Assembly (NCBI RefSeq): GCF_001194135.2
Contig: NC_068993.1
Coordinates: 64,806,716-64,870,715 of the forward strand
Direction of reading: 5' to 3'
Length of the DNA: 64,000 nt
DNA from: Octopus bimaculoides
Lineage: Eukaryota
Part shown: piece after piece, positions 1-64,000 of the stretch
Layout of the letters: the number at the start of each line of letters is the position of its first letter
Numbering within the stretch: the stretch's first letter is position 1
Notes under the pieces: generated by a model
The model's input: only the letters and a program-made list of their open reading frames with translations
What the model was told of the DNA's origin: nothing
Database searches by the model: none
Position numbers and translations under genes: made by a program

Positions 1-1313
1 TGAAACCAATAAAAGCACGTTTTTCCGACTGGGTGAAAATCATGCAACGTTGCCGTATTTTTATGTGCCAGAAACGAAATCTTATCTCCCGGCATGGTAA
101 CACATTTTTCAGGGCTTAGAGAGTTCAAGAATCAGCGATTTGCATAGAAAGTCACTGCGACTGTTTTTTAAACATGACATGAACGCATTCTTCTTGCTGT
201 TTTGGAACCTGGCTGACCTTTGAAAAGCGAGTGGTTCATTTACACACTCAAAAATTTAGAAAATCCATTAAGAGAAAGGACAAGAATCAGGAAACGATTT
301 TTATTTATCACGGCAATGCATGATCACTTACTTCTTGAACAACAAATCAAAAATTAACAAATTAGGCTGGTCAGTGGTCTGCATCAGCCTTACAGCTTGG
401 ATCTGGCAACTCTCTTTCCCATGGCGTACGGTATAATGACAGCTGCTAGACAGAAACAAGGAATGCATTAGCACAGTTGTTTCCATACCTCAGAACTAAT
501 CTACACCGAAATAGGTAAATTTTTTGCTCACTCTCTTCTGAGAAGGCGAAGTAGATTAAAAATTTCTTCATCGTCAGAGACTTAAATGTTTCAAATAATC
601 GTAACTTTAAAAATAAAAATATAGCAATATCGCCTCCCCCCACTCACATCCACAATATATTACACATTATATAATGAAAAGTGGAGTCGATATTAAAAAA
701 GGTGGTGAACACATCGTCATCTATTTTTAAAATTACCATCATCTGAAGCATTTAAAACTTACTTGTCCAACACCAAATCGATGAAGAAATTCGAAGTGTG
801 CTCAAGGTGTTCTCCGAGAATGTGAACGTGATCAGGTCGTCGTTGCCTCAAACTGGTCGGCTCCTACTTGTAACTATCTAATTTCTCTACTGCTGCTTGA
901 TTGGCATTTTCCCCCTTTCTGGTTTGCTAAACATTTTTATATATTTTACAATTTGATGAATTGCAACATTTTCTATTTTGCTACCAGATTAAATATTTTG
1001 AAAATAACTTCAGGTTTTTTTCATCTTTTGTGGTTTTATTTTGTTGTTTTGTTTTTTTTTTTAGTTGTATTTCGTTCACTAATCATGTTTTGCGCTATAA
1101 AAACTGTTGCCTACAAAAGGAGTGTATTATTTGGCAAAAATGATTGAAGAAAAGTGATAATATTCTTAATTAAGTGAACCTGAAAATAGTAGAAGAGAAG
1201 GAAAATATCACAGCTGAAGTCGTTAATAAAATAATTCTTTTTAATATTTGCATGCATCATTTATTCCTGTTTGATACCATTTTATTTATTTTTCTTCCTT
1301 TACAAACTTACAG

Positions 1314-1466
1314 GAACAACTACAAATGCAGAACTTTTGGGGAAAAAATGTGGCAATCAGACTCTGACGTTTGTATCTTCGAGCTGGAGTGTATATGTAG
1401 TGCTTCAACTAAAGAAATCAAACAGAAGCAACGCGTTGCTGGCGACATTCTATTCAGAGAAAAAAG
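1314..1466 (+). CDS. CUB gene exon C0 (C-terminal third of a CUB domain)
   Basis: Pyrimidine tract plus cttacag|GA acceptor; AAAG|gtaggt donor; 153 nt, phase 1-1. Translates (G)TTTNAELLGKKCGNQTLTFVSSSWSVYVVLQLKKSNRSNALLATFYSEKK, paralogous to C1 and C2. Confidence 0.85.
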
Positions 1467-4209
1467 GTAGGTGTATGTATGTGATCGTAAATGTTGGTTA
1501 TTTTGTATTATTAACACTGGAGGATTGTACGATAAATTTATGCTCGACATAATTTGGACTCAGAATGTAGAGGGTAGAAAGCCTTTTGTCAGGTACTCCA
1601 CCAATTCCAAAAAACTTCGCCTAAGGTATGATTCATATCCACTGTGTTTACCGAAAATTGCTCCTTCAAATACTGTATACGGAAGAAAAAAAACGGTCAT
1701 TAAGCTAATCTCTCGGAAAAGGTTGACTCTTCCACCGCAAAATATCAGACCGAAACTCTTGCTAAATGAACAAAGTCATTTACAAAGTTTACTAAGTTAC
1801 TATCAAGTCTACATGCAGAAAAACCGTAACTCTGGTGACCGAAAAAGGCATACTGTTCTTCCATGATGGGGCACTGCCTTTAAAAGTTTAGTACGTTCGG
1901 TATTTATTCTAACGATGGCGAGGCATCACAGTCCATTGCAGCATTACCTATTTACCGCTGAGTATGTGGTATATCTTTCGTATATACATTATATATGTAT
2001 GTATACATACACGTACACATAAATATGAAAGTATTTACGTATGTGTTTGTGTGCGTGCGTGCGTGTGTGTGTGTGTGTTTGTAAATATGCACGGATATAT
2101 CTTAATTATAAAGTTTTGTATATGTGTGTGATGTAGTCCATCTATGCTGGAACCACAGCATATCACAACGTGTAACTTCGTGCGATATCTTAAAAACATG
2201 TAATATCTTAATCATCAAATTCAATCAATACATGTTCATCATTTATTTCTGTACGTTAAAAACCTAAATACGGTGATGTGGCTTCGAAAGTCCCCTGACT
2301 GCTTCTGCGTTATTAGAAACTGTGTCTGGTGGAATTCCCCCGCCGCAGATACATTTGCTTCACATCACAACAGTCATCATTAATATGATAAAAGTTGCAT
2401 CGTTATGATATGTCGCGGTGCAACAAAGGATTATAATGAATTATACCAAAATAACGTTCATTAACCATTGGTTTTCCCCGTGGGGATCTGTAAATTAATC
2501 ATTCTTTATTAATGAACACTGTGGCGCCGTCTAGGATAAAAATAGATTTTAATCAAGATTTTTTTTAAAGTGTATAATCCGACAGCAGTAATTTGTTTCG
2601 CTTTTATTTCGTAATTAAATCAAATGACTTTAATTAATTATTATTTCCTATTAGTAGTAGTATTATTGCTGTTGTTGTCGTTATTGATTGTTGAATCATT
2701 AATTTACCGAACCAAAATGCAGGAATTAGTAGTATCTCTTTCCATTTCTCAGTTCAAATCCCGTTGAGGTCCATCTTACCTTTTACCATTCCAAGGGTCC
2801 TTAGTAATAACTCAGGACACCAAACTATTGTCCTTGTGCTTTTTATTTGAAACATTCAATATCATTATCATCATCATCATCATCATCACCATCGCTATAA
2901 AATTCAGACTCATCGTCATTGCGTTTACTAGAGGTTCAGTAGTTATAAAAGTATGTGCTACATTACAAATAGGAATTCTACTGCTTTTATCCGGATCCAT
3001 AAGGCTCGTATGTACTCCTGTTTCATTAGTTTTGCGAATTTACTGCTGTTTTATAGGCATCCTTCATTTTTTCATGCATTTTACATTGGCACTGACGTCA
3101 ATCCCGCTGCAATGATCTCACTTTTGCTGAGGTCCTTATAACGAGAAGAATTTCAGCTCAAAACGAAAGAAATTTCACTGATATTGTAAGTTGTTTCGTC
3201 AAATACTTCAACAATTTCGCCGATCTACTGCTTTGAACACGTCCTTTATTTGGAGATGTCCTAACGATGAAAGACAACGTTAAGCTAGATGAGTTTGGAC
3301 ATAGAATGCAGAAAGCTTCAATAAATACAAATCGTTCTATCCAGCACTCGAATGACTCTGTTAATTGCCCCATTAAACATATAATTCAGATTATATTCCT
3401 GAGGGCCTATATCTAAATGTCTGTTGAGTCTGGGCAGCTACTGAAAGCATTCTTTCGAGTGAGAAAAAAGTGAAACACAAAAAGTGTCTGAAACAAATAA
3501 ATAATAATTGGATATAACCAACATTATATATAAGCAACATAAATTGGCTGTTTTGTTTGCTTCCACGTTAAAAATGAAATTTTTTTTTTCTTCCAAATTG
3601 TTTAAACTGTTTCCATATTGTTTAAACTGTTTCCATATTTTGTATGTTTCTTATTTCTGGATGAAAAAGTAATCAGTCAACCGAATGAGACATCAGACTG
3701 ATCCAAGCAATATTACCTTCAGGCTTAAAAACTAATCTTAACAATTAGCTCGACGAATAAAAATGTGCCCTGTTCGGAGTTGTTTTTCTTGTTTAGTTCC
3801 GGCTCAGTCCTTCAACAAAGCAATTCCAACCTTAACTATCCCGTTTTTTTTTCCTTATATGTAAGGAAACTATATTCAGTATTGGATATGATTTGAAGAA
3901 GGTTTGCCTGTTCTCTCTTCTAGGGCGAGTTTATCACGACGAGGCTCTAACCTTAGTTCACTCTGTGTTGAGCCATAACAAATAAAACTCAGCTGACAAA
4001 GTTTGTCTTCGTGTAGAGTCATAACTTGCACACTGTAGTATTTTAGTAGTTTAGTATTTTATCCAATGAATTGTGCTGCGATAAAGGTTGCAAAGAACTG
4101 GTACGATAATAAAATTCCAATCGCCATCTTATAAACCACAGAAAGTTTATTAATGCAATACGAGTTTAAATAAGTTGTAAGGATTGTTATAAAGGAAGAT
4201 GAAAAATTG

Positions 4210-4310
4210 ACAGAATCGTTAGAAGATTGGATAGATGCAAGATGTAGTCCGAGTCTCAACGATTTGGGTTCAAATCCGGTCGCGGTCGACTTAACGATTC
4301 AATTTTGGGA
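4210..4310 (+). mobile_element. Degenerate SINE head (family A)
   Basis: gacagaatcgttag...gggttcaaatccggtcgcggtcgactt resembles the family A 5' half seen at 30783. Confidence 0.4.
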
Positions 4311-5374
4311 AACGATGCAGCGGGTTGACGGAACTATTACATATTCGAGCCAGATGCTCTGCAGTATCTATTCCAGCTCTTTGTGTTATAAAAATATTAC
4401 CTGAGGCAATATTGGTGCCAAGCTGTTGGCAGTTTTTTCCTGTGGATAACCAATAGTGAGTAAAAACTTCCAGACACAGGCAACTGTCAGTCTTCCGCGC
4501 AAACTTTTGCCCGGACTGGTGCCTACATGTTTTAATCGGAAAGTTATAACGATAAAAGCTCCCAAAGATCTTATGCTTATTCAAGTTTTCTGCATTTAGC
4601 AATATTACTAGATTGGAAAATTACATTAAATTCAGAAGCAATCATATAATTATTAAATAATTATTTCATTATGCATTCAAGGTCAACATGATTGTCAGTA
4701 AGAAGTCTGCATTTCATATACTAAAACCATAAAAAAATACAAAGACTTACAGAATATACGATGTACAAGATATAGGGGTTGTTTTATGTTCCTGAATTAT
4801 TTATTCATTCACTAAGCACACTGACCCACATATGTCTTAAACAGATTTTGCTCAGTTAGTTTCTAAAATATATTTTGTGTATTTAGTGAAATAATTTGCA
4901 TGCCAAGAGCCGAAATTTTGACAGCCTCTTAAAAGAGACTGTCAAACATAGGATTTATATTCAGCATCTCAAACAAATGAAACTGCGGAGACAGCTTTCA
5001 CTATGGTGTTGTTGTTGTTGTTGTTGTTGCTCGAATTCCATCTACAACTATCCAACCAATCTTTGATCATTGCGTGTCCAGGATAACGTTATCCAAAATA
5101 GCCCTCTCTTTTCAGAACAGTAGGCTATGGTTTGAGAGATATTTCGCTACCATTTCTAGCAGGGGCGTCGGGAGCAACTACATATTTTCTCGTTGGTTCG
5201 GTAGATTTGTTGTTAAGCCACTTCGAATCACAAATATTCTGAACCGTAGCAAACGACCGAGAATACAAGCTTTAACATTATTCTATCCACCAAGTTTTTA
5301 ATATGGTCTCTTATGTAGAATTATGTTGCAGAATCGACTGTAATCCAAAGATATTTTCTCATTCATTTTGGCAG

Positions 5375-5465
5375 AGGCTCAGTGTAAGGATATCGATAAC
5401 CGAATAAGCTTTTCCGATCAGAAGAACTACATATCCTCTCCCGAATTCCCGCGAATATACAGAAG
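5375..5465 (+). CDS. CUB gene exon A1
   Basis: ttttggcag|AG acceptor; GAAG|gtaaga donor; 91 nt, phase 1-2. Translates (E)AQCKDIDNRISFSDQKNYISSPEFPRIYR with Cys1 and the SPxFP motif. Confidence 0.88.
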
Positions 5466-5490
5466 GTAAGAATTTTGGTTATTCTCAAAC

Positions 5491-5500
5491 ATTTACAAAC

Positions 5501-5544
<44 letters not shown>

Positions 5545-6112
5545 TTGTGTATATGTCTTTGTGTGAGTGTATGTATATATATATATGTATGTATGTATTT
5601 ATGTATGAATATGTGCATATATATATGTATGTATGTATTTATGTATGAATATGTGCATATATATATGTATGTATATATTTATGTATGAATATGTGCATAT
5701 ATATATATATGTATGTATATATTTATGTATGAATATGTGCATATATATATATGTATGTAGATATTTATGTATGCATACGTGCATATATATATATATATAT
5801 ATGTATATACACACACGTACATATTCCTACTCACTCATGTATATATGTTTACATATATTCTTTTATTCCTTTATACCTTTCAGCCATGCGATTGCTTTCA
5901 TATATGTATGCATGCATGTATGTATGTATGTATGTATGTATGTATGTACATATGTATACACGCATGTATGTATGTGTGTATGCAAGTATGCCTGTATGTA
6001 TGTATATGCATATGTATATGTATGTGTGTGTATAAATATATGTATATACACACGCTCAAATATGCACACACACGTGAGTGTTTAAGTATATCTATAAATA
6101 TATACATGTGCA

Positions 6113-6151
<39 letters not shown>

Positions 6152-6200
6152 GTATTTGTGTATGTATGTATGTTTGTATGCATGTATGTATGTATTATAA
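5491..6200. repeat. Compound TA/TG/TATG microsatellite (representative; similar tracts occur throughout)
   Basis: Direct reading. Other tracts at about 10070-10720, 13600-14170, 18940-19920, 20700-20790, 23630-24280, 27315-27410, 28185-28300, 31320-31380, 45385-45465 and 53615-53685. Confidence 0.95.
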
Positions 6201-7299
6201 AGAAAGTGAGCGTGAAAAGGGGAGTTAAAATAAGATTCTTTTCTTGTAGATAGATCGCAAAAAATGTCTTTGTCTCTCTCAGTCGCTTTTTATAGTCCAA
6301 TTTCTAGCGTATGTACTTGTAATCCTCTGTGTGTGTGTATGTGTGTCCGTACTTGCGGGGAGGGGGACGCACTCGCGTTTCTTTTTTTTTTTTTTGTCTC
6401 TTTCTATTTTACTCCTCCACCAAGATCATGGTAATTTCAGTAAAGACTACTTTGTCGTAACTTCCAGTAACTTCTTCAAGGAATTCTTTCATCTTTATTG
6501 CTTATGATTTACCGATTCACAGAGGAAATCATAATGGTCGAATGGATAATTTATCGCATCGACTCACCAGCACCAGCCCCTATGCCACCCCCTTTGCACA
6601 TGTCTAAGAACGGTGGTGTTGTGGGGCTTCTTCTACTAGCTCTGATAATGTGCTGTTGCTATTTTTGTTGTTGCTAGGTTCGGTGATAGTTACGGTAACT
6701 AATAGATGTGCTATTCTTTCTACAAAGTTTCATATTAAAGCCACTCTACTTCTCTGAAATACAAGCCAACTAGGATGGGTGCATGTTGCCTCTTAACGCG
6801 CTAGGAACTCTAGTCAAATCTCACTTAACTCTTATCTAACCCTCCGCCTTGTTTAGGGATAATACTCTCATTGGTTTCCTACATACAGGAAGATGAGATG
6901 GTGACAACAAGAATACTTTGAATCATAGTGCTTGTCGATCAAGGCAAACTTGGAGTTAAACTACAGTAAATTCCTTGAAATACGAGACAAAAAGAGAGTG
7001 ATGTTGCTTTTAGAAAACAGGCAGCCAAATCCCCTTCAAATTACAGCTTAAATGTAAAAAGACACCTTGGCTAATACAGCCCCAGATAAGGAGCACTGGT
7101 TGGTAGAAAGATTAGGGATTTTTTTTCTTTTCGTTCTGAGTACAACTTTTTATCATTATCAAGTCGATTAAATAGGTACCAGTGAGTAAAGTAAGAACTG
7201 GGGTTGATGCATACAAATCCAGTATGGCTGCACTTTACTGAAGAAAGCCTATAAACAATAAACATGTCCGATGAAGACAGAATGGTCGCGATTGAGTTA

Positions 7300-8600
7300 T
7301 CAATGATCCTGAAGATCGTCTAGTGGCAGTTGGCTTGTCTTAATTTTGGAGGGCAGTGACACCCTGTTGGACGTGAAAAAACGGAGCTTTGGTTTGGAGT
7401 CACAGTCGAGATCTTCTTCCAAACCAAATCGAAGAATGAGGAAAACATCCTAGACCTTATCCCCTTGACTAGTGCTGTGGAGATAAAAGTTGCAGTTGAG
7501 GTAAGAAAGTCAATAAGTCACTTGTGTGGTGCTGAAGGCCATTTCCGAGATTCCAGCCCGAAACAAAAAACAGGAGGGAGAACGCAGTCACAACTGCCAA
7601 CACCACAGCCCCATTAACAAGTGTAGCGTACAGCAGTAAAAGCAGCAGCAGCAGCAGCAGCAGCAGCAAAGGGGACAGACACAATAGTAGCAGCACCAAA
7701 ATCAACAAGTGCAGAACTAACATTCGCCACCCAAGAAGTCTTCAACTTAACTCCCTCTCTTTCAAACACAAATGTACATATGGACACACACGAAAACTAG
7801 GTCTATCTGCACTCCCACCAACATCGGATCTTCCAGATATGGAAATCTCATTCTGGGAGGAGGAGGAGAAACAACAAAATTTATAAAACAAAAAACAACA
7901 AAAAGATAAAAAATCATAAAAATGCTCCACCCATTCTAAACGAACGACATAATCATGACCGTCTCACCGGAAGTAAACCTACACTAAACACAGCCAAATT
8001 CACAACTCCTCCAATATCCACTTCAACATAATGAAATCACACAGGAATAACACTGCAGACCAACACACAAAAGCAACATCAACAAAACACCCACTCTAAA
8101 CTTTGTACTGAGAAGGAGCGTGATTATATCACTGATGTCCTTAATTGTATAAGTACCACAAAATTTGAAATCAGTGAAACTGGACAGGAATAATTTATCC
8201 AATGAAACGGGTATTAAATATCGGTACTGGAAGAGTGGAATAATCACAAGATCGACCCTTCCCCACCCCCAGAAGGACTGTACAGTGATCAAAATAGAGG
8301 TAGAGATGCTGTTCACACCCGAATGTTTTCGAGGGATTCTCGAGCTTATCAGTATGAAAATTGGGAACACAAAAGAATTGTGATAAAAGATAGGTTTTAG
8401 CATCTAGCCCGGTGTTCAAAGTAAACTGACACTACTCGGAACTGTTTCGCATTGCCTGCTGGACAAGCTTCCCTCCTTTGATCCTTTTGTATGTATTGAC
8501 TCTTCAGCCACTTTTACATAAGCTGGGACACTTGAGAGACATCTCTTTGGAATTAGGCTATTCAAGGTCCTTGTAAACGATGTCGAATGACACTGTAAAG
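7300..8600 (+). mobile_element. Probable highly degenerate non-LTR retroelement fragment(s)
   Basis: Purine-rich, broken reading frames, with a weak Cys/His motif near 8400-8460 (ARCSK..DT..NCF). No clean RT motif recognised. Confidence 0.3.
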
Positions 8601-10113
8601 GAAGAGGTCAAAAGAATGCATTCAGTTTTGATGGCCGATATTTGCTTATAAATTCTATTCATTTATTCGTTGTACTTCTGTTGTTGAATCGCTACCCTGC
8701 TAAAGAAGGAATTCGAGTTTGCACCTCACGGTATTCAAGATGTTGATTCAAGGGAATTTTCTTTCAGTGTAGTTGTCTAATTTTAAAGACAGTGCAAGTT
8801 CATATGTTATGGAGCGAAAATCTTTAGCAGTTAAATGAATGTCAATGTATCGTAAACCAGAAAAAAAAAACTCTTTCATCTAATTCGCTATGGAATACAA
8901 CAATGACAAACCCCTTTTTTAAATACATAAGTAATAAAAAGAAATAAATTGACATATACTTTAAGCTAATTGCCGTTAAAATTTCCTACAACTTAGCAAA
9001 ATGTACTTTTTAAATTCAATCAACAATGAAATTCAATGAGCGAAACAAATTGATATTGAGGTACTTCGAAATGCAAAAGAGAGATGTGAAAAGGAAGTTA
9101 TACTTTTGACTCCAAAAACTGTGAAGTCTTTGCAACCATTCATCAAAACTTATCAATATTACATCGAAACCTGGAGATGAAAAGGTCACTGAAAACAACT
9201 TTTGAAAGAAAAGCGAAATTAAAAACGACACTGATGCAAGCAAAGCTACATTCGAAAACTATGCATGTAAAAGTGAGGAAATATATTTACCGAATTTTGA
9301 AGCGAGCAACTATTTATTAGAAAATTCTGATTTCCATTACAAGGAAGAATCTATTTCAAAAGTAACTTTCCGTGTTGCTCCTTATATTTAATATATATTT
9401 TGATACACAAAGACTGCAGAGAACATTATATTGGTCAAACTGGCCTAACACTATGTAGAAGAGTGATTCTGAACCGCAGCATATAAGACAATCATACGCA
9501 AGGAAAAAAACCCTGAATCAACATACTGGTGATTGTGTATGTCGAACCTTGCAACGAGTAAACATTAAATTGGTAATATATTTTGAAAATATATACAACC
9601 TTTCAGTACCTTTTCGATTTTGATTTTTATATTTATATGTGCGCGTTTGTGTATATGTGTGTATGTATGTGTGTGCATAAATGTGTGTGATATTGTATAG
9701 TACACTGAATATAATACAACGCTAGGTCCAGTAACATATCTTCAAAAAATAAAGAAAACGGTTTTCTGGGATACTCAAAAATACTCTGTAGTGTTGTATG
9801 ATGAAAAGAAAAAGAGTTATGTTACTGAGCCACAAGATAACATTTGAGGAAAATAAAATAATTTGTATACCAAACAACTATATAAACAGAATTAATCACT
9901 GTCCTGCATAAAGAGGGGTGAGTTTTAAAATACATAAGAAATTGGACAGTAGTAGTGAAAGAACGATGTATTATATTTAATCTACTATATCATATTGTAT
10001 AAATATTTCACTTTACACTTGTACTGAGTACTCTATTTCTCTTCGCGTGAACACATATCATTTACAAATACGCACGCACACGCACACACACACACACATA
10101 CACACACACACAA

Positions 10114-10149
<36 letters not shown>

Positions 10150-10246
10150 ATATGTATATATATGTATATATGTATATATATGTATATATGTATATATGTA
10201 TATATATGTATATATGTATATATATGTATATATATGTATATATATG

Positions 10247-10279
<33 letters not shown>

Positions 10280-10673
10280 GTATATATATGTATATATATG
10301 TGTATATATATGTATATATATGTATATATATGTGTATATATATGTATATATNNNNNNNNNNNNNNNNNNNNNNNNNNNNNNNNNNNNNNNNNNNNNNNNN
10401 NNNNNNNNNNNNNNNNNNNNNNNNNNNNNNNNNNNNNNNNNNNNNNNNNNNNNNNNNNNNNNNNNNNNNNNNNNNNNNNNNNNNNNNNNNNNNNNNNNNN
10501 NNNNNNNNNNNNNNNNNNNNNNNNNNNNNNNNNNNNNNNNNNNNNNNNNNNNNNNNNNNNNNNNNNNNNNNNNNNNNNNNNNNNNNNNNNNNNNNNNNNN
10601 NNNNNNNNNNNNNNNNNNNNNNNNNNNNNNNNNNNNNNNNNNNNNNNNNNNNNNNNNNNNNNNNNNNNNNNNN

Positions 10674-10722
<49 letters not shown>

Positions 10723-11489
10723 GTGGGGTTGTACCTATCCATATGTGCATCTATATCGAAAAAATTGATTGCCTCAATTCAGAAATAGTCCAATTATGCA
10801 CAATCAACATTTTTTCCGTATGCTAAGAGTAATTCTCATTATTTTATTATTTCTTTGCAATTTTTTTTATTCTGTAGCCTTTCTTTGAATCACCGATTCC
10901 ATGAATATACAATATTCATTCATATGGGATATTAGAATCTAATTTAGTTTTCTCTTATTAGAGACTACTCCAGATATAACCAAGATTTCACATTTTTCCT
11001 GACATTGTTTCTATGCTGATATATACGTATATGTGTTTGAGTGTGTGTATGTGAACGCGTGTCTATACTTTTAATAGTGTTATTCTTGTTAAATTGTTCG
11101 TCAATGTTCCTGCTAGATTTCTCACTCACTCTCAAGAATAATATTTCCGACAATTCCACTATTATAATAAAAATATCCCCCAACTTAATTAAACTATATT
11201 TTAATCTTTTCGTTTTGTTTTTATTGTAGAAGTGGGTTTTAAAGCTATTTCTTCTTTCTATTTTTCTGTATCTTTTTGGCATATTGGTAATATACTGTGT
11301 ATTTTTTTATTTGTTTTTCTTCTATATATTCATTTATTTACTATAATATTTAGATTTCTCTTTACGTCGTGCAAAAAGTCAATTATTACTAATCTTTTCG
11401 TTAAAAAATCAATACGGATGAATGAAGCGATTTTAAACTCCTATTTTATCGTCATTAGCAAAGTATTAATTTTGTTTCCGATACAAGTC

Positions 11490-11544
<55 letters not shown>

Positions 11545-12284
11545 CTCCAGAGATTTTATTCACTTTGTTTACCGACACTACAACTCTACCATTATACTTC
11601 CACGAAATGCAATCCTTATGTTTTGATTTTCTTTTTTAAATAAATGTGCACATATGTGATACATTTCCACACCTTTCGAATTACCCCGCCATGTATCATT
11701 AATCATTTGCATAGCACATATACACACATACGCATATATAAAAATATGCGTATGTATGTGCGTGCGCGTGTACATATATATGTATGTAAATATATATATG
11801 TATGTATGTATGTATGTGTGTGTGTGTATAGATCGCTAGCTACTAAACCTTTTCTGTTTATTTCTGTGTTCCTTTCTGTCGAAGAGCGTAGGCGCGAAAC
11901 GTAAAAGACTTTCTCACTTCCCGAGCGTTAAACTAATACAACTGTTTGTTGTATACACACCCGTCTTCGTCCTTTGCGTTTTTTGTAAAGTCTCACTATG
12001 TATATATATATATATAATATATACACCCGTAATATACACACGTAATCCATTATTACGCATCTCTTTGTTCCTATTACTGTCATTATCCGGTACTCTATTA
12101 AACTGTTACCAACACAAGCACAGTCGGTATATATAAGTAACTGGACAGGATGAGGAAGGAATTCGTGCATGGATATGGAAGGAATTCGTGCATGAATTCG
12201 TGCATGGCAAACGTGTTCAAGGACTTTACGTAATCGTACTATGTGTACGAAAATGATTAGATTTTCTAAACAGTATTCTGTGAC

Positions 12285-12478
12285 TAGCACGCCGAGCAAA
12301 ATGCTTGGCGGCATTTCGTCCGTCTTTACGTCTTGAGCTCAAATTCCGCTGAGATCGACTATGTCTTTCATCCTTTCGGGGTCGATAAAAGAAGTACCAG
12401 TCATATACTGGGTGAATATATTCGACTTACGCCCTCTCCCAAAATTACTGGCCTTGTATCAAAATTTGAAACTAATAT
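12285..12478 (+). mobile_element. SINE family A copy (tRNA-related, octopus OK-like)
   Basis: Shares tagcacgccg..aaatgctt..ggcatttcgtccgtctttacg..gagctcaaattccgctgagatcgact..ctttcatcctttcggggtcgataaa..aagtaccag with at least 8 other copies in the window. Confidence 0.8.
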
Positions 12479-12518
12479 TGTGTGACTATTATACCCGTGT
12501 CAATCGTATGAACTGGTG

Positions 12519-12770
12519 TGTCTTAGCATAACTCCTCGTAGCTCGGGTAGTTTCCAGTCCGTGCATTATGGAACGTTCTACTCTTTCAGTGAGTGCAATA
12601 AATCCTTATGTCTTTACGTTTATTAAGAAGGTGTTTATTATTAGTTAATGCACTCACCTCGGTACGGTTTTACGTGTGTGTGTGCTATGGTGTGTAACTT
12701 CCTAACTTTTATATACTACGTTTGTATGCGTGCGTTGCCCAGCCAGTGAGCAATCCGCAGAGGTGCTACA
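12519..12770 (-). mobile_element. Possible solo-LTR-like fragment
   Basis: The minus strand begins TGTAG and ends ACA, with tatataaaag followed by two aataaa. No target-site duplication found. Confidence 0.3.
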
Positions 12771-13617
12771 ATGACATTCAAGGAGCGAGGACTTTGGGTG
12801 GTCGGGATCGTCAGTTATCTTATATACAGTAGCGAGTGGTGGAACGCATGCCTGGTGGGTGTAACGCTGTCCAGTTGGATCTGTAGAATTGCCAGGAACT
12901 TTTCAGCACCCCCTCGTATCAAAGCTTAGCAACTGCCCATACTTTACTCACTACTTAACCTTTTTTTTTCCAACTGCATTGCCCTTTATTTTCCTGTTAG
13001 AAACTCTTTCACTTCACAGAAACTCTTTCACATTCATTCATTTATTTATGATATGTATTTGCTATTAGTTAAAAAAGTTTTAATTTAAATTTGAAAAATG
13101 TTTGTAAATTCTAAAACTATTCTTGTATGGGATTTTTCTTTGGTTATAAAGGTAACAATTACGTTAGTCCAAATCGTTCTATTCAACTTTTACACATTTA
13201 TTCGTTTTGCTCCTGCGGTCAGTTGTATGTACATACATACATACATACATACATACATACACATATCGGTCTTACAAGATAATTAGTGTCGGTCTTCATA
13301 ATGGATACATGTGCCAATGGTGAAGAATGGAGACAACATTTAAAACTTATTTAATCCTATTTCGTATGATAACAATATTTAAACGAAGCATGAATTTCAA
13401 GCGACGTCAAATAAAGCAATTATAATAACTCCGGACAACCGATGGCAGATCATAATTTTGGCAGGCGTCGGCGTAATAGATCATCATTCGTTGAATCGGG
13501 AATGTTTCCTTATAATGACGTTCGAGAATGCGACAGACATTCATACATCTTCAACAGCCGTGCCCGTGCGAATATGGGGCTGTATCTATGTGTGTGTTTG
13601 TGCGTGTGTGAGCGTGT

Positions 13618-13659
<42 letters not shown>

Positions 13660-13849
13660 TCCTGCATACCCATGCACACACTACGTACAAACTGAAGCGG
13701 AGATACTTCATGCCAGAGGCATAGACGAATAGATCACGTGGACGACAATATATAGCGATATAATAGCGCAGTAGAAGCTGTTGAAGATAAGCGAAAGTCC
13801 ATCTAAAACAGCGAACAACATTATCTTTCGCTCTATATAAATATATATA

Positions 13850-13881
<32 letters not shown>

Positions 13882-13905
13882 TTCTCTCTCTCTCTCTCTT
13901 TCTCT

Positions 13906-13963
<58 letters not shown>

Positions 13964-14026
13964 NNNNNNNNNNNNNNNNNNNNNNNNNNNNNNNNNNNNN
14001 NNNNNNNNNNNNNNNNNNNNNNNNNN

Positions 14027-14068
<42 letters not shown>

Positions 14069-14298
14069 GAGAGACACACCGGCATACACACACATATACA
14101 TGCATGCCTCCATACATACATACTTACATGCATACATACATACATGCAAATACACACACAGACATACACACATACGCGTATGATGTAGGTAGTTAGGGTA
14201 AATTCAGTATGTTGTCCCAGTTGTTGCTCTATATTAGTTCAAATTATATATTAATTTTGAGAATTATGCAAATACTATTTGCAAAATTATTGTATATA

Positions 14299-14600
14299 AA
14301 CACAGGAAATTAAAGATTTTTGGCATTATTTATCCACCATTACACGTGTTTCATTTTCTAATAGATATTACTAAGTTATACATGTAAGAGAAGCATATAA
14401 GGAATTTCCTATCAGAAATCCTTCAGACAGGAATTAAATAATATTTGTATTATTTGATTTGAATATTATTCAATTTCTCTGTCTAATAAGAAATTCCTTA
14501 TATGCTTATCTTACATGTATAACTTAGTAATATCGAATAAAAAATGAAACACGTGTAATGGTAAATAAATAATACCAAAATATTTAAAATTTCCTGTGTT
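14299..14600. repeat. Foldback palindrome (about 145-bp arms, short loop), MITE-like
   Basis: aacacaggaaatt...ccattacacgtgtttcatt...gatattactaagttatacatgtaag..aagcatataaggaatttc matches its reverse complement at 14462-14600; TA-rich flanks. Confidence 0.85.
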
Positions 14601-14614
14601 GTTATTTATATATA

Positions 14615-14835
14615 TGTAGTGAGTCGAGGAAGCTCTATTTGATGGTCACGTATTGGCACAGTTGTGTTTTAGCAACTGTAGGCAATCAGAGTTGGTCGTC
14701 TACCTATAAAAGCAGCAGTCATAAACCCAACAGGAGCGTGCTTTTTGTAGTCAGTAAGTAGAAGACCTCGACGCCACAACCGACAGCGGATAGATCTCCA
14801 CGATCGTCAGTGATCTGATCTCCACAACCTTAATT
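14615..14835 (+). mobile_element. Possible LTR-like fragment
   Basis: Starts TGTAGT, contains cctataaaagc and is GC-richer than its flanks; no TSD identified. Confidence 0.25.
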
Positions 14836-15040
14836 TTTCAAAATATATATTTTTGATAAGGTTCGTTTTTTCAAGAAGAACCGAAACATGTAAAATATCT
14901 CTCAGAAAATTAAAATTTATCTTATATAGCGGCGTTTTCAAACTCGTATGCCGGGATGGTTGCATCCAAGTAAATACTGGTTCAATACCTAGTATTGCTG
15001 GGGGAATGAAATCCTCTTAAAACAATAGGTATATATTAAG

Positions 15041-15521
15041 TATATAGTTTATATCCAGCTAAAAGAAAGATAAGGAAGTTAACAATTATTTATTATTAAC
15101 GAATTGGTCATTTCCGCTTCTTATAGCCGTTTCAATTAATACTCAATAATTTAATTACAAATTTCTACATTAAATTTGCATCTATGTGACATGAGTATAA
15201 TCTAATCAGAGGGGGAAAAAAGATGACGTACCTGAGAAGGTTATATCTGGAGCTGTCAATTCATTTCAGCAGAAATGGTCTGCTGAAATGAATTGTCAGG
15301 TCCACATATAACATCCTAAGGTACATCTTTTTTTTTTCCTCTGATGAAATTATACTCATGTCACATAAATGCAAATTTAATGTAATTTACTTTGTAATTA
15401 AATTATTGAGTATTAATTGAAACGGCTATAAGAAGCGAAAATGACCAATTCGTTAATAATAAATAATTGTTAACTTCCTTATTCTTTTCTTTTCTTCTTT
15501 TAACTGGATACAAACTATATA
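15041..15521. repeat. Foldback palindrome (about 235-bp arms, 5-nt loop)
   Basis: Centre attcatttcagcaga-AATGG-tctgctgaaatgaat; arms are complementary out to tatatagttt..atccag.taaaaga / tcttttaactggatacaaactatata; TA at both ends. Confidence 0.9.
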
Positions 15522-16205
15522 TATANNNNNNNNNNNNNNNNNNNNNNNNNNNNNNNNNNNNNNNNNNATATATATATATATACATACATACACCAATCTC
15601 CCTTTCTCAGCTCTTTAGTGGCCCCATCCCCAACTATTAACATCTGTTATCAAACCCAATAATAATGACCACACTTCAAAATACTATCCATCCTACCCCT
15701 TCTCACTCATCTTCCGACTCTCCAATTCTACTTCTTCTCTCAATTCACTGATCACTCATCCCTCTCTTTTCTTCCTCTGACTATCTCTTCTTGTCATTCC
15801 TTGCTTCAACACCACCCACAACTACATCCAGCCGCCTAATTCCTTCCTCCACTTACTTCTGTTGGCCTTCCTCTTCACTCTTTCTACCTTTAAATTTCTC
15901 TGCAGTATGATTTGAACGTTTGATATCCCTCTACCTTGAAAACGGAGGTCGGACTTACTTAATGTTTATATGCTTCCACTACTGGCTACATGTCTTTCCC
16001 TTTATGCAAACTACATCTACCAACATTATGAGGTAATTCTGAGCCCTCAGAAACAGCTCTTGAACCTCTGATACTTTACCTTCTCCCCTTAATTTTATAC
16101 ATGAAACTTCGTCGCCTGAATACTTTCAATCTTTGTTTTCTCTCCATTTACATGTATATATATGTTTGTATGTTTCGTATATCTAGCGCCAAGTGTTTTC
16201 TATAT

Positions 16206-16426
16206 TGGTTTCAAATTTTGGCACAAGGCTAGCAATTCTGAGGGAGCGAGTTAGTCGATTACGTTGACGGTAGGGCTCAGCTCGTACTTATTTTATCGAC
16301 CGCGAAAGGATGAAAGGCGAAGTAGACCTCGGTGGAGAATCTGGACTCAGAATATGAAAACGGATGAAATACCGCAAAGCCTTTTGCCTGGCGTGTTAAT
16401 GATTTTACCACTTCGCCACCTTAAAG
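16206..16426 (-). mobile_element. SINE family A copy
   Basis: Reverse complement of the family A consensus (ggcacaaggc...gtacttattttatcgacc.cgaaaggatgaaaggc.aagt.gacctcgg). Confidence 0.8.
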
Positions 16427-16797
16427 TATTTTCTATATTGAGCATCTCTGGATCTCATCTGCTGATGATATATATCTCTCTATATATATATGAAAATTTG
16501 CATCACCACCTTCTTATATGGCTATCCATATAGTTTCTGTTATCATCATCACCATCGAAATATACAAATCTGTTGATATGGACAGAATATTTAAGAAGTG
16601 TAATTTCAGTTGACATTCAGGACGTTTTGCGGTTTTAAAAGAGAGAATGACAGAGTGGAACAGAGTAAGAAAGAGGACAGGAGTGTGATATGTATTCGTT
16701 TAATCCGTTATTCCATTATCTTTCATTAGCGTTCGATACATGTCGATCCCTTAACAAAGGATTTCTGTTATTCATTTCACTTTTGCTTTCATTGCAG

Positions 16798-16922
16798 CAT
16801 GCGATCTTGTTCTTGGCTTCTTACGACATCTAAGAACCAAGTAATTCGACTAGAAATCATGTACGCCGATTTTCCACAAGAAACTCAATGCATGTCAAAC
16901 GCATATTTGGCAGTTTATGATG
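16798..16922 (+). CDS. CUB gene exon B1
   Basis: ttcattgcag|C acceptor; GATG|gtaagt donor; 125 nt, phase 2-1. Translates MRSCSWLLTTSKNQVIRLEIMYADFPQETQCMSNAYLAVYD(G). Confidence 0.9.
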
Positions 16923-18399
16923 GTAAGTACTTTTAGTTTTCAATAATATTGTACAAAAAGTGAAACCATTTCTGCACTCATGGAGATGAAGTTAAGCATT
17001 TCATACTTTTGGAGTTGATAAAGAATACATCAGTTAAGTATTGAAGTTGATTTGGCTGTTAAAGATCTCCAAATCTTTGGTCCGGTACCCATCTTACAAA
17101 TTCTTATGACACCTGGTAACGCAGGTGCCATAGATATCAAAACTGGTTGCTTGTGTAGCTTTTAAGTAACTGATAATAGGCTGTATGATGCGACTACAAA
17201 TATCTTGATCCCTCACTGATACAGTAATGGGTTTACTGTTTGTTGTTCTTTAGTTGCTGGTCTACGCTTACTGAGTAGACTTGACCAAAAACAATCTTTC
17301 CGCACAGCATTCCAGACTGGAACCATAGTTGTTATTTTATTTTTGTAATTACTTATCTGAGGTGGAAGGACAGCTCTTGTTAGTCTTTTCAGAGGAAAAT
17401 GTCTTTTGAGGAAAGTATCTTTTTAAGAACTCTACCTGATGTGTAAGCAACAGAAGGAACTCCGCTATATGTACCTAGTCAAATGGTGATATTGAATCTA
17501 GTCGCAGCAAGAAATGCTTTTAATATGTTTTCTATGAGTAGTTTTAGTGCCATATTGAACTGGGGTCAGTTTTCCAACAGACGTTCCATGTAATGGTGAC
17601 AAGAAGTAAACACTTTTGTAGAAGACGAAATGAAACAGATAAGGACCATATCTGCGTTGTTGATTATGCCATCAGTGCGGTTGTTTAGGTATCGATTATT
17701 ATTTTTGTTTGTGCAAACCGATAATAAAAAATATCCCAACTGTGACAATCCCAGCATTTTAGAGTTATCTAAGACTATATTGTTTCAAATATTTTTCTGT
17801 ATTTAAAATAGGTGTTGTTTGGAGTAAATTTGGCTGCTATTTATTCACAATATGTCAACACAGGCTATGAAATTCCGATATCGAATCTCCTATTTCTTCA
17901 TTATTTTCGACAAAATCATAAATGTACTGAGAACTTGGAGTGCACGTTAAACCGCAGCAATAATTATGTTTCTCGTCAATAAGTTAATATTCTCTTTTCC
18001 TCACCGCATACTTATGACTAATTATGCTTTTAATCTAATTTTCTTTTTTAATGAACTGAGCATCACTTTATTAAAAAAAGTTAATTCTAATTGTATTTTA
18101 CATGCGGATGGCTCCTCTCTATAATTAGCATTTGTAATTAATCTTTTTCAATATACATCTAAAGAGACACTTAAAATAAAAATCAGTTCTATTGATTTCA
18201 AATGTTTACGCGTAGACAAGATCACATAATTCACCGTTTAGATTTTAAACTTTACAAAATAATGAAATAAATCTTCCTCCTCTAAAAATGAAGCAATCTA
18301 CTCACAAATTTGCCATAAGTTTCGTACTTTTGCACTCGGAAACCCCGTTCTAATTCACTGTGCCACCAATTAAATTTTTTTATTTGTTTAAGACTATAA

Positions 18400-18600
18400 G
18401 GAAGCAAGCTGACAGTATCGTTACCGCGCCGGAAAAATTGTTTAGCGGCATTTCTCCCGACTTTACGTTCTGAGATCAAATAGCACCGAGGTCGACTTTC
18501 CCTTTCATTCTTTGAGGATCGTAAAATAAGTACCAGTTTAACACTGGGGGTCGATGTAATCAATTTATCCATCTTCTAAAATTGCTGGCTTTGCTTACAA
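18400..18600 (+). mobile_element. SINE family A copy
   Basis: ctttacgttctgagatcaaatagcaccgaggtcgactttccctttcattc..aaataagtaccagtt..actgggggtcgatgtaatc. Confidence 0.75.
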
Positions 18601-18946
18601 CTCTTCCGGGGTCCTTCTCACAAAATGTCTTTTCCTGTTCCGTTGCCGCCATTTCATTACACCTATTCCAATGATTCAAGATACTTTCTTAAATGTTACT
18701 TTATTTCTCGACTTAAAATATCTCCCATGTTAACAAGATCAAGAAATTCATATCGTTAAAGCTGATTCCAGTAGATTTTTTTAAAATTTACATGTATGTG
18801 TATGTGTGTAAACGTGTATTTGTGTGTGAGAGAGAGAGTATGTGTTTGTTAGTATGTGTGTGTGAGTGAGTGAGAGTGTGTGTTAGTAAGCATTCACGTA
18901 CAAATGTGAGGATATATATATGTATGCATATATCTCTATATAAGTG

Positions 18947-18999
<53 letters not shown>

Positions 19000-19177
19000 C
19001 TTAGTTTGTCTCTGCAGTTTTTATTCAAGTATTTTATATATTTTATTGATTATTCTTCGATCCTTGAGTCATCTGGAAAATCGTGTTGCTGCATTCCGTA
19101 TACATTTGTGTGTACATAGGTATGGATGGGTGTCTATATGTGTATATATACTTTTTCCTCTGTACATATGTATATGC

Positions 19178-19224
<47 letters not shown>

Positions 19225-19757
19225 GGTGCACGTATGCATATATGCACAAATATATGAAAATGTATATACATATATACGTAGATCTATGATATATGTATAC
19301 ATACATATTTGTACATGTTTGGTCGCAATACATACTAGTGCAAATACTGGCTTCACGTGCATTCACATACAAACAGACGCACTCACATACAAGACATTGA
19401 TGCACACTTATACACAAGCGATTGTACATAACGCTATTTCAATTTTAGCTGTTGCAAAAAATAAAGCCAAAAGCTCAACAACAAGAAACGAAAGCAATTT
19501 TTGTCATAGATCCATCTTCCATGTTAGAATCTCCCATTTACTATTTCTTTATATTTTAAAGGATTTCTTCTTTAGTATAATTCTTCAACCATTTTTCTAC
19601 TTTTATTCCATTAGAGCTCTTTCATCTTATATTCGGAAATGTTGTTTTATCTTGCTACTACTACTGCTGCTGCTCTTATGTTGTTTTTTTTTTATTTTTT
19701 TATTTTTTAACCCCATTCATTTTTGATTGACTGATATAGATAAGTATTTATATATAA

Positions 19758-19805
<48 letters not shown>

Positions 19806-19864
19806 TTGTTTTCACTTTTATATATATATAAGTATATATATATATAAGTATATACATATAAGTG

Positions 19865-19901
<37 letters not shown>

Positions 19902-20134
19902 CCACATACATGTGTGTGTGTGTGCGTATGCTCATATATATATAATGTGTGTATATTTTAGACTGTGTGTGTATATGTGTTATTTACAATGCAAAAGAAA
20001 CTTTATCCCAGCCATTAAGGATCTATTGTCACTTAAACAAACGATAAATATAGTTTTAGAGAAAGTTTAGGGGAAAAAAGGAGTAAAAAAGGCTTTAGAA
20101 GAAAGAATGTTAGAAATTTAAGCAAGGTCCTGTT

Positions 20135-20191
<57 letters not shown>

Positions 20192-20939
20192 ACAACTATT
20201 AGAGAACGGGAATAATCAGCAAAATTGAAATCTGTGTATGAAATGAGAAAATAAACTTTTAGTCAGATTCCCTGACAAATGCGAAAAATGAAAGGCTGAG
20301 TGGTGAGGCTTTTAGTGAAAATCTTCAAATGACGAAACCCAACTAAATGACTGACTGCCATATCTTTTCATCATACTTTTGGAAAGATAATTTGCTTTCA
20401 TGCTCCGTTGTTGCACTATTTATTTTTAATTATAACATACTCCTTTGATATATATGTATCTGTGTGTGTGTGCGTGCGNNNNNNNNNNNNNNNNNNNNNN
20501 NNNNNNNNNNNNNNNNNNNNNNNNNNNNNNNNNNNNNNNNNNNNNNNNNNNNNNNNNNNNNNNNNNNNNNNNNNNNNNNNNNNNNNNNNNNNNNNNNNNN
20601 NNNNNNNNNNNNNNNNNNNNNNNNNNNNNNNNNNNNNTACACACATACACATACACAGCTATCTCTCCTTCTTTGTCTTTGTCTCTCACATACGTACACA
20701 TACATACATACATACATACATACATACATACATACATACATACATACATACATACATACATACATACATACATACATACATGCATACATGCATACAAACA
20801 AACAAGCACAGTGGTTGTTTCAGAAAAATTGGTATCATATTCTAATCTAATATATTTGCCAACTAAGTGTGGCGGTCCTATAGAGGACTATGTTACTGTT
20901 GTTTTTAGCCCCAGGAAGATATCTCCTCCAGCTGGCCAA

Positions 20940-21370
20940 TGACATATAGTCTGTGTCCGTTTAGTATTTGCGAATTGTTAATGCCACAACTTTTAAAAGA
21001 ATGAGAATTCCTGGGATGCAGTGAAAGCTGCATTCCAAGAATCTTTCATCCCCTGACAAACTTGAGCTCTTATAGACTTCTTCATCCGACCTGTTACTGT
21101 TATCTCATGTGGGAGTATCATCCATGCGTTCTATTCCTCACGCATATAGTCCTTGAAGGGTTTGTATACTGATATATCCAGAGGTTGTAGTTGACCTGTT
21201 AATCCTCCATGTATTACAGCCAGTTGAGTATTCTATCCAATTTTCGTTACATGAGCCAGAACTGATCCGACACAAGAAGCAATGGCTTGTTTGAGAAACC
21301 CGCCGGGATACCATGACCACACTTTTTGTTACCTGTTTTTAGCAAGTCGATCAACCACGTAACAGTTCTT
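20940..21370 (-). mobile_element. pogo/Tigger-type DDE_1 transposase remnant
   Basis: Minus strand reads NTQLAVIHGGLTGQLQPLDISVYKPFKDYMREE*, matching the pogo VIPGGLT..LQPLDV.VNKPFK motif; stops and frameshifts present. Confidence 0.85.
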
Positions 21371-21380
21371 CAACTCGTTC

Positions 21381-21421
<41 letters not shown>

Positions 21422-21692
21422 CTTATTGATATGAATGAGGTATTTATGCACCTCATTGTCTCTAAGTGTCTTAACGACAATATATACATACCTATTTACA
21501 TCTGATTATGAAAGTATATTCAATAGTATTTGCTTCTTCTACATTTTGATTTATTACTATATATTGATCTCTGTGTCTAACAACATACACGTTTACTCAC
21601 TTATTCATTTACTTACATATCTGCTTGCATATCTCTCTCCTCTCTCTCCATCTAACTATCGTTTATAACTTCATCTGTCTCTATACTTTCAG

Positions 21693-21842
21693 GTAACAGC
21701 CGAAGAGACGGTCTTTTAGGAGTCGTCTGCGGGAACGAACCGAAAACTTACATATCGACAGGACAGCAAATCATGGTTTTACTAAAGGGACATACAAACT
21801 TAACTGGTCGATTTCTTGCAGCTTATTATTCTGAGAGAAAAG
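21693..21842 (+). CDS. CUB gene exon C1 (ends at a GC donor)
   Basis: atactttcag|GT acceptor; ends AAAG|gcaagt; 150 nt, same length as C2. Translates (G)NSRRDGLLGVVCGNEPKTYISTGQQIMVLLKGHTNLTGRFLAAYYSERK. Confidence 0.86.
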
Positions 21843-22955
21843 GCAAGTGCTTACACCTCAAACCCCTGATGTCATTTTTTCAATTTCGACGTTCTAATGC
21901 ACATCATTGATCAGAATCTAGAAATAATTGAGAACTAAAATCGTCACACTTTTCTTTTGTCCTTTCTCTCTATATTTTTTGGTATCATTTACGGCCAGGT
22001 AGGTAGTGCACGGTACTGACAATTTCATCATACTGCACCAAACTCACCATACTACAAATAGCAAATAACTGTTCAATGCAACAAACCACACAGCAGTACA
22101 ACAAACCACACCAGACTACAACATAGGAAACGTTTCTACAGTTGTCACCCCACCTCAAACCAACACACATGACGCAGCTAAGAGAGACCTGTACCTGGTT
22201 TGTACATGAACTTCCAACAGTCAAATCTCTTACAAATCACGTTCTATTATCGTTTAAGAAAATAGAATGTGAAACTATCTAATGTAATCTCAAAACGTTG
22301 GAGTTGTCACGGTTGGCAAGCTTTTGATTACTTTATCTTGCGTATTAGCATAAACCTCAGCAACCTGTTGACTGATTTGTCACATCAAAGAACATCAATG
22401 AATGCTGTCACTTCGAAAACCAACAATTGAAAAGTATACCAGCACAAACACTAACCTACTTACACCTCCCTAATTCATCCCCACACCAGCAATAAGTGTC
22501 ATTCTTAAACCTTTACTGTTTTATTCCCAACTCGAGATTATCTTTACTTTATTATATCCGTTAATCTCAGACTAAAACTCATTTTCATTCAGTCAAAATT
22601 TTAAATTCTTATTCTTATAGTGCGAGATATTTTCCCCTAAGAATTCAAACTTTTAACAATATAATTATATGATATCTAATATCGAATGTAACTCTCTGAT
22701 CGTTAAGTAACCTCTGATTGCGAAAACTATTCTTTACTAAACACCAATTAATTCATTACAGTCGTACAGTTCCCTCCTCGTTATAATTCTTTCAAGATCC
22801 TCAAATCTTCAAAAAAGTTTCTCGTTCTCTATTTTAACCAGCGCAAGGGAAGTAATTCACATTAAAATATTCCTAAACAGTAAGAAATTAGTTGTTACAA
22901 GAATTTTCACTGAATTTCACATCACCATACGTTTGGCAGACAATTATAATTTTTG

Positions 22956-23018
<63 letters not shown>

Positions 23019-23165
23019 CTGTGTGTGTGTGTCCAACTTTATTCGTTAACATAAATATTTATTCTTATACGTAACTATATACATGTCATATATAACATAT
23101 GTTATGTGCATACATTATGTACACATATGCATACACCCGAACTCCTATACTCACGCACATACACT

Positions 23166-23204
<39 letters not shown>

Positions 23205-23277
23205 ATAACGTGTGAAACAATGTTTCCCACTTTTGTTCTAGTACGTAATGTTTTACCTTGGTAAGTCGTCGAGTTTA

Positions 23278-23316
<39 letters not shown>

Positions 23317-23743
23317 GTGTGTATATTTTGACAGAAAAACAGGAAAAGAAAACAAAAATAGTAGATTGAAGCATATTCTAGAAACTTTAATGAATTTGTT
23401 TTTGCTTGTGGAACTCAGTTGTTGTCCATGTGAAATGAGTTGTTAGTGAATTGCTGAGGAGAGAAAGCTTGAGGCATGTCGAGGCTGTTAATCTGTGTAG
23501 CGTAGCTATTACAAAAGGGAAACTAATCATCACCAGTGGTAATGATATATTATGCCGAAGGCTATCATATTTATATTTGTACGAATGAGGGGATAGTGTG
23601 CATGAATATACCTAAAATACGTGTCCCAGTCTACTTCTGTGTGTGTGAGTGTGTGAGAGAGAGAGAGAGAGAGAGAGCAAATATGAACGTATGTCTTGCA
23701 TTTATGCGTGTGGGTGGGGGTGTATAATCACATACGTGCATGC

Positions 23744-23777
<34 letters not shown>

Positions 23778-24529
23778 GCACAGAAACCTAGATTCGTATT
23801 TGTGTGTGGTTGCAGAGGAAATTGCTCTATACATCAATTGTTTTCCATTTGTTTTTGTTTCCTCTGTATATTCCCTGGAGATGCTTCAGCGATCTTCCAG
23901 CTACAACTGTAATTACGGCTTTCTTTTCAGCTGTGTAACACATGCGTTCACTCGCACATGTATTATACATTCATATATAAGATACATGCATATATATATA
24001 TATATATATNNNNNNNNNNNNNNNNNNNNNNNNNNNNNNNNNNNNNNNNNNNNNNNNNNNNNNNNNNNNNNNNNNNNNNNNNNNNNNNNNNNNNNNNNNN
24101 NNNNNNNNNTATGTATATATATATATATATGTATGTATGTATATATATATATGTGTGTGCGCGCGTGTATGTGTAGAGAGAGAGATGCATGCATATATAT
24201 ATAAATACTTACAAACACATGTTCATATATAGATATGTGTGTGTGTGCGTACCAGCATACACACCCATGCACACGCATACACATATATTATAGGCGCCTT
24301 AGCGATTCTGCTTTTTTTATAATTTTTTTTAATTTCTATATATTTCAACCGACTGTTGATGTGTGAAGCGAGTTTAAATAAACACAGTGGACAGGAAAAT
24401 AAGGATCAGATGAATCAAATTTATTTTATTTTTAAGGACTTCATTAAATCAGATTGGCTGATTTTCATAACTGTTGCATGCTTAGCTGTTATTTCGTTTA
24501 ATAAATATTTGTCATGTTTTGGGGACAAT

Positions 24530-24750
24530 ATTCTTTTCTGCTCTAGGCACAAGGCCCTAAAATTTGGGGGAGCGGGGGCAGTCGATTAGATTGACCCAAA
24601 TACGTAACTGGTACTTAATTTATCGACGTCCGAATTGATGAAAGGCAAAGTCGACCTCGGCAGAATTTGAACTCAGAACGTAACGGCAGACGAAATACCG
24701 CTAAGCATTTCGGCCGGCATGCTAACGTTTCTGCCATTTCGCCGCCCTTG
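24530..24750 (-). mobile_element. SINE family A copy (near full length)
   Basis: ctctaggcacaaggccc.aaattt...gtcgattagattgacc...ggtacttaatttatcgac..gatgaaaggcaaagtcgacctcggcagaatttgaactcagaacgtaa..cagacgaaataccgctaagcatttcg. Confidence 0.85.
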
Positions 24751-24981
24751 AATGATGTATTGCCAGTGAAAAATTGCTGCTAAAATCCATTTGATTACGA
24801 AATGGTCAATCTAAGTGAAAATAGTTATGCAGTTTTTTTAACTTCCACATGCTTTTAGATTTGATCCTATGTGTAATACTTTAGATATTTTTCCAACATA
24901 GTCTTGGCTTGCGAATAAAATTTGTATGGGCATGTACGGATACAGTCACAATATTTAAAGAAAGATGTTTTAAAAAGTTAT

Positions 24982-25375
24982 GGTGCGGGAGTGGCTGTGT
25001 GGTAGGTAAGGAGCTTGCTTACCAACCACATGTTTCCGGGTTCGGTCCCACTGCATGGCACCTTGGGTAAGTGTCTTCTACTGTAGCCTCGGGCCGACCA
25101 AAGCCGTGTGAGTGAAATTGGTAGACGGAAATTGAAAGAAGCCTGTAGTATATANNNNNNNNNNTATATATGTGTGTGTGTGTGTGTGTGTCACCACTAT
25201 CGTTTGACAACCGATGTTGGTGTGTTTACGTCCTCGTATCTTAGCGGTTGGCCAAAAGATACCGATAGAATAAGTACTAGGCTTACAAAGAATAAGTCCC
25301 GGGATCGATTTGTTCGACTAAAGACGGTGCTCCAGCACGGTGGCAGTCAAGATGACTGAGACGAATAAAAGAATA
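24982..25375 (+). mobile_element. SINE family B (tRNA head plus CORE-like domain, internal microsatellite)
   Basis: A-box-like gtggctgtgtggta, B-box-like gggttcggtccc, CORE-like gcaccttgggtaagtgtcttctact, then (TA)/(TG)n and a conserved 3' tail. Confidence 0.8.
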
Positions 25376-25444
25376 TTTAAAAAGACTTATCTGGAGTACA
25401 GAATGTCACCTATCTTTAGAGAGTCACTTTTCGTATAGAATGTA

Positions 25445-25975
25445 AGCATTTTCATTGGTAGCTTTTCAGACACACGTGTTCTGGGCTAATGCGTATAGAA
25501 GTAGTTTTTAGTAATAGCTTTGACAACTTCCAATGCTCTTCTTTCGTTTTTCGTAGTTGACCGTTTTCTTTTATTTTGTAAAAAGGGGATATTTTAAATT
25601 TTCCATTTGCACAAATATTTCGATTTTTGCAACATGGAACATTTGTAAGAACAGAATCTTTAATCCGCTGTTTGTGCACGTTCACATAGCTGCTTAGATT
25701 CATTCCTGTTTCTCCAATATAATTTTTATTGCATTGTGAGTATGTGATGCAGTAGAAGAGAGTTTTTGCTTTGCAATTTATGTTTGCATTCACTTTAATT
25801 CCTTCTCATTTTTCAATCTTGTGGTTGTTCCTTGCCCAACTATTTCACGTGTCTCATAACGAAGATCTCCACAATTTGTGGCCTGCATTATTTGATGTGA
25901 GTCTTACCTCTGCTATTAGTCTCTTGAGATTTGGTGGTTTGTTTTCGGTTGTTGATGATTTGTGATGTTTTAATT
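25445..25975 (-). mobile_element. Penelope-like element fragment (GIY-YIG endonuclease)
   Basis: NCKAKTLFYCITYSQCNKNYIGETG..LSSYVNVHKQRI...KFKISPFYKI, preceded by RKQPPNLKRLI; typical of the Penelope C-terminus. Confidence 0.85.
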
Positions 25976-25981
25976 ATTTGA

Positions 25982-26107
25982 CAGACCACATGATTCCGAG
26001 TTCAGTCCCACTGCGTGGCACCTTGGACAAATTTCTTCTACATTAGCCTCGGGTCATTCAAAGCCTTGAGAATGAATTTCGTAGACGGAAACTGAAAGAA
26101 GCCTATT

Positions 26108-26143
<36 letters not shown>

Positions 26144-26340
26144 ATTCGTGCGTGAGCGTATGTGTGTGTCTCTTTATATTTGTGTTTGTCCCCACTATCA
26201 TTTGACAACCGGTGTTGATTAGTTTACGTACTCGTAACTTAACGGTTCGGCGAAGAAACGGATAAAATAAGTATCAGGTTTTAAAAAATATGTTCTGCCG
26301 TCGATTCATTCAACTGTAAAAAACCTTTACGGCGGTGACA
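25982..26340 (+). mobile_element. SINE family B copy (5' truncated)
   Basis: gagttcagtcccactgcgtggcaccttggacaa..tcttcta..tagcctcggg..aaagccttg..gtagacggaaactgaaagaagcc, then (TG)n and the tail. Confidence 0.8.
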
Positions 26341-27309
26341 CACACATGTATGTATGTATGTATGTATGTATGTATGGTTGATCTCCGTCGCACCACAATC
26401 TTTATCCAGTTTATCAACAAACTGAACAACTAGTTTCAGAACTAACGTATAATTGATGAGGTGCTCCAGAAACATATTCGCCCTTAAAGTAATTCTCAAC
26501 CAGAATAAGCAAAACACCGTCTGTAACGAGATTTTATTTGTTACAATCCACCTTTCTGGCTTCTCTACAATTTCCGTCACCCCCAGTTTCACTCACAATG
26601 CACGGTTCAAATTGAAGCTAGAGAAAACGACAATTACTCTAGATGTCACATGACCGAAACTGAACCTCATAAATGCTAAACGAACTTTTTGATTATTCAA
26701 CTATGCTTCGATTGCATTATGTACACACATGTGGCTAGATATATATTTATAGGTGTGTGTATATATGTATGCGTATATATATTTCTTTTCTCTATAACTG
26801 ATTGTCCTACTCCCGTACCACACACGTCTCTCCTTTCATTATACACTGTCTCCTCGATTTTTTTTTTAACTACATTCTTCGGTTCTAAACTCCATCTTAT
26901 GTTCAGTTTAAATTCTTGTCTTTCTATTTCCTCCTTTCTCAATTCTGCTTCTCTCATCCACTCTTCCAACTCACTAACTAATACTTATGAGTTCTAAAAA
27001 CTTAACAGCAGCGCATTATTTATCATACAATCTTTTCATTTCTCTTTCTTTTGTTTCCATATATCGTCTGCTTGTCTCATTTGGAAATTGTTCACATATC
27101 CGTATATTAAATCATGCATACAATAGTTATGAGATATTTACTCATTTTCACACACCAAACTTACAAGTCTTAGTGGATGTTCTCACTTTACTTCACTTAT
27201 TTCTATATATCTTACTTTGTGCTTCCTGTTATCTTTTTCCCCTTTCTCTCTGTCTCGCACTCTTCTATATCTCCTTGTATCTCTATTATCTCTATATGAC
27301 TTCCTATTT

Positions 27310-27373
<64 letters not shown>

Positions 27374-28182
27374 CTGTCTGTCTGTGTGTGTGTGTGTGTG
27401 TGTGTGTGCGTATGCATGAAATAAACATTAAATATTTTACAAATACGAACTCGTGATCGAAAACATTTGCATGGTATCCCTTACGGTAGTTGAACAATGC
27501 ATATGTGATAATCTGGACCACGCCAACCATTGCACTGTGCGCCTCCTGTTAAATACTTAATCAATAATGAAAAAAAAAATGAAATGGTTTTCTTACAGCC
27601 AAGTTTGAAATAGCTACTAAATATCAAGGATTCTCATTTGAGAGACGAAATAGGTAAAAATAAACGCAAACTACCTTGCGTTCCAGCACTTAATGCGCAG
27701 TAATCAGAATGGACGAAATGTTCCGGAGGCATAGCAGTATATTCGTCTGGATTACTGCATTTGCCTGGTTCGATTCCCATAAACAGGTCTGAGTATATTC
27801 ATTGTAATTTAGTTCCTGCGTGTAAAGTGTCAAAATTAATTTAACGTTTTATTTTATATTAAAATTCTAAACTGTTTACTTTCTCATCAACAAGTAACTG
27901 TATGTACATATAGGGAGGTGCTCGCGCGAGTAGGTGCAGCTCCATATATGTATGTGGTAGATACACACTGAATTCGCAACCAAGAATCGAAACCTTGATC
28001 TGTATGTTAGTTTCCATTCTTCTCGCAATCTACACCCACACTGTGATAGTGCCACCAGTTAAATTCGCCCCAATCTCAGGAGATAAAGAGCCGAGTTCAG
28101 ATAATTCATCCGATTCATTGTAACTTAATTTAACATTTGATCCAGGTATAAATTCGAGACACCTCTTTCCTTTTCTGATTTT

Positions 28183-28279
<97 letters not shown>

Positions 28280-28329
28280 TCTCTCCCCCCTCTCTCTCTG
28301 TCTTTCTCTTCTTTCACTCACCAACTTTC

Positions 28330-28900
28330 AGACTTCCTATTTTTCCCCTCTACTAACAAACAATTAACTTGTTATCAATGACAAACCTTGCACGAGCGTT
28401 ATACAATTCCTTCCACACAACTTAGTAATAAACCTCCACATCCACAACAGGAGCTTCTCCATTAAAGTGTCTAACTTGCGTTTCCAGCTCGTCGCAGTTG
28501 TGAAACTTCATAACGGTTGAACATAAATCTATGACAATTATGAACTATTTCTCGTATTAATTATTTAAAAGAATACTGAAGAATACCGAACTATGCAACA
28601 CGCAGCCTTCATTCAAACGTAGTCTTCTCAACTCGTTACACGCAGCCTTACCCTAACTTCATACCAATTACAATTATACTATTACATTTGGTGACCTCTA
28701 TGTGTATTTAACTGTTTTGCATGGAATCAGTTACAACTGGTAAACCTAGCGCTTCCAGCATGCTACAATTAGTAACCCCGATGCTTCCTACATGTTGCAT
28801 ATCACTCTACACTCCGACATACCAATCACATTTGGTGACTCTGTGTTTATAATTCAAATTTACTCGGCTCAGCGCATCCAGTATGTGTTTTCTAGGTTGT
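28330..28900 (+). mobile_element. Possible LTR retrotransposon remnant with two LTR-end/PBS-like junctions
   Basis: ACA-TTTGGTGAC occurs twice (about 28684 and 28828), resembling an LTR 3' CA followed by a TGG-initiated primer-binding site. No gag or pol motif recognised. Confidence 0.3.
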
Positions 28901-29799
28901 CGTATTTGTTTTACCCATACAAATAAGACACACGACCACAGCACCATGCACACTTGGTCTCCGCACTTACTTTAAGTGGCACAATGCCTATACATTCCCA
29001 GAAATCTTCCTATGCTACCATGAATGAACTACTTCGAATGGACGTTGACAGCTGCACCATATTCAGACGCAATTGAATATGCACTCTTATGTATACGCAA
29101 TCAAGCGTTGTACCACTCTTAGACTCACATGAAACTGCACCCATGTCAATACTGCATGAAGCCGATACTGCACCCACTTGAACATATACTTCCAATCTCG
29201 TAAATATCAGATCTTTTCTGCTGGTACCTAAGAAATTTCTGACCTCAATTGTTCACTTTTCATTCATAAACTTGTACGTTGTCAAATTTTCATGCTGTAA
29301 ATATCTCCTCTACTTCCCTGATTGAATGACTGTTTCATTTCTTGTCTTATCCAGTTAGCTTCCTGTTAGCTTTGTTTCCATTCATCTTATGGTAGCACGG
29401 ATTTGACCTCCTGAAAACAATAGCATCTCGCAGCTTCTATTCCCGATTCTCTCGTACAATACTGTTATTTCTTTGCAATTAAGGTTTCGCTAAATTTCAT
29501 GGGAGTCATTTTTGCTTCAGTGGGAAAACAACTTTTATATCGTTTAGATTTTAACGATTAGCTTCCTAGAGGAAGGTATTATAACAGATCCGCACTGAAT
29601 TCACAACCAGGAAACCCTTAGTCTGCGTTTAAAAACATGGACCTTTATCATAAGTGTTAAGATACACGCTTACATGCATATTTTATTGTGTGTGTGTGTG
29701 TGCGCGCGCGAATTTTCGCAATCAACGGCGAATAATTTTGCTTTCAATTTCTTTTTTACATTTTGAATTTAAACTATAAAATAAACCTATAATTATTTT

Positions 29800-30420
29800 G
29801 GATCTATTTCAAAACAGGGGCACCAGTTTTCATTTATGTTTTATGTAGTGTTTTTGGTACCGAAAGACTTTCAAACTTCGTATACTTATCTATTTTGTGT
29901 TATAGAACAGAAAAAAAACTTTTGTATTCGAATTTATTTCATGTTAAAAATTGTCTTATTTCGATAATTTCTACTAATCACTGACGTCTATTCAGTTGAA
30001 AACAGTTAGCGCTGTAACGGTGTATATCGTATTAATCCCCTAACCCTAACCCTAACTAGACTGTTAACCCTAACCCTAAAACTAACCCAAACTCTAGAAT
30101 CCGAAATCTAAAATTGTTACACACATAGATACGCACAGCGTAATTTATTATATAAACAATATATGCGTATAAATTACGATTAAACCGGATGAAATATGTC
30201 ACAGGGAATAACATTTTTATGACCACCCAGCAGTAACTCTATTCAGTTGAAATTACAGAAATACTACAACTTTAACATGGAATAACTTGCGAATTCCTTT
30301 TTTTTTTTTGTTAAGAAGACTAAGAGTAAAAGATGTTTTATATGACACATTCTACCAGTGTTCCAAGTTTCAAAGTGTTTCGTTAAGAAAATACTGGTGC
30401 CCCCGTTTTGAAATAGATCC
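29800..30420. mobile_element. Non-autonomous DNA transposon (MITE) with GG-terminal TIRs and 8-bp TSD, Merlin-like
   Basis: TIRs ggatctatttcaaaacaggggcaccagt / actggtgcccccgttttgaaatagatcc; flanked on both sides by ATTATTTT (29792-29799, 30421-30428); internal CCCTAA repeats at about 30038-30085. Confidence 0.85.
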
Positions 30421-30607
30421 ATTATTTTCCCTAGTAATGTGTATACTAAGTTATATATACATTATACGTATATGTGTACAATTTAAATTCTTTATTGTTT
30501 GTCTCATACTCTCGCATCTTTCGTTTTACAAATGCGCGTATGTATTACCACATCTGCTTAGGCGTTTACTTCTCATCTTCCGTCTCTTCTCAATATTTCT
30601 TTTCCTT

Positions 30608-31319
30608 CGTCTGTCTTTATGTTCTGAGTTCAAATTCCGCCGAGGTCAACTTTGCCTTTCATCCTTTCGAGGACGATAGATTAAGTACCAGTTGCGTGCT
30701 GGGTTCGATCTAATCGACTGGCTCCCTCCCCCAAAATTTCGGGCCTTGTGCCTCGAGTAGAAAAAAATATTTCTCTCTTACTAAGGTGGCGAGCTGGCAA
30801 AGTGGTTAGCACGCCGGGCGAGATGCTTAGCAGTATTTCATCTGTCTTTATGTTCTGAGTTCAAATTCTGCCGAGGTCGACTTCGCCTTTCTTCCTTTCG
30901 GGGTCGATAAATTAAGTACCACTTACGCACTAGGGTCGATCTAATCGACTTAATATCCTTGTTTGTCCCCTCTATGTTTAGCCCCTTGTGGGCAATAAAG
31001 AAATAAGATACGTTAGCACGCTGGGCGAAATGCTTAGCGATATTTCGTCTGCCGTTACGTTCTGAGTTCAAATTCCCTCGAGGTCGACATTGCCTTTCAT
31101 CGTTTCGAGGACGATAAATTAAGTACCAATTGCGTACTGGGGTCGATGTAATCGACTTAATCCCTTTGTCTGTCCTTGTTTGTCCCCTCTATGTTTAGCC
31201 CCTTGTGGGCAATAAAGAAATGAGAAACGTTAGCACGCCGGGCGAAATGCTTAGCAGTATTTCATCTGTCTTTACGTTCTGAGTTCAAATTCCGCCGAGG
31301 TCGACTTTGCCTTTAATCC

Positions 31320-31321
<2 letters not shown>
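30608..31321 (+). mobile_element. Head-to-tail array of four family A SINEs
   Basis: Copies at about 30608-30770, 30783-31008, 31009-31225 and 31226-31321; the last is truncated into (TG)n. Confidence 0.88.
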
Positions 31322-31379
<58 letters not shown>

Positions 31380-33132
31380 TGTGCGTGCGTGTGTGTAGCC
31401 TCCTAGCAATCACTTCTATTAGCGCTCTCTGTCTTTTTCTCCCTCTCCCTCACTCTCTCTCTCTCTCTCTCACTCTCTCCCCTCTCTTCACTCTATACAA
31501 TGTAAACCATGACTAAAAAAATCAATCAACCAGCCTAGTTACGTTTATATATATCTATACACTCATACAAACACACATCCACGCACGCACGAACGCACGC
31601 ACGCACACACATACACACACACACATATATAGTTGAGAGAGACGGAGAGAAAGAAAGAAAGAGAAAGAAAGAGAGTGTAGTAAATAAACGCAATTACGTT
31701 TGAGCATACATTTCCATTATGCACACATGCGTATGTTAACTAGTTGTCTCACTTCAAATCTGACAAGCGTGTTCATAGATAGGAAGAAATAATTAAAAGT
31801 CTAAGCAGGTTATTGGTTAGCTGTAAGAACCTAGCCAACAGGATCGATTAGAAGGAAATAGTAAGCTTGTTGTTGTTATTAAATAACATCCTCCATTGAA
31901 AGAAGTCTTTTATGGTTGTTTTCATTCTTGCCTACATAATGTCAGTGTAATTCTTTTGACTTTTCTATTCAATTAATTCAACATTTTGCCTTTACCATAT
32001 AACCTTCTGCTTGAAGTGTATTTTACCAATTTACTTGGTTATGTTCTACAAATTTGGTAAAATCCAGAATCTATTGCCGGTTAAGAGTAAAAGCAAATAG
32101 GAATTGACAGAAGAAACATTTTTTTTTTTTGTCCTTTTATGATTTAGCTTCATGCCGTAATGTGTCAATGGTTCCCTAGAATGAAATCCATTCTTAGAAA
32201 CAACAAGAAATTAAAACTAAAAAGTAACCTATCCTAAAAAGGAAATTTTCTCATTAAAACAATTGTCTACTTCTTTTGGTGGATTTCGTACAATTTGTTT
32301 TTGTTTTTTATCTTTTTTGTTGTTTTCACATTTATCCGGCAGATGAGTTGAAACTAGATTTTTTCTTCCCCCCACCATTCTCTCCTTCTTAACATTGCCT
32401 TAATATAGCAAATACCTTATTAAATAGCAAATGTCAGCGAAGATCTTTATTTTACCAAATATTAGCAAATATCTCTCCGCTGTTTTGAATCCTTACAATG
32501 TAACACTTCATGTCTTGCTTCATTGAGATTCGTGCATTTAATCAATCAACTTGCTATTTACAAACAAGTTTTTAAGTGGTTGCCTACACACAGTTATTAG
32601 TTTTGTGTCTTTTTTCCAATCAAACCTCAACTCGTTTCATTTCTTTTTTGCGCCAAATATAAAGTTTGTTATGTTTGTTGCTCTGCTAACATTTAAAAAA
32701 ATGTTCTATCTCTGTGTAGCTCTCCAATTTCTTTGACAGATACTTCAAAACGGAATAACAAAACTATACATAACAATCAAGTTCATTCGCATACATACAC
32801 CCATGTCTGCTCATAGAACTACGTACATACACACTTCTACGCAACGATACAAAAATACTGAAAACAAGGAAATTTAATCACGACTAACATTTGTTTCCAT
32901 TGGCGTAAGCCAAGCGGCGTTATGACTCATCACAATGACGGAAGCTCAACATGGTCTATTTACAGGTTAAAAATAGTAACCAAATCGCTCTCAGATCACA
33001 TCCTGTCAATGTGATGAGTAATATTTTGGGGGTTCCTTGTGCTTGGGAAATGTTTTGAGGGCCATTCCTTCGATCATAGCATTCCTTGATGTGAAATGAA
33101 CTAAGACGGAATAATAAAAACAACAGTAATTC

Positions 33133-33170
<38 letters not shown>

Positions 33171-33864
33171 GTTGCTGCTGCTACTATTACTACTACTACC
33201 ACTATTGCTATTATTATAAAATACTAAAATCAATGTTGCTCAGTTGTGATCTAATCGAACACTCAACGTATATCTACATGAAAAAGAGAGACAGAGTTGT
33301 CGTCCCTACCTGCTTTGATCAAATTGAAAGGTTGAACAAGTTTTTTTTCCACTTTTCTATGCACTCTGCATTGACTGCTCTACGCAAAGATGATTGCCTT
33401 ATTCTGTTCTCAATGTAGACCGTGTTGATATTTGTCATCAATAAATCCCAAACAACTGAGACTGTTTACACCAATGTCAGACATCCATTTAAAGGTTTGT
33501 TACTGTTGTTTACTAAAAGGTATTTATCCCATCATCTTGTTCTATTGACAGTGTATAGGACCATGATTGTTCCTTATTTAAGGAAACAATAGCATTTCAT
33601 TGGAAGAAACGCTATTGCTAAAAGGTCAAGCATAGAAGTGTTCCTGTTTTCCTCATTCAAAAATGTTTAGAATAATTAGAATGGTCTCCTCGTCGAAAAC
33701 AACGTAGGAGCACTTCACTTGATTGAATAACTACACAGCCCACTCCTAGAAATGATGTGTTAGGTTCCGTGCACGTAATCGTCCAGTAGAATCAACAATG
33801 ACATAGTACAACAAAGCTAGACCTTTGGACTATCAGGTACAGTGTAAGCAACAGGTTTCTACAC

Positions 33865-33965
33865 AGTTTCCACTAGTCCACTTTCAATCATAAGGCTCGG
33901 GTTGATCTGAGGCTAGGGTAAAAAAATATATTCTCTTGCTTAAGGTACCCTACAATGGGGTTCAT
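33865..33965 (-). mobile_element. Degenerate SINE family B fragment
   Basis: Reverse complement resembles the CORE-like part (gtaccttaagcaag..tagcctcagatcaacc.gagccttatga..gtggaaac). Confidence 0.5.
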
Positions 33966-34739
33966 TGTAAATTGAATGTCAACCCCACGTCCTCTCGTCC
34001 ACATCCTTAAAAAATATCCCTGACTGAAAATTGTAGCCCACATATTCTATTCGTTCAAAGTCAAGTAATGCCCCCCACTCCAGTTGAAAAGGAGAATATG
34101 ATGAGTGGCTTTCTCCGTTACAATTTTGCTTGCCGCCTGCCCTATGAGTCATATACCAGAACCAGCCAAGATCCTTGATGACAATCTATTGTTACACATA
34201 AAATGAAATAAATTCGTGTATTATGAAAGAGTGGTGGAAGTCTGACACTTGAGGCAGGGATCTTTTTCGAAGAATAAAAAATGCGTTTATTGTGTTTATT
34301 AATAGACTTTCGATATTATATTTAGAAATTCATATTTTATATTTCACGCGTATTGGAATGTATTACTATGTCTTTTGTAAAGTTTCTGGGAAAGTGATTT
34401 CATAATTTTGTTTCTACTTTGTGAGTTACAAACTCCAACCAGCTGGATAATTTAAGTAGCCATTTAAATAAATATTTTGCCAACAAAGAAGAAAACAAGT
34501 CATGAGTTAAAAATTTGTAATGGAATGAAGATAACTAAATAGAAAGTAATTAGTATAAAATATAATGAGAAAATAACAATAGAGAAATAGTAAAAGGGAG
34601 GAAAGCTAAAGGAGATTAAAGGAGGAGTGCGTTTGTGTGATATTTCCGAACGAGAATAGCTGAGTCGATAGAATACAAGATAAGCGTTTGGGAATTGGAA
34701 TCATTTTAACAAAATAAAAATGTTGTTGTTGTCGTCGTT

Positions 34740-34900
34740 GTTGTTGTTTAGCCCAAGTTCAACGCTAATCGAACAGACTTGCGATAAAAGCATTCCGTCC
34801 TGATCTTTTATTTTATTTGTTTTGTCGTTAGGAAGTTAGGGCCACGTTATCTAACATGTTCTTTATTAAGATGGTAGGGTGGAATTTAATTTGAGATTTT
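34740..34900 (+). repeat. Interspersed repeat family C (related pieces near 3760-3950, 6990-7130, 17740-17840, 35160-35230, 43700-43790)
   Basis: Shared motifs tttagccc..g.tca...aatcgaacagact..tgat.aaag.attcc and atttggctgct. Compared by eye only. Confidence 0.45.
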
Positions 34901-35406
34901 ATTCTTAACTCTATTACGTCATACAACCACATAGGGCGCCACCCTCTTTACCCCAGACATAGCAATGTGTCTATAACCACTCAACGTATCTCCCAACATC
35001 TTACGGCATATAGAGGGTGCACCATGAAATGAAGCGCCATGGTGTGCCGCGAGAGCATGAAAATTTGATTGAGAATGTTCATTAACTTGATGTGTGGTTT
35101 CCGATTTAAACAAATAACGTTGTTGAGTAAAATGGCCCTGGGCTTTCTGCATATAGAAAAGTACGGGGGTTCTGCTTTTGATCATAGGCCTGCTCAGTCA
35201 AGGTGGAGCAGAAGTTAAAAACAATAACAGCTGTTTCTGAGGTTCAAATCTGTTACATTGTATACCAACGGAAACCCATCCAGCCTGCCTCCTTCGTTCT
35301 TTAATAACTCCTCCGACTGTGTTTCACTCACCAAACCTGAGCGTTAAATATACTTTTTCATAACAGTTGTTCTGTTACTGGTATCTCCAGTAATACTCAT
35401 AACACA

Positions 35407-35458
<52 letters not shown>

Positions 35459-35496
35459 NNNNNNNNNNNNNNNNNNNNNNNNNNNNNNNNNNNNNN

Positions 35497-35534
<38 letters not shown>

Positions 35535-36030
35535 GGAATCCGCCATTCCACCTATAGTCACTCACAAAATGCGCCATTAATACCGAGGATTTATTTAACG
35601 AGATATCCTTGTAAAATCACCTGACGAGGCACATCTGCACCGAGGGATGCACCACAGCCAGTTGTACAGTATCTCACCGCGTGGGGTCGATACTGGATGG
35701 GTCGATAGTGGATGGGTCGAAACGATCAGTTTTGGCATGTATTCGCGTGATGCATTTACATAAGTATGCGTAAGATATCAACATCCTATTCTTCGGTGTG
35801 TTCTCGTTTTCTTTTTCTGAAACGCATTAAGTTTCAACTTAATATTGTGATCTCTTTCGTTTTCTTTGGTTTCCATCTTTTACTCTATATCTCTCTTTTT
35901 GTATCCGCTTCATGTCCTGTTTTTCTAAAATTCCATCAGCGAAATTGTTTCACGGAGAAACTAATTCAGAACTCGACCTAACAACATGTTTGCGTATATA
36001 TTTTCTAGTTTGCTGGTATAGAAGCATTTG

Positions 36031-36087
<57 letters not shown>

Positions 36088-36155
36088 CAAGAATAAGGGC
36101 AGGGAATCGTCAATTAATAATAGAATTAATAATTAACAATTTTGCCAAGTAGTTC

Positions 36156-37106
36156 NNNNNNNNNNNNNNNNNNNNNNNNNNNNNNNNNNNNNNNNNNNNN
36201 NNNNNNNNNNNNNNNNNNNNNNNNNNNNNNNNNNNNNNNNNNNNNNNNNNNNNNNNNNNNNNNNNNNNNNNNNNNNNNNNNNNNNNNNNNNNNNNNNNNN
36301 NNNNNNNNNNNNNNNNNNNNNNNNNNNNNNNNNNNNNNNNNNNNNNNNNNNNNNNNNNNNNNNNNNNNNNNNNNNNNNNNNNNNNNNNNNNNNNNNNNNN
36401 NNNNNNNNNNNNNNNNNNNNNNNNNNNNNNNNNNNNNNNNNNNNNNNNNNNNNNNNNNNNNNNNNNNNNNNNNNNNNNNNNNNNNNNNNNNNNNNNNNNN
36501 NNNNNNNNNNNNNNNNNNNNNNNNNNNNNNNNNNNNNNNNNNNNNNNNNNNNNNNNNNNNNNNNNNNNNNNNNNNNNNNNNNNNNNNNNNNNNNNNNNNN
36601 NNNNNNNNNNNNNNNNNNNNNNNNNNNNNNNNNNNNNNNNNNNNNNNNNNNNNNNNNNNNNNNNNNNNNNNNNNNNNNNNNNNNNNNNNNNNNNNNNNNN
36701 NNNNNNNNNNNNNNNNNNNNNNNNNNNNNNNNNNNNNNNNNNNNNNNNNNNNNNNNNNNNNNNNNNNNNNNNNNNNNNNNNNNNNNNNNNNNNNNNNNNN
36801 NNNNNNNNNNNNNNNNNNNNNNNNNNNNNNNNNNNNNNNNNNNNNNNNNNNNNNNNNNNNNNNNNNNNNNNNNNNNNNNNNNNNNNNNNNNNNNNNNNNN
36901 NNNNNNNNNNNNNNNNNNNNNNNNNNNNNNNNNNNNNNNNNNNNNNNNNNNNNNNNNNNNNNNNNNNNNNNNNNNNNNNNNNNNNNNNNNNNNNNNNNNN
37001 NNNNNNNNNNNNNNNNNNNNNNNNNNNNNNNNNNNNNNNNNNNNNNNNNNNNNNNNNNNNNNNNNNNNNNNNNNNNNNNNNNNNNNNNNNNNNNNNNNNN
37101 NNNNNN

Positions 37107-37107
<1 letters not shown>
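36156..37107. other. Assembly gap (largest; others at 10352-10673, 20479-20637, 50497-50694, 51247-52014 and several small ones)
   Basis: N runs, mostly bordered by (TA)n, (TG)n or (GA)n, where assemblies tend to break. Confidence 0.99.
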
Positions 37108-37137
<30 letters not shown>

Positions 37138-37349
37138 GTATGTATGTATATGTGTGTGTGTATAAACACACAGACACGGGCACATTCACAAACATATACG
37201 CACACACACACACAAGCATACATACATGCTCACACATATGTGTGTGTGAGGGTGAGAGAGAATAAAACAGAGAGAGTAAGTCGATATGCAACTATGAAAA
37301 ATTTCGGTGATTTTTGTTTTGTTTTGTTTTTTGTTTTTTTTTCAGATGG

Positions 37350-37465
37350 GATAGGAGTGGCTGTGTGGGTAAGAATCTTATTTCCCAATCAGTTTTTGAT
37401 TCCCACTGCACGGCACCTTGGGCAATTGTTTTCTACTATAGGCCCCTGGCCGACAACGAACAAGC
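37350..37465 (+). mobile_element. SINE family B 5' fragment
   Basis: ggagtggctgtgtgggtaag...gattcccactgcacggcaccttgggcaa..gttttctactataggccc. Confidence 0.75.
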
Positions 37466-37843
37466 TAGAGAGATGAATTACTTTGGTCTGATAAAAAGTG
37501 AAGATCAGTCTTCCAATGCCGTACATTAGACAGATTTAAGAGGAAAGCTTTTAGTCTGCTGAAGAAGCGGAGCAAATGGCGATTGGAAAGATATGTATAA
37601 TGACAACCTACATAAAAATCGTCTTAGTCAAGGAGTTGTTACTTGATATGCAAGAAGTAGCATTCATATCTCTCGCATTTCACTGCCTAATGTTTTAAAC
37701 AGGGAAAGAGACATTAATGTCTCACGTACCCTAAAGGGAATGGAATGCCTTTGGTCTGATCAGTCGAAGCTGACCAAGGGCTCTACAACAACAAAGTATG
37801 TCTCATAGATATTTACTTATTTTTAACCTTTGTTTTTTTGCAG

Positions 37844-37934
37844 CGGAAGAATGTATTGGCAGTAGCCAGTTAACTGCCCAAAGACATACAAAGAACTACC
37901 TTCATACGCCATCATTCCCGACACCTTTCAAAAA
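37844..37934 (+). CDS. CUB gene exon A2
   Basis: tttttttgcag|CG acceptor; AAAA|gtaagt donor; 91 nt, same length as A1. Translates (A)EECIGSSQLTAQRHTKNYLHTPSFPTPFK. Confidence 0.88.
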
Positions 37935-38049
37935 GTAAGTTTTCCTTAACCTTATTAATGCATGCTGCCAATCATTATCTGGTTTATTCAAAAGAATCTT
38001 AGAGCATCGGGAAAAATGTTTTTCAGTCTTTGTTCTCAGTCTTTCCGTT

Positions 38050-38130
38050 CAGTTCCAATCCTGCCGAAGCCATTTTAGCCTTTCATCCTTTTAAGGTCGA
38101 TAAATAAAGTACCAGTCAAGTACCAGGGTG
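38050..38130 (+). mobile_element. SINE family A fragment
   Basis: gcctttcatccttttaaggtcgataaataaagtaccagtcaagtac. Confidence 0.6.
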
Positions 38131-38240
38131 AAGTTCCAAATGTGAATTTGTCTGTGTTAACTACATCCCAAAGATAGAGCCTTGTATCTTTGTTGGAAAC
38201 TGGCTCCCTCCTCAGTGGAAGATTTATAATAATTAAAAAA
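38131..38240 (-). repeat. About 150-bp microsatellite-linked repeat, copy 1 (inverted)
   Basis: Reverse complement of the copies at 39743 and 44160; abuts (CATA)n. Confidence 0.85.
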
Positions 38241-38600
38241 TAGAGACATACATACATACAACATCAGATATACTTACTGTTTGATTTGGCCTGTATCGGT
38301 AGTTTAGTTATCTTCAGCGGTTGTTTGTTTGTTTTTGTTTTTGTTTTTTTACGATAACTTCCTTTTACGCCTGGAAACCACCAATTTTACGTTATAGTCG
38401 AAAGTAATGAGTAAAATAAGTGTTATATTATCAATATTTTTGCGCACTTAACATCATTTCTTACAGGTTCCTGGTAAATTTCATCTGTTTTAACGATATT
38501 ATCTGATCAATTTTTAAATTTTGAGAGTATGTCTTTGTATGTGTGTTTTATATAGCACTGGTCTGTTACAAAGTCAGGAAACCTGAGAGTACTTGTCACA

Positions 38601-39052
38601 GACCAGTATTTTTTTTTTCCGGTGCCATAAAGCAAATACGAGCATTTGTCACATTATTAGAAAGCAAGTTCTAATTCGTCACGATATTAGCACGTTATTT
38701 GTGTAATTTCGTCGGCTATGATCCTTCAGTGCGCAGAGTTTACACTTGATAAGTAGCACCAGTAGTGCACGATGTCTTTTGACGCAGAAATTGCACAATA
38801 ATTGTACATTCGAAATCTTCCACATGACTTCAGAGATCCGGCGTTAAAGATTTTCAACTAACGAATTCTCCGAATCATCGACTGCCTAGTTTAGGTTCAA
38901 TAAGATAAACGTTGCTCATCTACTGACTGTGTGTCATGGATCGTTTAGCTAGATTAGTAAATTAACCATCTATGTAAGTGTCTTCAAACAAAACCGTCGA
39001 AGCAGTTTCGTTATCGCTGAAAGATATTAAGATACCGGCTGAAATACTGGTC
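38601..39052. mobile_element. Possible MITE with short TIRs
   Basis: gaccagtattt..ccggt and accgg..aaatactggtc are inverted ends about 450 bp apart; no clear TSD. Confidence 0.3.
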
Positions 39053-39233
39053 CCATACAAGTGAGCGTCAAAGGTTATACGATTGATGTCAAGCATATCG
39101 TGTGAAACAAATGTAGTTTCAATCAGCTTCATTTTATTACAGCTGAGAAATTCTATTCTGGATTAACCTTTTACTTCATTGAAATAGTTTATACGTCTTT
39201 ATTTCTCATTTGCTGAATGATAAATAGAGTACA

Positions 39234-39380
39234 ATGGAGGTGCATGGCTTAGTGGTTAGAGTGTTGGACTCATGTGCGTAAGATTGTGTTTTCGATTTCT
39301 GGATCGGGCGATGGATTGTGATCTTGAGCATAACACTTCATTTCTTGTTGCTCCAATCCACTCACCTAGCAAAAGTAAAT
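39234..39380 (+). mobile_element. tRNA-derived SINE head (not a tRNA gene)
   Basis: A box tggcttagtgg, degenerate B box gttttcgatttc, then a CORE-like gtgatcttgagca..acact; no cloverleaf 3' stem. Confidence 0.6.
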
Positions 39381-39742
39381 ATCCTTGTAATGAACCGGTG
39401 TCTCCTCCAGGAAAGCGAGCAGGATATACGCCGGGAAGTCTGGGAAATCGACCTTACGATTCTACAGGATAAAGGATCTTTATTCTTTTTATTCTTATGT
39501 AGAATACTGATTTCTCGCATTCATAGCATAAACCGACGCATGAAAGTGAATAAAGTGTGTGTCTGTGTGTACGTGTGTGTGTGTGCCATTGTTTAGTTTT
39601 ATTTCAAGATTTTTTGCCAATAGAGAAAGAGTCATTTTCTAAACTAGATCCACGGCTCCTTCATTGGAATTTCAACATCAACAGCTAGATATTTTTGTTT
39701 GTATGGTTTGTATGTATGTATGTATGTATGTATGTATCTTTT

Positions 39743-39895
39743 TTTATTAATTATTATAAATCTTCCACTGAGGAAGGAGCCAGTTTCCAACAAAGATACA
39801 AGGCACTATCTTTGATACGTAGTTAACACAGACAAATTCACATTTGGAACTTGAGAAAAGACTTGCATATTTTAACTGTTCCACTCACAGATTTG
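39743..39895 (+). repeat. About 150-bp microsatellite-linked repeat, copy 2
   Basis: ttattataaatcttccactgaggaaggagccagtttccaacaaagatacaagg..gttaacacagacaaattcacatttggaacttgagaaaag, following (TATG)n. Confidence 0.85.
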
Positions 39896-40120
39896 CCGGT
39901 CGATTTCTTTTTCTGAAAATCCCAGCTTATCCAGATTCTCCTTTAAGCATTTACTAACAAGACAGTGCCCCAATTATTATTGTAAAACTATTATTATTAT
40001 TATTTGTTAAAATTTCTACATTTTTAGGCATTTTCCTATTTTCACTTTTCTTTTCCTTCTGCAGTACTACAATACTTCAAGTGAATTACAACATTCCTAG
40101 AAGAAAAGATATTTATCTAG

Positions 40121-40340
40121 AATAATCTTTCTACTCTAGGCACAGGGCCCGAAATTTGATGGGGAGGTGGTCAGTCGATTAGATCGAACCCAGTGTTCAA
40201 CCAGTACTTAATTTATCGACCCCGAAAGGATGACGGGCAAAATCGACCTCAGCGGAATTTGAACTCAGAACGTAAAGACAGACGAAACACCGCTAAGCAC
40301 TTCGCCCGGCGTGCTAACCACTCTGCCAGCTCGGCGTCTT
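40121..40340 (-). mobile_element. SINE family A copy (full length)
   Basis: Reverse complement of the family A consensus including the head ggcagagtggttagcacgccgggcgaa. Confidence 0.88.
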
Positions 40341-40546
40341 ATTTATCTTGAATAATGTGTTGACTGTGTGTGTTTGTGTATGTACGTGAAATATTTGTGT
40401 GGATGTATGTGTTTGTACCTGTGATTCACATGTATGTGTGTGTGAGATTAGGTTCAAGTTCTCATAATATATGCTTGTGCATTTGCATCTATATGTAAAT
40501 GGATTCAGAATAATGTGTATGAATATGATTATATTCAGGTCATATG

Positions 40547-40965
40547 TACGAGGTTTGATCATTACGTATACGGACTGGTACTATAAAAGCAAAACTACAA
40601 CACGTACCAATTTGGCATTTAATCTCCTTCAAAGTAGTCCCCTTTGGAAGCCACATGCTTAATTTAGCGCTGCTTCCATTTATGGAAGCATTCCTGGAAC
40701 TCGTTTTCTTGGATAACCAGCAGCTGCCTCGTCGCATTTACTTTGATTTCCTCGACGTCCTAACAATTTCCTTTCAAGCCGGATTTGATTTTTGAGAAGA
40801 GGAAAAAGTCGCAAGGGGTAAGATCTGGGGAATGCTGTACCTAACCAAAACCCGCTGCACAAGCTGCGCTAAATGGGCAGGTGTGTTGTCATGGTGCAAT
40901 TGCCACTCACGGGGCACATGCAGTTGCGGCCTTTTCCAATGAATAGCATAAAACGTCACGGTAGT
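40547..40965 (-). mobile_element. mariner transposon 3' remnant
   Basis: WQLHHDNTPAH...PDLTPCDFFLFSKIKSGLKG...FQECFHKWKQR...GDYFEGD*; terminates at TA-cgaggtttgatc. Confidence 0.88.
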
Positions 40966-40984
40966 ACTCCTTGGACACTGTCTA

Positions 40985-42388
40985 AGAATAGATGAACGGT
41001 TGGTGAGAGCTGTACAAGACATGTACAGGGAAGCTATCGGTAAGGTGAAAGTTGGCAATGAGTAGAGCAAGGAATTTAGTTTACGGGTAAGAGTTCACCA
41101 GGGATTGGTTTCCAGCTCCCTCTTGTTTACCATAGTCCTCCAGGCCATAACAGAGGAATTTAAAACAGGATCCCTTGGGAGCTCATCTATGTTGATAACC
41201 TTGCTCAACTTACTGAATCATTGCCAGGAGTAGAGAAGAAATTTCAGGTGTAGAACCAAGGTCTGGAATCAAAAGGCTTTAGAGTTAATTTAGGAATAAC
41301 CAAAATCCTAGTAAGTAGGAAAACAGACAAATCACTGATCCCTTCAGTTCGATGGTCCTGTTCGATATGTAGAAATGGTGTTGGTAGAAACACCATATGG
41401 TGTATCCAGTGCAAGTGATGGATACATAAGTGGTGTTTGACAGTATCACTGGAAGGTTAATGGAGAAAGTAGTCTTTCTCTGTGAAAGATGTGCTACATA
41501 TAAAACAATAGCAACGTACAGAAAATAGACTCCCTCCGCAAATATCCGGGGTGGTTCTTAGAAATCATAGATAGTTTCCATTACTTCGGTAACCAACTTA
41601 GCGGTGTAAGAGATACTTCTGAAAGCATAGCTGCTAGAATAAGAACAGGCTGGGCAAAGTCCAAAGTGATGCAACCTTTGTTGATAACAAAGGGCCTCTC
41701 CCTCAGAGTGAAAAGTAGATTGTATAATACCTGTGTACGAACAGCTATGCTACATGGCAGTGAGATATGTGCTGTGACTACTGAGGACATGCAAAGGCTT
41801 GATGGGTAATATGCATGTACAACAGAATGTGATTTGAAAGAAAAATTGGGCATACGAGACATCAGATGCAGTGTGCAAGAGAGAAGATTGCACTGGTATG
41901 GTCATGTGATGTATGAGGACGAGGACAGCTGCATCAAGAAGTGCTGATCTCTAATTGTGGAGGAAATGTATGGAAGGTTTAGAGCCAGAAAGACGTGGGA
42001 CGGAGCAGTGAGAAAGGATCTTCAGACATTGGGCTTCACAGAAGAAATGTCTAGGGACCAAGACTTCTGGTGGCTTGTGCTTCAGAACACTCGTCAAGCT
42101 AAGTAAATTCGTGACTATCCATGCATGCAAGCATGTCCTCTACATCCCTCTCTCAGCCAAGGGATCCTACTCTTGCTGGTTCGTGAGTACTAATGCCACA
42201 TAAAAGCATTCATGTTGGCACCATGTGAAAGCGTCCATGCTGATGCTAGATTAAAAGAACTCTGTAAAGTGGTTTTGGCATATTACAAAGGATAACCAGA
42301 CAAATGGATCCCAGGCAGCAGCATTCTAGCTGGCCAACTCCTGTCAAACATCCAACCCATAACAGCATGGAGAACAGACGTTAAAAGT

Positions 42389-42425
<37 letters not shown>
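40985..42425 (+). mobile_element. 5'-truncated RTE-type LINE with (GAT)n tail
   Basis: LVRAVQDMY..VHQG..SSLLFTIVLQAITEEFKTG..WELIYVDNL (degenerate YADD region); 3' end catccaaccca..agcatgg..agacgttaaa(gat)n. Many stops and frameshifts. Confidence 0.88.
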
Positions 42426-42516
42426 ATATTTTATGTGTGTGCCTATATATCTGCTTATGATTTTTTTATTTTATAATGTTCAATTTTTTAATACAATCCC
42501 ATTTTATATTTTCTAG

Positions 42517-42650
42517 AAATTCAAAGAAATCCAGCCACTGCGCCTGGGTCATAGCTTCTGATGGCCCTGATGTTGTGAAATTATCAATAATTTACTCCAA
42601 ACTATCAAAGAAAGAAGACTGTAGTGAAGAAAGTATAAGTGTTTATGATG
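42517..42650 (+). CDS. CUB gene exon B2
   Basis: ttatattttctag|A acceptor (a second in-frame AG at 42533-42534 is possible); GATG|gtaagt donor; 134 nt, phase 2-1. Translates NSKKSSHCAWVIASDGPDVVKLSIIYSKLSKKEDCSEESISVYD(G). Confidence 0.85.
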
Positions 42651-44159
42651 GTAAGTCATCAACTGAACAAGAAGCAAATCTTCTGTATAATTCTGGAGAT
42701 GGTTGACATCTCTAACAATGTCATCACATTCAAACATTTAAGGACATCAGCTACAAAATAAAAGGTTTCTGTCCACAGTGTCCTCTTGCCACAGCTAGAT
42801 ACGCTCAGTATCTTTTCTATGTCAGCTTAAATACCATAAAGACAAATTAATAGAGGTCAGTGGCAGGAATGTGCTACAAGACAATTCCAAAATCCTGTCC
42901 TTGTATACAGTGAACTGGCAAGAGTCATTGCAGCATTACAATAAATATCTTCTGATACTAATTTCACCTCCTGGTATTCCAAGTTCAGATTTCACTGTGC
43001 TCAACATTATTTTTCAACTTTATGGGGTTCAAAAAGTATTTGTCAAGACTGGTGTATTGTAGGATTATTTGAATGGAATGCTTTGTGGAATGGTATTCCA
43101 ATTCTTTGCCTTCTGAGCTCAAATCCTACGGCATCCTACTTGAATGCTACATTTAATCCACCTCCCAGTTGAGCATCAACTTTTGGTTCTCAAGTGACTC
43201 CATTGTTGCAATCATTCAGGTCAAGCCTCCTGTCTGAAGGTTCCTTTCCCTCCTGTCAGTTTCAAAGACTCTGAACATGGCCATTCACTCTATCCTTAAT
43301 CTGACTAAGCAATAAAAAAAAAATAATGATTTACCAAAATATTATATCATTGACAGTAGAGAAGAGGGTCTTGTTTAAAGGATTCACTTGATTGAGTTGT
43401 CTATAAATGAAGAATGTGTGAAGTAATGGGGTAACATCTAAATGGTCCCTTGTCATTTTAGAGAAAGTCAGATCCCCTTCAAATTGCACCTGACAGGGTG
43501 AATAATTGAAAGGTAGACTGGATAATGTGGTCCTACACTGCCCAAACAAAAATTCAATATGTCTGACCATGAATTAAAGACTTATGTCTCTTCTTTAGAC
43601 AAGCCAACATTGCAATCTCTCCATGATGGTTCAACCTGCTAGAAAGATCTTATAGTTGTAGTAAAGGACATGTTAGTTGACATAGTCTTGAGTTCTCAGC
43701 ATATATGAAAATGACTGGATGGTCATGGATGGAAAGCTTTTGATCATAGGCCTGCTTGATCTGACCTCATTTAAGACAAACCAATAACAACGAAGAAAAA
43801 GTTGGTTGGCTGTGAACAAAATTCTTGTTCAGAATACAAATGCTTAAAAATTTTCATAACTTGAAATAATGAATTTTGTTATGAATTTTTCTCAATACAA
43901 AACATAATTTTTACCAATTTTACCATCTTCATTATTTTAAAACAGTAAGGAATTTGTGTTTGTGACACATGGCAAAAGTTAAATCTCTGCAGATGTTAAC
44001 AAAAATACAAAATTTTAAAAAAAGGTGAAAATTTAAACATTTACCAGAACATACAAATGTGTGAGAAAAAAAATATATATATATGTACGTATACATGTAT
44101 GTATGTATGTATGTATGTATGTATGGGTGTATGTATGTATGTAAGTAAGTCTCTTCTAT

Positions 44160-44310
44160 TTTTTAATTATTATAAATTTTCCACTGAGGAGGGAGCCGGT
44201 TTCCAACAAAGATACAAGTCTCCATCTTTGGGATGAAGTTAACACAGACAAATTCACATTTGGAACTTGAGAAAAGTCTTGCATATTTTTACTGTTCCAC
44301 TCACAGATTG
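44160..44310 (+). repeat. About 150-bp microsatellite-linked repeat, copy 3
   Basis: Close match to 39743-39895; follows (TATG)n. Confidence 0.85.
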
Positions 44311-44496
44311 CACTTGTAATCTACGAATCAGCCAGTCAATGTATGTATGTATATATGTGTATGCATGCATGCATGCATGTATGTATGTACGTGTGTATGT
44401 ATGTGTGCATGTATGTATGTATGCATACAAGCATCCATATATGTATATCATTAAGGTTTTCTACTGTACAAAAATAAATATTTTTGCTCTTTTCAG

Positions 44497-44646
44497 GTGA
44501 TTTAGTACCAAACCGCTTTCTCGGAATGTCCTGTGGAGAGGCAAAACCATCATATACATCAACAGGGAAAAAGCTAATGGTTATATTCTCTTCAAAGAGC
44601 TCAAATGGAAGTCACGGCTTCTTAGGATCCTATTATTCTGTTCCAA
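44497..44646 (+). CDS. CUB gene exon C2
   Basis: gctcttttcag|GT acceptor; CCAA|gtaagt donor; 150 nt. Translates (G)DLVPNRFLGMSCGEAKPSYTSTGKKLMVIFSSKSSNGSHGFLGSYYSVP. Confidence 0.9.
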
Positions 44647-45382
44647 GTAAGTTTATATCGGCTTACTTTCTGCAATGATGGTCCTTGACTGTGAATCTAA
44701 TTACAAATGTTTATTATTTGACAATAAATATACTCTGAATCAAAGTACATCTGTACACTTGCATTTGTACACCTGCCTGCAGTTTTGTGGAGCCACAGTC
44801 AATAAAATGCAATTAACTAATTAAAAAAAATACATTATTACATTACTCTAAACATCAATGTGAGTAGCATTATTGACACTGGCATTTAGCTGTGCATTTT
44901 AGTTTGTCTGACACTAGTTGTGAATACAAGTAGTCAAATACGATGGTTTAATTTTGCCTCAAAGCATGTCTCACACTGGTGCTGCCAAGAAAGTGAGAAA
45001 TTGTGCTTATTTCGACTTCGGGTTATGGCTGATACTAAGGTTTAAATGTGTTTCAAATAGGTTTTACTCTGGGATTTATTAATGCCTCCAAGTATGCAAG
45101 ACATTAATGTGTATTTGTCCCTAAAAGTATGTAAGAGTGTATTTCTAGGTTGTTCATGTTTAGTTTCTTCAATAAGGGCACAAGTTTTTCATGGTTTACC
45201 ACCAAAAATGCACGTTTGGACTCACCAAATTTCATTCTAATGTCTTTAAAGAATTAGGCTATTTCATACAAACACACACACACAACATAAGCACACTCAT
45301 ACGAACTCATTCAGACACATGAACACAAACTTTCTCTCTCTTTCACTCTTTCTTTCTTTTTCTCTCTCTTTCTCTCCTGCTT

Positions 45383-45464
<82 letters not shown>

Positions 45465-46099
45465 CTACAAACATTCACATGCACAAACATATCCTGTCAC
45501 ATAGTTTTAAGTCAGTTCCTATGGAAACAATCAATTACAACTTCTGCTATGTCAGCAATGTTCATTTCTGATTGGTCAAGATTACATAAGTTTAGGGTCT
45601 TGTTACTTTCCCATTAATACTTTCTTGAGAAAATTAATGTGATCTTTGTCATCATCATGCAAATCTACTTAAGTTTAGAAAATTTGAGATAATTCTAGGG
45701 ACTGGAAAGAATTTAAAAAGCTTCAATCTCTATTGATAAAAGAGATTTTTTAACCAGTGTCCTGTAATAAGATCTGGGCTTTGGGATGTCCTGCGTAGCA
45801 ATTATTCATTACTCCTTCGAGCAGTGCACAGTTGATTTGATCAACACACCTGTGGCATCTCTCTTCAAACTCATGTTTCCTTTGATTGGGGTTTTTTCCC
45901 TCACTCTTTCTTTCTAACAGGCTCATTATTTTATTGTGACTGGAGTTTGCTCCCACAACTAATGGTGTTGTTGTTGTTGTTGCTGGATGTTCTGTGATGG
46001 TAAGTGTGGGAGAAGCAGATTGACTACTACTGCTGCTGCTGATGATGATGATGATGACCATCATTGACCTTGATGTTATAGCTGAATGTTGTCTGTTTG

Positions 46100-48950
46100 G
46101 TGGTGTTCCCATTCGTTGAGTGTAATGATTGACTTATTAGTTTGCATATAATTCCTTGTCTGTTTAGATCTTTTGCACTTAAGTTTAATTCTGGACGTTT
46201 GATGTACCACAGACTTTTCAGCCTTTGCGTAAATCCCGTGCTTTAGGCTCAGCTTCCAAGCATAATTCATATACTTGTTTATTTATTTCATAATCCTATA
46301 TTGTGCATATTGCCGTGATTACGATGAAGAAGACTAGTATGTTTAGCCATGAAGACTTGTGTCTTTTTACTTTCAATTTTCATTTAAAATTAAATAAGAT
46401 GCTGTTCTTCAAAAGTTCTGACACATTTCTGCTGATTTCATCAAGTGTCCAGTCTAATATCCCAAATGTTGGTACTAGCACAAGCACTGCAGCAGTATTA
46501 TGAAGTATGGTCTTATTGAATGCAAATAACTCCTGAGTTCCATATTTCCTGGAGTCTGCTGAAGTATTCTTTTGTTATTATGGCTTTACTCACAGCTTAT
46601 ACAATATTTTCATCAATATTGAGATATTAATAAAATATTCATCATTGAAGACAAGGGAGATAGACAAGCCATTGATGTTCATGCTGTCTGGTCAATAATC
46701 TCTCCTCAGTTGACTATCATGTGTGAGCATTCATTTTGACCAAACTCTGTTTCTTTTTTTCCTGTGAGAATGTTGTGACAAGTTTTAATTGTTTCTTGTT
46801 GTTCATGCTACCAGTAGGCCATTAACCAAAAATGTGTGGGTGAAATTAGTTTTATTCTTTTCTGCCCATCCTAATGTGAAGCCTTGGTACTTCCGCAACA
46901 ATACTGCCAGGGGCTGACAAGGGGTTTCACTCTAACAACATTAGAGATAAACTTGGAATGCTCCCATTGAATAGCATTTGTAACAGTATTGCTTTGGTTG
47001 TTAAGGATAACTGTGTTGTGGTCAATCTTTCAATAGCATTAACCATAGTAGCTGCTGCTTTGGGAAGATGTAGTGATTCTTGCATCTATGAACAAGGGAC
47101 AGTTAAATATTTCTCCGAGTGTAGCCATATTGTTAGACGGTTACAATGATAGTTCCTTAAGGTTAGCTTTGTTGATAAGATGCAGTTCAGCACAGCCCCA
47201 GACTCCCTTTTTCCTCCTGCCTGTTCATTGCTTATTATTCCATTTGTTTGGCAATGATCTTAAAGAAACACATTCAAACAACCTGTGTATACTTTGTCCG
47301 TAAGATTCAAGATGTTACGGGCCAGTAGTGTTTGACCACATGGGTCTCTCTCTCTTCATGGATTCAGATGTAATCTGTGCAACTGTCAACCAATTTAATT
47401 CAGTGTCCATTGTTTTTAACAGAGTTGTGAGAATTATTCTGGAGAGTGAGTTTTTTTCTACCAGTAGCATAATATCCGGTTTCTTCTAGGCGATTCTCCA
47501 TTTGAAAGTTTCATAATGACAGTTAAGAGTGTTTCACTGGTGTTGTTATACATTTTGGGAAAGGCATTTACACAATACCCACTTTGTAGGTTGTTTAACC
47601 ATGCTGTATCGCAAATGTGTTCTTTGTTTATATTCCACATTCCCCACCTCAGTGACTCTAGGTTCTCTTTGGGAGGATCATTTACTACCTTGATGGTATA
47701 CCTTGATGGTATACCTTGATGGTATACCTTGATGGTATACCTTGATGGTATAGCCTTTCATATTTCAATACACAGCATTTACAGGATAGGCTGGATTTCA
47801 GGCAACTTGCAGTTTATTGTTTTGCATCTATTGTAAATTTTTAACATAATGAAGCTTTTCACTTACTTTTCATAGGTTGTATTTGAGGACATTCTGTTTG
47901 CTTGTGAGTGTTTCTTGGTGGTAATTATCAAACAATTTGGAGAATCTATCATGCAGTCATAACTGGCAGTTCTTGAATTCACTTTTCACTTCCCATTTGA
48001 TGAGTTTCCACCTGTACAATTTATTTCCCAACTCTGTTGATGTTGTTTTAGAGCAAATATATCTATTTTTGCTCTGTATTATGTTTTGGATCATGTCTTT
48101 TATTCTCATCTTTTGGCTCACAGTTACTACTGCACAATATAGTAGAACACTTATTATCCAAAAACTGGGAATTTGAATTTTAGTTGCTCCCTCGCAATTT
48201 CCCCACTCATGGATAACATCAGATTGGTGAGGATTTTTCCTCAACACTTGTCAGGATCATTCTTTTATACAGTGCTTTATGCATGTAAATAGTGAAGTTC
48301 TGTTTAGAACTCTATGCAAGCTGCAATTTTAATTTTCGTATTCCTCACTTCTGTTTTCGGAGAATATGAGCAACTGCCGCTTGTCCATTTAATGGTGGTG
48401 CTTTGTCATTGCTGCCATGCTTGTCTTGATCTTACTTCTTGCCATTCACGTCTTGATCTTACTTCTTGCCATTCACAGTCGCTTCATGGACAAAGTTTAT
48501 TATGTTGTCAGTACAAGTATTATCATTTTGGATAAGTGATTACATTTGGTAAAGTGGTGCATTTCTTTTCAACAAATGAAGCTTCTTGGCATAATTGTCT
48601 CTCTGCAAACTTTGAGAATATTAAGCATTTTTTATCCCAATATTCTTTTAGTCTCTTCATGTAGCTTGTTGATGGATCTTCCCTGACCTTTCTATAGAAC
48701 TGGTATTGGTCTTGGTTCAGTTCGAAAAAGTCTACTGGAATTTCTCACGATAGATCCATGATCTGCAATAGCTGACTCCTGATACTTGTCTTGCTATGGT
48801 AATATGTAGTAGTAATTTGCCACATGGTATGTATTAACTTAATTTCGCTGTTCGATTACTGCTACGATCTTTTCTTCCAAAATGTTGTTTCGTTGCATTT
48901 ATTCAAAGGTAAATAGTATTCTTTATCTGAGAGAATATAAAGATCGCCTT
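46100..48950 (-). mobile_element. Degenerate R2-superfamily (R4/Dong-like) non-LTR element: N-terminal region plus RT
   Basis: N-terminal SYMKRLKEYWDKK..FAERQLCQEA (48560-48680). RT motifs HYWPVT, KVYTGCLNVFL*DHCQTNGISNEQAAG, WGCAELHLINKA and QLKLVTTFSQ..EFGQNEC. Many stops and frameshifts. Confidence 0.75.
47688..47752. repeat. 13-bp tandem repeat x5 (CCTTGATGGTATA)
   Basis: Five exact units read directly. Confidence 0.95.
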
Positions 48951-49154
48951 ACCATCATGCCTGTATTCAACGCCATGATATGTAGTATGTACGCATGCAT
49001 GTGTGTGTGTGTGTGTGTGTGTGCATACATACATGTATGTATATGTGCAGTTTTGTATGTTTGGTTTTATGTGTGTATTTTCCAGAGGTTTATTGATTAA
49101 GTATTAAGCATGTGTAGACATACTCATACTTAAACAATAAACTTCTGGAAAGTT

Positions 49155-49470
49155 TTACAGATTTTTACAATTCCAGTGATGTTTTTGAATTAGCTTTCTC
49201 CTTTCTGGTTTTCTGAAGCCTAATTTCTCTAGATTGGTATTTATGCAGTGTATTACATATCCCAGTACTCCAATAATTACAGGTATAAACCTGAACTTGT
49301 TATCTGGATAGAATAACTGCAGATTTCTCAATAGTTCAGAGTAGGTATTCTCTGTTTTGCTGATCTTTAGCTTTATGTTAACATCCGCTGGGCAGCTAAT
49401 TTCCACAACTCCGCACAGTTTCTCTTTTCTATCCCAAATCATTATATCAGGTCTATTGTGTTTGCATTTT
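49155..49470 (-). mobile_element. Restriction-like endonuclease (RLE) fragment of an R4/Dong-like element
   Basis: HNRPDIMIWDRKEKLCGVVEISCPADVNIKLKISKTENTYSEL..FIPVIIGVLG matches the RPD..E..CP..K..Y RLE motif. Confidence 0.85.
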
Positions 49471-49974
49471 ATTGTTGCATGTATGTATGTATGTGTGTAT
49501 GTATGCATGTATATGTGTGTGTGTGTGTGTGTGTATTTGCATGTATGTCTGCAAAGCAAGTGTACACCACCAGTCAACTTACCCACAATTTCACAAATTT
49601 TAACACCAAATATTGTAAATAATAACATGGTTACTTACTAACTAGAAATAAAAGAGTTGATCTGGGACTAAATAGCTACAACAACAATTTGGAATATATA
49701 TTTTTTTTTAGTTGTTTCAATCTATATGCTATAGCCATGCCAATGTAGTAGAAATGAGATGGAGTTATGTTATATTGGAAAGATATTGTTTCAATATAAA
49801 ATACTACAAGGTATATTATGAGGTCAATTCAGTAGATCTCTCTTTCAAAAATTACCTGAACTACAAAAGCTCAACATATTAGTTTGCAAAATGGATGACA
49901 ATTTCACAAATACATATATCTTTTATATTATCCTCAGAATCAGGCTATGATATGGCTTGACATTTGAAATACAG

Positions 49975-50096
49975 GTGCAACAATATCCACTGGGCCTTCC
50001 AAATGTTTCCATAAGCCTGGTTTCATTGACTCAACTCAAAGCAAATTGAAAATGACATTTGCTCATGATGCCATGCAAATGGATCAAATTTTGTGA
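49975..50096 (+). pseudogene. Candidate decayed or alternative CUB C-type exon
   Basis: tacag|GT start as in C1 and C2. Reads (G)ATISTGPSKCFHKPGFIDSTQSKLKMTFAHDAMQMDQIL*. The spacing C-x8-ST-x2-KL-x-M-x-F matches C2, and NGS follows in a shifted frame. Confidence 0.45.
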
Positions 50097-52493
50097 TTGG
50101 AAAGTGATCTCTTTAACCATTTGGCCATACTGGAATGATGTACACTAAATTGGCATCTAACTGTATTATTCGGTGAAACTGACAGCTTAGAGCAGTCGGT
50201 TGTTGGTGGTGCTCTTTCCTGCTATTGCTGTTATTTTTGTTGTTAATGTTACTGTTATATGGTGTGATGTGATACAATGGCAAAAAGATGTCATTTGAGA
50301 TATTAAGTTGTTGTTTCATATGGATGTGGTACATATTAAAAATATATCTGATAATAAAGTAAAACAGAATGTGCTATTGATTTTGATACATTGATAGAAA
50401 TAAAAGTATTACATTATATAAAATAGAGAAAAGGAAATAACTAATTTCATTAGATATATGAAACTAACACAGAAATATCTATCTATATCTATCTATNNNN
50501 NNNNNNNNNNNNNNNNNNNNNNNNNNNNNNNNNNNNNNNNNNNNNNNNNNNNNNNNNNNNNNNNNNNNNNNNNNNNNNNNNNNNNNNNNNNNNNNNNNNN
50601 NNNNNNNNNNNNNNNNNNNNNNNNNNNNNNNNNNNNNNNNNNNNNNNNNNNNNNNNNNNNNNNNNNNNNNNNNNNNNNNNNNNNNNNNNNNNNNAGAGAG
50701 AGAAAACGAAAGTGTGTAATGAACTAATATCTGATACAATATTATTCTTTGATGCAATATAATGACAGTGATGGTGTTTTGTGCAGTTATTGCACCAAAG
50801 CTAGCAAAGATGATTTGTACTTTGCTATTGCAAGCTGTAAGACTATATTACTGCTTTACAGGATGTTTGTCTGCACTATATGACTATTATAACACTAAAA
50901 ACTACCTAGAAAAGTAAAAGAAGAATTATGTTCAGCAATAAAAACAAATAAGAATGTTATTCTATGTACGCTGAACGTTTGACAAAATATTGGTTGATAA
51001 ATGTCACAAGCACCATTGATTTATATGACCTCTTAAACTCAAAGTTCAGATACTTATTTCTTTTGACTCTGCATAACGTGAAGAAATTATTATAATAAGA
51101 TTGACCAAAGACAGGAATTAGTTTTATGTGGATGTATGAATGAGAGAGAGTTAAATCATTCTAGTTTGTCATTATAACTGCTTGTGTTTGGAGGTAATAC
51201 ATACATTTATGCTTACATACATACACAATATATATATATATATATANNNNNNNNNNNNNNNNNNNNNNNNNNNNNNNNNNNNNNNNNNNNNNNNNNNNNN
51301 NNNNNNNNNNNNNNNNNNNNNNNNNNNNNNNNNNNNNNNNNNNNNNNNNNNNNNNNNNNNNNNNNNNNNNNNNNNNNNNNNNNNNNNNNNNNNNNNNNNN
51401 NNNNNNNNNNNNNNNNNNNNNNNNNNNNNNNNNNNNNNNNNNNNNNNNNNNNNNNNNNNNNNNNNNNNNNNNNNNNNNNNNNNNNNNNNNNNNNNNNNNN
51501 NNNNNNNNNNNNNNNNNNNNNNNNNNNNNNNNNNNNNNNNNNNNNNNNNNNNNNNNNNNNNNNNNNNNNNNNNNNNNNNNNNNNNNNNNNNNNNNNNNNN
51601 NNNNNNNNNNNNNNNNNNNNNNNNNNNNNNNNNNNNNNNNNNNNNNNNNNNNNNNNNNNNNNNNNNNNNNNNNNNNNNNNNNNNNNNNNNNNNNNNNNNN
51701 NNNNNNNNNNNNNNNNNNNNNNNNNNNNNNNNNNNNNNNNNNNNNNNNNNNNNNNNNNNNNNNNNNNNNNNNNNNNNNNNNNNNNNNNNNNNNNNNNNNN
51801 NNNNNNNNNNNNNNNNNNNNNNNNNNNNNNNNNNNNNNNNNNNNNNNNNNNNNNNNNNNNNNNNNNNNNNNNNNNNNNNNNNNNNNNNNNNNNNNNNNNN
51901 NNNNNNNNNNNNNNNNNNNNNNNNNNNNNNNNNNNNNNNNNNNNNNNNNNNNNNNNNNNNNNNNNNNNNNNNNNNNNNNNNNNNNNNNNNNNNNNNNNNN
52001 NNNNNNNNNNNNNNGGCTAGAGTTGAAGTGCTCAGCATGAGCTAGAATTCATCTTATAGTAAAAATAGATACATAAGGGTGGAAAATCACAGGAATAATA
52101 CCATATGTCCAACGCAAGATACAATATGTGTGTTCAATTCCTTCAAGAATCAATAAATGAATTTATAGTATTCAGTCTCTAAAGTGTCTAAAAGGTACGG
52201 TAAAAAGACAAGCAAATACAACAATAAAAACTTTAGAAATATGAATGTTCAAAATATTTATTAAAAAAAATATTTATAAATATGCATGATTTCTAAGTTG
52301 TATAAAAATATGACAATTAAAGTTAAAACATTACGATGTGTAAACGTACATTATGATATAACATATAATGGGTAAATATATATTTACCCATTCACTACAG
52401 CTGTTTCCAACAAATTATTAATTGATTAATGGAAACATTACAGCATTAGAAGAAACCGTTTTCATCAGCTAAATACATGAGCCACAACATTTC

Positions 52494-52604
52494 GAAACAT
52501 TCAAAAGCCAACGGCATGATTCTACAAGCCTTGCGTTTTTACGGCCTTGTAAAGGCTTGCATAGAATCATGAAGGTGCCTATGCCGTTGTTTTTTGAATG
52601 TTTC
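52494..52604. repeat. Imperfect hairpin of about 110 bp
   Basis: gaaacattcaaaa..caacggcatgattcta..caagcctt pairs with aaggcttg..tagaatcatg..atgccgttg..tttgaatgtttc. Confidence 0.75.
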
Positions 52605-53613
52605 TAAATATTCATTAACCATAAGTAGTATACCTGAAACAACCCCTGGTCTGGAGTAGGACTGGACCGGACAGTAAGAGGATACAATTGGTCAGTTAAT
52701 TTTCAAAAGCAAAAGGCTGGTCATAAGGAAACTGTTACTAACTGTAGTAAAAAGGTAAACAATGTGCGTATGCTATATGGGGCGCTAAAAGTCATTTATG
52801 TCAGTAGTTTTAGAAATGTAAACGTTGAATTGAACATTTAAGAGAATTCGTGGTACAGAGGAGGTAAATATGCAGTTATCAAGTAATTTCTATGCTTTAT
52901 GCATGTATTACACTAGCGGTTAAGAATGTATATAGCTTCTATTAAATTAAGTTAGGCGACATGCATAGAGAGGCGGGCTCTAAATAATTGATATCATTAT
53001 TATTACATATCTCAATAAACCTGTTGTAATATATATCTGTATATAAATACACAGGTATATATAGATATATACACACTCATACATACACACACACACATAT
53101 ATATATGTACTTTCCTATACAACTTTATGTATCTATATAAGTGTATATTCATATGTGAGTGAGTATTACTAATTCGTTACGGTAATTGCTCATTTTATAT
53201 ATCTATCCCACGCCCCTCCCCCCTTATATAGGAATGTATCACTTAATATTATTACTACCCTTTATTCTATACTCCGAATATCAGTCTTGTGTTTAACAAA
53301 CTACTTCATTAACACAATTTAATTTATTCACTTTGACTTTAACGTAGTCTTGCATCTCACCAAATATTTAGCCATACACTGACACACACACACATTATGT
53401 TGCACCTGTGTGCATAAGTATATTTTTCTGTTCATACTGATTCTTATACTATTGCACACTCTTAGAGACACATCCAATCATTAACTGCTGCACGGAATAC
53501 ATAAGCTTTCTGTTCACTGCTGCATTCATCCTGCACGGCACAAATACGTGATGCTGTTGCATGGCTTTCTGTGCACAGTTACTAGTACATTCTCTAACAG
53601 GAGGCGTAGATAG

Positions 53614-53688
<75 letters not shown>

Positions 53689-54470
53689 GAGGATGAGTCT
53701 CATCTAAGCAGACCATTTTCATGTTACAATCTACATCCACTGAATTGATCAAACAGTACAGTACTTCTGCTTCGTTGATCAGAACGATTCGTAAATACAG
53801 CATATTGTATCTGAAGATGGAACTTCAAACATGTCAACAAGACCATAAAGTGGGGCAGAAGTTGGATAATATCTCTGGCCACTCGAATGACCGCGTAAAG
53901 ACTGATGCTTTGTTCCGTTAACCTTCATTACTCCATATTTCTCCTATCTGCCAAGAACACAGAACTACATTCCAAATTGTATCATTTTCAAAGAAGGATT
54001 TGCTTTGAAATTTAACAGCCATCTCTACCAAGCTGAACCATCTCACAAAGGCTTGGTCTTTGGCATCTTATTCTGAGAGTTGTGAATAAGGATGAAACAT
54101 GAGAAGTGGAGCAAAGTGTACTGAGTTCAGTAATGTGTAAAAGATTTGGCTGATATAATTGGTCTGGTCAATCATCTGTCAGAAGTCTTTTAGAATATAC
54201 AATAGAAAGCAATAATCAATTCCGGTTTGACAGGATTAACTAAATCTAAGATATTGTTCTACATGAAAGTGAAGAATTATATCGAACGGCAGTCTTTTCA
54301 TATTTTCTTTCTTATCTTTTCGCTATTCTTTATTTTTTTATACATTTCCTTTTTCTTTTGAGGGTTGAATGGTAAAAAAAATAATAAATTGAATAATAGC
54401 GTTTTTGCAGGAACCTTCGTATGGAATATATTCAAACTCATTTTTAGTATAATAAAAGTCAAGATCGTGC

Positions 54471-54501
<31 letters not shown>

Positions 54502-54954
54502 CATGTGTGTATGTGTGTGTGCCGAAAAACTTGAACCGCACCAATTCTGGCAGTTTATCATTTTACTGAAATAATATTTTTACTCCTTTTCCATTTTTCT
54601 TTATTTTATCATTTTCTGACAACGCTGTTTTTTCAAAATTTTCTCGTAAATTATCAACCCAGTTCCGTTTATATGACTCACGGGTAGTGTTACTATATTC
54701 AGGGGAACAGGGACAATAGCAAATGGAAGTGGAAGCTGTCGATGTGGTAGTGTGGTAGTAGATGAAAGAACACGTCAACTCTGCACCTTTATTAAGACAA
54801 CTAAGCCCCACGACCAGGCAGGAAACAAACTATTCGAAACAGTTTGAACCATTAAGTGTTCGCCGTACCTTACCTAACCTCAATTTTAATCTAGGTTTAA
54901 TCTTTAATCTAGGTTTACTCTTTAATCAAGGTTTAATCTAGGTTAGAGTATAAT

Positions 54955-55100
54955 AATGTCGGCAATGTGTTAACGACAGATTTATTAGTTTGTCGAACAA
55001 AATGCCTTGCGATATTCTTTAGTTTTTAGTTGAACTCCGACTGAGATCGGTTTTTTTACCTTTCATTCTTCCACAATGGATAAGATAAAAGACTACTCAA
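54955..55100 (+). mobile_element. Very degenerate SINE family A copy
   Basis: aaaatgccttgcgatatt..gttgaactccgactgagatcg..tacctttcattctt..gataagataaa. Confidence 0.4.
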
Positions 55101-55237
55101 GGACTGGAATCGATTTATTCCAACAACAAACCCGAATTTCTGGACTTCTACTTTATTATCATTTAAAAACAAAAATTAAACAGATTTATCAACAACTGGG
55201 TAATCTTTTCTTGTTTAGCTCCTTAATCACGCAAACC

Positions 55238-56060
55238 AAGTTAAAGGCAAAAGCAGACGAGATAATACAGAAAGTTAAGGGGGGAAGTGAATGCCAAAAT
55301 AATCCAAAAGACAGTCGAGCAGGGCCAACAAGGACACTTGTCGATATGGGAAAGTGCACTGGAAAGAAGTCTCAGCTGAAACTATGCGCGGTGTCTGGCT
55401 CTTCTAAGAATCCACTTTATTCTCAGGCTCTATATGACTTCTTGTCCTCGTATACGAACTTTGTGAAGCAGTGGTGTCCTTTCTACCAGCACAAATAACA
55501 AGAAAACCATGCCTTGAGCCTGTATAAAATGGTACGTCCACTTGGAGGCACAATCAAGTGCTTAAAGAGATCATATATGCGATCTGTATTGTGAGAAGGC
55601 AAAAAAAACAACGCTACCAGAAACTCCAACAATACTCTTCACGGCAGATGACAGAAAATTTTGACCTGGAACAGCTGTGCCAATCCTATCTTAGAAGAGT
55701 GGTCTGCTGGATGGAATAGCTTACTGGGAGTGCACAGCAAACCTCTAGAATGGAAAAATTATCCAGAAATCAACAAGAGTAATATGAGATCGCATTTTCA
55801 GGAAAAAAAAACAAGTGTTTCTGACTGAACTCACTGCGCCATGTAAAAGTAGGACGAAAGAAGCACAGATGCCTAACACTGAGAAGTATACCAATTAAAC
55901 CAAGCAGACTTACCATAAGGGTAAGAACAAGGGGACTTGCTGGCAAACCTGCATACGATCTCATCAAACGGATTTCATTTTCTGGTAAGAGTACCAGAGC
56001 TCTAAAGGCAAAGACATAAGTAAGCGGGAAGATTTCCATTTGGATTCGATTAAGAAGGAA
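55238..56060 (+). mobile_element. HERO-type (R2 superfamily) non-LTR 3' fragment
   Basis: TVEQGQQGHLSIWESALERSLS*, ALYDFLSSYTNFVKQW, GTSTWRHNQVLKEI and KQVFLTELTAPCKSRTKEAQMPNTEKY match the HERO post-RT and RLE motifs; frameshifted. Confidence 0.82.
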
Positions 56061-56442
56061 TAGAAGTGAACATGAGAAGGGGTAACTTGGTCTACTTACA
56101 GCTCGTGTCTGGTAGCGAAGTGTTGACCGCTAATGCGACTTGGCTTTGAGGCATTCAATCACCTTGAAAGTTTTTTCAGTCTAAAACAGTGGCATATGGT
56201 ACGATAGCAGAGGAGTGTCCAGGAATCATGACTGGATGCAGCCCAGCCTCTCAGAAATATTTTCATGGGAGGAGCAGCTCCTTCTTTGAAGGTCCTCTAC
56301 TCTTCATCCCTCCCTTAGAGTGCCGTTAAACCCCGCCCTTGTTTTTTTTCAAACTAAACCATTAAAAAAAATAAGATAACAAATATGGTTTCGTCTCAGA
56401 TTTATTTGTGTTTCGGGTAATAAAATATTATTTGACCCTTCA

Positions 56443-56551
56443 CCTCATTTAGTTTCCTGGTGTTCAGTTGAACTAAGTCATCTCATTTAGTTTCCTGGTG
56501 TTCAGTTGAACTAAACCATCTCATTTAGTTTCCTGATGTTCAACTAAACCA
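56443..56551. repeat. 38-bp tandem repeat, about 2.8 copies
   Basis: Unit tctcatttagtttcctggtgttcagttgaactaa(g/a)(t/c)ca; no spacers. Confidence 0.9.
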
Positions 56552-56703
56552 TTCTATGACTCACTTTGTGAGTGGCTGACATGTCATTCCTATTGTGACT
56601 CCTTTCCCAACAACTGCCTATTATATATGCATCTGATGACACAAACTTCAAAACTGAACTCAAGTATAGGTTTTCCAATAAAGTTTTATGAATTTCGGCT
56701 TTG

Positions 56704-56742
<39 letters not shown>

Positions 56743-57744
56743 GTTGTTGTTGTTGTTATTTATTTATTTGTGTGTGAATGTGTGTATATATGTTATTTGA
56801 TTGTTCCTTCCACTATTAACAGAGGAAGTCATAAAATTAGATGTAGTTTCGTGTGAGAATTAATGGTTAATTCAGTTTTAGTAGAATGACATGGAAAGAT
56901 GCACATACACATACATACAGATACACACACGCATATGTATATATTATAAATACATGCATGCATACATACATACATGCATGCATAAAAGTTTGGAAGTTAA
57001 CAAGCGAGGAAATACTGCGATATAACGAGGCGATAAGCAAATGTTTATTAGCCTCAGTTTCAAATTACAATAAAGCAATTTAACTTATGTTTTAAATGGC
57101 TGTGCAAGTCATTAATTCTGTGGAAGATTAATCATTAAGTGTTGAAATCTTGACTTACTTCCAAAATCTACCGTTCGTTACCGTGATAAATAACATTCTC
57201 TGAAGGACGTTTACTAAACATTCATTTAGAACTATATTTAAATTATTCTTTCATTTTAAAGACAGTCCTCGAGAGATGTCACCAGTGTAAGACTAACTTT
57301 CCCACTTCCTTTCCACCAGACTCTGGGGCTTTGTGAAGGATCTTAGGTCCTACGCTTCTTTCTCTAAGTCATTAAATAATACGACGAACGATGCACAAAG
57401 GGGACAAAGTTAATAGAAATCACTAACACAGAGTAGAACTAGATAAAATTGTATTTGTGCAATTGTCTAATTTAAAGAACATACTCTGACAATCCATAAT
57501 GTGCTGTAAAGCGTTTTGGATAATTTGAAATGCAAGCAATATATTCTTTATTAAACATACAATTTTAGCTTTGAAAATTAAACATTGTATCTACACAAAG
57601 TTTACATTTATGGAATCGATCTGATAAATATCTGGTCTTTTTAGAACTCTATCAATGCCTCACATTCTCTCTCCCTTACTCACTCTTTCCCTCCCTCTCA
57701 CCCCCTCTCTCTCCCTCTATGTGAGTGTGGGTGTGTATACAATG

Positions 57745-58626
57745 TACATTGCAGAAGTTTTGAGACGATTTTAGGAGAATGAAAGTTACAACTGTTCGAA
57801 ATTATTATAATTTTAGTATATCCTTACTATACATTTTAATAAGCTAACTTGCCAACTGTTGTTATTCTAGATTGAAGGAGACGTTTGAAACAGTACCTTG
57901 AACACATTCTGCTAAACACTGTTTCTCACAGTTTCTGACTAGTTTGCAGAATGCAGTCGAGACGTGAAGACAATTTGGAAGCATGCTATGCAAAAGAGTT
58001 TCGAATTAAGCTGAGCAAAAACGCTACACGCTACAGAAACTTATAAAACGTTCCAGGATGCTTTGGGATTAACTTGTATGAACCGAGCCCCTGTTTTTCG
58101 CTGGCACAAAAGGCCAGGAAAAGCAAGTCCACCGGGAAACTCATGCTGATCCCCTTTTTCAACAGACAGGACATCATCCACTCGGTTCCTTCTGGCGAGA
58201 CTGACAGCAAAGAGTATTCTGTGGAGATGTCGAGGAAGTTCAGGAAGAGATTTCATCGCAAAAGTTCAGAGCAACTGCCCCAGTTCCATCCTGGTAAACG
58301 AATACATCAGTCTATTGTTCCATCCTGGCAATCAACTACTCGACAGAAACAGGCGTCAAAACTATCCCTCTCCTTCCCTACACTCCAGACCTTGCTCCGT
58401 GGTAACTCTTGGTTGTTCCCAAAGTTGAAGGAGGAGATGAAGGAGGCTGTGACAAGGATCCTGAAAATCTTCACTCTGAAGGACTTCCATGAAGCCTTCA
58501 CAAAGTGGCTAGAGTGTTACAACATATGTACTGAAGTCAGAAGATCTAACTTTGAAGGAGATAGTTTGATATTTCTTTGAAATTAATTAATATCTCGCTT
58601 GAAAAAGTCTCAAAACGTCTGGATGA
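57745..58626 (+). mobile_element. Internally deleted mariner element with both TIRs
   Basis: TIRs ta-cattgcagaagttttgagac / gtctcaaaacgtctggatga. N-terminal HTH (ETYKTFQDALG..MNRAPVFRWHKR) is joined directly to the catalytic part (KSTGKLMLIPFF, PYTPDLAP, WLFPKLK, FEGD). Confidence 0.85.
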
Positions 58627-59830
58627 CCAAAATTACATTAAAATATCTTGAAATACTAAAGAGTAAATTTATTCAATAAAATATCCATTGGCTTCAACCA
58701 CAGCCTCCAGACGACTTCGAAATCTCCTGCAACTCTTCTGGACGGTCTCCGTGTTTAATTTGGTGAATGCTGCCGTAATCCTTGCCTTCAGTTCATCTTT
58801 GGTGTTACAAGGAGTTTTGTTGGTCTCTCACCGAACTTTGCCCCACACATAATTATCAAAGGAGTTGCAATCTGGAGAGTTAGGTAACCAGATTTTAGGG
58901 GTGTTGTGGTCGCAGAAATTGTCTGACAACCATGACTGGGTTCTCCTGCTTGCGTCGCATGGTGCAGAGTCCTGTTGCCAGACATAGGTTCTTCCAGCAT
59001 CCACCCGCTTAACCCAGGGCAGCACTACCTCCTCCAAGCACTTGATGTAGGCCTCCGTGTTAAGTTTATGGCCGTGTGGGAAGGTGAATGGGGGCATAAC
59101 GTCACCATCACTAATGATCACTCCTATGATGTTGAACAGATGTTTGATTTTTATTACTCTTGGTACATGTTTTGGGGACACGGCAAGGCAACAGTTGTTC
59201 TCTGTGTTCACCATTTGATCCTTGCAGAAATTTTTCTCATCTGAGAAAAACCAAAGCATATTCGGTTGGAGGGGATGCTTGAGATTGTTCAAAAGCTTCG
59301 TAGTGTGGCCTTTCCTCTTGTCCTTGATGGCTTGGGATAAAAATTGGCCCTTTCTCATCTTGTATGAGGAATAGCGAATGTCTTAATGCACTGCCTGCCT
59401 GATAAGAAACTCAGACACTCCCATGTCCCTGGCGATGACTTGGAGGGATCGTTGTCAATCGTGATCTGGATCTCACCAACAAATTCAGGAGATCTTTTCT
59501 TATCAGAACAATCAGAGTGAGTTTTCCGAGCTGCCCCCCTACCTTCGCAATCACCATTAAACTCGTCCAACTCTTTCTGAATCTTCTGCACTGTCCTCGG
59601 GTTGACACCCACAAACTCTGAAACGTTCGTATTGGAGCTTCCGGCGCGAATTCCAAGCGGTACAGCATGTCGTTTCCAAATTTCTGGCAGTGTATTGCGT
59701 CATGGTACTGTTTTCCTTATAGACGGTGCCCAACTGATCCTACTATACTGTGTAGACGACTAAATCAAAAACAACAATGCGTATGCGCGAAATAAAAATT
59801 ATAAAATGACAATTTACTCATCGCACCCTG
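58627..59830 (-). mobile_element. DD37D (maT-type) IS630-Tc1-mariner element, degenerate, one TIR missing
   Basis: WFFSDEKNF...YVWQQDSAP-...-NSPDCNSFD, with 37 residues between the last two Asp (counted by hand). TIR cagggtgcgatgagtaaattgtcat followed by TA at 59831-59832; frameshifted N-terminus. Confidence 0.9.
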
Positions 59831-59979
59831 TACATTTGTGTGTGAATGTATGTTTGTATGCGTGTACGTATGCATATATCAAAACATTTTTTTTTTCTAG
59901 GGAGTATGTCAATTTATATTCATTTATATTTACACTCATCAATAAACGTTTCATTTTCCTTTTTTGACATTTCTGCCAG

Positions 59980-60104
59980 CTCGATGTCCCGATCTTGGTC
60001 CATACGATCAAAAAATGCAGACGAAAACGTGGTATTAGAAGTAGCATTTTCAGATATTTACTTGTCTTCTGGTTGTGAAACGGATTCTGTGTCCGTCTAC
60101 GACG
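59980..60104 (+). CDS. CUB gene exon B3 (Cys2 replaced by Arg)
   Basis: atttctgccag|C acceptor; GACG|gtaagt donor; 125 nt, same length as B1; open frame SMSRSWSIRSKNADENVVLEVAFSDIYLSSGCETDSVSVYD(G). Confidence 0.8.
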
Positions 60105-60272
60105 GTAAGTATTGGCCTTTTTCCGTCTTTCGCTATAAACTACCACAAATTAATAGACATTATTGCTTTGTTGCTATACCTGTCTCCCATAATATGCTGT
60201 GTACATATAATGTTTTATGTTGACCAAAGCTTTTATTCCCTTTATCCTTTAGATATTTAGTTTTTCTGCCAG

Positions 60273-60343
60273 CTTCGCTATTAACTATTTAACTTGAAGA
60301 CCGGGATCGTCGGAAACTGAGAAAGGTGTCTCTGTCTACAAAG
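60273..60343 (+). pseudogene. Candidate decayed duplicate of exon B3 with in-frame stop
   Basis: Same acceptor tttctgccag|CT as B3; ends GTC TCT GTC TAC AAA G|gt versus B3 GTG TCC GTC TAC GAC G|gt; 71 nt, phase 2-1. Translates FAINYLT*RPGSSETEKGVSVYK. Confidence 0.45.
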
Positions 60344-60397
60344 GTGTGGTCGTAAAATATTGATACATTTGACTACGATAGGAAATATAATGACTGA

Positions 60398-61966
60398 TGT
60401 TACACGCACGCTCACGCACCAGGTCGAGGCGGTCGACGAATAATAAGTTGGTCGAGTGAGTCTTAATTGTGAGAAGGAAGGAAGCGAGCGATCCGGAACG
60501 AGGATCGTCGACCGCCTCGGCCTGGTGCGTGAGCGTACGTAACACAAGGACACACACACACTCGCGGTCGATATCGCCGCCGAGACGACAGCCTACCGAT
60601 TGCAGCTACAGATCGCCGGCGGCCGACGCCGCCGCCGTACCATCGTTCTGGATTCGCCTTCTCCGAACGACGCTGAGTGTACGCGGCAGCAACTGCCCGG
60701 CGATGGTAGGCGTGTCCTGCCGCTGCATGGCAGATTGCGTAAGCATCGAAATGCCGTCTCTCGACCACCTTATTATCCATCAACCGCCTCGGCCGCTTGC
60801 GTGAACGTGCATAAGCGTGCCAAATACACGAACACACACACTCGCGATCGGTATCGCCGCCGAGACGACGGCCTTTCAATCACCACCGAAGTGTTGACTT
60901 GGATTCGCTCACTCTGAAATACGCTGCGTGAATGCGGCGGCGACCACCCGGTGACTCCCGGGTGACCGTCGGTGTGTCACGCCCAGGCGTGGCCGACCAC
61001 GAAACCATTGAACTGCTGTCTCTTGCTCCTTAATATATTCCGAACCTCCTTGAGGTGTCATAGTATCTAGAGCCGTGAGTGTCCTGGGTGGTCCGACCCG
61101 CAATATTGTGGGTCGGACAGCGTCGCGGTATCGACCGCGTCGGTCACGCGGCTCCGGACGACCCCTAGACGACGGACTTTCGGTCGCACCTCCGCATCGA
61201 CGGCTGCAGCCGCCGCTGAATTGTCGGCCGGCTCTTTCTTCGCTCCCGATCGCTCGCTTGCTTCCTTCTCACTGCTAAAATTCACTCGTCCAAATTATTA
61301 TTCGTCGACCACCTCGGCCTGGTGCGAGTGTAACACACGGACACACACACTCGCGGTCGGCATCGCCGCCGAGACGACAGCCTATCGATTGCAGCAACGG
61401 ATCGCCGGTGGCCGCTGCCGCCGAACCGTCGTTCTAGATTCGCTCGCTCTGAACAACGCTGCATGTACGCGGCAGCTACCACCCGGCGACTGTTGGCGTG
61501 TCCCGCCGCTGCGTGGCAGACTGCGTAAGCCGCAATTTGGTGGGTCGGACACCGTCTCGGTATCGTCCGCATCTGTCACGCAACTCGGGACGCCGCCTAG
61601 ACGACGGACTTTCGATCGCACAGCCGCTGATCCCTCGCTGCAATCAATAGGCTGTCGTCTCGGCGGCGATACCGACCGGGAGTGTGTGTGTCCGTGTGTT
61701 ACGCACGCTCACGCAACAGGCCGAGGCGGTCAACGAATAAGTTGATCGAGTGAGTCTTAGCAGTGAGAAAGAAGCAGGCGTGCGATCGGGAGCGAGGAAA
61801 CAGCTGGCCGACACTTCGGCGGCGGTCCCAGCCGGCGATGCGGCGGCGCGAAAGTCCGTCGTCAAAGTGGCGTCCCGAGCCGCGTGACAGACACGGTCGA
61901 TACGGCGACGCTGTCTGACCCACCAAATTGCGGGTCGGACCACTCGGGACACTCACGGCTCTAGAT
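60398..61966. repeat. GC/CpG-rich modular repeat with nested inverted repeats (foldback-like)
   Basis: About 330-bp inverted arms at 61066-61395 and 61637-61966 (atctagagccgtgagtgtcc / ggacactcacggctctagat); about 45-bp hairpin stem at 60398-60545; three direct copies of a 180-235 bp module. Confidence 0.85.
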
Positions 61967-61974
61967 GACAAGCT

Positions 61975-64000
61975 CGTTCATGCGTTCGTTCGTTTGTTCT
62001 TACGTACGTACGTTCGTTCGTTCATTCCCTCGTTCTTTTGTTCGTTCATTCGTTCGTTCGTTCGTTCTTTCGTTCGTTAGTTTGTACATTTGTCCGCTCG
62101 TTCGGTCTTTTCTTCGTTCGTTCGTTCGTTTGTTCTTTCGTTTGTTCGTTCTTTCGTTCGTTTGTTCATTCGTTCGTTCGTTCTTACGTACGTACGTCCT
62201 TTCGTTTGTTCGTTCTTTCGTTCGTTTGTTCATTCGTTCGTTCTTACGTACGTACGTTCGTTCGTTCGTTCATTCGTACGTACGTACGTTGGTTCTTTTG
62301 TTTCTACGTACATACGTTCGTTCATTCGTGCGTTCGTTCGTACGTACGTTCGTTCGTTCATTCGTTCGATCGTTATTTTGTTCTTTCGTTCGTTCGTTCA
62401 TTCGAACGTACGTACGTTCGTTCGTTCTTTCGTTCGTACATACGTACGTTCGTTTGTACCTTCGTCCGTTCGTTCGGTCATTCGTTCGTTCGTTCGTTCT
62501 TTGGTACGTACGTACGTACGTTCGTTCGGTATTTCGTGCCTTCGTTTATACGTACGTACGTACGTTCGTTCGTTCGTCCTTACGTTCGTTCGTTCGGTCG
62601 TTAGTTCGTTCTTTCGTTCCTTCGTTCGTACGTACGTACGTTCGTTCTTTAGTTTGTATCTTCGTCCGTTCGTTCGTTCGTTTGTTCCTAGGTACGTACG
62701 TACGTACGTTCCTTCGTTCGTACGTAGGTACGGTCGTTCGTAGGTACGGTCGTTCGTAGGTACGGTCGTTCGTTGGTTCGTTCGTTCGTTCATTCGTTCG
62801 TACGTACATACGTAAGTTTGTTCGTACGTACTTACGTTCGTCCGTCCGTTCGTTCATTCGGTCATTCTTACGTACGTACGTAGGTACGTACGTTTGTTCT
62901 TTCTTTCTTTCGAACGTTCGGTCGTACGTACGTGCGTTCGTTCGTTTGTAATTACGTATGTACGTACGTACGTTTATTCGTTCGTTCGTTCGTTCGTTCA
63001 TTCTTACGTACGAACGTACGTACGTTCATTCGTTCGACCGTTCGTTCTTTCACTCGTTCGTTTGTTCATTCGTTCGTTCGTTCTTACGTACGTTCGTTCG
63101 TTCATTCGTACGTACGCTGGTTCTTTTGTTCCTACGTACGTACGTTCGTTCGTACGTTCGTTCATTCGAACCTACGTACGTTCGTTCATTCGAACCTACG
63201 TACGTTCGTTCATTCGAACCTACGTAAGTTCGTTCATTCAAACGTACGTACGTTCGTTCTTTCGTTCGTACATACGTACGTTCGTTCGTTCGTTTGTACC
63301 TTCGTCCGTTCGTTCGCTCTTTTGTTCGTTTGTTCGTTCATTCTTTGGTACGTACATACGTACATTCGTTCGTTCATTCCTTCGTTCTTTCGTCCGTTCT
63401 TTCTTTTGTTCGTTCGTTCCTTCGTTCGTTCTTTTGTTCGTTCATTTGTTCGTTTGTTTGCTTCGTTCGATAGTTCATTCGTACGTACGTTCGTTCTTTC
63501 TTTCGGTCGTTCGTATGTACGTTCGTTCGTTCGTTTGTTTGTTTCGTTCGTTCATTTGTTCTTTCTTTTGTTCTTTCATTGTTCGTTAGTTTCGTTCGTT
63601 CGTTAGCTTCGTTCGTATCTACGTTCGTTCCAACGTCCGAACGTACGAACGTACAAATGTTCATTCGTTCTTTCGTTCCTTCGTTCGTTCGTACGTACGT
63701 ACGTACGTTCGTTCAATATTTCGTACCTACGTTTATACGTACGCACGTTCGTTCGTCCTTACGTTCGTTCGTTCGTTCGGTCGGTCGTTAGTTCGTTTGT
63801 TCATTCATTCGTTCGTTCGTTCGTTTATTCGTACGTACGTACGTTCGTTCTTTAGTTTGTACCTTCGTCCGTTCGTTCACTCGTTCTTATGTTCGTTCGT
63901 TCGTTTGTTCCTAGGTATGTACGTACGTACGTTCCTTCGTTCGTACGTAGGTACGGTCGTTCGTTTGTTCTTTAGTTCGTTCGTACGTAGGTACGTACAT
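61975..64000. repeat. TTCG/TACG compound satellite (runs off the window end)
   Basis: More than 2 kb of interleaved (TTCG)n and (TACG)n with longer internal duplications. Confidence 0.95.

Follow-up and report, generated by a model that had tools for sequence, protein, structure and literature searches.

The DNA analyzed here, a window of 64,000 nucleotides from Octopus bimaculoides, is part of the chromosome record CM046613.1 (about 64,806,716-64,870,715), and the GCA_001194135.2 sequence is 100% identical to it, gaps included. From the end of the fifth CUB domain (CUB5) to the middle of CUB8, the window covers the 3' half of a very large gene, which is an already annotated or predicted O. 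bimaculoides membrane protein gene with eight CUB domains. The orthologue in Octopus sinensis (XP_029644438.1, 1086 aa), like the gene in general, has been given the name 'cubilin' automatically by the databases. It has a signal peptide followed by eight CUB domains, a single transmembrane (TM) helix and a short tail, and its gene spans ~397 kb. Each domain in the window is encoded by a cassette of three exons, referred to as A, B and C.

Eight exons were located on the plus strand, with junctions placed on the basis of splice signals, RefSeq models and orthologue proteins. The series starts with C0, the C exon of CUB5 (1314-1466; 153 nt, entered and left in phase 1, flanked by AG and GT; HMM E=2.4e-14), which is 96% identical to residues 591-641 of the O. 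sinensis protein. CUB6 follows with A1 (5375-5465; 91 nt, phase 1 in and phase 2 out; E=3.5e-6), B1 (16798-16922; 125 nt, phase 2 in and phase 1 out; E=2.8e-12) and C1 (21693-21842; 150 nt, phase 1 in and out; E=4.4e-15). CUB7 is encoded by A2 (37844-37934; 91 nt; E=8.5e-7), which shows 100% identity to O. sinensis, together with B2 (42517-42650; 134 nt; E=1.3e-14) and C2 (44497-44646; 150 nt; E=3e-15), and the B exon of CUB8, B3, lies at 59980-60104 (125 nt, phase 2 in and phase 1 out; E=2.9e-15). A preliminary description of the locus had given the same exon lengths (A 91 and 91; B 125, 134 and 125; C 153, 150 and 150 nt) and the same extent, 1314-60104, which runs from the first base of C0 to the last base of B3, and all of these values were reproduced exactly.

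Every exon piece matched the family HMM at E<=3.5e-6 (8 of 8, in a search of 3144 six-frame segments), and AG acceptors and GT donors are used throughout with the single exception of C1, whose donor AAG|gcaagt produces a GC-AG intron. The three-exon layout, read in the octopus gene from the end of CUB5 through CUB8, has intron phases of 1 before A, 2 between A and B, 1 between B and C and 1 after C, confirming at the window exons the 1-2-1-1 pattern and the phase-1-symmetric cassette described earlier. All four readable domain boundaries are in phase 1 (before A1, after C1, after C2 and, in GCA_001194135.2, after C3), as are all domain boundaries of the abalone and Argonauta relatives. The statement that lengths are kept while paralogous sequences diverge also holds, since the CUB domains of the gene are 16-40% identical to one another.

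The CUB assignment is supported by sequence and by predicted structure. A Pfam run on the spliced 297-aa product, proposed in the preliminary description as a check, matched CUB (PF00431) over two stretches at E=4.8e-30, scoring 104.6 bits where the cut-off is 21.4. The AlphaFold model is all-beta (pLDDT 76), and its top Foldseek matches are the tandem CUB domains of PCPE-1, neuropilin and cubilin (E 1e-15 to 1e-17), with target-normalized TM-scores of ~0.8 against single-CUB chains. The four conserved cysteines, forming two disulfides, are complete in CUB5, CUB6 and CUB7. CUB8 retains the second pair only, an arginine in exon B3 replacing the second cysteine. The first cysteine pair is also lost in some other CUB domains. 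The Cys-to-Arg change in CUB8 is common to the cuttlefish.

Ten N-runs interrupt the window, all of them between exons. As the product of C0 to C2 is collinear with the O. sinensis, Argonauta and cuttlefish proteins with no residue missing, no exon was lost in the first eight. The last two, of 198 N (50497-50694) and 768 N (51247-52014), both fall in the interval between C2 and B3, and the A exon of CUB8 was not found in the readable sequence of the window. Without this exon C2, which ends in phase 1, cannot be spliced to B3, which requires phase 2. The exon, with an inferred length of 91 nt and an expected product that includes ...TNSPSQDRLVAMSSAIGYIHPPNFPQPYQ..., is probably hidden in one of these two gaps, the first of which is present in GCA_001194135.2 as well. 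Because it most likely lies inside an assembly gap, RefSeq has split one O. bimaculoides gene into two models, 'cubilin' XP_052828520.1, which maps exactly onto exons C0 to C2, and 'nas-39' XP_014782933.1, whose first exon is B3 and which continues with a C exon of 153 nt and a TM/tail exon, both outside the window.

B3 is a genuine exon of CUB8 and not an orphan; in the aligned part 35 of 35 residues are identical to O. sinensis, the match to XP_014782933.1 is likewise identical, and identity to the cuttlefish is 71%. The B exon standing without an A exon at the 3' end is an artefact of assembly and annotation. XP_052828520.1 instead ends in a cryptic terminal exon on the plus strand (48698-48750) that encodes the tail KLVLVLVQFEKVYWNFSR, for which no counterpart was found in any of the orthologues. 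Most likely this exon was called because the A exon is missing; it might instead be a genuine alternative 3' end, whose product would lack the TM helix. A true deletion of the CUB8 A exon in O. bimaculoides, with a secreted seven-CUB protein ending at 48698-48750 and the downstream exons separate or decaying, would agree with the absence of the exon from readable sequence and with the prediction of the same cryptic tail in two successive RefSeq annotations (P0203 and P0209). We consider such a loss very unlikely, as the reading frames of B3, C3 and the TM/tail exon are open, their splice sites are good and their sequences are nearly identical to O. sinensis, 966 N fall in exactly the interval where an exon of merely 91 nt is expected, and the O. 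vulgaris, O. sinensis, Argonauta and cuttlefish proteins all retain the CUB8 A exon.

Collinear proteins were identified in O. sinensis (isoforms X1 and X2), O. vulgaris, Argonauta and cuttlefish, and the full-length orthologues of O. sinensis, Argonauta hians and cuttlefish each contain eight CUB domains and a TM helix. Domain-by-domain alignment of these three orthologues revealed no cassette-sized indel. Identity between the O. sinensis and cuttlefish proteins is 88-94% in CUB1-3 and 64-71% in CUB4-8. The O. sinensis RefSeq isoforms X1 and X2 differ solely in eight N-terminal residues, and the members of the decapod cluster, of which seven are transcript-derived and one comes from a genome annotation, show no gaps when aligned to the matching part of the 1084-aa reference. 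The variants of a cephalopod paralogue likewise have N-terminal differences only or are truncated fragments. The predicted product is a type I membrane protein in which a signal peptide is followed by eight contiguous CUB domains (122-125 aa each), a single TM helix and a tail of ~45 aa, and the cephalopod CUB number has probably stood at eight since before the octopod-decapod split.

These comparisons bear on the interpretation first given to the locus, namely a recognition or adhesion gene, restricted to the lineage and evolving fast, in which the duplication or skipping of whole cassettes changes the number of CUB domains and orphan exons decay in the introns. Several features agree with it: duplication or skipping of a phase-1-symmetric cassette would preserve the frame, the paralogous domains are highly divergent, and in the abalone Haliotis cracherodii one segment with a cassette lies next to a 96%-identical copy and tandem genes vary in CUB number. 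Nevertheless, we judge this reading very unlikely. The full-length cephalopod orthologues carry eight CUB domains each with zero cassette-sized indels, per-domain identity between octopus and cuttlefish is 64-94%, and isoforms and transcripts differ at the N terminus only or are collinear fragments. No isoforms or species differing by whole cassettes, as in a Dscam-like choice, were found among the cephalopod orthologue models, a comparison limited to assembled models. Orphan A-, B- and C-like pieces, reported in the 3' introns, were undetectable by HMM; after the eight exons the next match had E=0.5 and lay on the minus strand, and the 3144 six-frame segments yielded no further CUB-like pieces in the window. 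The apparent exon birth and death is traced to an assembly gap hiding one exon, B3 being real. The preliminary description had itself named conserved orthologues with the same domain count as evidence against its interpretation, and within cephalopods such orthologues are what we find, with isoforms that differ only at the N terminus. Nor is the layout specific to the lineage, as abalone genes share its intron positions and phases. What stands is the tandem CUB array of three-exon, phase-1-symmetric cassettes, and what falls is the fast-evolving gene of variable domain number. Highly probable as a whole, and the best explanation of the locus, is a conserved eight-CUB membrane protein gene with an inherited molluscan cassette and an artefactual 3' irregularity. 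The main value of the result is therefore corrective, in that an apparent diversifying immune-type gene turns out to be a conserved and already predicted one.

Family members bear the names cubilin, BMP1, tolloid-like and DMBT1, all of which are misleading. Orthology to cubilin, an endocytic receptor acting with amnionless, could be suggested by the best PDB sequence match of the octopus product, cubilin CUB5-8 (E=1.9e-30), ahead of PCPE-1 and neuropilin, and by the many top matches of ~3,200-3,900 aa with many CUB repeats in protein searches, one of which was looked up (P0003) and is annotated as cubilin. The octopus protein also resembles cubilin in its long run of directly adjoining CUB domains, in its top structural matches and in its N-terminal CUB domains, which retain the Ca2+-site acidic residues that cubilin-type CUBs use in ligand binding. 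However, the high cubilin scores simply sum over many repeats. Cubilin itself combines 8 EGF with 27 CUB domains and arrives at the luminal membrane only with the help of amnionless (PMC3462684). The cuttlefish orthologue showed eight CUB stretches and no EGF domain by Pfam, whereas frog cubilin in the same scan displayed EGF domains and 27 CUBs, and the octopus protein has eight CUB domains and a TM helix of its own. The gene structures differ as well: of the 67 exons of the cubilin gene, exons 21-29 encode CUB5-8, which gives roughly two exons to a CUB, compared to three for the octopus protein. On these grounds a cubilin orthologue was rejected as extremely unlikely. Tolloid/BMP1 was also rejected, as the astacin domain (PF01400) is absent from P0002, P0164, P0166 and P0167 and is carried by genuine fish BMP1 entries. 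None of the family proteins checked contained an EGF or astacin domain, and the full-length ones among them have a TM helix.

The Pfam scan of the cuttlefish orthologue and the precomputed list for O. sinensis contained only CUB-type domains. Hydropathy revealed one N-terminal and one C-terminal hydrophobic segment, the latter, IWLCIALLILIILVGCFLL, having a mean hydropathy of 3.24. CDCP2, the neuropilins, NETO and the Caenorhabditis elegans proteins SOL-1 and LEV-10 are organized similarly, with their CUB domains outside the cell, a single membrane pass and a short tail. Neuropilin and NETO2 CUB domains were among the sequence and structural matches of the octopus product, the NETO2 sequence match being weak (E ~1e-3). 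The octopus array of eight is longer than that of CDCP2, which as mapped carries three CUB domains; neuropilins, NETO, SOL-1 and LEV-10 have 2-5. Single-pass CUB proteins often add LDLa, FV/VIII, MAM or ZP-like domains; NETO and LEV-10 carry LDLa and, like SOL-1, are auxiliary proteins that associate with ionotropic receptors. Pfam detected no LDLa in the cuttlefish scan or the O. sinensis list. SOL-1 and NETO have auxiliary roles at ion channels (PMC9282427).

Relatives of the gene, 25-45% identical to it, were identified as Haliotis 'cubilin-like' proteins (P0168, P0165) and as the cephalopod paralogue, labelled 'BMP1-like' or 'tolloid-like 2' (P0225, P0166, P0049). A Haliotis rufescens relative has 26 exons corresponding to a signal peptide, eight A, B, C cassettes and a TM exon, with phases 1-2-1-1, and the same three-exon layout was read for five CUB domains of an Argonauta paralogue. 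Across the Haliotis and cephalopod-paralogue genes, a signal peptide exon of 58-61 nt precedes cassettes in which A measures 76-109, B 119-140 and C 138-159 nt, again with phases 1-2-1-1. Relatives whose 3' end was mapped or whose complete protein is known terminate in one TM/tail exon or in a hydrophobic helix at the C terminus. Eight CUB domains are present in P0168, P0225 and P0166. Since the abalone relative has the same cassette and phases in all eight CUB domains, the three-exon layout is ancient. CUB1-4 can be clearly paired, domain by domain, with those of the cephalopod paralogue, and no clear diagonal of domain-to-domain similarity was found with the abalone protein. In the absence of a clear one-to-one correspondence, the abalone genes may be members of the family and not strict orthologues.

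The CUB units here are in phase 1 at both ends, as in the CUB genes of Nematostella and rodents, and so resemble the class 1-1 (phase-1-symmetric) extracellular modules reportedly described by Patthy in the theory of exon shuffling. In the outgroups, Nematostella and rodent CDCP2, one exon encodes each CUB and is flanked by phase-1 introns, whereas the mollusc CUB is split by two fixed internal introns (phases 2 and 1); as a consequence the duplicating unit is the three-exon cassette and not one exon. The arrays were probably built by tandem duplication of this unit, which in abalone is apparently still duplicating. H. cracherodii has the same layout together with a 96%-identical tandem duplicate of 665 bp that covers exons and introns, and abalone arrays, unlike the octopus gene, show recent cassette duplications of their own and differing CUB numbers. 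More tentatively, and with somewhat less than even probability, these genes could represent a mollusc family of signal peptide-CUB(n)-TM receptors that grows by cassette duplication, with eight domains kept in two cephalopod paralogues from before the divergence of octopods and decapods, duplication active in abalone and a TM-less product possible in O. bimaculoides. If true, the family would allow a repeat array that is stable to be compared in nature with one that is active. The cassette with fixed introns, shared by abalone and cephalopods, is a clean marker for tracing how such arrays are constructed.

The residues of the CUB-consensus Ca2+ site are a Glu five positions before the third Cys, an Asp three positions after it and an Asp in the F-x-[ST]-D loop. 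These acidic residues take part in ligand binding by CUB domains (PMC8051872). In CUB1, CUB3 and CUB4 all three are kept in three species, and in CUB2 the Glu and first Asp are kept, the third position being Asn in the two octopods and Asp in the cuttlefish. In CUB5-8, which are encoded in the window, at least two of the three are replaced, placing these domains outside the Ca2+-binding subtype. The membrane-distal CUB1-4 are also the best conserved, and CUB5-8 less so. In an assignment based solely on residue conservation, CUB1-4 are likely to form a ligand-binding head because they are best conserved and keep the acidic Glu, Asp and Asp positions, and CUB5-8, having lost at least two of the three and being less conserved, are more likely to act as a stalk or spacer that would keep the head off the membrane.

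The window is AT-rich (~35% GC) and eukaryotic, and ten N-runs break it up. Open frames bounded by AG and GT were sought at the exon lengths proposed in the preliminary description, and eight plus-strand exons were recovered: the last exon of CUB5 (C0, 1314-1466, 153 nt), all three exons of CUB6 (A1, 5375-5465, 91 nt; B1, 16798-16922, 125 nt; C1, 21693-21842, 150 nt) and of CUB7 (A2, 37844-37934, 91 nt; B2, 42517-42650, 134 nt; C2, 44497-44646, 150 nt), and the middle exon of CUB8 (B3, 59980-60104, 125 nt). Pyrimidine-rich acceptors were found in all eight. The donor after C1 (21843-21848, AAG/gcaagt) is GC, the sole non-GT donor among these exons, and is used by the RefSeq model. Splicing from C0 to C2 gave a single open frame with intron phases 1-2-1-1 (before A, between A and B, between B and C, and after C) in each domain, and the 297-residue product matched Pfam CUB with an E-value of 4.8e-30. 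The closest solved structures were cubilin CUB5-8, PCPE-1 and neuropilin, and an AlphaFold model (pLDDT 76) matched the same tandem-CUB structures. The exon map, phases and CUB content put forward in the preliminary description are therefore correct.

A word-indexed protein search with the 297-residue product gave no match, but an exhaustive HMMER search did give relatives, including a 1084-residue cephalopod protein collinear with the query, whose cluster holds 'CUBN' from Sepia (Acanthosepion) pharaonis and many transcriptome contigs. Searching with this protein identified 'cubilin isoform X2' from O. sinensis (XP_029644438.1, 1086 aa), to which the window exons are 96-100% identical. The same cluster contains models from O. 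vulgaris and Argonauta hians and two O. bimaculoides proteins, XP_052828520.1 (906 aa) and XP_014782933.1 (166 aa). The window's own substitutions are present in both of the latter, and the XP_014782933.1 locus in GCA_001194135.2 (CM046613.1) is 100% identical to window positions 49984-64000, gaps included; this identifies the window as O. bimaculoides chromosome sequence. XP_052828520.1 falls exactly on the exons listed above. RefSeq carries one gene as two models, XP_052828520.1 as 'cubilin' and XP_014782933.1 as 'zinc metalloproteinase nas-39'. The former ends in a cryptic exon at 48698-48750 with the tail KLVLVLVQFEKVYWNFSR, the latter starts at B3, and the break (within 44647-59979) falls exactly at the unreadable A exon of CUB8. 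The gene, which belongs to a molluscan family of multi-CUB membrane proteins, is conserved and had already been predicted, but it is misnamed and wrongly split. Its value is modest, lying in the annotation fix and in the shared three-exon cassette. A literature search on CUB domains, exon shuffling and phase 1 found no paper in the collection searched, and among papers there naming both cubilin and Octopus none treats the eight-CUB gene.

In the orthologues, a hydrophobic signal segment at the N-terminus is followed by eight contiguous CUBs of 122-125 residues, then by a strongly hydrophobic helix close to the C-terminal end and a short tail. Pfam identified CUB-type domains alone in these proteins, with EGF and astacin domains absent. 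Downstream of the window, the same record contains exon C of CUB8 (C3, 153 nt, phase 1-1) followed by one last exon for the transmembrane helix and tail. A true cubilin was rejected on the basis of eight CUBs instead of 27, no EGF repeats and a transmembrane helix of its own; membrane localisation of cubilin depends on amnionless (PMC3462684). A tolloid/BMP1 identity was likewise rejected, as Pfam found no astacin domain. In its layout the protein resembles single-pass CUB membrane proteins such as CDCP2, neuropilin, NETO and SOL-1, and no test assigned it to one of these families. CUB8 lacks the first disulfide, with an arginine at the second-cysteine position in B3 (SRSW, not CxW) and no cysteine in the A exon of the orthologues' CUB8. 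The arginine is also found in cuttlefish, so the change is old.

The preliminary description had further proposed exon birth and death, with orphan A-, B- and C-like pieces in the 3' introns. All ten N-runs lie between exons. No residue was missing when the C0-to-C2 product was aligned with the proteins of O. sinensis, Argonauta and cuttlefish; the first eight gaps therefore hide no exon. Between C2 and B3, every orthologue contains approximately 30 residues (NTNSPSQDRLVAMSSAIGYIHPPNFPQPYQS in O. sinensis), which would correspond to a 91-nt A exon if the junctions are conserved. These residues are encoded nowhere in the readable window. Among splice-bounded open frames in 44647-59979 whose length is 1 mod 3, all candidates were implausible, and permissive tblastn with octopus and cuttlefish A-exon peptides gave matches confined to the paralogous exons A1 and A2. 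An A exon is required to keep the reading frame between C2, which ends in phase 1, and B3, which is entered in phase 2. B3, C3 and the transmembrane exon are intact and near-identical to those of O. sinensis. The interval includes two N-runs, at 50497-50694 (198 N) and 51247-52014 (768 N), and the most economical explanation places the A exon of CUB8 in an assembly gap. This placement explains why the RefSeq model stops at a cryptic exon and a new one begins from B3. We infer an exon of 91 nt bounded by AG and GT, entered in phase 1 and left in phase 2, that would encode approximately TNSPSQDRLVAMSSAIGYIHPPNFPQPYQ.

An HMM of the family, based on 24 orthologous CUB domains, was also run against all 3144 six-frame segments of the window. 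It recovered the eight exons at E-values of 3.5e-6 or lower, with the next-best match at 0.5, and tblastn with each exon peptide found nothing beyond the same eight. Therefore, the window contains no orphan pieces detectable by these searches, and B3 is a working exon. Together with an absent A exon explicable by a gap, this leaves exon birth and death without support. An FCG-containing open frame at 58205-58294, considered as possibly C-like, was rejected as it gave no CUB HMM match; it adjoins a Tc1/mariner-like remnant.

Full-length orthologues from O. sinensis, Argonauta and cuttlefish each contain eight CUBs and align free of cassette-sized gaps. Between O. sinensis and cuttlefish, identity is 88-94% in CUB1-3 and 64-71% in CUB4-8. 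Paralogous domains inside one protein share 16-40% identity; the duplications are therefore old and separate domain identities have been kept. Eight N-terminal residues are all that separates isoforms X1 and X2 of O. sinensis. Among the decapod cluster members, four are full-length variants and four are partial products that include the genome-annotated Sepia protein; they showed no gaps against the reference except for a single gap in one partial Sepia model. A second cephalopod paralogue ('BMP1-like' in O. sinensis; 'CUBN', 1054 aa, in cuttlefish) also has eight CUBs and a transmembrane helix, and its CUB1-4 pair one to one with CUB1-4 of the gene, which indicates that the eight-domain plan is older than the gene duplication. 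On the available evidence, drawn from assembled models and transcripts, the gene is not fast-evolving or variable in CUB number, and the proposed diversifying recognition gene is not supported. A Dscam-like diversifying gene was rejected because orthologues and isoforms show no cassette differences.

The three-exon cassette itself is shared with abalone. A 'cubilin-like' protein of Haliotis rufescens (1054 aa; signal peptide, eight CUBs, transmembrane helix) mapped exactly over 22.5 kb to 26 exons: a 61-nt signal peptide exon, eight A/B/C triplets (A 76-97, B 119-140, C 138-159 nt) and one transmembrane exon. All eight triplets have phases 1-2-1-1, and as in octopus the A/B intron lies four residues ahead of the second cysteine and the B/C intron directly past 'YD' ahead of a conserved glycine. 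The Argonauta paralogue has the same structure (61; 88/125/156; 97/125/153; 91/125/150; 94/125/153; 88/125/...). A multi-CUB membrane protein of Nematostella and the CDCP2 of rodents have a single exon per CUB with phase-1 boundaries. The phase-1 symmetric module is therefore the general metazoan rule, and these mollusc genes share two additional internal introns. In human CUBN, which has 67 exons, CUB5-8 occupy exons 21-29. At the Nematostella vectensis locus L003 (501-9320), a 904-residue protein carries the name 'bone morphogenetic protein 1'; it has no astacin domain in its Pfam listings and reads as another misnamed CUB-array membrane protein of five single-exon CUBs, a ~250-residue spacer, a transmembrane helix and a tail. 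At similar coding length, the gene spans 22.5 kb in H. rufescens, 156 kb in A. hians and 397 kb in O. sinensis, and in cuttlefish the last 4.5 CUBs alone take up at least 148 kb; cephalopod introns have hugely expanded while exon sizes stayed fixed.

Cassette duplication, proposed as the source of varying domain number, is seen in Haliotis cracherodii. The H. cracherodii 'cubilin-like' model (P0165, 1838 aa; locus L005, 501-51725) fuses two tandem genes in one prediction, the first with six CUBs and the second with at least seven, each followed by a transmembrane helix and tail. Adjacent segments at 44940-45603 and 46082-46746 of this locus are 96% identical over 665 bp, a stretch that takes in both exons and introns of a single CUB cassette; three-exon unit duplication is therefore real in the family, if the assembly is correct. 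Abalone and octopus arrays showed no diagonal of domain-to-domain similarity, which fits independent array growth in gastropods.

In octopus, Argonauta and cuttlefish alike, CUB1, CUB3 and CUB4 keep the Glu/Asp/Asp positions of the Ca2+ site. CUB2 has the full set in cuttlefish and two of these positions in the octopods, and CUB5-8 have each lost at least two. In solved tandem-CUB complexes the Ca2+-site loops form the ligand site (PMC8051872). These residues and the conservation gradient suggest a protein in which CUB1-4 would form a membrane-distal, Ca2+-dependent binding head and CUB5-8, the part coded in the window, a four-CUB stalk.

Seven long intronic ORFs had no Pfam match, and the whole window had no Rfam match. 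The C2-B3 intron contains two long ORFs on opposite strands (58074-59358), neither with a Pfam match; the minus-strand ORF (58828-59358) weakly matched the catalytic domain of Sleeping Beauty transposase (E=8.7e-4) and is likely a Tc1/mariner remnant. Just past B3, a block at 60400-61970 (~55% GC against 35% for the window) consists of direct repeats interleaved with inverted ones, 40-130 nt long and 81-93% identical, and matched neither Pfam nor Rfam. It is followed at 61974-63988 by ~2 kb of a degenerate short repeat of TCGT type (503 copies, 72% matches) of extreme strand asymmetry (AT skew -0.61), the translation of which is an endless 'SFVRSFVR'. A tandem repeat at 30805-31321 has 2.4 copies of a 217-nt unit at 85% identity, and nearby open frames at 30562-30695 and 31255-31397 have translations that look alike, a possible sign of a dispersed SINE-like element.

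What the first reader, a model, noticed from the sequence alone, without database searches (positions are those of the whole stretch)
60398..61966. CpG-rich modular foldback island: three modules shuffled in direct and inverted orientation
Seen: an abrupt GC/CpG-rich 1.6-kb block in AT-rich DNA. Module U (tcgaccgcctcggcctggtgcg..acacacactcgcggtcg..cgccgccgagacgacagcct..ttgcagc) is at about 60508, 60781 and 61305, and inverted at 61637-61730. Module V (ccgcaat..gtgggtcggaca..gacgacggactttcg) is at about 61098 and 61530, and inverted at 61845-61935. Module W (gaataagttg.tcgagtgagtctta..gtgagaa.gaag) is at about 60438 and 61735, and inverted at 61235-61305. Together they form a 900-bp foldback with about 330-bp arms plus a separate 45-bp stem. 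The copies are diverged yet CpG-rich, and no protein motif is evident. Inference: an undescribed non-coding element. Candidates are a foldback or Helentron-type transposon end (those carry subterminal inverted repeats plus microsatellite), a structured RNA, an unmethylated regulatory island, or a rearrangement-prone satellite or subtelomeric border.
Basis: partly seen in the sequence, partly recalled or inferred. Interest (0 to 1): 0.7.

Follow-up and report, generated by a model that had tools for sequence, protein, structure and literature searches.

The report
Rearranged GC-rich repeat cluster beside microsatellite
The GC-rich island is real, but it is a decayed, non-coding cluster of copies of one ~430-bp repeat unit, some flipped into inverted orientation, sitting beside a long TTCG/TACG microsatellite inside an intron; it is most likely ordinary repetitive DNA, not a new structured RNA or a new kind of element.

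Summary
Window 60398-61970 is a sharp block of 61% GC with CpG o/e 1.41, set in DNA of 36% GC. It holds direct and inverted repeats, including a 915-bp foldback with ~350-bp arms.

The "three shuffled modules" reading is wrong. U, V and W are contiguous parts of one 432-bp unit (V-W'-U). A ~275-bp deletion variant also occurs. The unit is probably an old dimer of a ~205-bp monomer.

The layout is a short head-to-tail array with two inversion junctions. At each junction a single-copy spacer continues one arm, as in fold-back (strand-switch) inversions.

Copies are 77-91% identical and roughly equidistant. The arms show no co-variation. A single unit folds no better than shuffled sequence. There is no Rfam, Pfam or protein-database match and no target-site duplication.

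The block abuts a compound (TTCG/TACG)n array of at least 2 kb. It lies in an intron of a multi-CUB gene.

Best reading: a satellite-like repeat cluster rearranged by strand switching. A Penelope-like complex insertion fits 61056-61970 and stays a live rival. Helentron/HINE and foldback-transposon membership fail or cannot be tested.

No eukaryotic nucleotide database was available, so copy number and family remain unknown. Interest is low to moderate.

The parts
60398..60504 (.). Fragment L. This is an inverted-orientation piece of the unit: the first ~42 nt of U reversed, then W 1-65. It forms the left boundary of the island against AT-rich unique DNA.
   Evidence: It is 84-87% identical to 61695-61798 (D6/D9, 8, 30). 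The nhmmer U-profile hit at 60439-60398(-) has E = 3e-9.
60404..60540 (.). Small foldback. The 36-bp arms are 60404-60439 and 60505-60540, 94% complementary. The 65-nt spacer is W 1-65. The inversion junction is at 60504/60505 (GAGGA|TCGTCGACC).
   Evidence: (I10). The only Rfam 'hits' here are sub-threshold miRNA hairpin models.
60505..60756 (+). Copy a. This is the U module plus a collapsed ~35-bp linker, i.e. the short ~275-bp unit variant.
   Evidence: It is 83-87% identical to 61302-61530.
60757..61055 (+). Copy b. It is a second short-variant unit, the most diverged copy (77-80% to the others). It ends with a ~18-nt U-start-like stub.
61056..61097 (.). Outer-end segment: TGTCAT(AGT)ATCTAGAGCC... 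= V 1-33 plus 6-9 nt. It occurs only at the two outer ends of the big inverted repeat (mirror at 61934-61970). It is absent from the internal tandem junction at 61530.
   Evidence: Alignments.
61098..61529 (+). Copy c. This is the complete 432-bp unit: V 61098-61195, W' 61196-61301, U 61302-61529. V recurs at 61530, which gives the period of 432.
   Evidence: (D4, spacing 432).
61147..61431 (+). Ancient internal duplication within the unit. 61147-61226 resembles 61352-61431 (81 bp, 70% identity, offset 205 bp). This implies an older ~205-215-bp monomer.
   Evidence: nhmmer cross-hit E = 5e-7. Local alignment score 38 versus shuffles 18.7 +/- 2.4, with 0 of 300 reaching it.
61409..61623 (+). 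Single-copy spacer of the big foldback. It is the rest of U plus partial V copy d (61530-61628). It simply continues the left arm. The inversion junction is at about 61627/61629 (..CAGCCGC|TGATCC..).
   Evidence: (I4).
61624..61970 (-). Copy R, the right arm of the foldback. It is an inverted copy of 61056-61408 (U 1-102, W, V), and its V end abuts the microsatellite.
   Evidence: 84% identity over 345 nt, E = 6.5e-105. Global identity 86.6%, ts 23: tv 23, 21 gap columns.
61091..61118 (.). 28-nt palindrome in V, GTCCGACCCGCAATATTGTGGGTCGGAC, mirrored at 61913-61940. The tandem junction at 61530 falls in its left half.
   Evidence: (D8, I17).
61974..64000 (+). Compound imperfect (TTCG)n/(TACG)n array of at least 2 kb that runs off the window. 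It keeps one 4-nt register for about 1.5 kb, has CpG o/e ~3.3, and contains one ~30-bp inverted patch at about 63618-63652.
   Evidence: TRF: period 4, 503 copies, 72% matches, 0% indels. Register and uniqueness in the window. Tetramer counts: TTCG 138, TACG 78, TTCT 28, TTTG 24, TTCA 23. Inverted patch.
59970..60106 (+). Context: a first-half CUB-domain exon (..VLEVAFSDIYLSSGCETDSVSVYDG|gtaagt) of a multi-CUB gene on the + strand. It places the island and the microsatellite in the following intron.
   Evidence: The Pfam CUB match is weak (E = 0.013). Three similar exons end in VYDG at 5344-5466, 16730-16933 and 42461-42703.

Best explanation
What it is:
- The island is a small, old, non-coding cluster of one GC/CpG-rich, satellite-like repeat family.
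- The unit is 432 bp and is itself an ancient dimer of a ~205-215-bp monomer. A ~275-bp deletion variant also occurs.
- The copies lie head to tail at the proximal edge of a compound (TTCG/TACG)n array, inside an intron of a multi-CUB gene.

How it arose:
- Two strand-switch (fold-back type) events produced the direct-plus-inverted pattern. They occurred during replication or break repair, or during the process that first laid down the copies.
- At 61627/61629 the sequence runs on for 215 nt past the left arm and then switches to the complementary strand. This copies 61056-61408 backwards.
- At 60504/60505 the same happens on a smaller scale, with a 62-65-nt spacer.
- The copies then decayed independently by about 6-7% each.

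What it does:
- It has no demonstrable function.
- Its main physical consequence is that the DNA, or the intronic pre-mRNA, can form a long imperfect hairpin.

Shown versus inferred:
- Shown: single family, unit anatomy, junction positions, lack of coding potential, lack of intrinsic RNA structure, lack of TSDs.
- Inferred: the strand-switch mechanism, the near-simultaneous origin of the copies, and the absence of function.
For: - Every repeat in 60398-61970 maps onto one V-W'-U unit.
- The period is 432 (D4).
- The unit contains an internal 81-bp duplication at offset 205, with score 38 versus 18.7 +/- 2.4 for shuffles. So the sequence is tandem-repeat in nature at two levels.
- Short and long unit variants co-occur at one locus.
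- Both inversion junctions have a single-copy spacer that continues one arm, and at most a few nt of microhomology. Spacer plus short microhomology is the signature described for fold-back inverted duplications (PMC3907307).
- A further ~30-bp inverted patch lies inside the microsatellite. This points to a local propensity for strand switching.
- The arms are 13% diverged with indels, so this is not an assembly palindrome.
- Three-way counts show about equal private and shared changes (W 6/5/4, U 4/5/9). That is star-like decay with no pairing-preserving co-variation.
- A single unit folds no better than shuffles, z = -0.41 and -0.27.
- Negative searches: no Rfam family, no Pfam domain, no protein relatives, no tRNA head, no TSD.
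- No bacterial, archaeal, plasmid, phage, viral or metagenome match.
Against: - The block is compositionally foreign (61% vs 36% GC) with a sharp left edge. That fits delivery by a mobile element better than purely local origin.
- The two foldback arms share identical outer termini.
- A ~33-42-nt end segment is missing from the internal tandem junction. Transposition models explain this more specifically.
- In U, arm c is closer to copy a (91%) than to its mirror R (86.5%). So R need not have been copied from c.
- A local fold-back of only ~350 nt needs a second switch back to the microsatellite side, and no trace of that is visible.
- Copy number elsewhere in the genome is unknown.
Confidence: 0.5

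Rival explanations
1. The block is a complex insertion of a non-autonomous, hammerhead-less Penelope-like (PLE-type) retroelement. On the minus strand, 61627->61056 is a partial tandem: a 5'-truncated copy followed by a full 432-bp copy. 61629-61970 is the inverted 5'-truncated copy lying head to head with it. Both 3' ends point outward and carry a ~33-42-nt 'tail'. The microsatellite is the preferred target. The left cluster 60398-61055 would be an older insertion of a shorter relative.
For: The architecture described for PLEs matches 61056-61970 point by point (PMC8557442):
- partial tandems that form pseudo-LTRs;
- an adjacent inverted 5'-truncated copy;
- a 30-40-bp tail at an end;
- microsatellite insertion bias;
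- non-autonomous head-to-tail forms;
- Naiad/Chlamys clades that lack hammerheads.

Support from this window:
- The two arms share outer termini, while the inner ends are truncated.
- V 1-33 is absent at the internal junction at 61530.
- Copies c, d and R are equidistant.
- The composition is foreign to the surroundings.
Against: - There is no RT or GIY-YIG ORF and no hammerhead.
- The left cluster does not obey the 'common 3' end, variable 5' end' rule in the same orientation.
- The described microsatellite targets are (TA)n, (CA)n and (C)n, not TTCG.
- The unit's internal ancient duplication looks satellite-like.
- No other copy is available to show mobility.
- The only PLE hint in the window, a GIY-YIG-like ORF at 25452-25793, is sub-threshold (E = 0.014) and has no database relatives.
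Confidence: 0.22
2. The block is part of a non-autonomous Helentron (HINE / 'pearl'-type) or Helitron-like rolling-circle element carrying central satellite-like repeats and a hitch-hiking tetranucleotide microsatellite. Read on the minus strand, the order is left flank (beyond the window), microsatellite, tandem repeats, right flank.
For: - HINEs combine a 4-nt microsatellite with a short array of ~160-220-bp satellite-like repeats (PMC7492417; PMC4067079). The order microsatellite -> repeats fits on the minus strand.
- Inner copies of tandem Helitrons are often 3'-truncated. The inner V copy here likewise lacks V 1-33.
- A 12-bp-stem palindrome lies 22 nt before a CTAG near the arm ends.
Against: - HINE microsatellites are short, whereas this one is at least 2 kb.
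- HINE repeats are all in one orientation, whereas here two segments are inverted.
- No 11-15-bp subTIR or 3' palindrome is evident at the left boundary.
- Homology between the arms continues 6-9 nt past CTAG, and the next base is A, not T. So the canonical Helitron 3' end is not met.
- The motif differs from the reported GTCY class.
Confidence: 0.1
3. 61056-61970 is a foldback (FB/Galileo/Tetris-like) DNA transposon whose long TIRs are built from satellite monomers.
For: - It has long (~350-bp) inverted arms and no coding capacity.
- Tetris shows that foldback elements can carry ~220-bp tandem repeats and seed satellites (PMC4079207).
Against: - There is no TSD at any candidate boundary.
- The 'middle domain' is just the continuation of the same unit.
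- Each arm holds less than one unit, not an array.
- The same family continues outside the arms in copies a, b and L.
Confidence: 0.05
4. The block is a functional element: an unmethylated intronic CpG island, alternative promoter or enhancer, or a long hairpin RNA source (siRNA or editing substrate) kept by selection.
For: - It meets the numerical CpG-island criteria: 1.57 kb, GC 0.61, o/e 1.41.
- CpG sites differ between copies only moderately more often than other sites (~36% of CpG dinucleotides vs ~12% of other positions). This suggests low germline methylation.
- The hairpin would be transcribed within the host intron.
Against: - The arms have diverged freely: 13% substitutions plus 21 gap columns, and no excess of shared changes.
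- A single unit has no intrinsic structure.
- There is no Rfam match.
- The high CpG content is a property of the repeat sequence itself. The neighbouring microsatellite is even higher (o/e 3.3).
Confidence: 0.08
5. The block is an assembly artefact or contaminant: a mis-joined GC-rich contig or a chimeric palindromic read.
For: - The window is a gapped draft with ten N runs.
- The composition jump at 60398 is abrupt.
Against: - There is no N run between 52014 and 64000.
- The arms differ by 13% and by indels, unlike read-chimera palindromes.
- There is no match to bacterial, archaeal, plasmid, phage, viral or metagenome collections.
- No coding signal is present.
Confidence: 0.04

Closest known systems
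Fold-back (inverted-duplication) rearrangements with a single-copy spacer (PMC3907307); short templated inverted insertions at breaks (PMC11724301)
   Same: Both have inverted and non-inverted copies separated by a single-copy spacer that continues one arm. Both have at most a few nt of microhomology at the switch point. The pattern recurs at this locus: two junctions in the island and a small patch in the microsatellite.
   Different: The scale is hundreds of bp inside a tandem repeat, not kb-Mb chromosomal duplications. The events are old (13% divergence), so microhomology cannot be scored exactly. The second junction, back to the microsatellite, is undefined.
Penelope-like element insertion complexes: pseudo-LTRs, an inverted 5'-truncated copy and a 30-40-bp tail, including the hammerhead-less Naiad/Chlamys clades and their non-autonomous derivatives (PMC8557442)
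   Same: 61056-61970 has a partial tandem plus a head-to-head inverted truncated copy, with shared outer ends. A ~33-42-nt end segment is missing at the tandem junction. The block adjoins a microsatellite, and it has no hammerhead.
   Different: There is no RT/EN ORF and no demonstrated autonomous partner. The left cluster does not fit. The target motif, TTCG/TACG, has not been described. Mobility is unproven.
Helentron-associated interspersed elements (HINE, DINE-1, pearl, Cg_HINE) carrying satellite-like repeats and a tetranucleotide microsatellite (PMC7492417, PMC4067079)
   Same: Both are non-coding, with a short array of ~200-bp satellite-like repeats directly adjoining a 4-nt microsatellite. 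Both are typical of invertebrate genomes.
   Different: The microsatellite here is at least 2 kb rather than short. Inverted repeat copies are present. SubTIRs, the 3' palindrome and TT insertion sites were not seen or not testable. The motif is not of the GTCY type.
Tetris / foldback transposons with internal ~220-bp tandem repeats that seed satellites (PMC4079207)
   Same: Both have long inverted arms made of satellite-type sequence, no ORF, and a monomer size near 205-220 bp.
   Different: There is no TSD, no distinct flanking or middle domains, and less than one unit per arm. This block is GC-rich, whereas TIR-220 is AT-rich.

Membership tests
Penelope-like element (autonomous or non-autonomous) | ORF with reverse transcriptase and GIY-YIG endonuclease (autonomous copies) | tested here: not met
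   No Pfam domain in any island ORF. No protein relatives. A non-autonomous derivative is still possible.
Penelope-like element (autonomous or non-autonomous) | Partial head-to-tail tandem (pseudo-LTR) plus an adjacent inverted 5'-truncated copy, with common 3' ends outward | tested here: inconclusive
   Met for 61056-61970. Not met in the same orientation for 60398-61055.
Penelope-like element (autonomous or non-autonomous) | A 30-40-bp 'tail' extension at an end of the insertion, absent from tandem junctions | tested here: inconclusive
   V 1-33 (+TGTCAT) is present at both outer ends and absent at the 61530 junction. It could equally be part of a longer unit lost by deletion.
Penelope-like element (autonomous or non-autonomous) | Hammerhead ribozyme in the pseudo-LTR (canonical clades only) | tested here: not met
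   No hammerhead at E <= 10 in 60200-62100, and none in the window at the gathering threshold. Naiad/Chlamys also lack it.
Penelope-like element (autonomous or non-autonomous) | Many dispersed, 5'-truncated genomic copies; 3' similarity to an autonomous partner | not testable with these tools
   No eukaryotic genome or repeat library was available. No other copy in the 64-kb window.
Helentron non-autonomous element (HINE) | 11-15-bp subterminal inverted repeats near both termini, and a short palindrome within ~8-35 bp of the 3' end | tested here: inconclusive
   The putative 5' end lies beyond 64000. Nothing convincing was seen by eye at the left boundary, 60338-60460. No dedicated subTIR or palindrome search was run there.
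Helentron non-autonomous element (HINE) | A short, eroded microsatellite in the left flank, followed by tandem repeats all in one orientation | tested here: not met
   The array is at least 2 kb. Two repeat segments are inverted.
Helentron non-autonomous element (HINE) | Insertion within TT, shown by empty sites | not testable with these tools
   No paralogous or orthologous empty site was available.
Canonical Helitron | 3' end CTRR about 11 nt after a 16-20-nt palindrome, followed by host T; 5' TC | tested here: not met
   A CTAG lies 22 nt after a palindrome. But arm-to-arm homology continues past it (ATGACA), and the next base is A.
Foldback transposon (FB/Galileo/Tetris) | 7-10-bp target-site duplication flanking long terminal inverted repeats | tested here: not met
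   The longest flank match is 2-4 nt and not adjacent to the ends.
Foldback transposon (FB/Galileo/Tetris) | A middle domain distinct from the TIRs; TIRs with arrays of subrepeats | tested here: not met
   The spacer 61409-61623 is the continuation of the same unit. Each arm holds less than one unit.
Structured non-coding RNA | Thermodynamic stability beyond composition, covariation, or a match to a curated family | tested here: not met
   Unit z = -0.41 and -0.27. No gathering-level Rfam hit. No excess of arm-shared changes. The z = -41 of the whole foldback is a trivial result of the duplication.
Satellite-like tandem repeat (short dispersed or local array) | Head-to-tail monomers of one family with unit variants or higher-order structure, non-coding | tested here: met
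   Period 432 with an internal 205-bp offset duplication. Short and long variants occur, with about 5 unit-equivalents.
CpG island (Gardiner-Garden type numerical definition) | Length > 200 bp, GC > 0.5, CpG o/e > 0.6 | tested here: met
   1.57 kb, GC 0.607, o/e 1.41. Regulatory or unmethylated status cannot be tested here.

The most novel reading that the evidence does not exclude
The 432-bp unit is a previously undescribed non-autonomous, ribozyme-less retroelement of Penelope type (or another target-primed element). It inserts into, or seeds, CpG-containing (TTCG/TACG)n arrays. On this reading, the head-to-head copies and the ~33-42-nt terminal extension at 61056-61097 / 61934-61970 are footprints of its integration mechanism.
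Probability: 0.18. Interest if true: 0.5.

Novelty: new member of a known kind. Interest (0 to 1): 0.28.

Why it matters
- If it is only a rearranged repeat cluster, it matters mainly for annotation. It should be masked as repeat and not called as a CpG-island promoter or ncRNA. It also marks a spot prone to assembly error and structural variation inside a multi-CUB gene intron.
- The diverged foldback is a clean small-scale example of strand-switch inversions inside tandem repeats next to a hairpin-prone (TACG)n tract.
- If the Penelope-like reading holds, the locus would give a compact, ORF-free example of the tandem/inverted/'tail' insertion signature, with a new microsatellite target. That could help in working out the poorly understood PLE integration mechanism.

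Tried and rejected
Searches for relatives elsewhere, all empty:
- exact-pattern scans of metagenome contigs with a U core and a V pattern;
- viral contigs;
- bacterial and archaeal genomes;
- blastn against plasmids and phages;
- the longest island ORF against 5.8 billion proteins, hoping that spurious ORF calls would reveal other copies;
- full-text search of papers for six core strings.

Attempts to identify the organism or host gene:
- Concatenated CUB exon peptides found nothing.
- TE ORFs gave only distant Tc1-like transposases, at most 72% identity.
- Their contigs carry uninformative sample names and hold no island core or TTCG array.

Readings rejected:
- Hammerhead or other ribozymes, and tRNA-derived SINE heads.
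- Coding potential.
- Canonical Helitron 3' end.
- Foldback-transposon TSDs.
- Long high-identity higher-order repeats in the microsatellite (the repeat finder output was uninformative).
- The idea that the arms extend into the microsatellite. The similarity of 61000-61053 to the reverse complement of 61976-62030 scored above shuffles (13 vs 4.6 +/- 2.2). However, it rests on a few GAAC motifs, and that stretch is better explained as the unit linker.
- The GIY-YIG-like ORF at 25.4 kb as proof of PLEs in this genome. It is sub-threshold, has no relatives and has no RT upstream.
Full report
**Observation**

The window is a gapped eukaryotic draft:
- GC is 0.36, and there are ten N runs, mostly next to (TA)n/(CA)n tracts.
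- It carries Tc1-like and non-LTR remnants.

Against this background, 60398-61966 stands out:
- GC is 0.607 and CpG o/e is 1.41, versus 0.357 and 0.71 for the rest of the window (0.31 in 40-50 kb).
- The large foldback spans 61056-61970. Its arms are 61056-61408 and 61624-61970, 84-87% identical over about 345 nt (E = 6.5e-105), with a 215-nt spacer.
- The small stem is 36 bp at 94% identity, 60404-60439 / 60505-60540, around a 65-nt loop.
- No other copy exists in the remaining 62 kb, by blastn or by profile search.

**Anatomy**

The "three shuffled modules" are consecutive parts of one unit:
- V is 61098-61195, W' is 61196-61301 and U is 61302-61529.
- V recurs at 61530, so the period is 432 bp (D4).
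- A short variant of about 275 bp, U plus a collapsed linker, makes up copies a (60505-60756) and b (60757-61055).

A profile search found homology inside the unit:
- 61147-61226 resembles 61352-61431 (81 bp, 70% identity, offset 205 bp).
- The alignment score is 38, against 18.7 +/- 2.4 for shuffles, with none of 300 shuffles reaching it.
- The unit is therefore probably an old dimer of a ~205-215-bp monomer, so the sequence is tandem-repeat in nature at two levels.

The layout, left to right:
- L: an inverted fragment, 60398-60504.
- a: direct.
- b: direct, and the most diverged copy.
- c: a full direct unit preceded by a 33-42-nt end segment at 61056-61097.
- d: a partial direct V, 61530-61628.
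- R: an inverted copy of 61056-61408, at 61624-61970.
- After R comes the microsatellite.

**Junctions**

- At 61627/61629 the second V copy stops (..CAGCCGC) and the reverse complement of U position ~102 begins (TGATCC..).
- At 60504/60505, W position 65 is joined to the start of a direct U.
- In both cases a single-copy spacer (215 nt and 62-65 nt) simply continues one arm. There are at most a few nt of possible microhomology, and later divergence blurs it.
- Spacer plus short microhomology is the signature reported for fold-back inverted duplications (PMC3907307).
- A ~30-bp inverted patch also sits inside the microsatellite, at about 63618-63652.
- No target-site duplication flanks any candidate boundary.

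**Evolutionary signals**

- Copies are 77-91% identical. Copy b is the outlier. In U, a-c is 0.91, a-R is 0.87 and c-R is 0.865.
- With a third copy as outgroup, the counts of "arms agree / c alone / R alone" are 6/5/4 in W and 4/5/9 in U.
- In V they are similar once the non-homologous first columns of copy d are discounted, which I judged by eye and did not recount.
- The copies therefore form a star. This gives no sign of pairing-preserving co-variation or of arm-to-arm conversion, and no evidence that R is c's closest relative.
- Across all pairs there are 82 transitions and 62 transversions. Of CpG sites, 111 are shared and 62 are present in only one copy, 40 of those with a TG/CA partner.
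- So CpG decays somewhat faster than other sites, but far less than in heavily methylated DNA. Every copy keeps o/e 1.3-1.7.

**Tests of function**

- There are no Rfam hits at gathering thresholds. At E <= 10 there are only sub-threshold hits, mostly miRNA-hairpin models on the inverted repeats, and no hammerhead.
- There are no tRNA genes.
- The island ORFs have no Pfam domain, and the longest one has no relative among 5.8 billion proteins.
- As RNA, a single 432-nt unit folds no better than dinucleotide shuffles on either strand (z = -0.41 and -0.27).
- The z = -41 of the whole foldback is the trivial consequence of the inverted duplication.
- The structured-RNA reading is therefore not supported.
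- The block meets the numerical CpG-island criteria, but so does the adjoining microsatellite (o/e 3.3). High CpG is a property of the repeats themselves.

**Surroundings**

- To the right, a compound imperfect (TTCG)n/(TACG)n array runs from 61974 past the window end.
- TRF gives period 4, 503 copies, 72% matches and no indels.
- The array holds one register for about 1.5 kb and is unique in the window.
- In register, the tetramers are TTCG 138, TACG 78, TTCT 28, TTTG 24 and TTCA 23. The two deamination products are thus symmetric.
- To the left, a first-half CUB exon (59970-60106) ends in VYDG|gtaagt (weak Pfam CUB, E = 0.013).
- It matches three similar exons upstream on the + strand.
- The island and the array therefore lie in an intron of a multi-CUB gene.
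- That gene is not in the protein collection, and the organism could not be identified.

**Interpretation**

My best explanation (confidence about 0.5) has three parts:
- The block is a satellite-like, non-coding repeat cluster at the edge of a microsatellite.
- Two strand-switch events, during replication, repair or the initial laying-down of the copies, produced its direct-plus-inverted pattern.
- The copies then decayed neutrally.

The main rival (about 0.22) is a complex insertion of a non-autonomous, hammerhead-less Penelope-like element.
- In its favour:
  - The published PLE architecture has partial tandems, an inverted 5'-truncated copy lying head to head, a 30-40-bp tail, microsatellite bias and non-autonomous head-to-tail forms (PMC8557442). 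It fits 61056-61970 well.
  - It also explains the foreign composition and the shared outer termini.
- Against it:
  - The left cluster does not fit.
  - There is no ORF or partner element.
  - The unit's internal duplication looks satellite-like.
  - The only PLE hint in the window, a GIY-YIG-like ORF at 25452-25793, is sub-threshold and has no database relatives.

The other readings:
- Helentron/HINE elements share the pairing of repeats with a tetranucleotide microsatellite (PMC7492417, PMC4067079). The array here is far too long, two segments are inverted, and the diagnostic termini are absent or outside the window.
- Foldback transposons of the Tetris type (PMC4079207) fail on TSDs and on domain structure.
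- An assembly palindrome is unlikely, because the arms differ by 13% and by indels.
- Contamination is unlikely, given empty searches of the bacterial, archaeal, plasmid, phage, viral and metagenome collections.

**Limits and verdict**

- No eukaryotic genome or repeat library (Dfam/Repbase) could be searched.
- Copy number, dispersal, empty sites and family assignment therefore remain open.
- The feature is real, and its architecture is now resolved.
- The evidence points to ordinary repetitive DNA of a known kind, not a new class of element. Interest is 0.28.
- The most novel reading still allowed is a new ribozyme-less PLE-type non-autonomous element associated with (TTCG/TACG)n arrays (probability about 0.18).

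Noticed in passing
window 5344-5466, 16730-16933, 42461-42703, 59970-60106 (+): There are four exons, each encoding the first half of a CUB domain and ending ..VYDG before a GT donor. This implies a large multi-CUB gene with 13-25-kb introns spanning the whole window. No matching protein exists in the 5.8-billion-protein collection.
   Followed up: partly
window 58074-58580 (+) and 58828-59358 (-): Two decayed Tc1/mariner-type transposase fragments lie about 1 kb upstream of the island. For 58828-59358 the best database relatives are Tc1-like DDE transposases at up to 72% identity. 58074-58580 was judged mariner-like by eye only and was not in that search.
   Followed up: partly
window 25452-25793 (-): This ORF has a GIY-YIG-like motif (..FYCITYSQCNKNYIGETG..). 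The Pfam GIY-YIG match is E = 0.014, below the cut-off. It is possibly a 5'-truncated Penelope-like endonuclease remnant. No RT lies upstream and it has no database relatives.
   Followed up: partly
window 49155-49628 (-): This ORF resembles the C-terminal region of non-LTR retrotransposon ORF2 proteins. It is 35% identical over 82 aa (E = 8e-19) to a protein with a zf-RVT domain.
   Followed up: partly
window 40000-50000 versus 59600-60400: CpG o/e is strongly heterogeneous outside the island: 0.31 in 40-50 kb but about 1.0-1.35 in the 800 bp left of the island. This suggests mosaic germline methylation, with the exon and island neighbourhood hypomethylated.
   Followed up: no
window 63618-63652: A ~30-bp patch of the microsatellite is in reverse-complement orientation (CGAAC/GTACG instead of GTTCG/CGTAC). 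It is a third small strand-switch event at this locus.
   Followed up: partly
window 60525-60540 and the equivalent positions in the other U copies: The 5' part of U carries a roughly 4-nt-periodic CG-containing stretch (GCGTGAGCGTACGTAA). In copy a it includes (CGTA)2, the same motif as the (TACG)n blocks of the neighbouring array. A possible evolutionary link between the unit and the microsatellite was not tested.
   Followed up: no
window 10352-10673, 13964-14026, 20479-20637, 24010-24109, 36156-37106, 50497-50694, 51247-52014: From the ORF translations, these N runs are bordered by (TA)n/(CA)n/(GA)n-type microsatellites. Simple repeats therefore seem to break this assembly. The 2-kb TTCG array at the window end may be similarly unreliable in length.
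   Followed up: no
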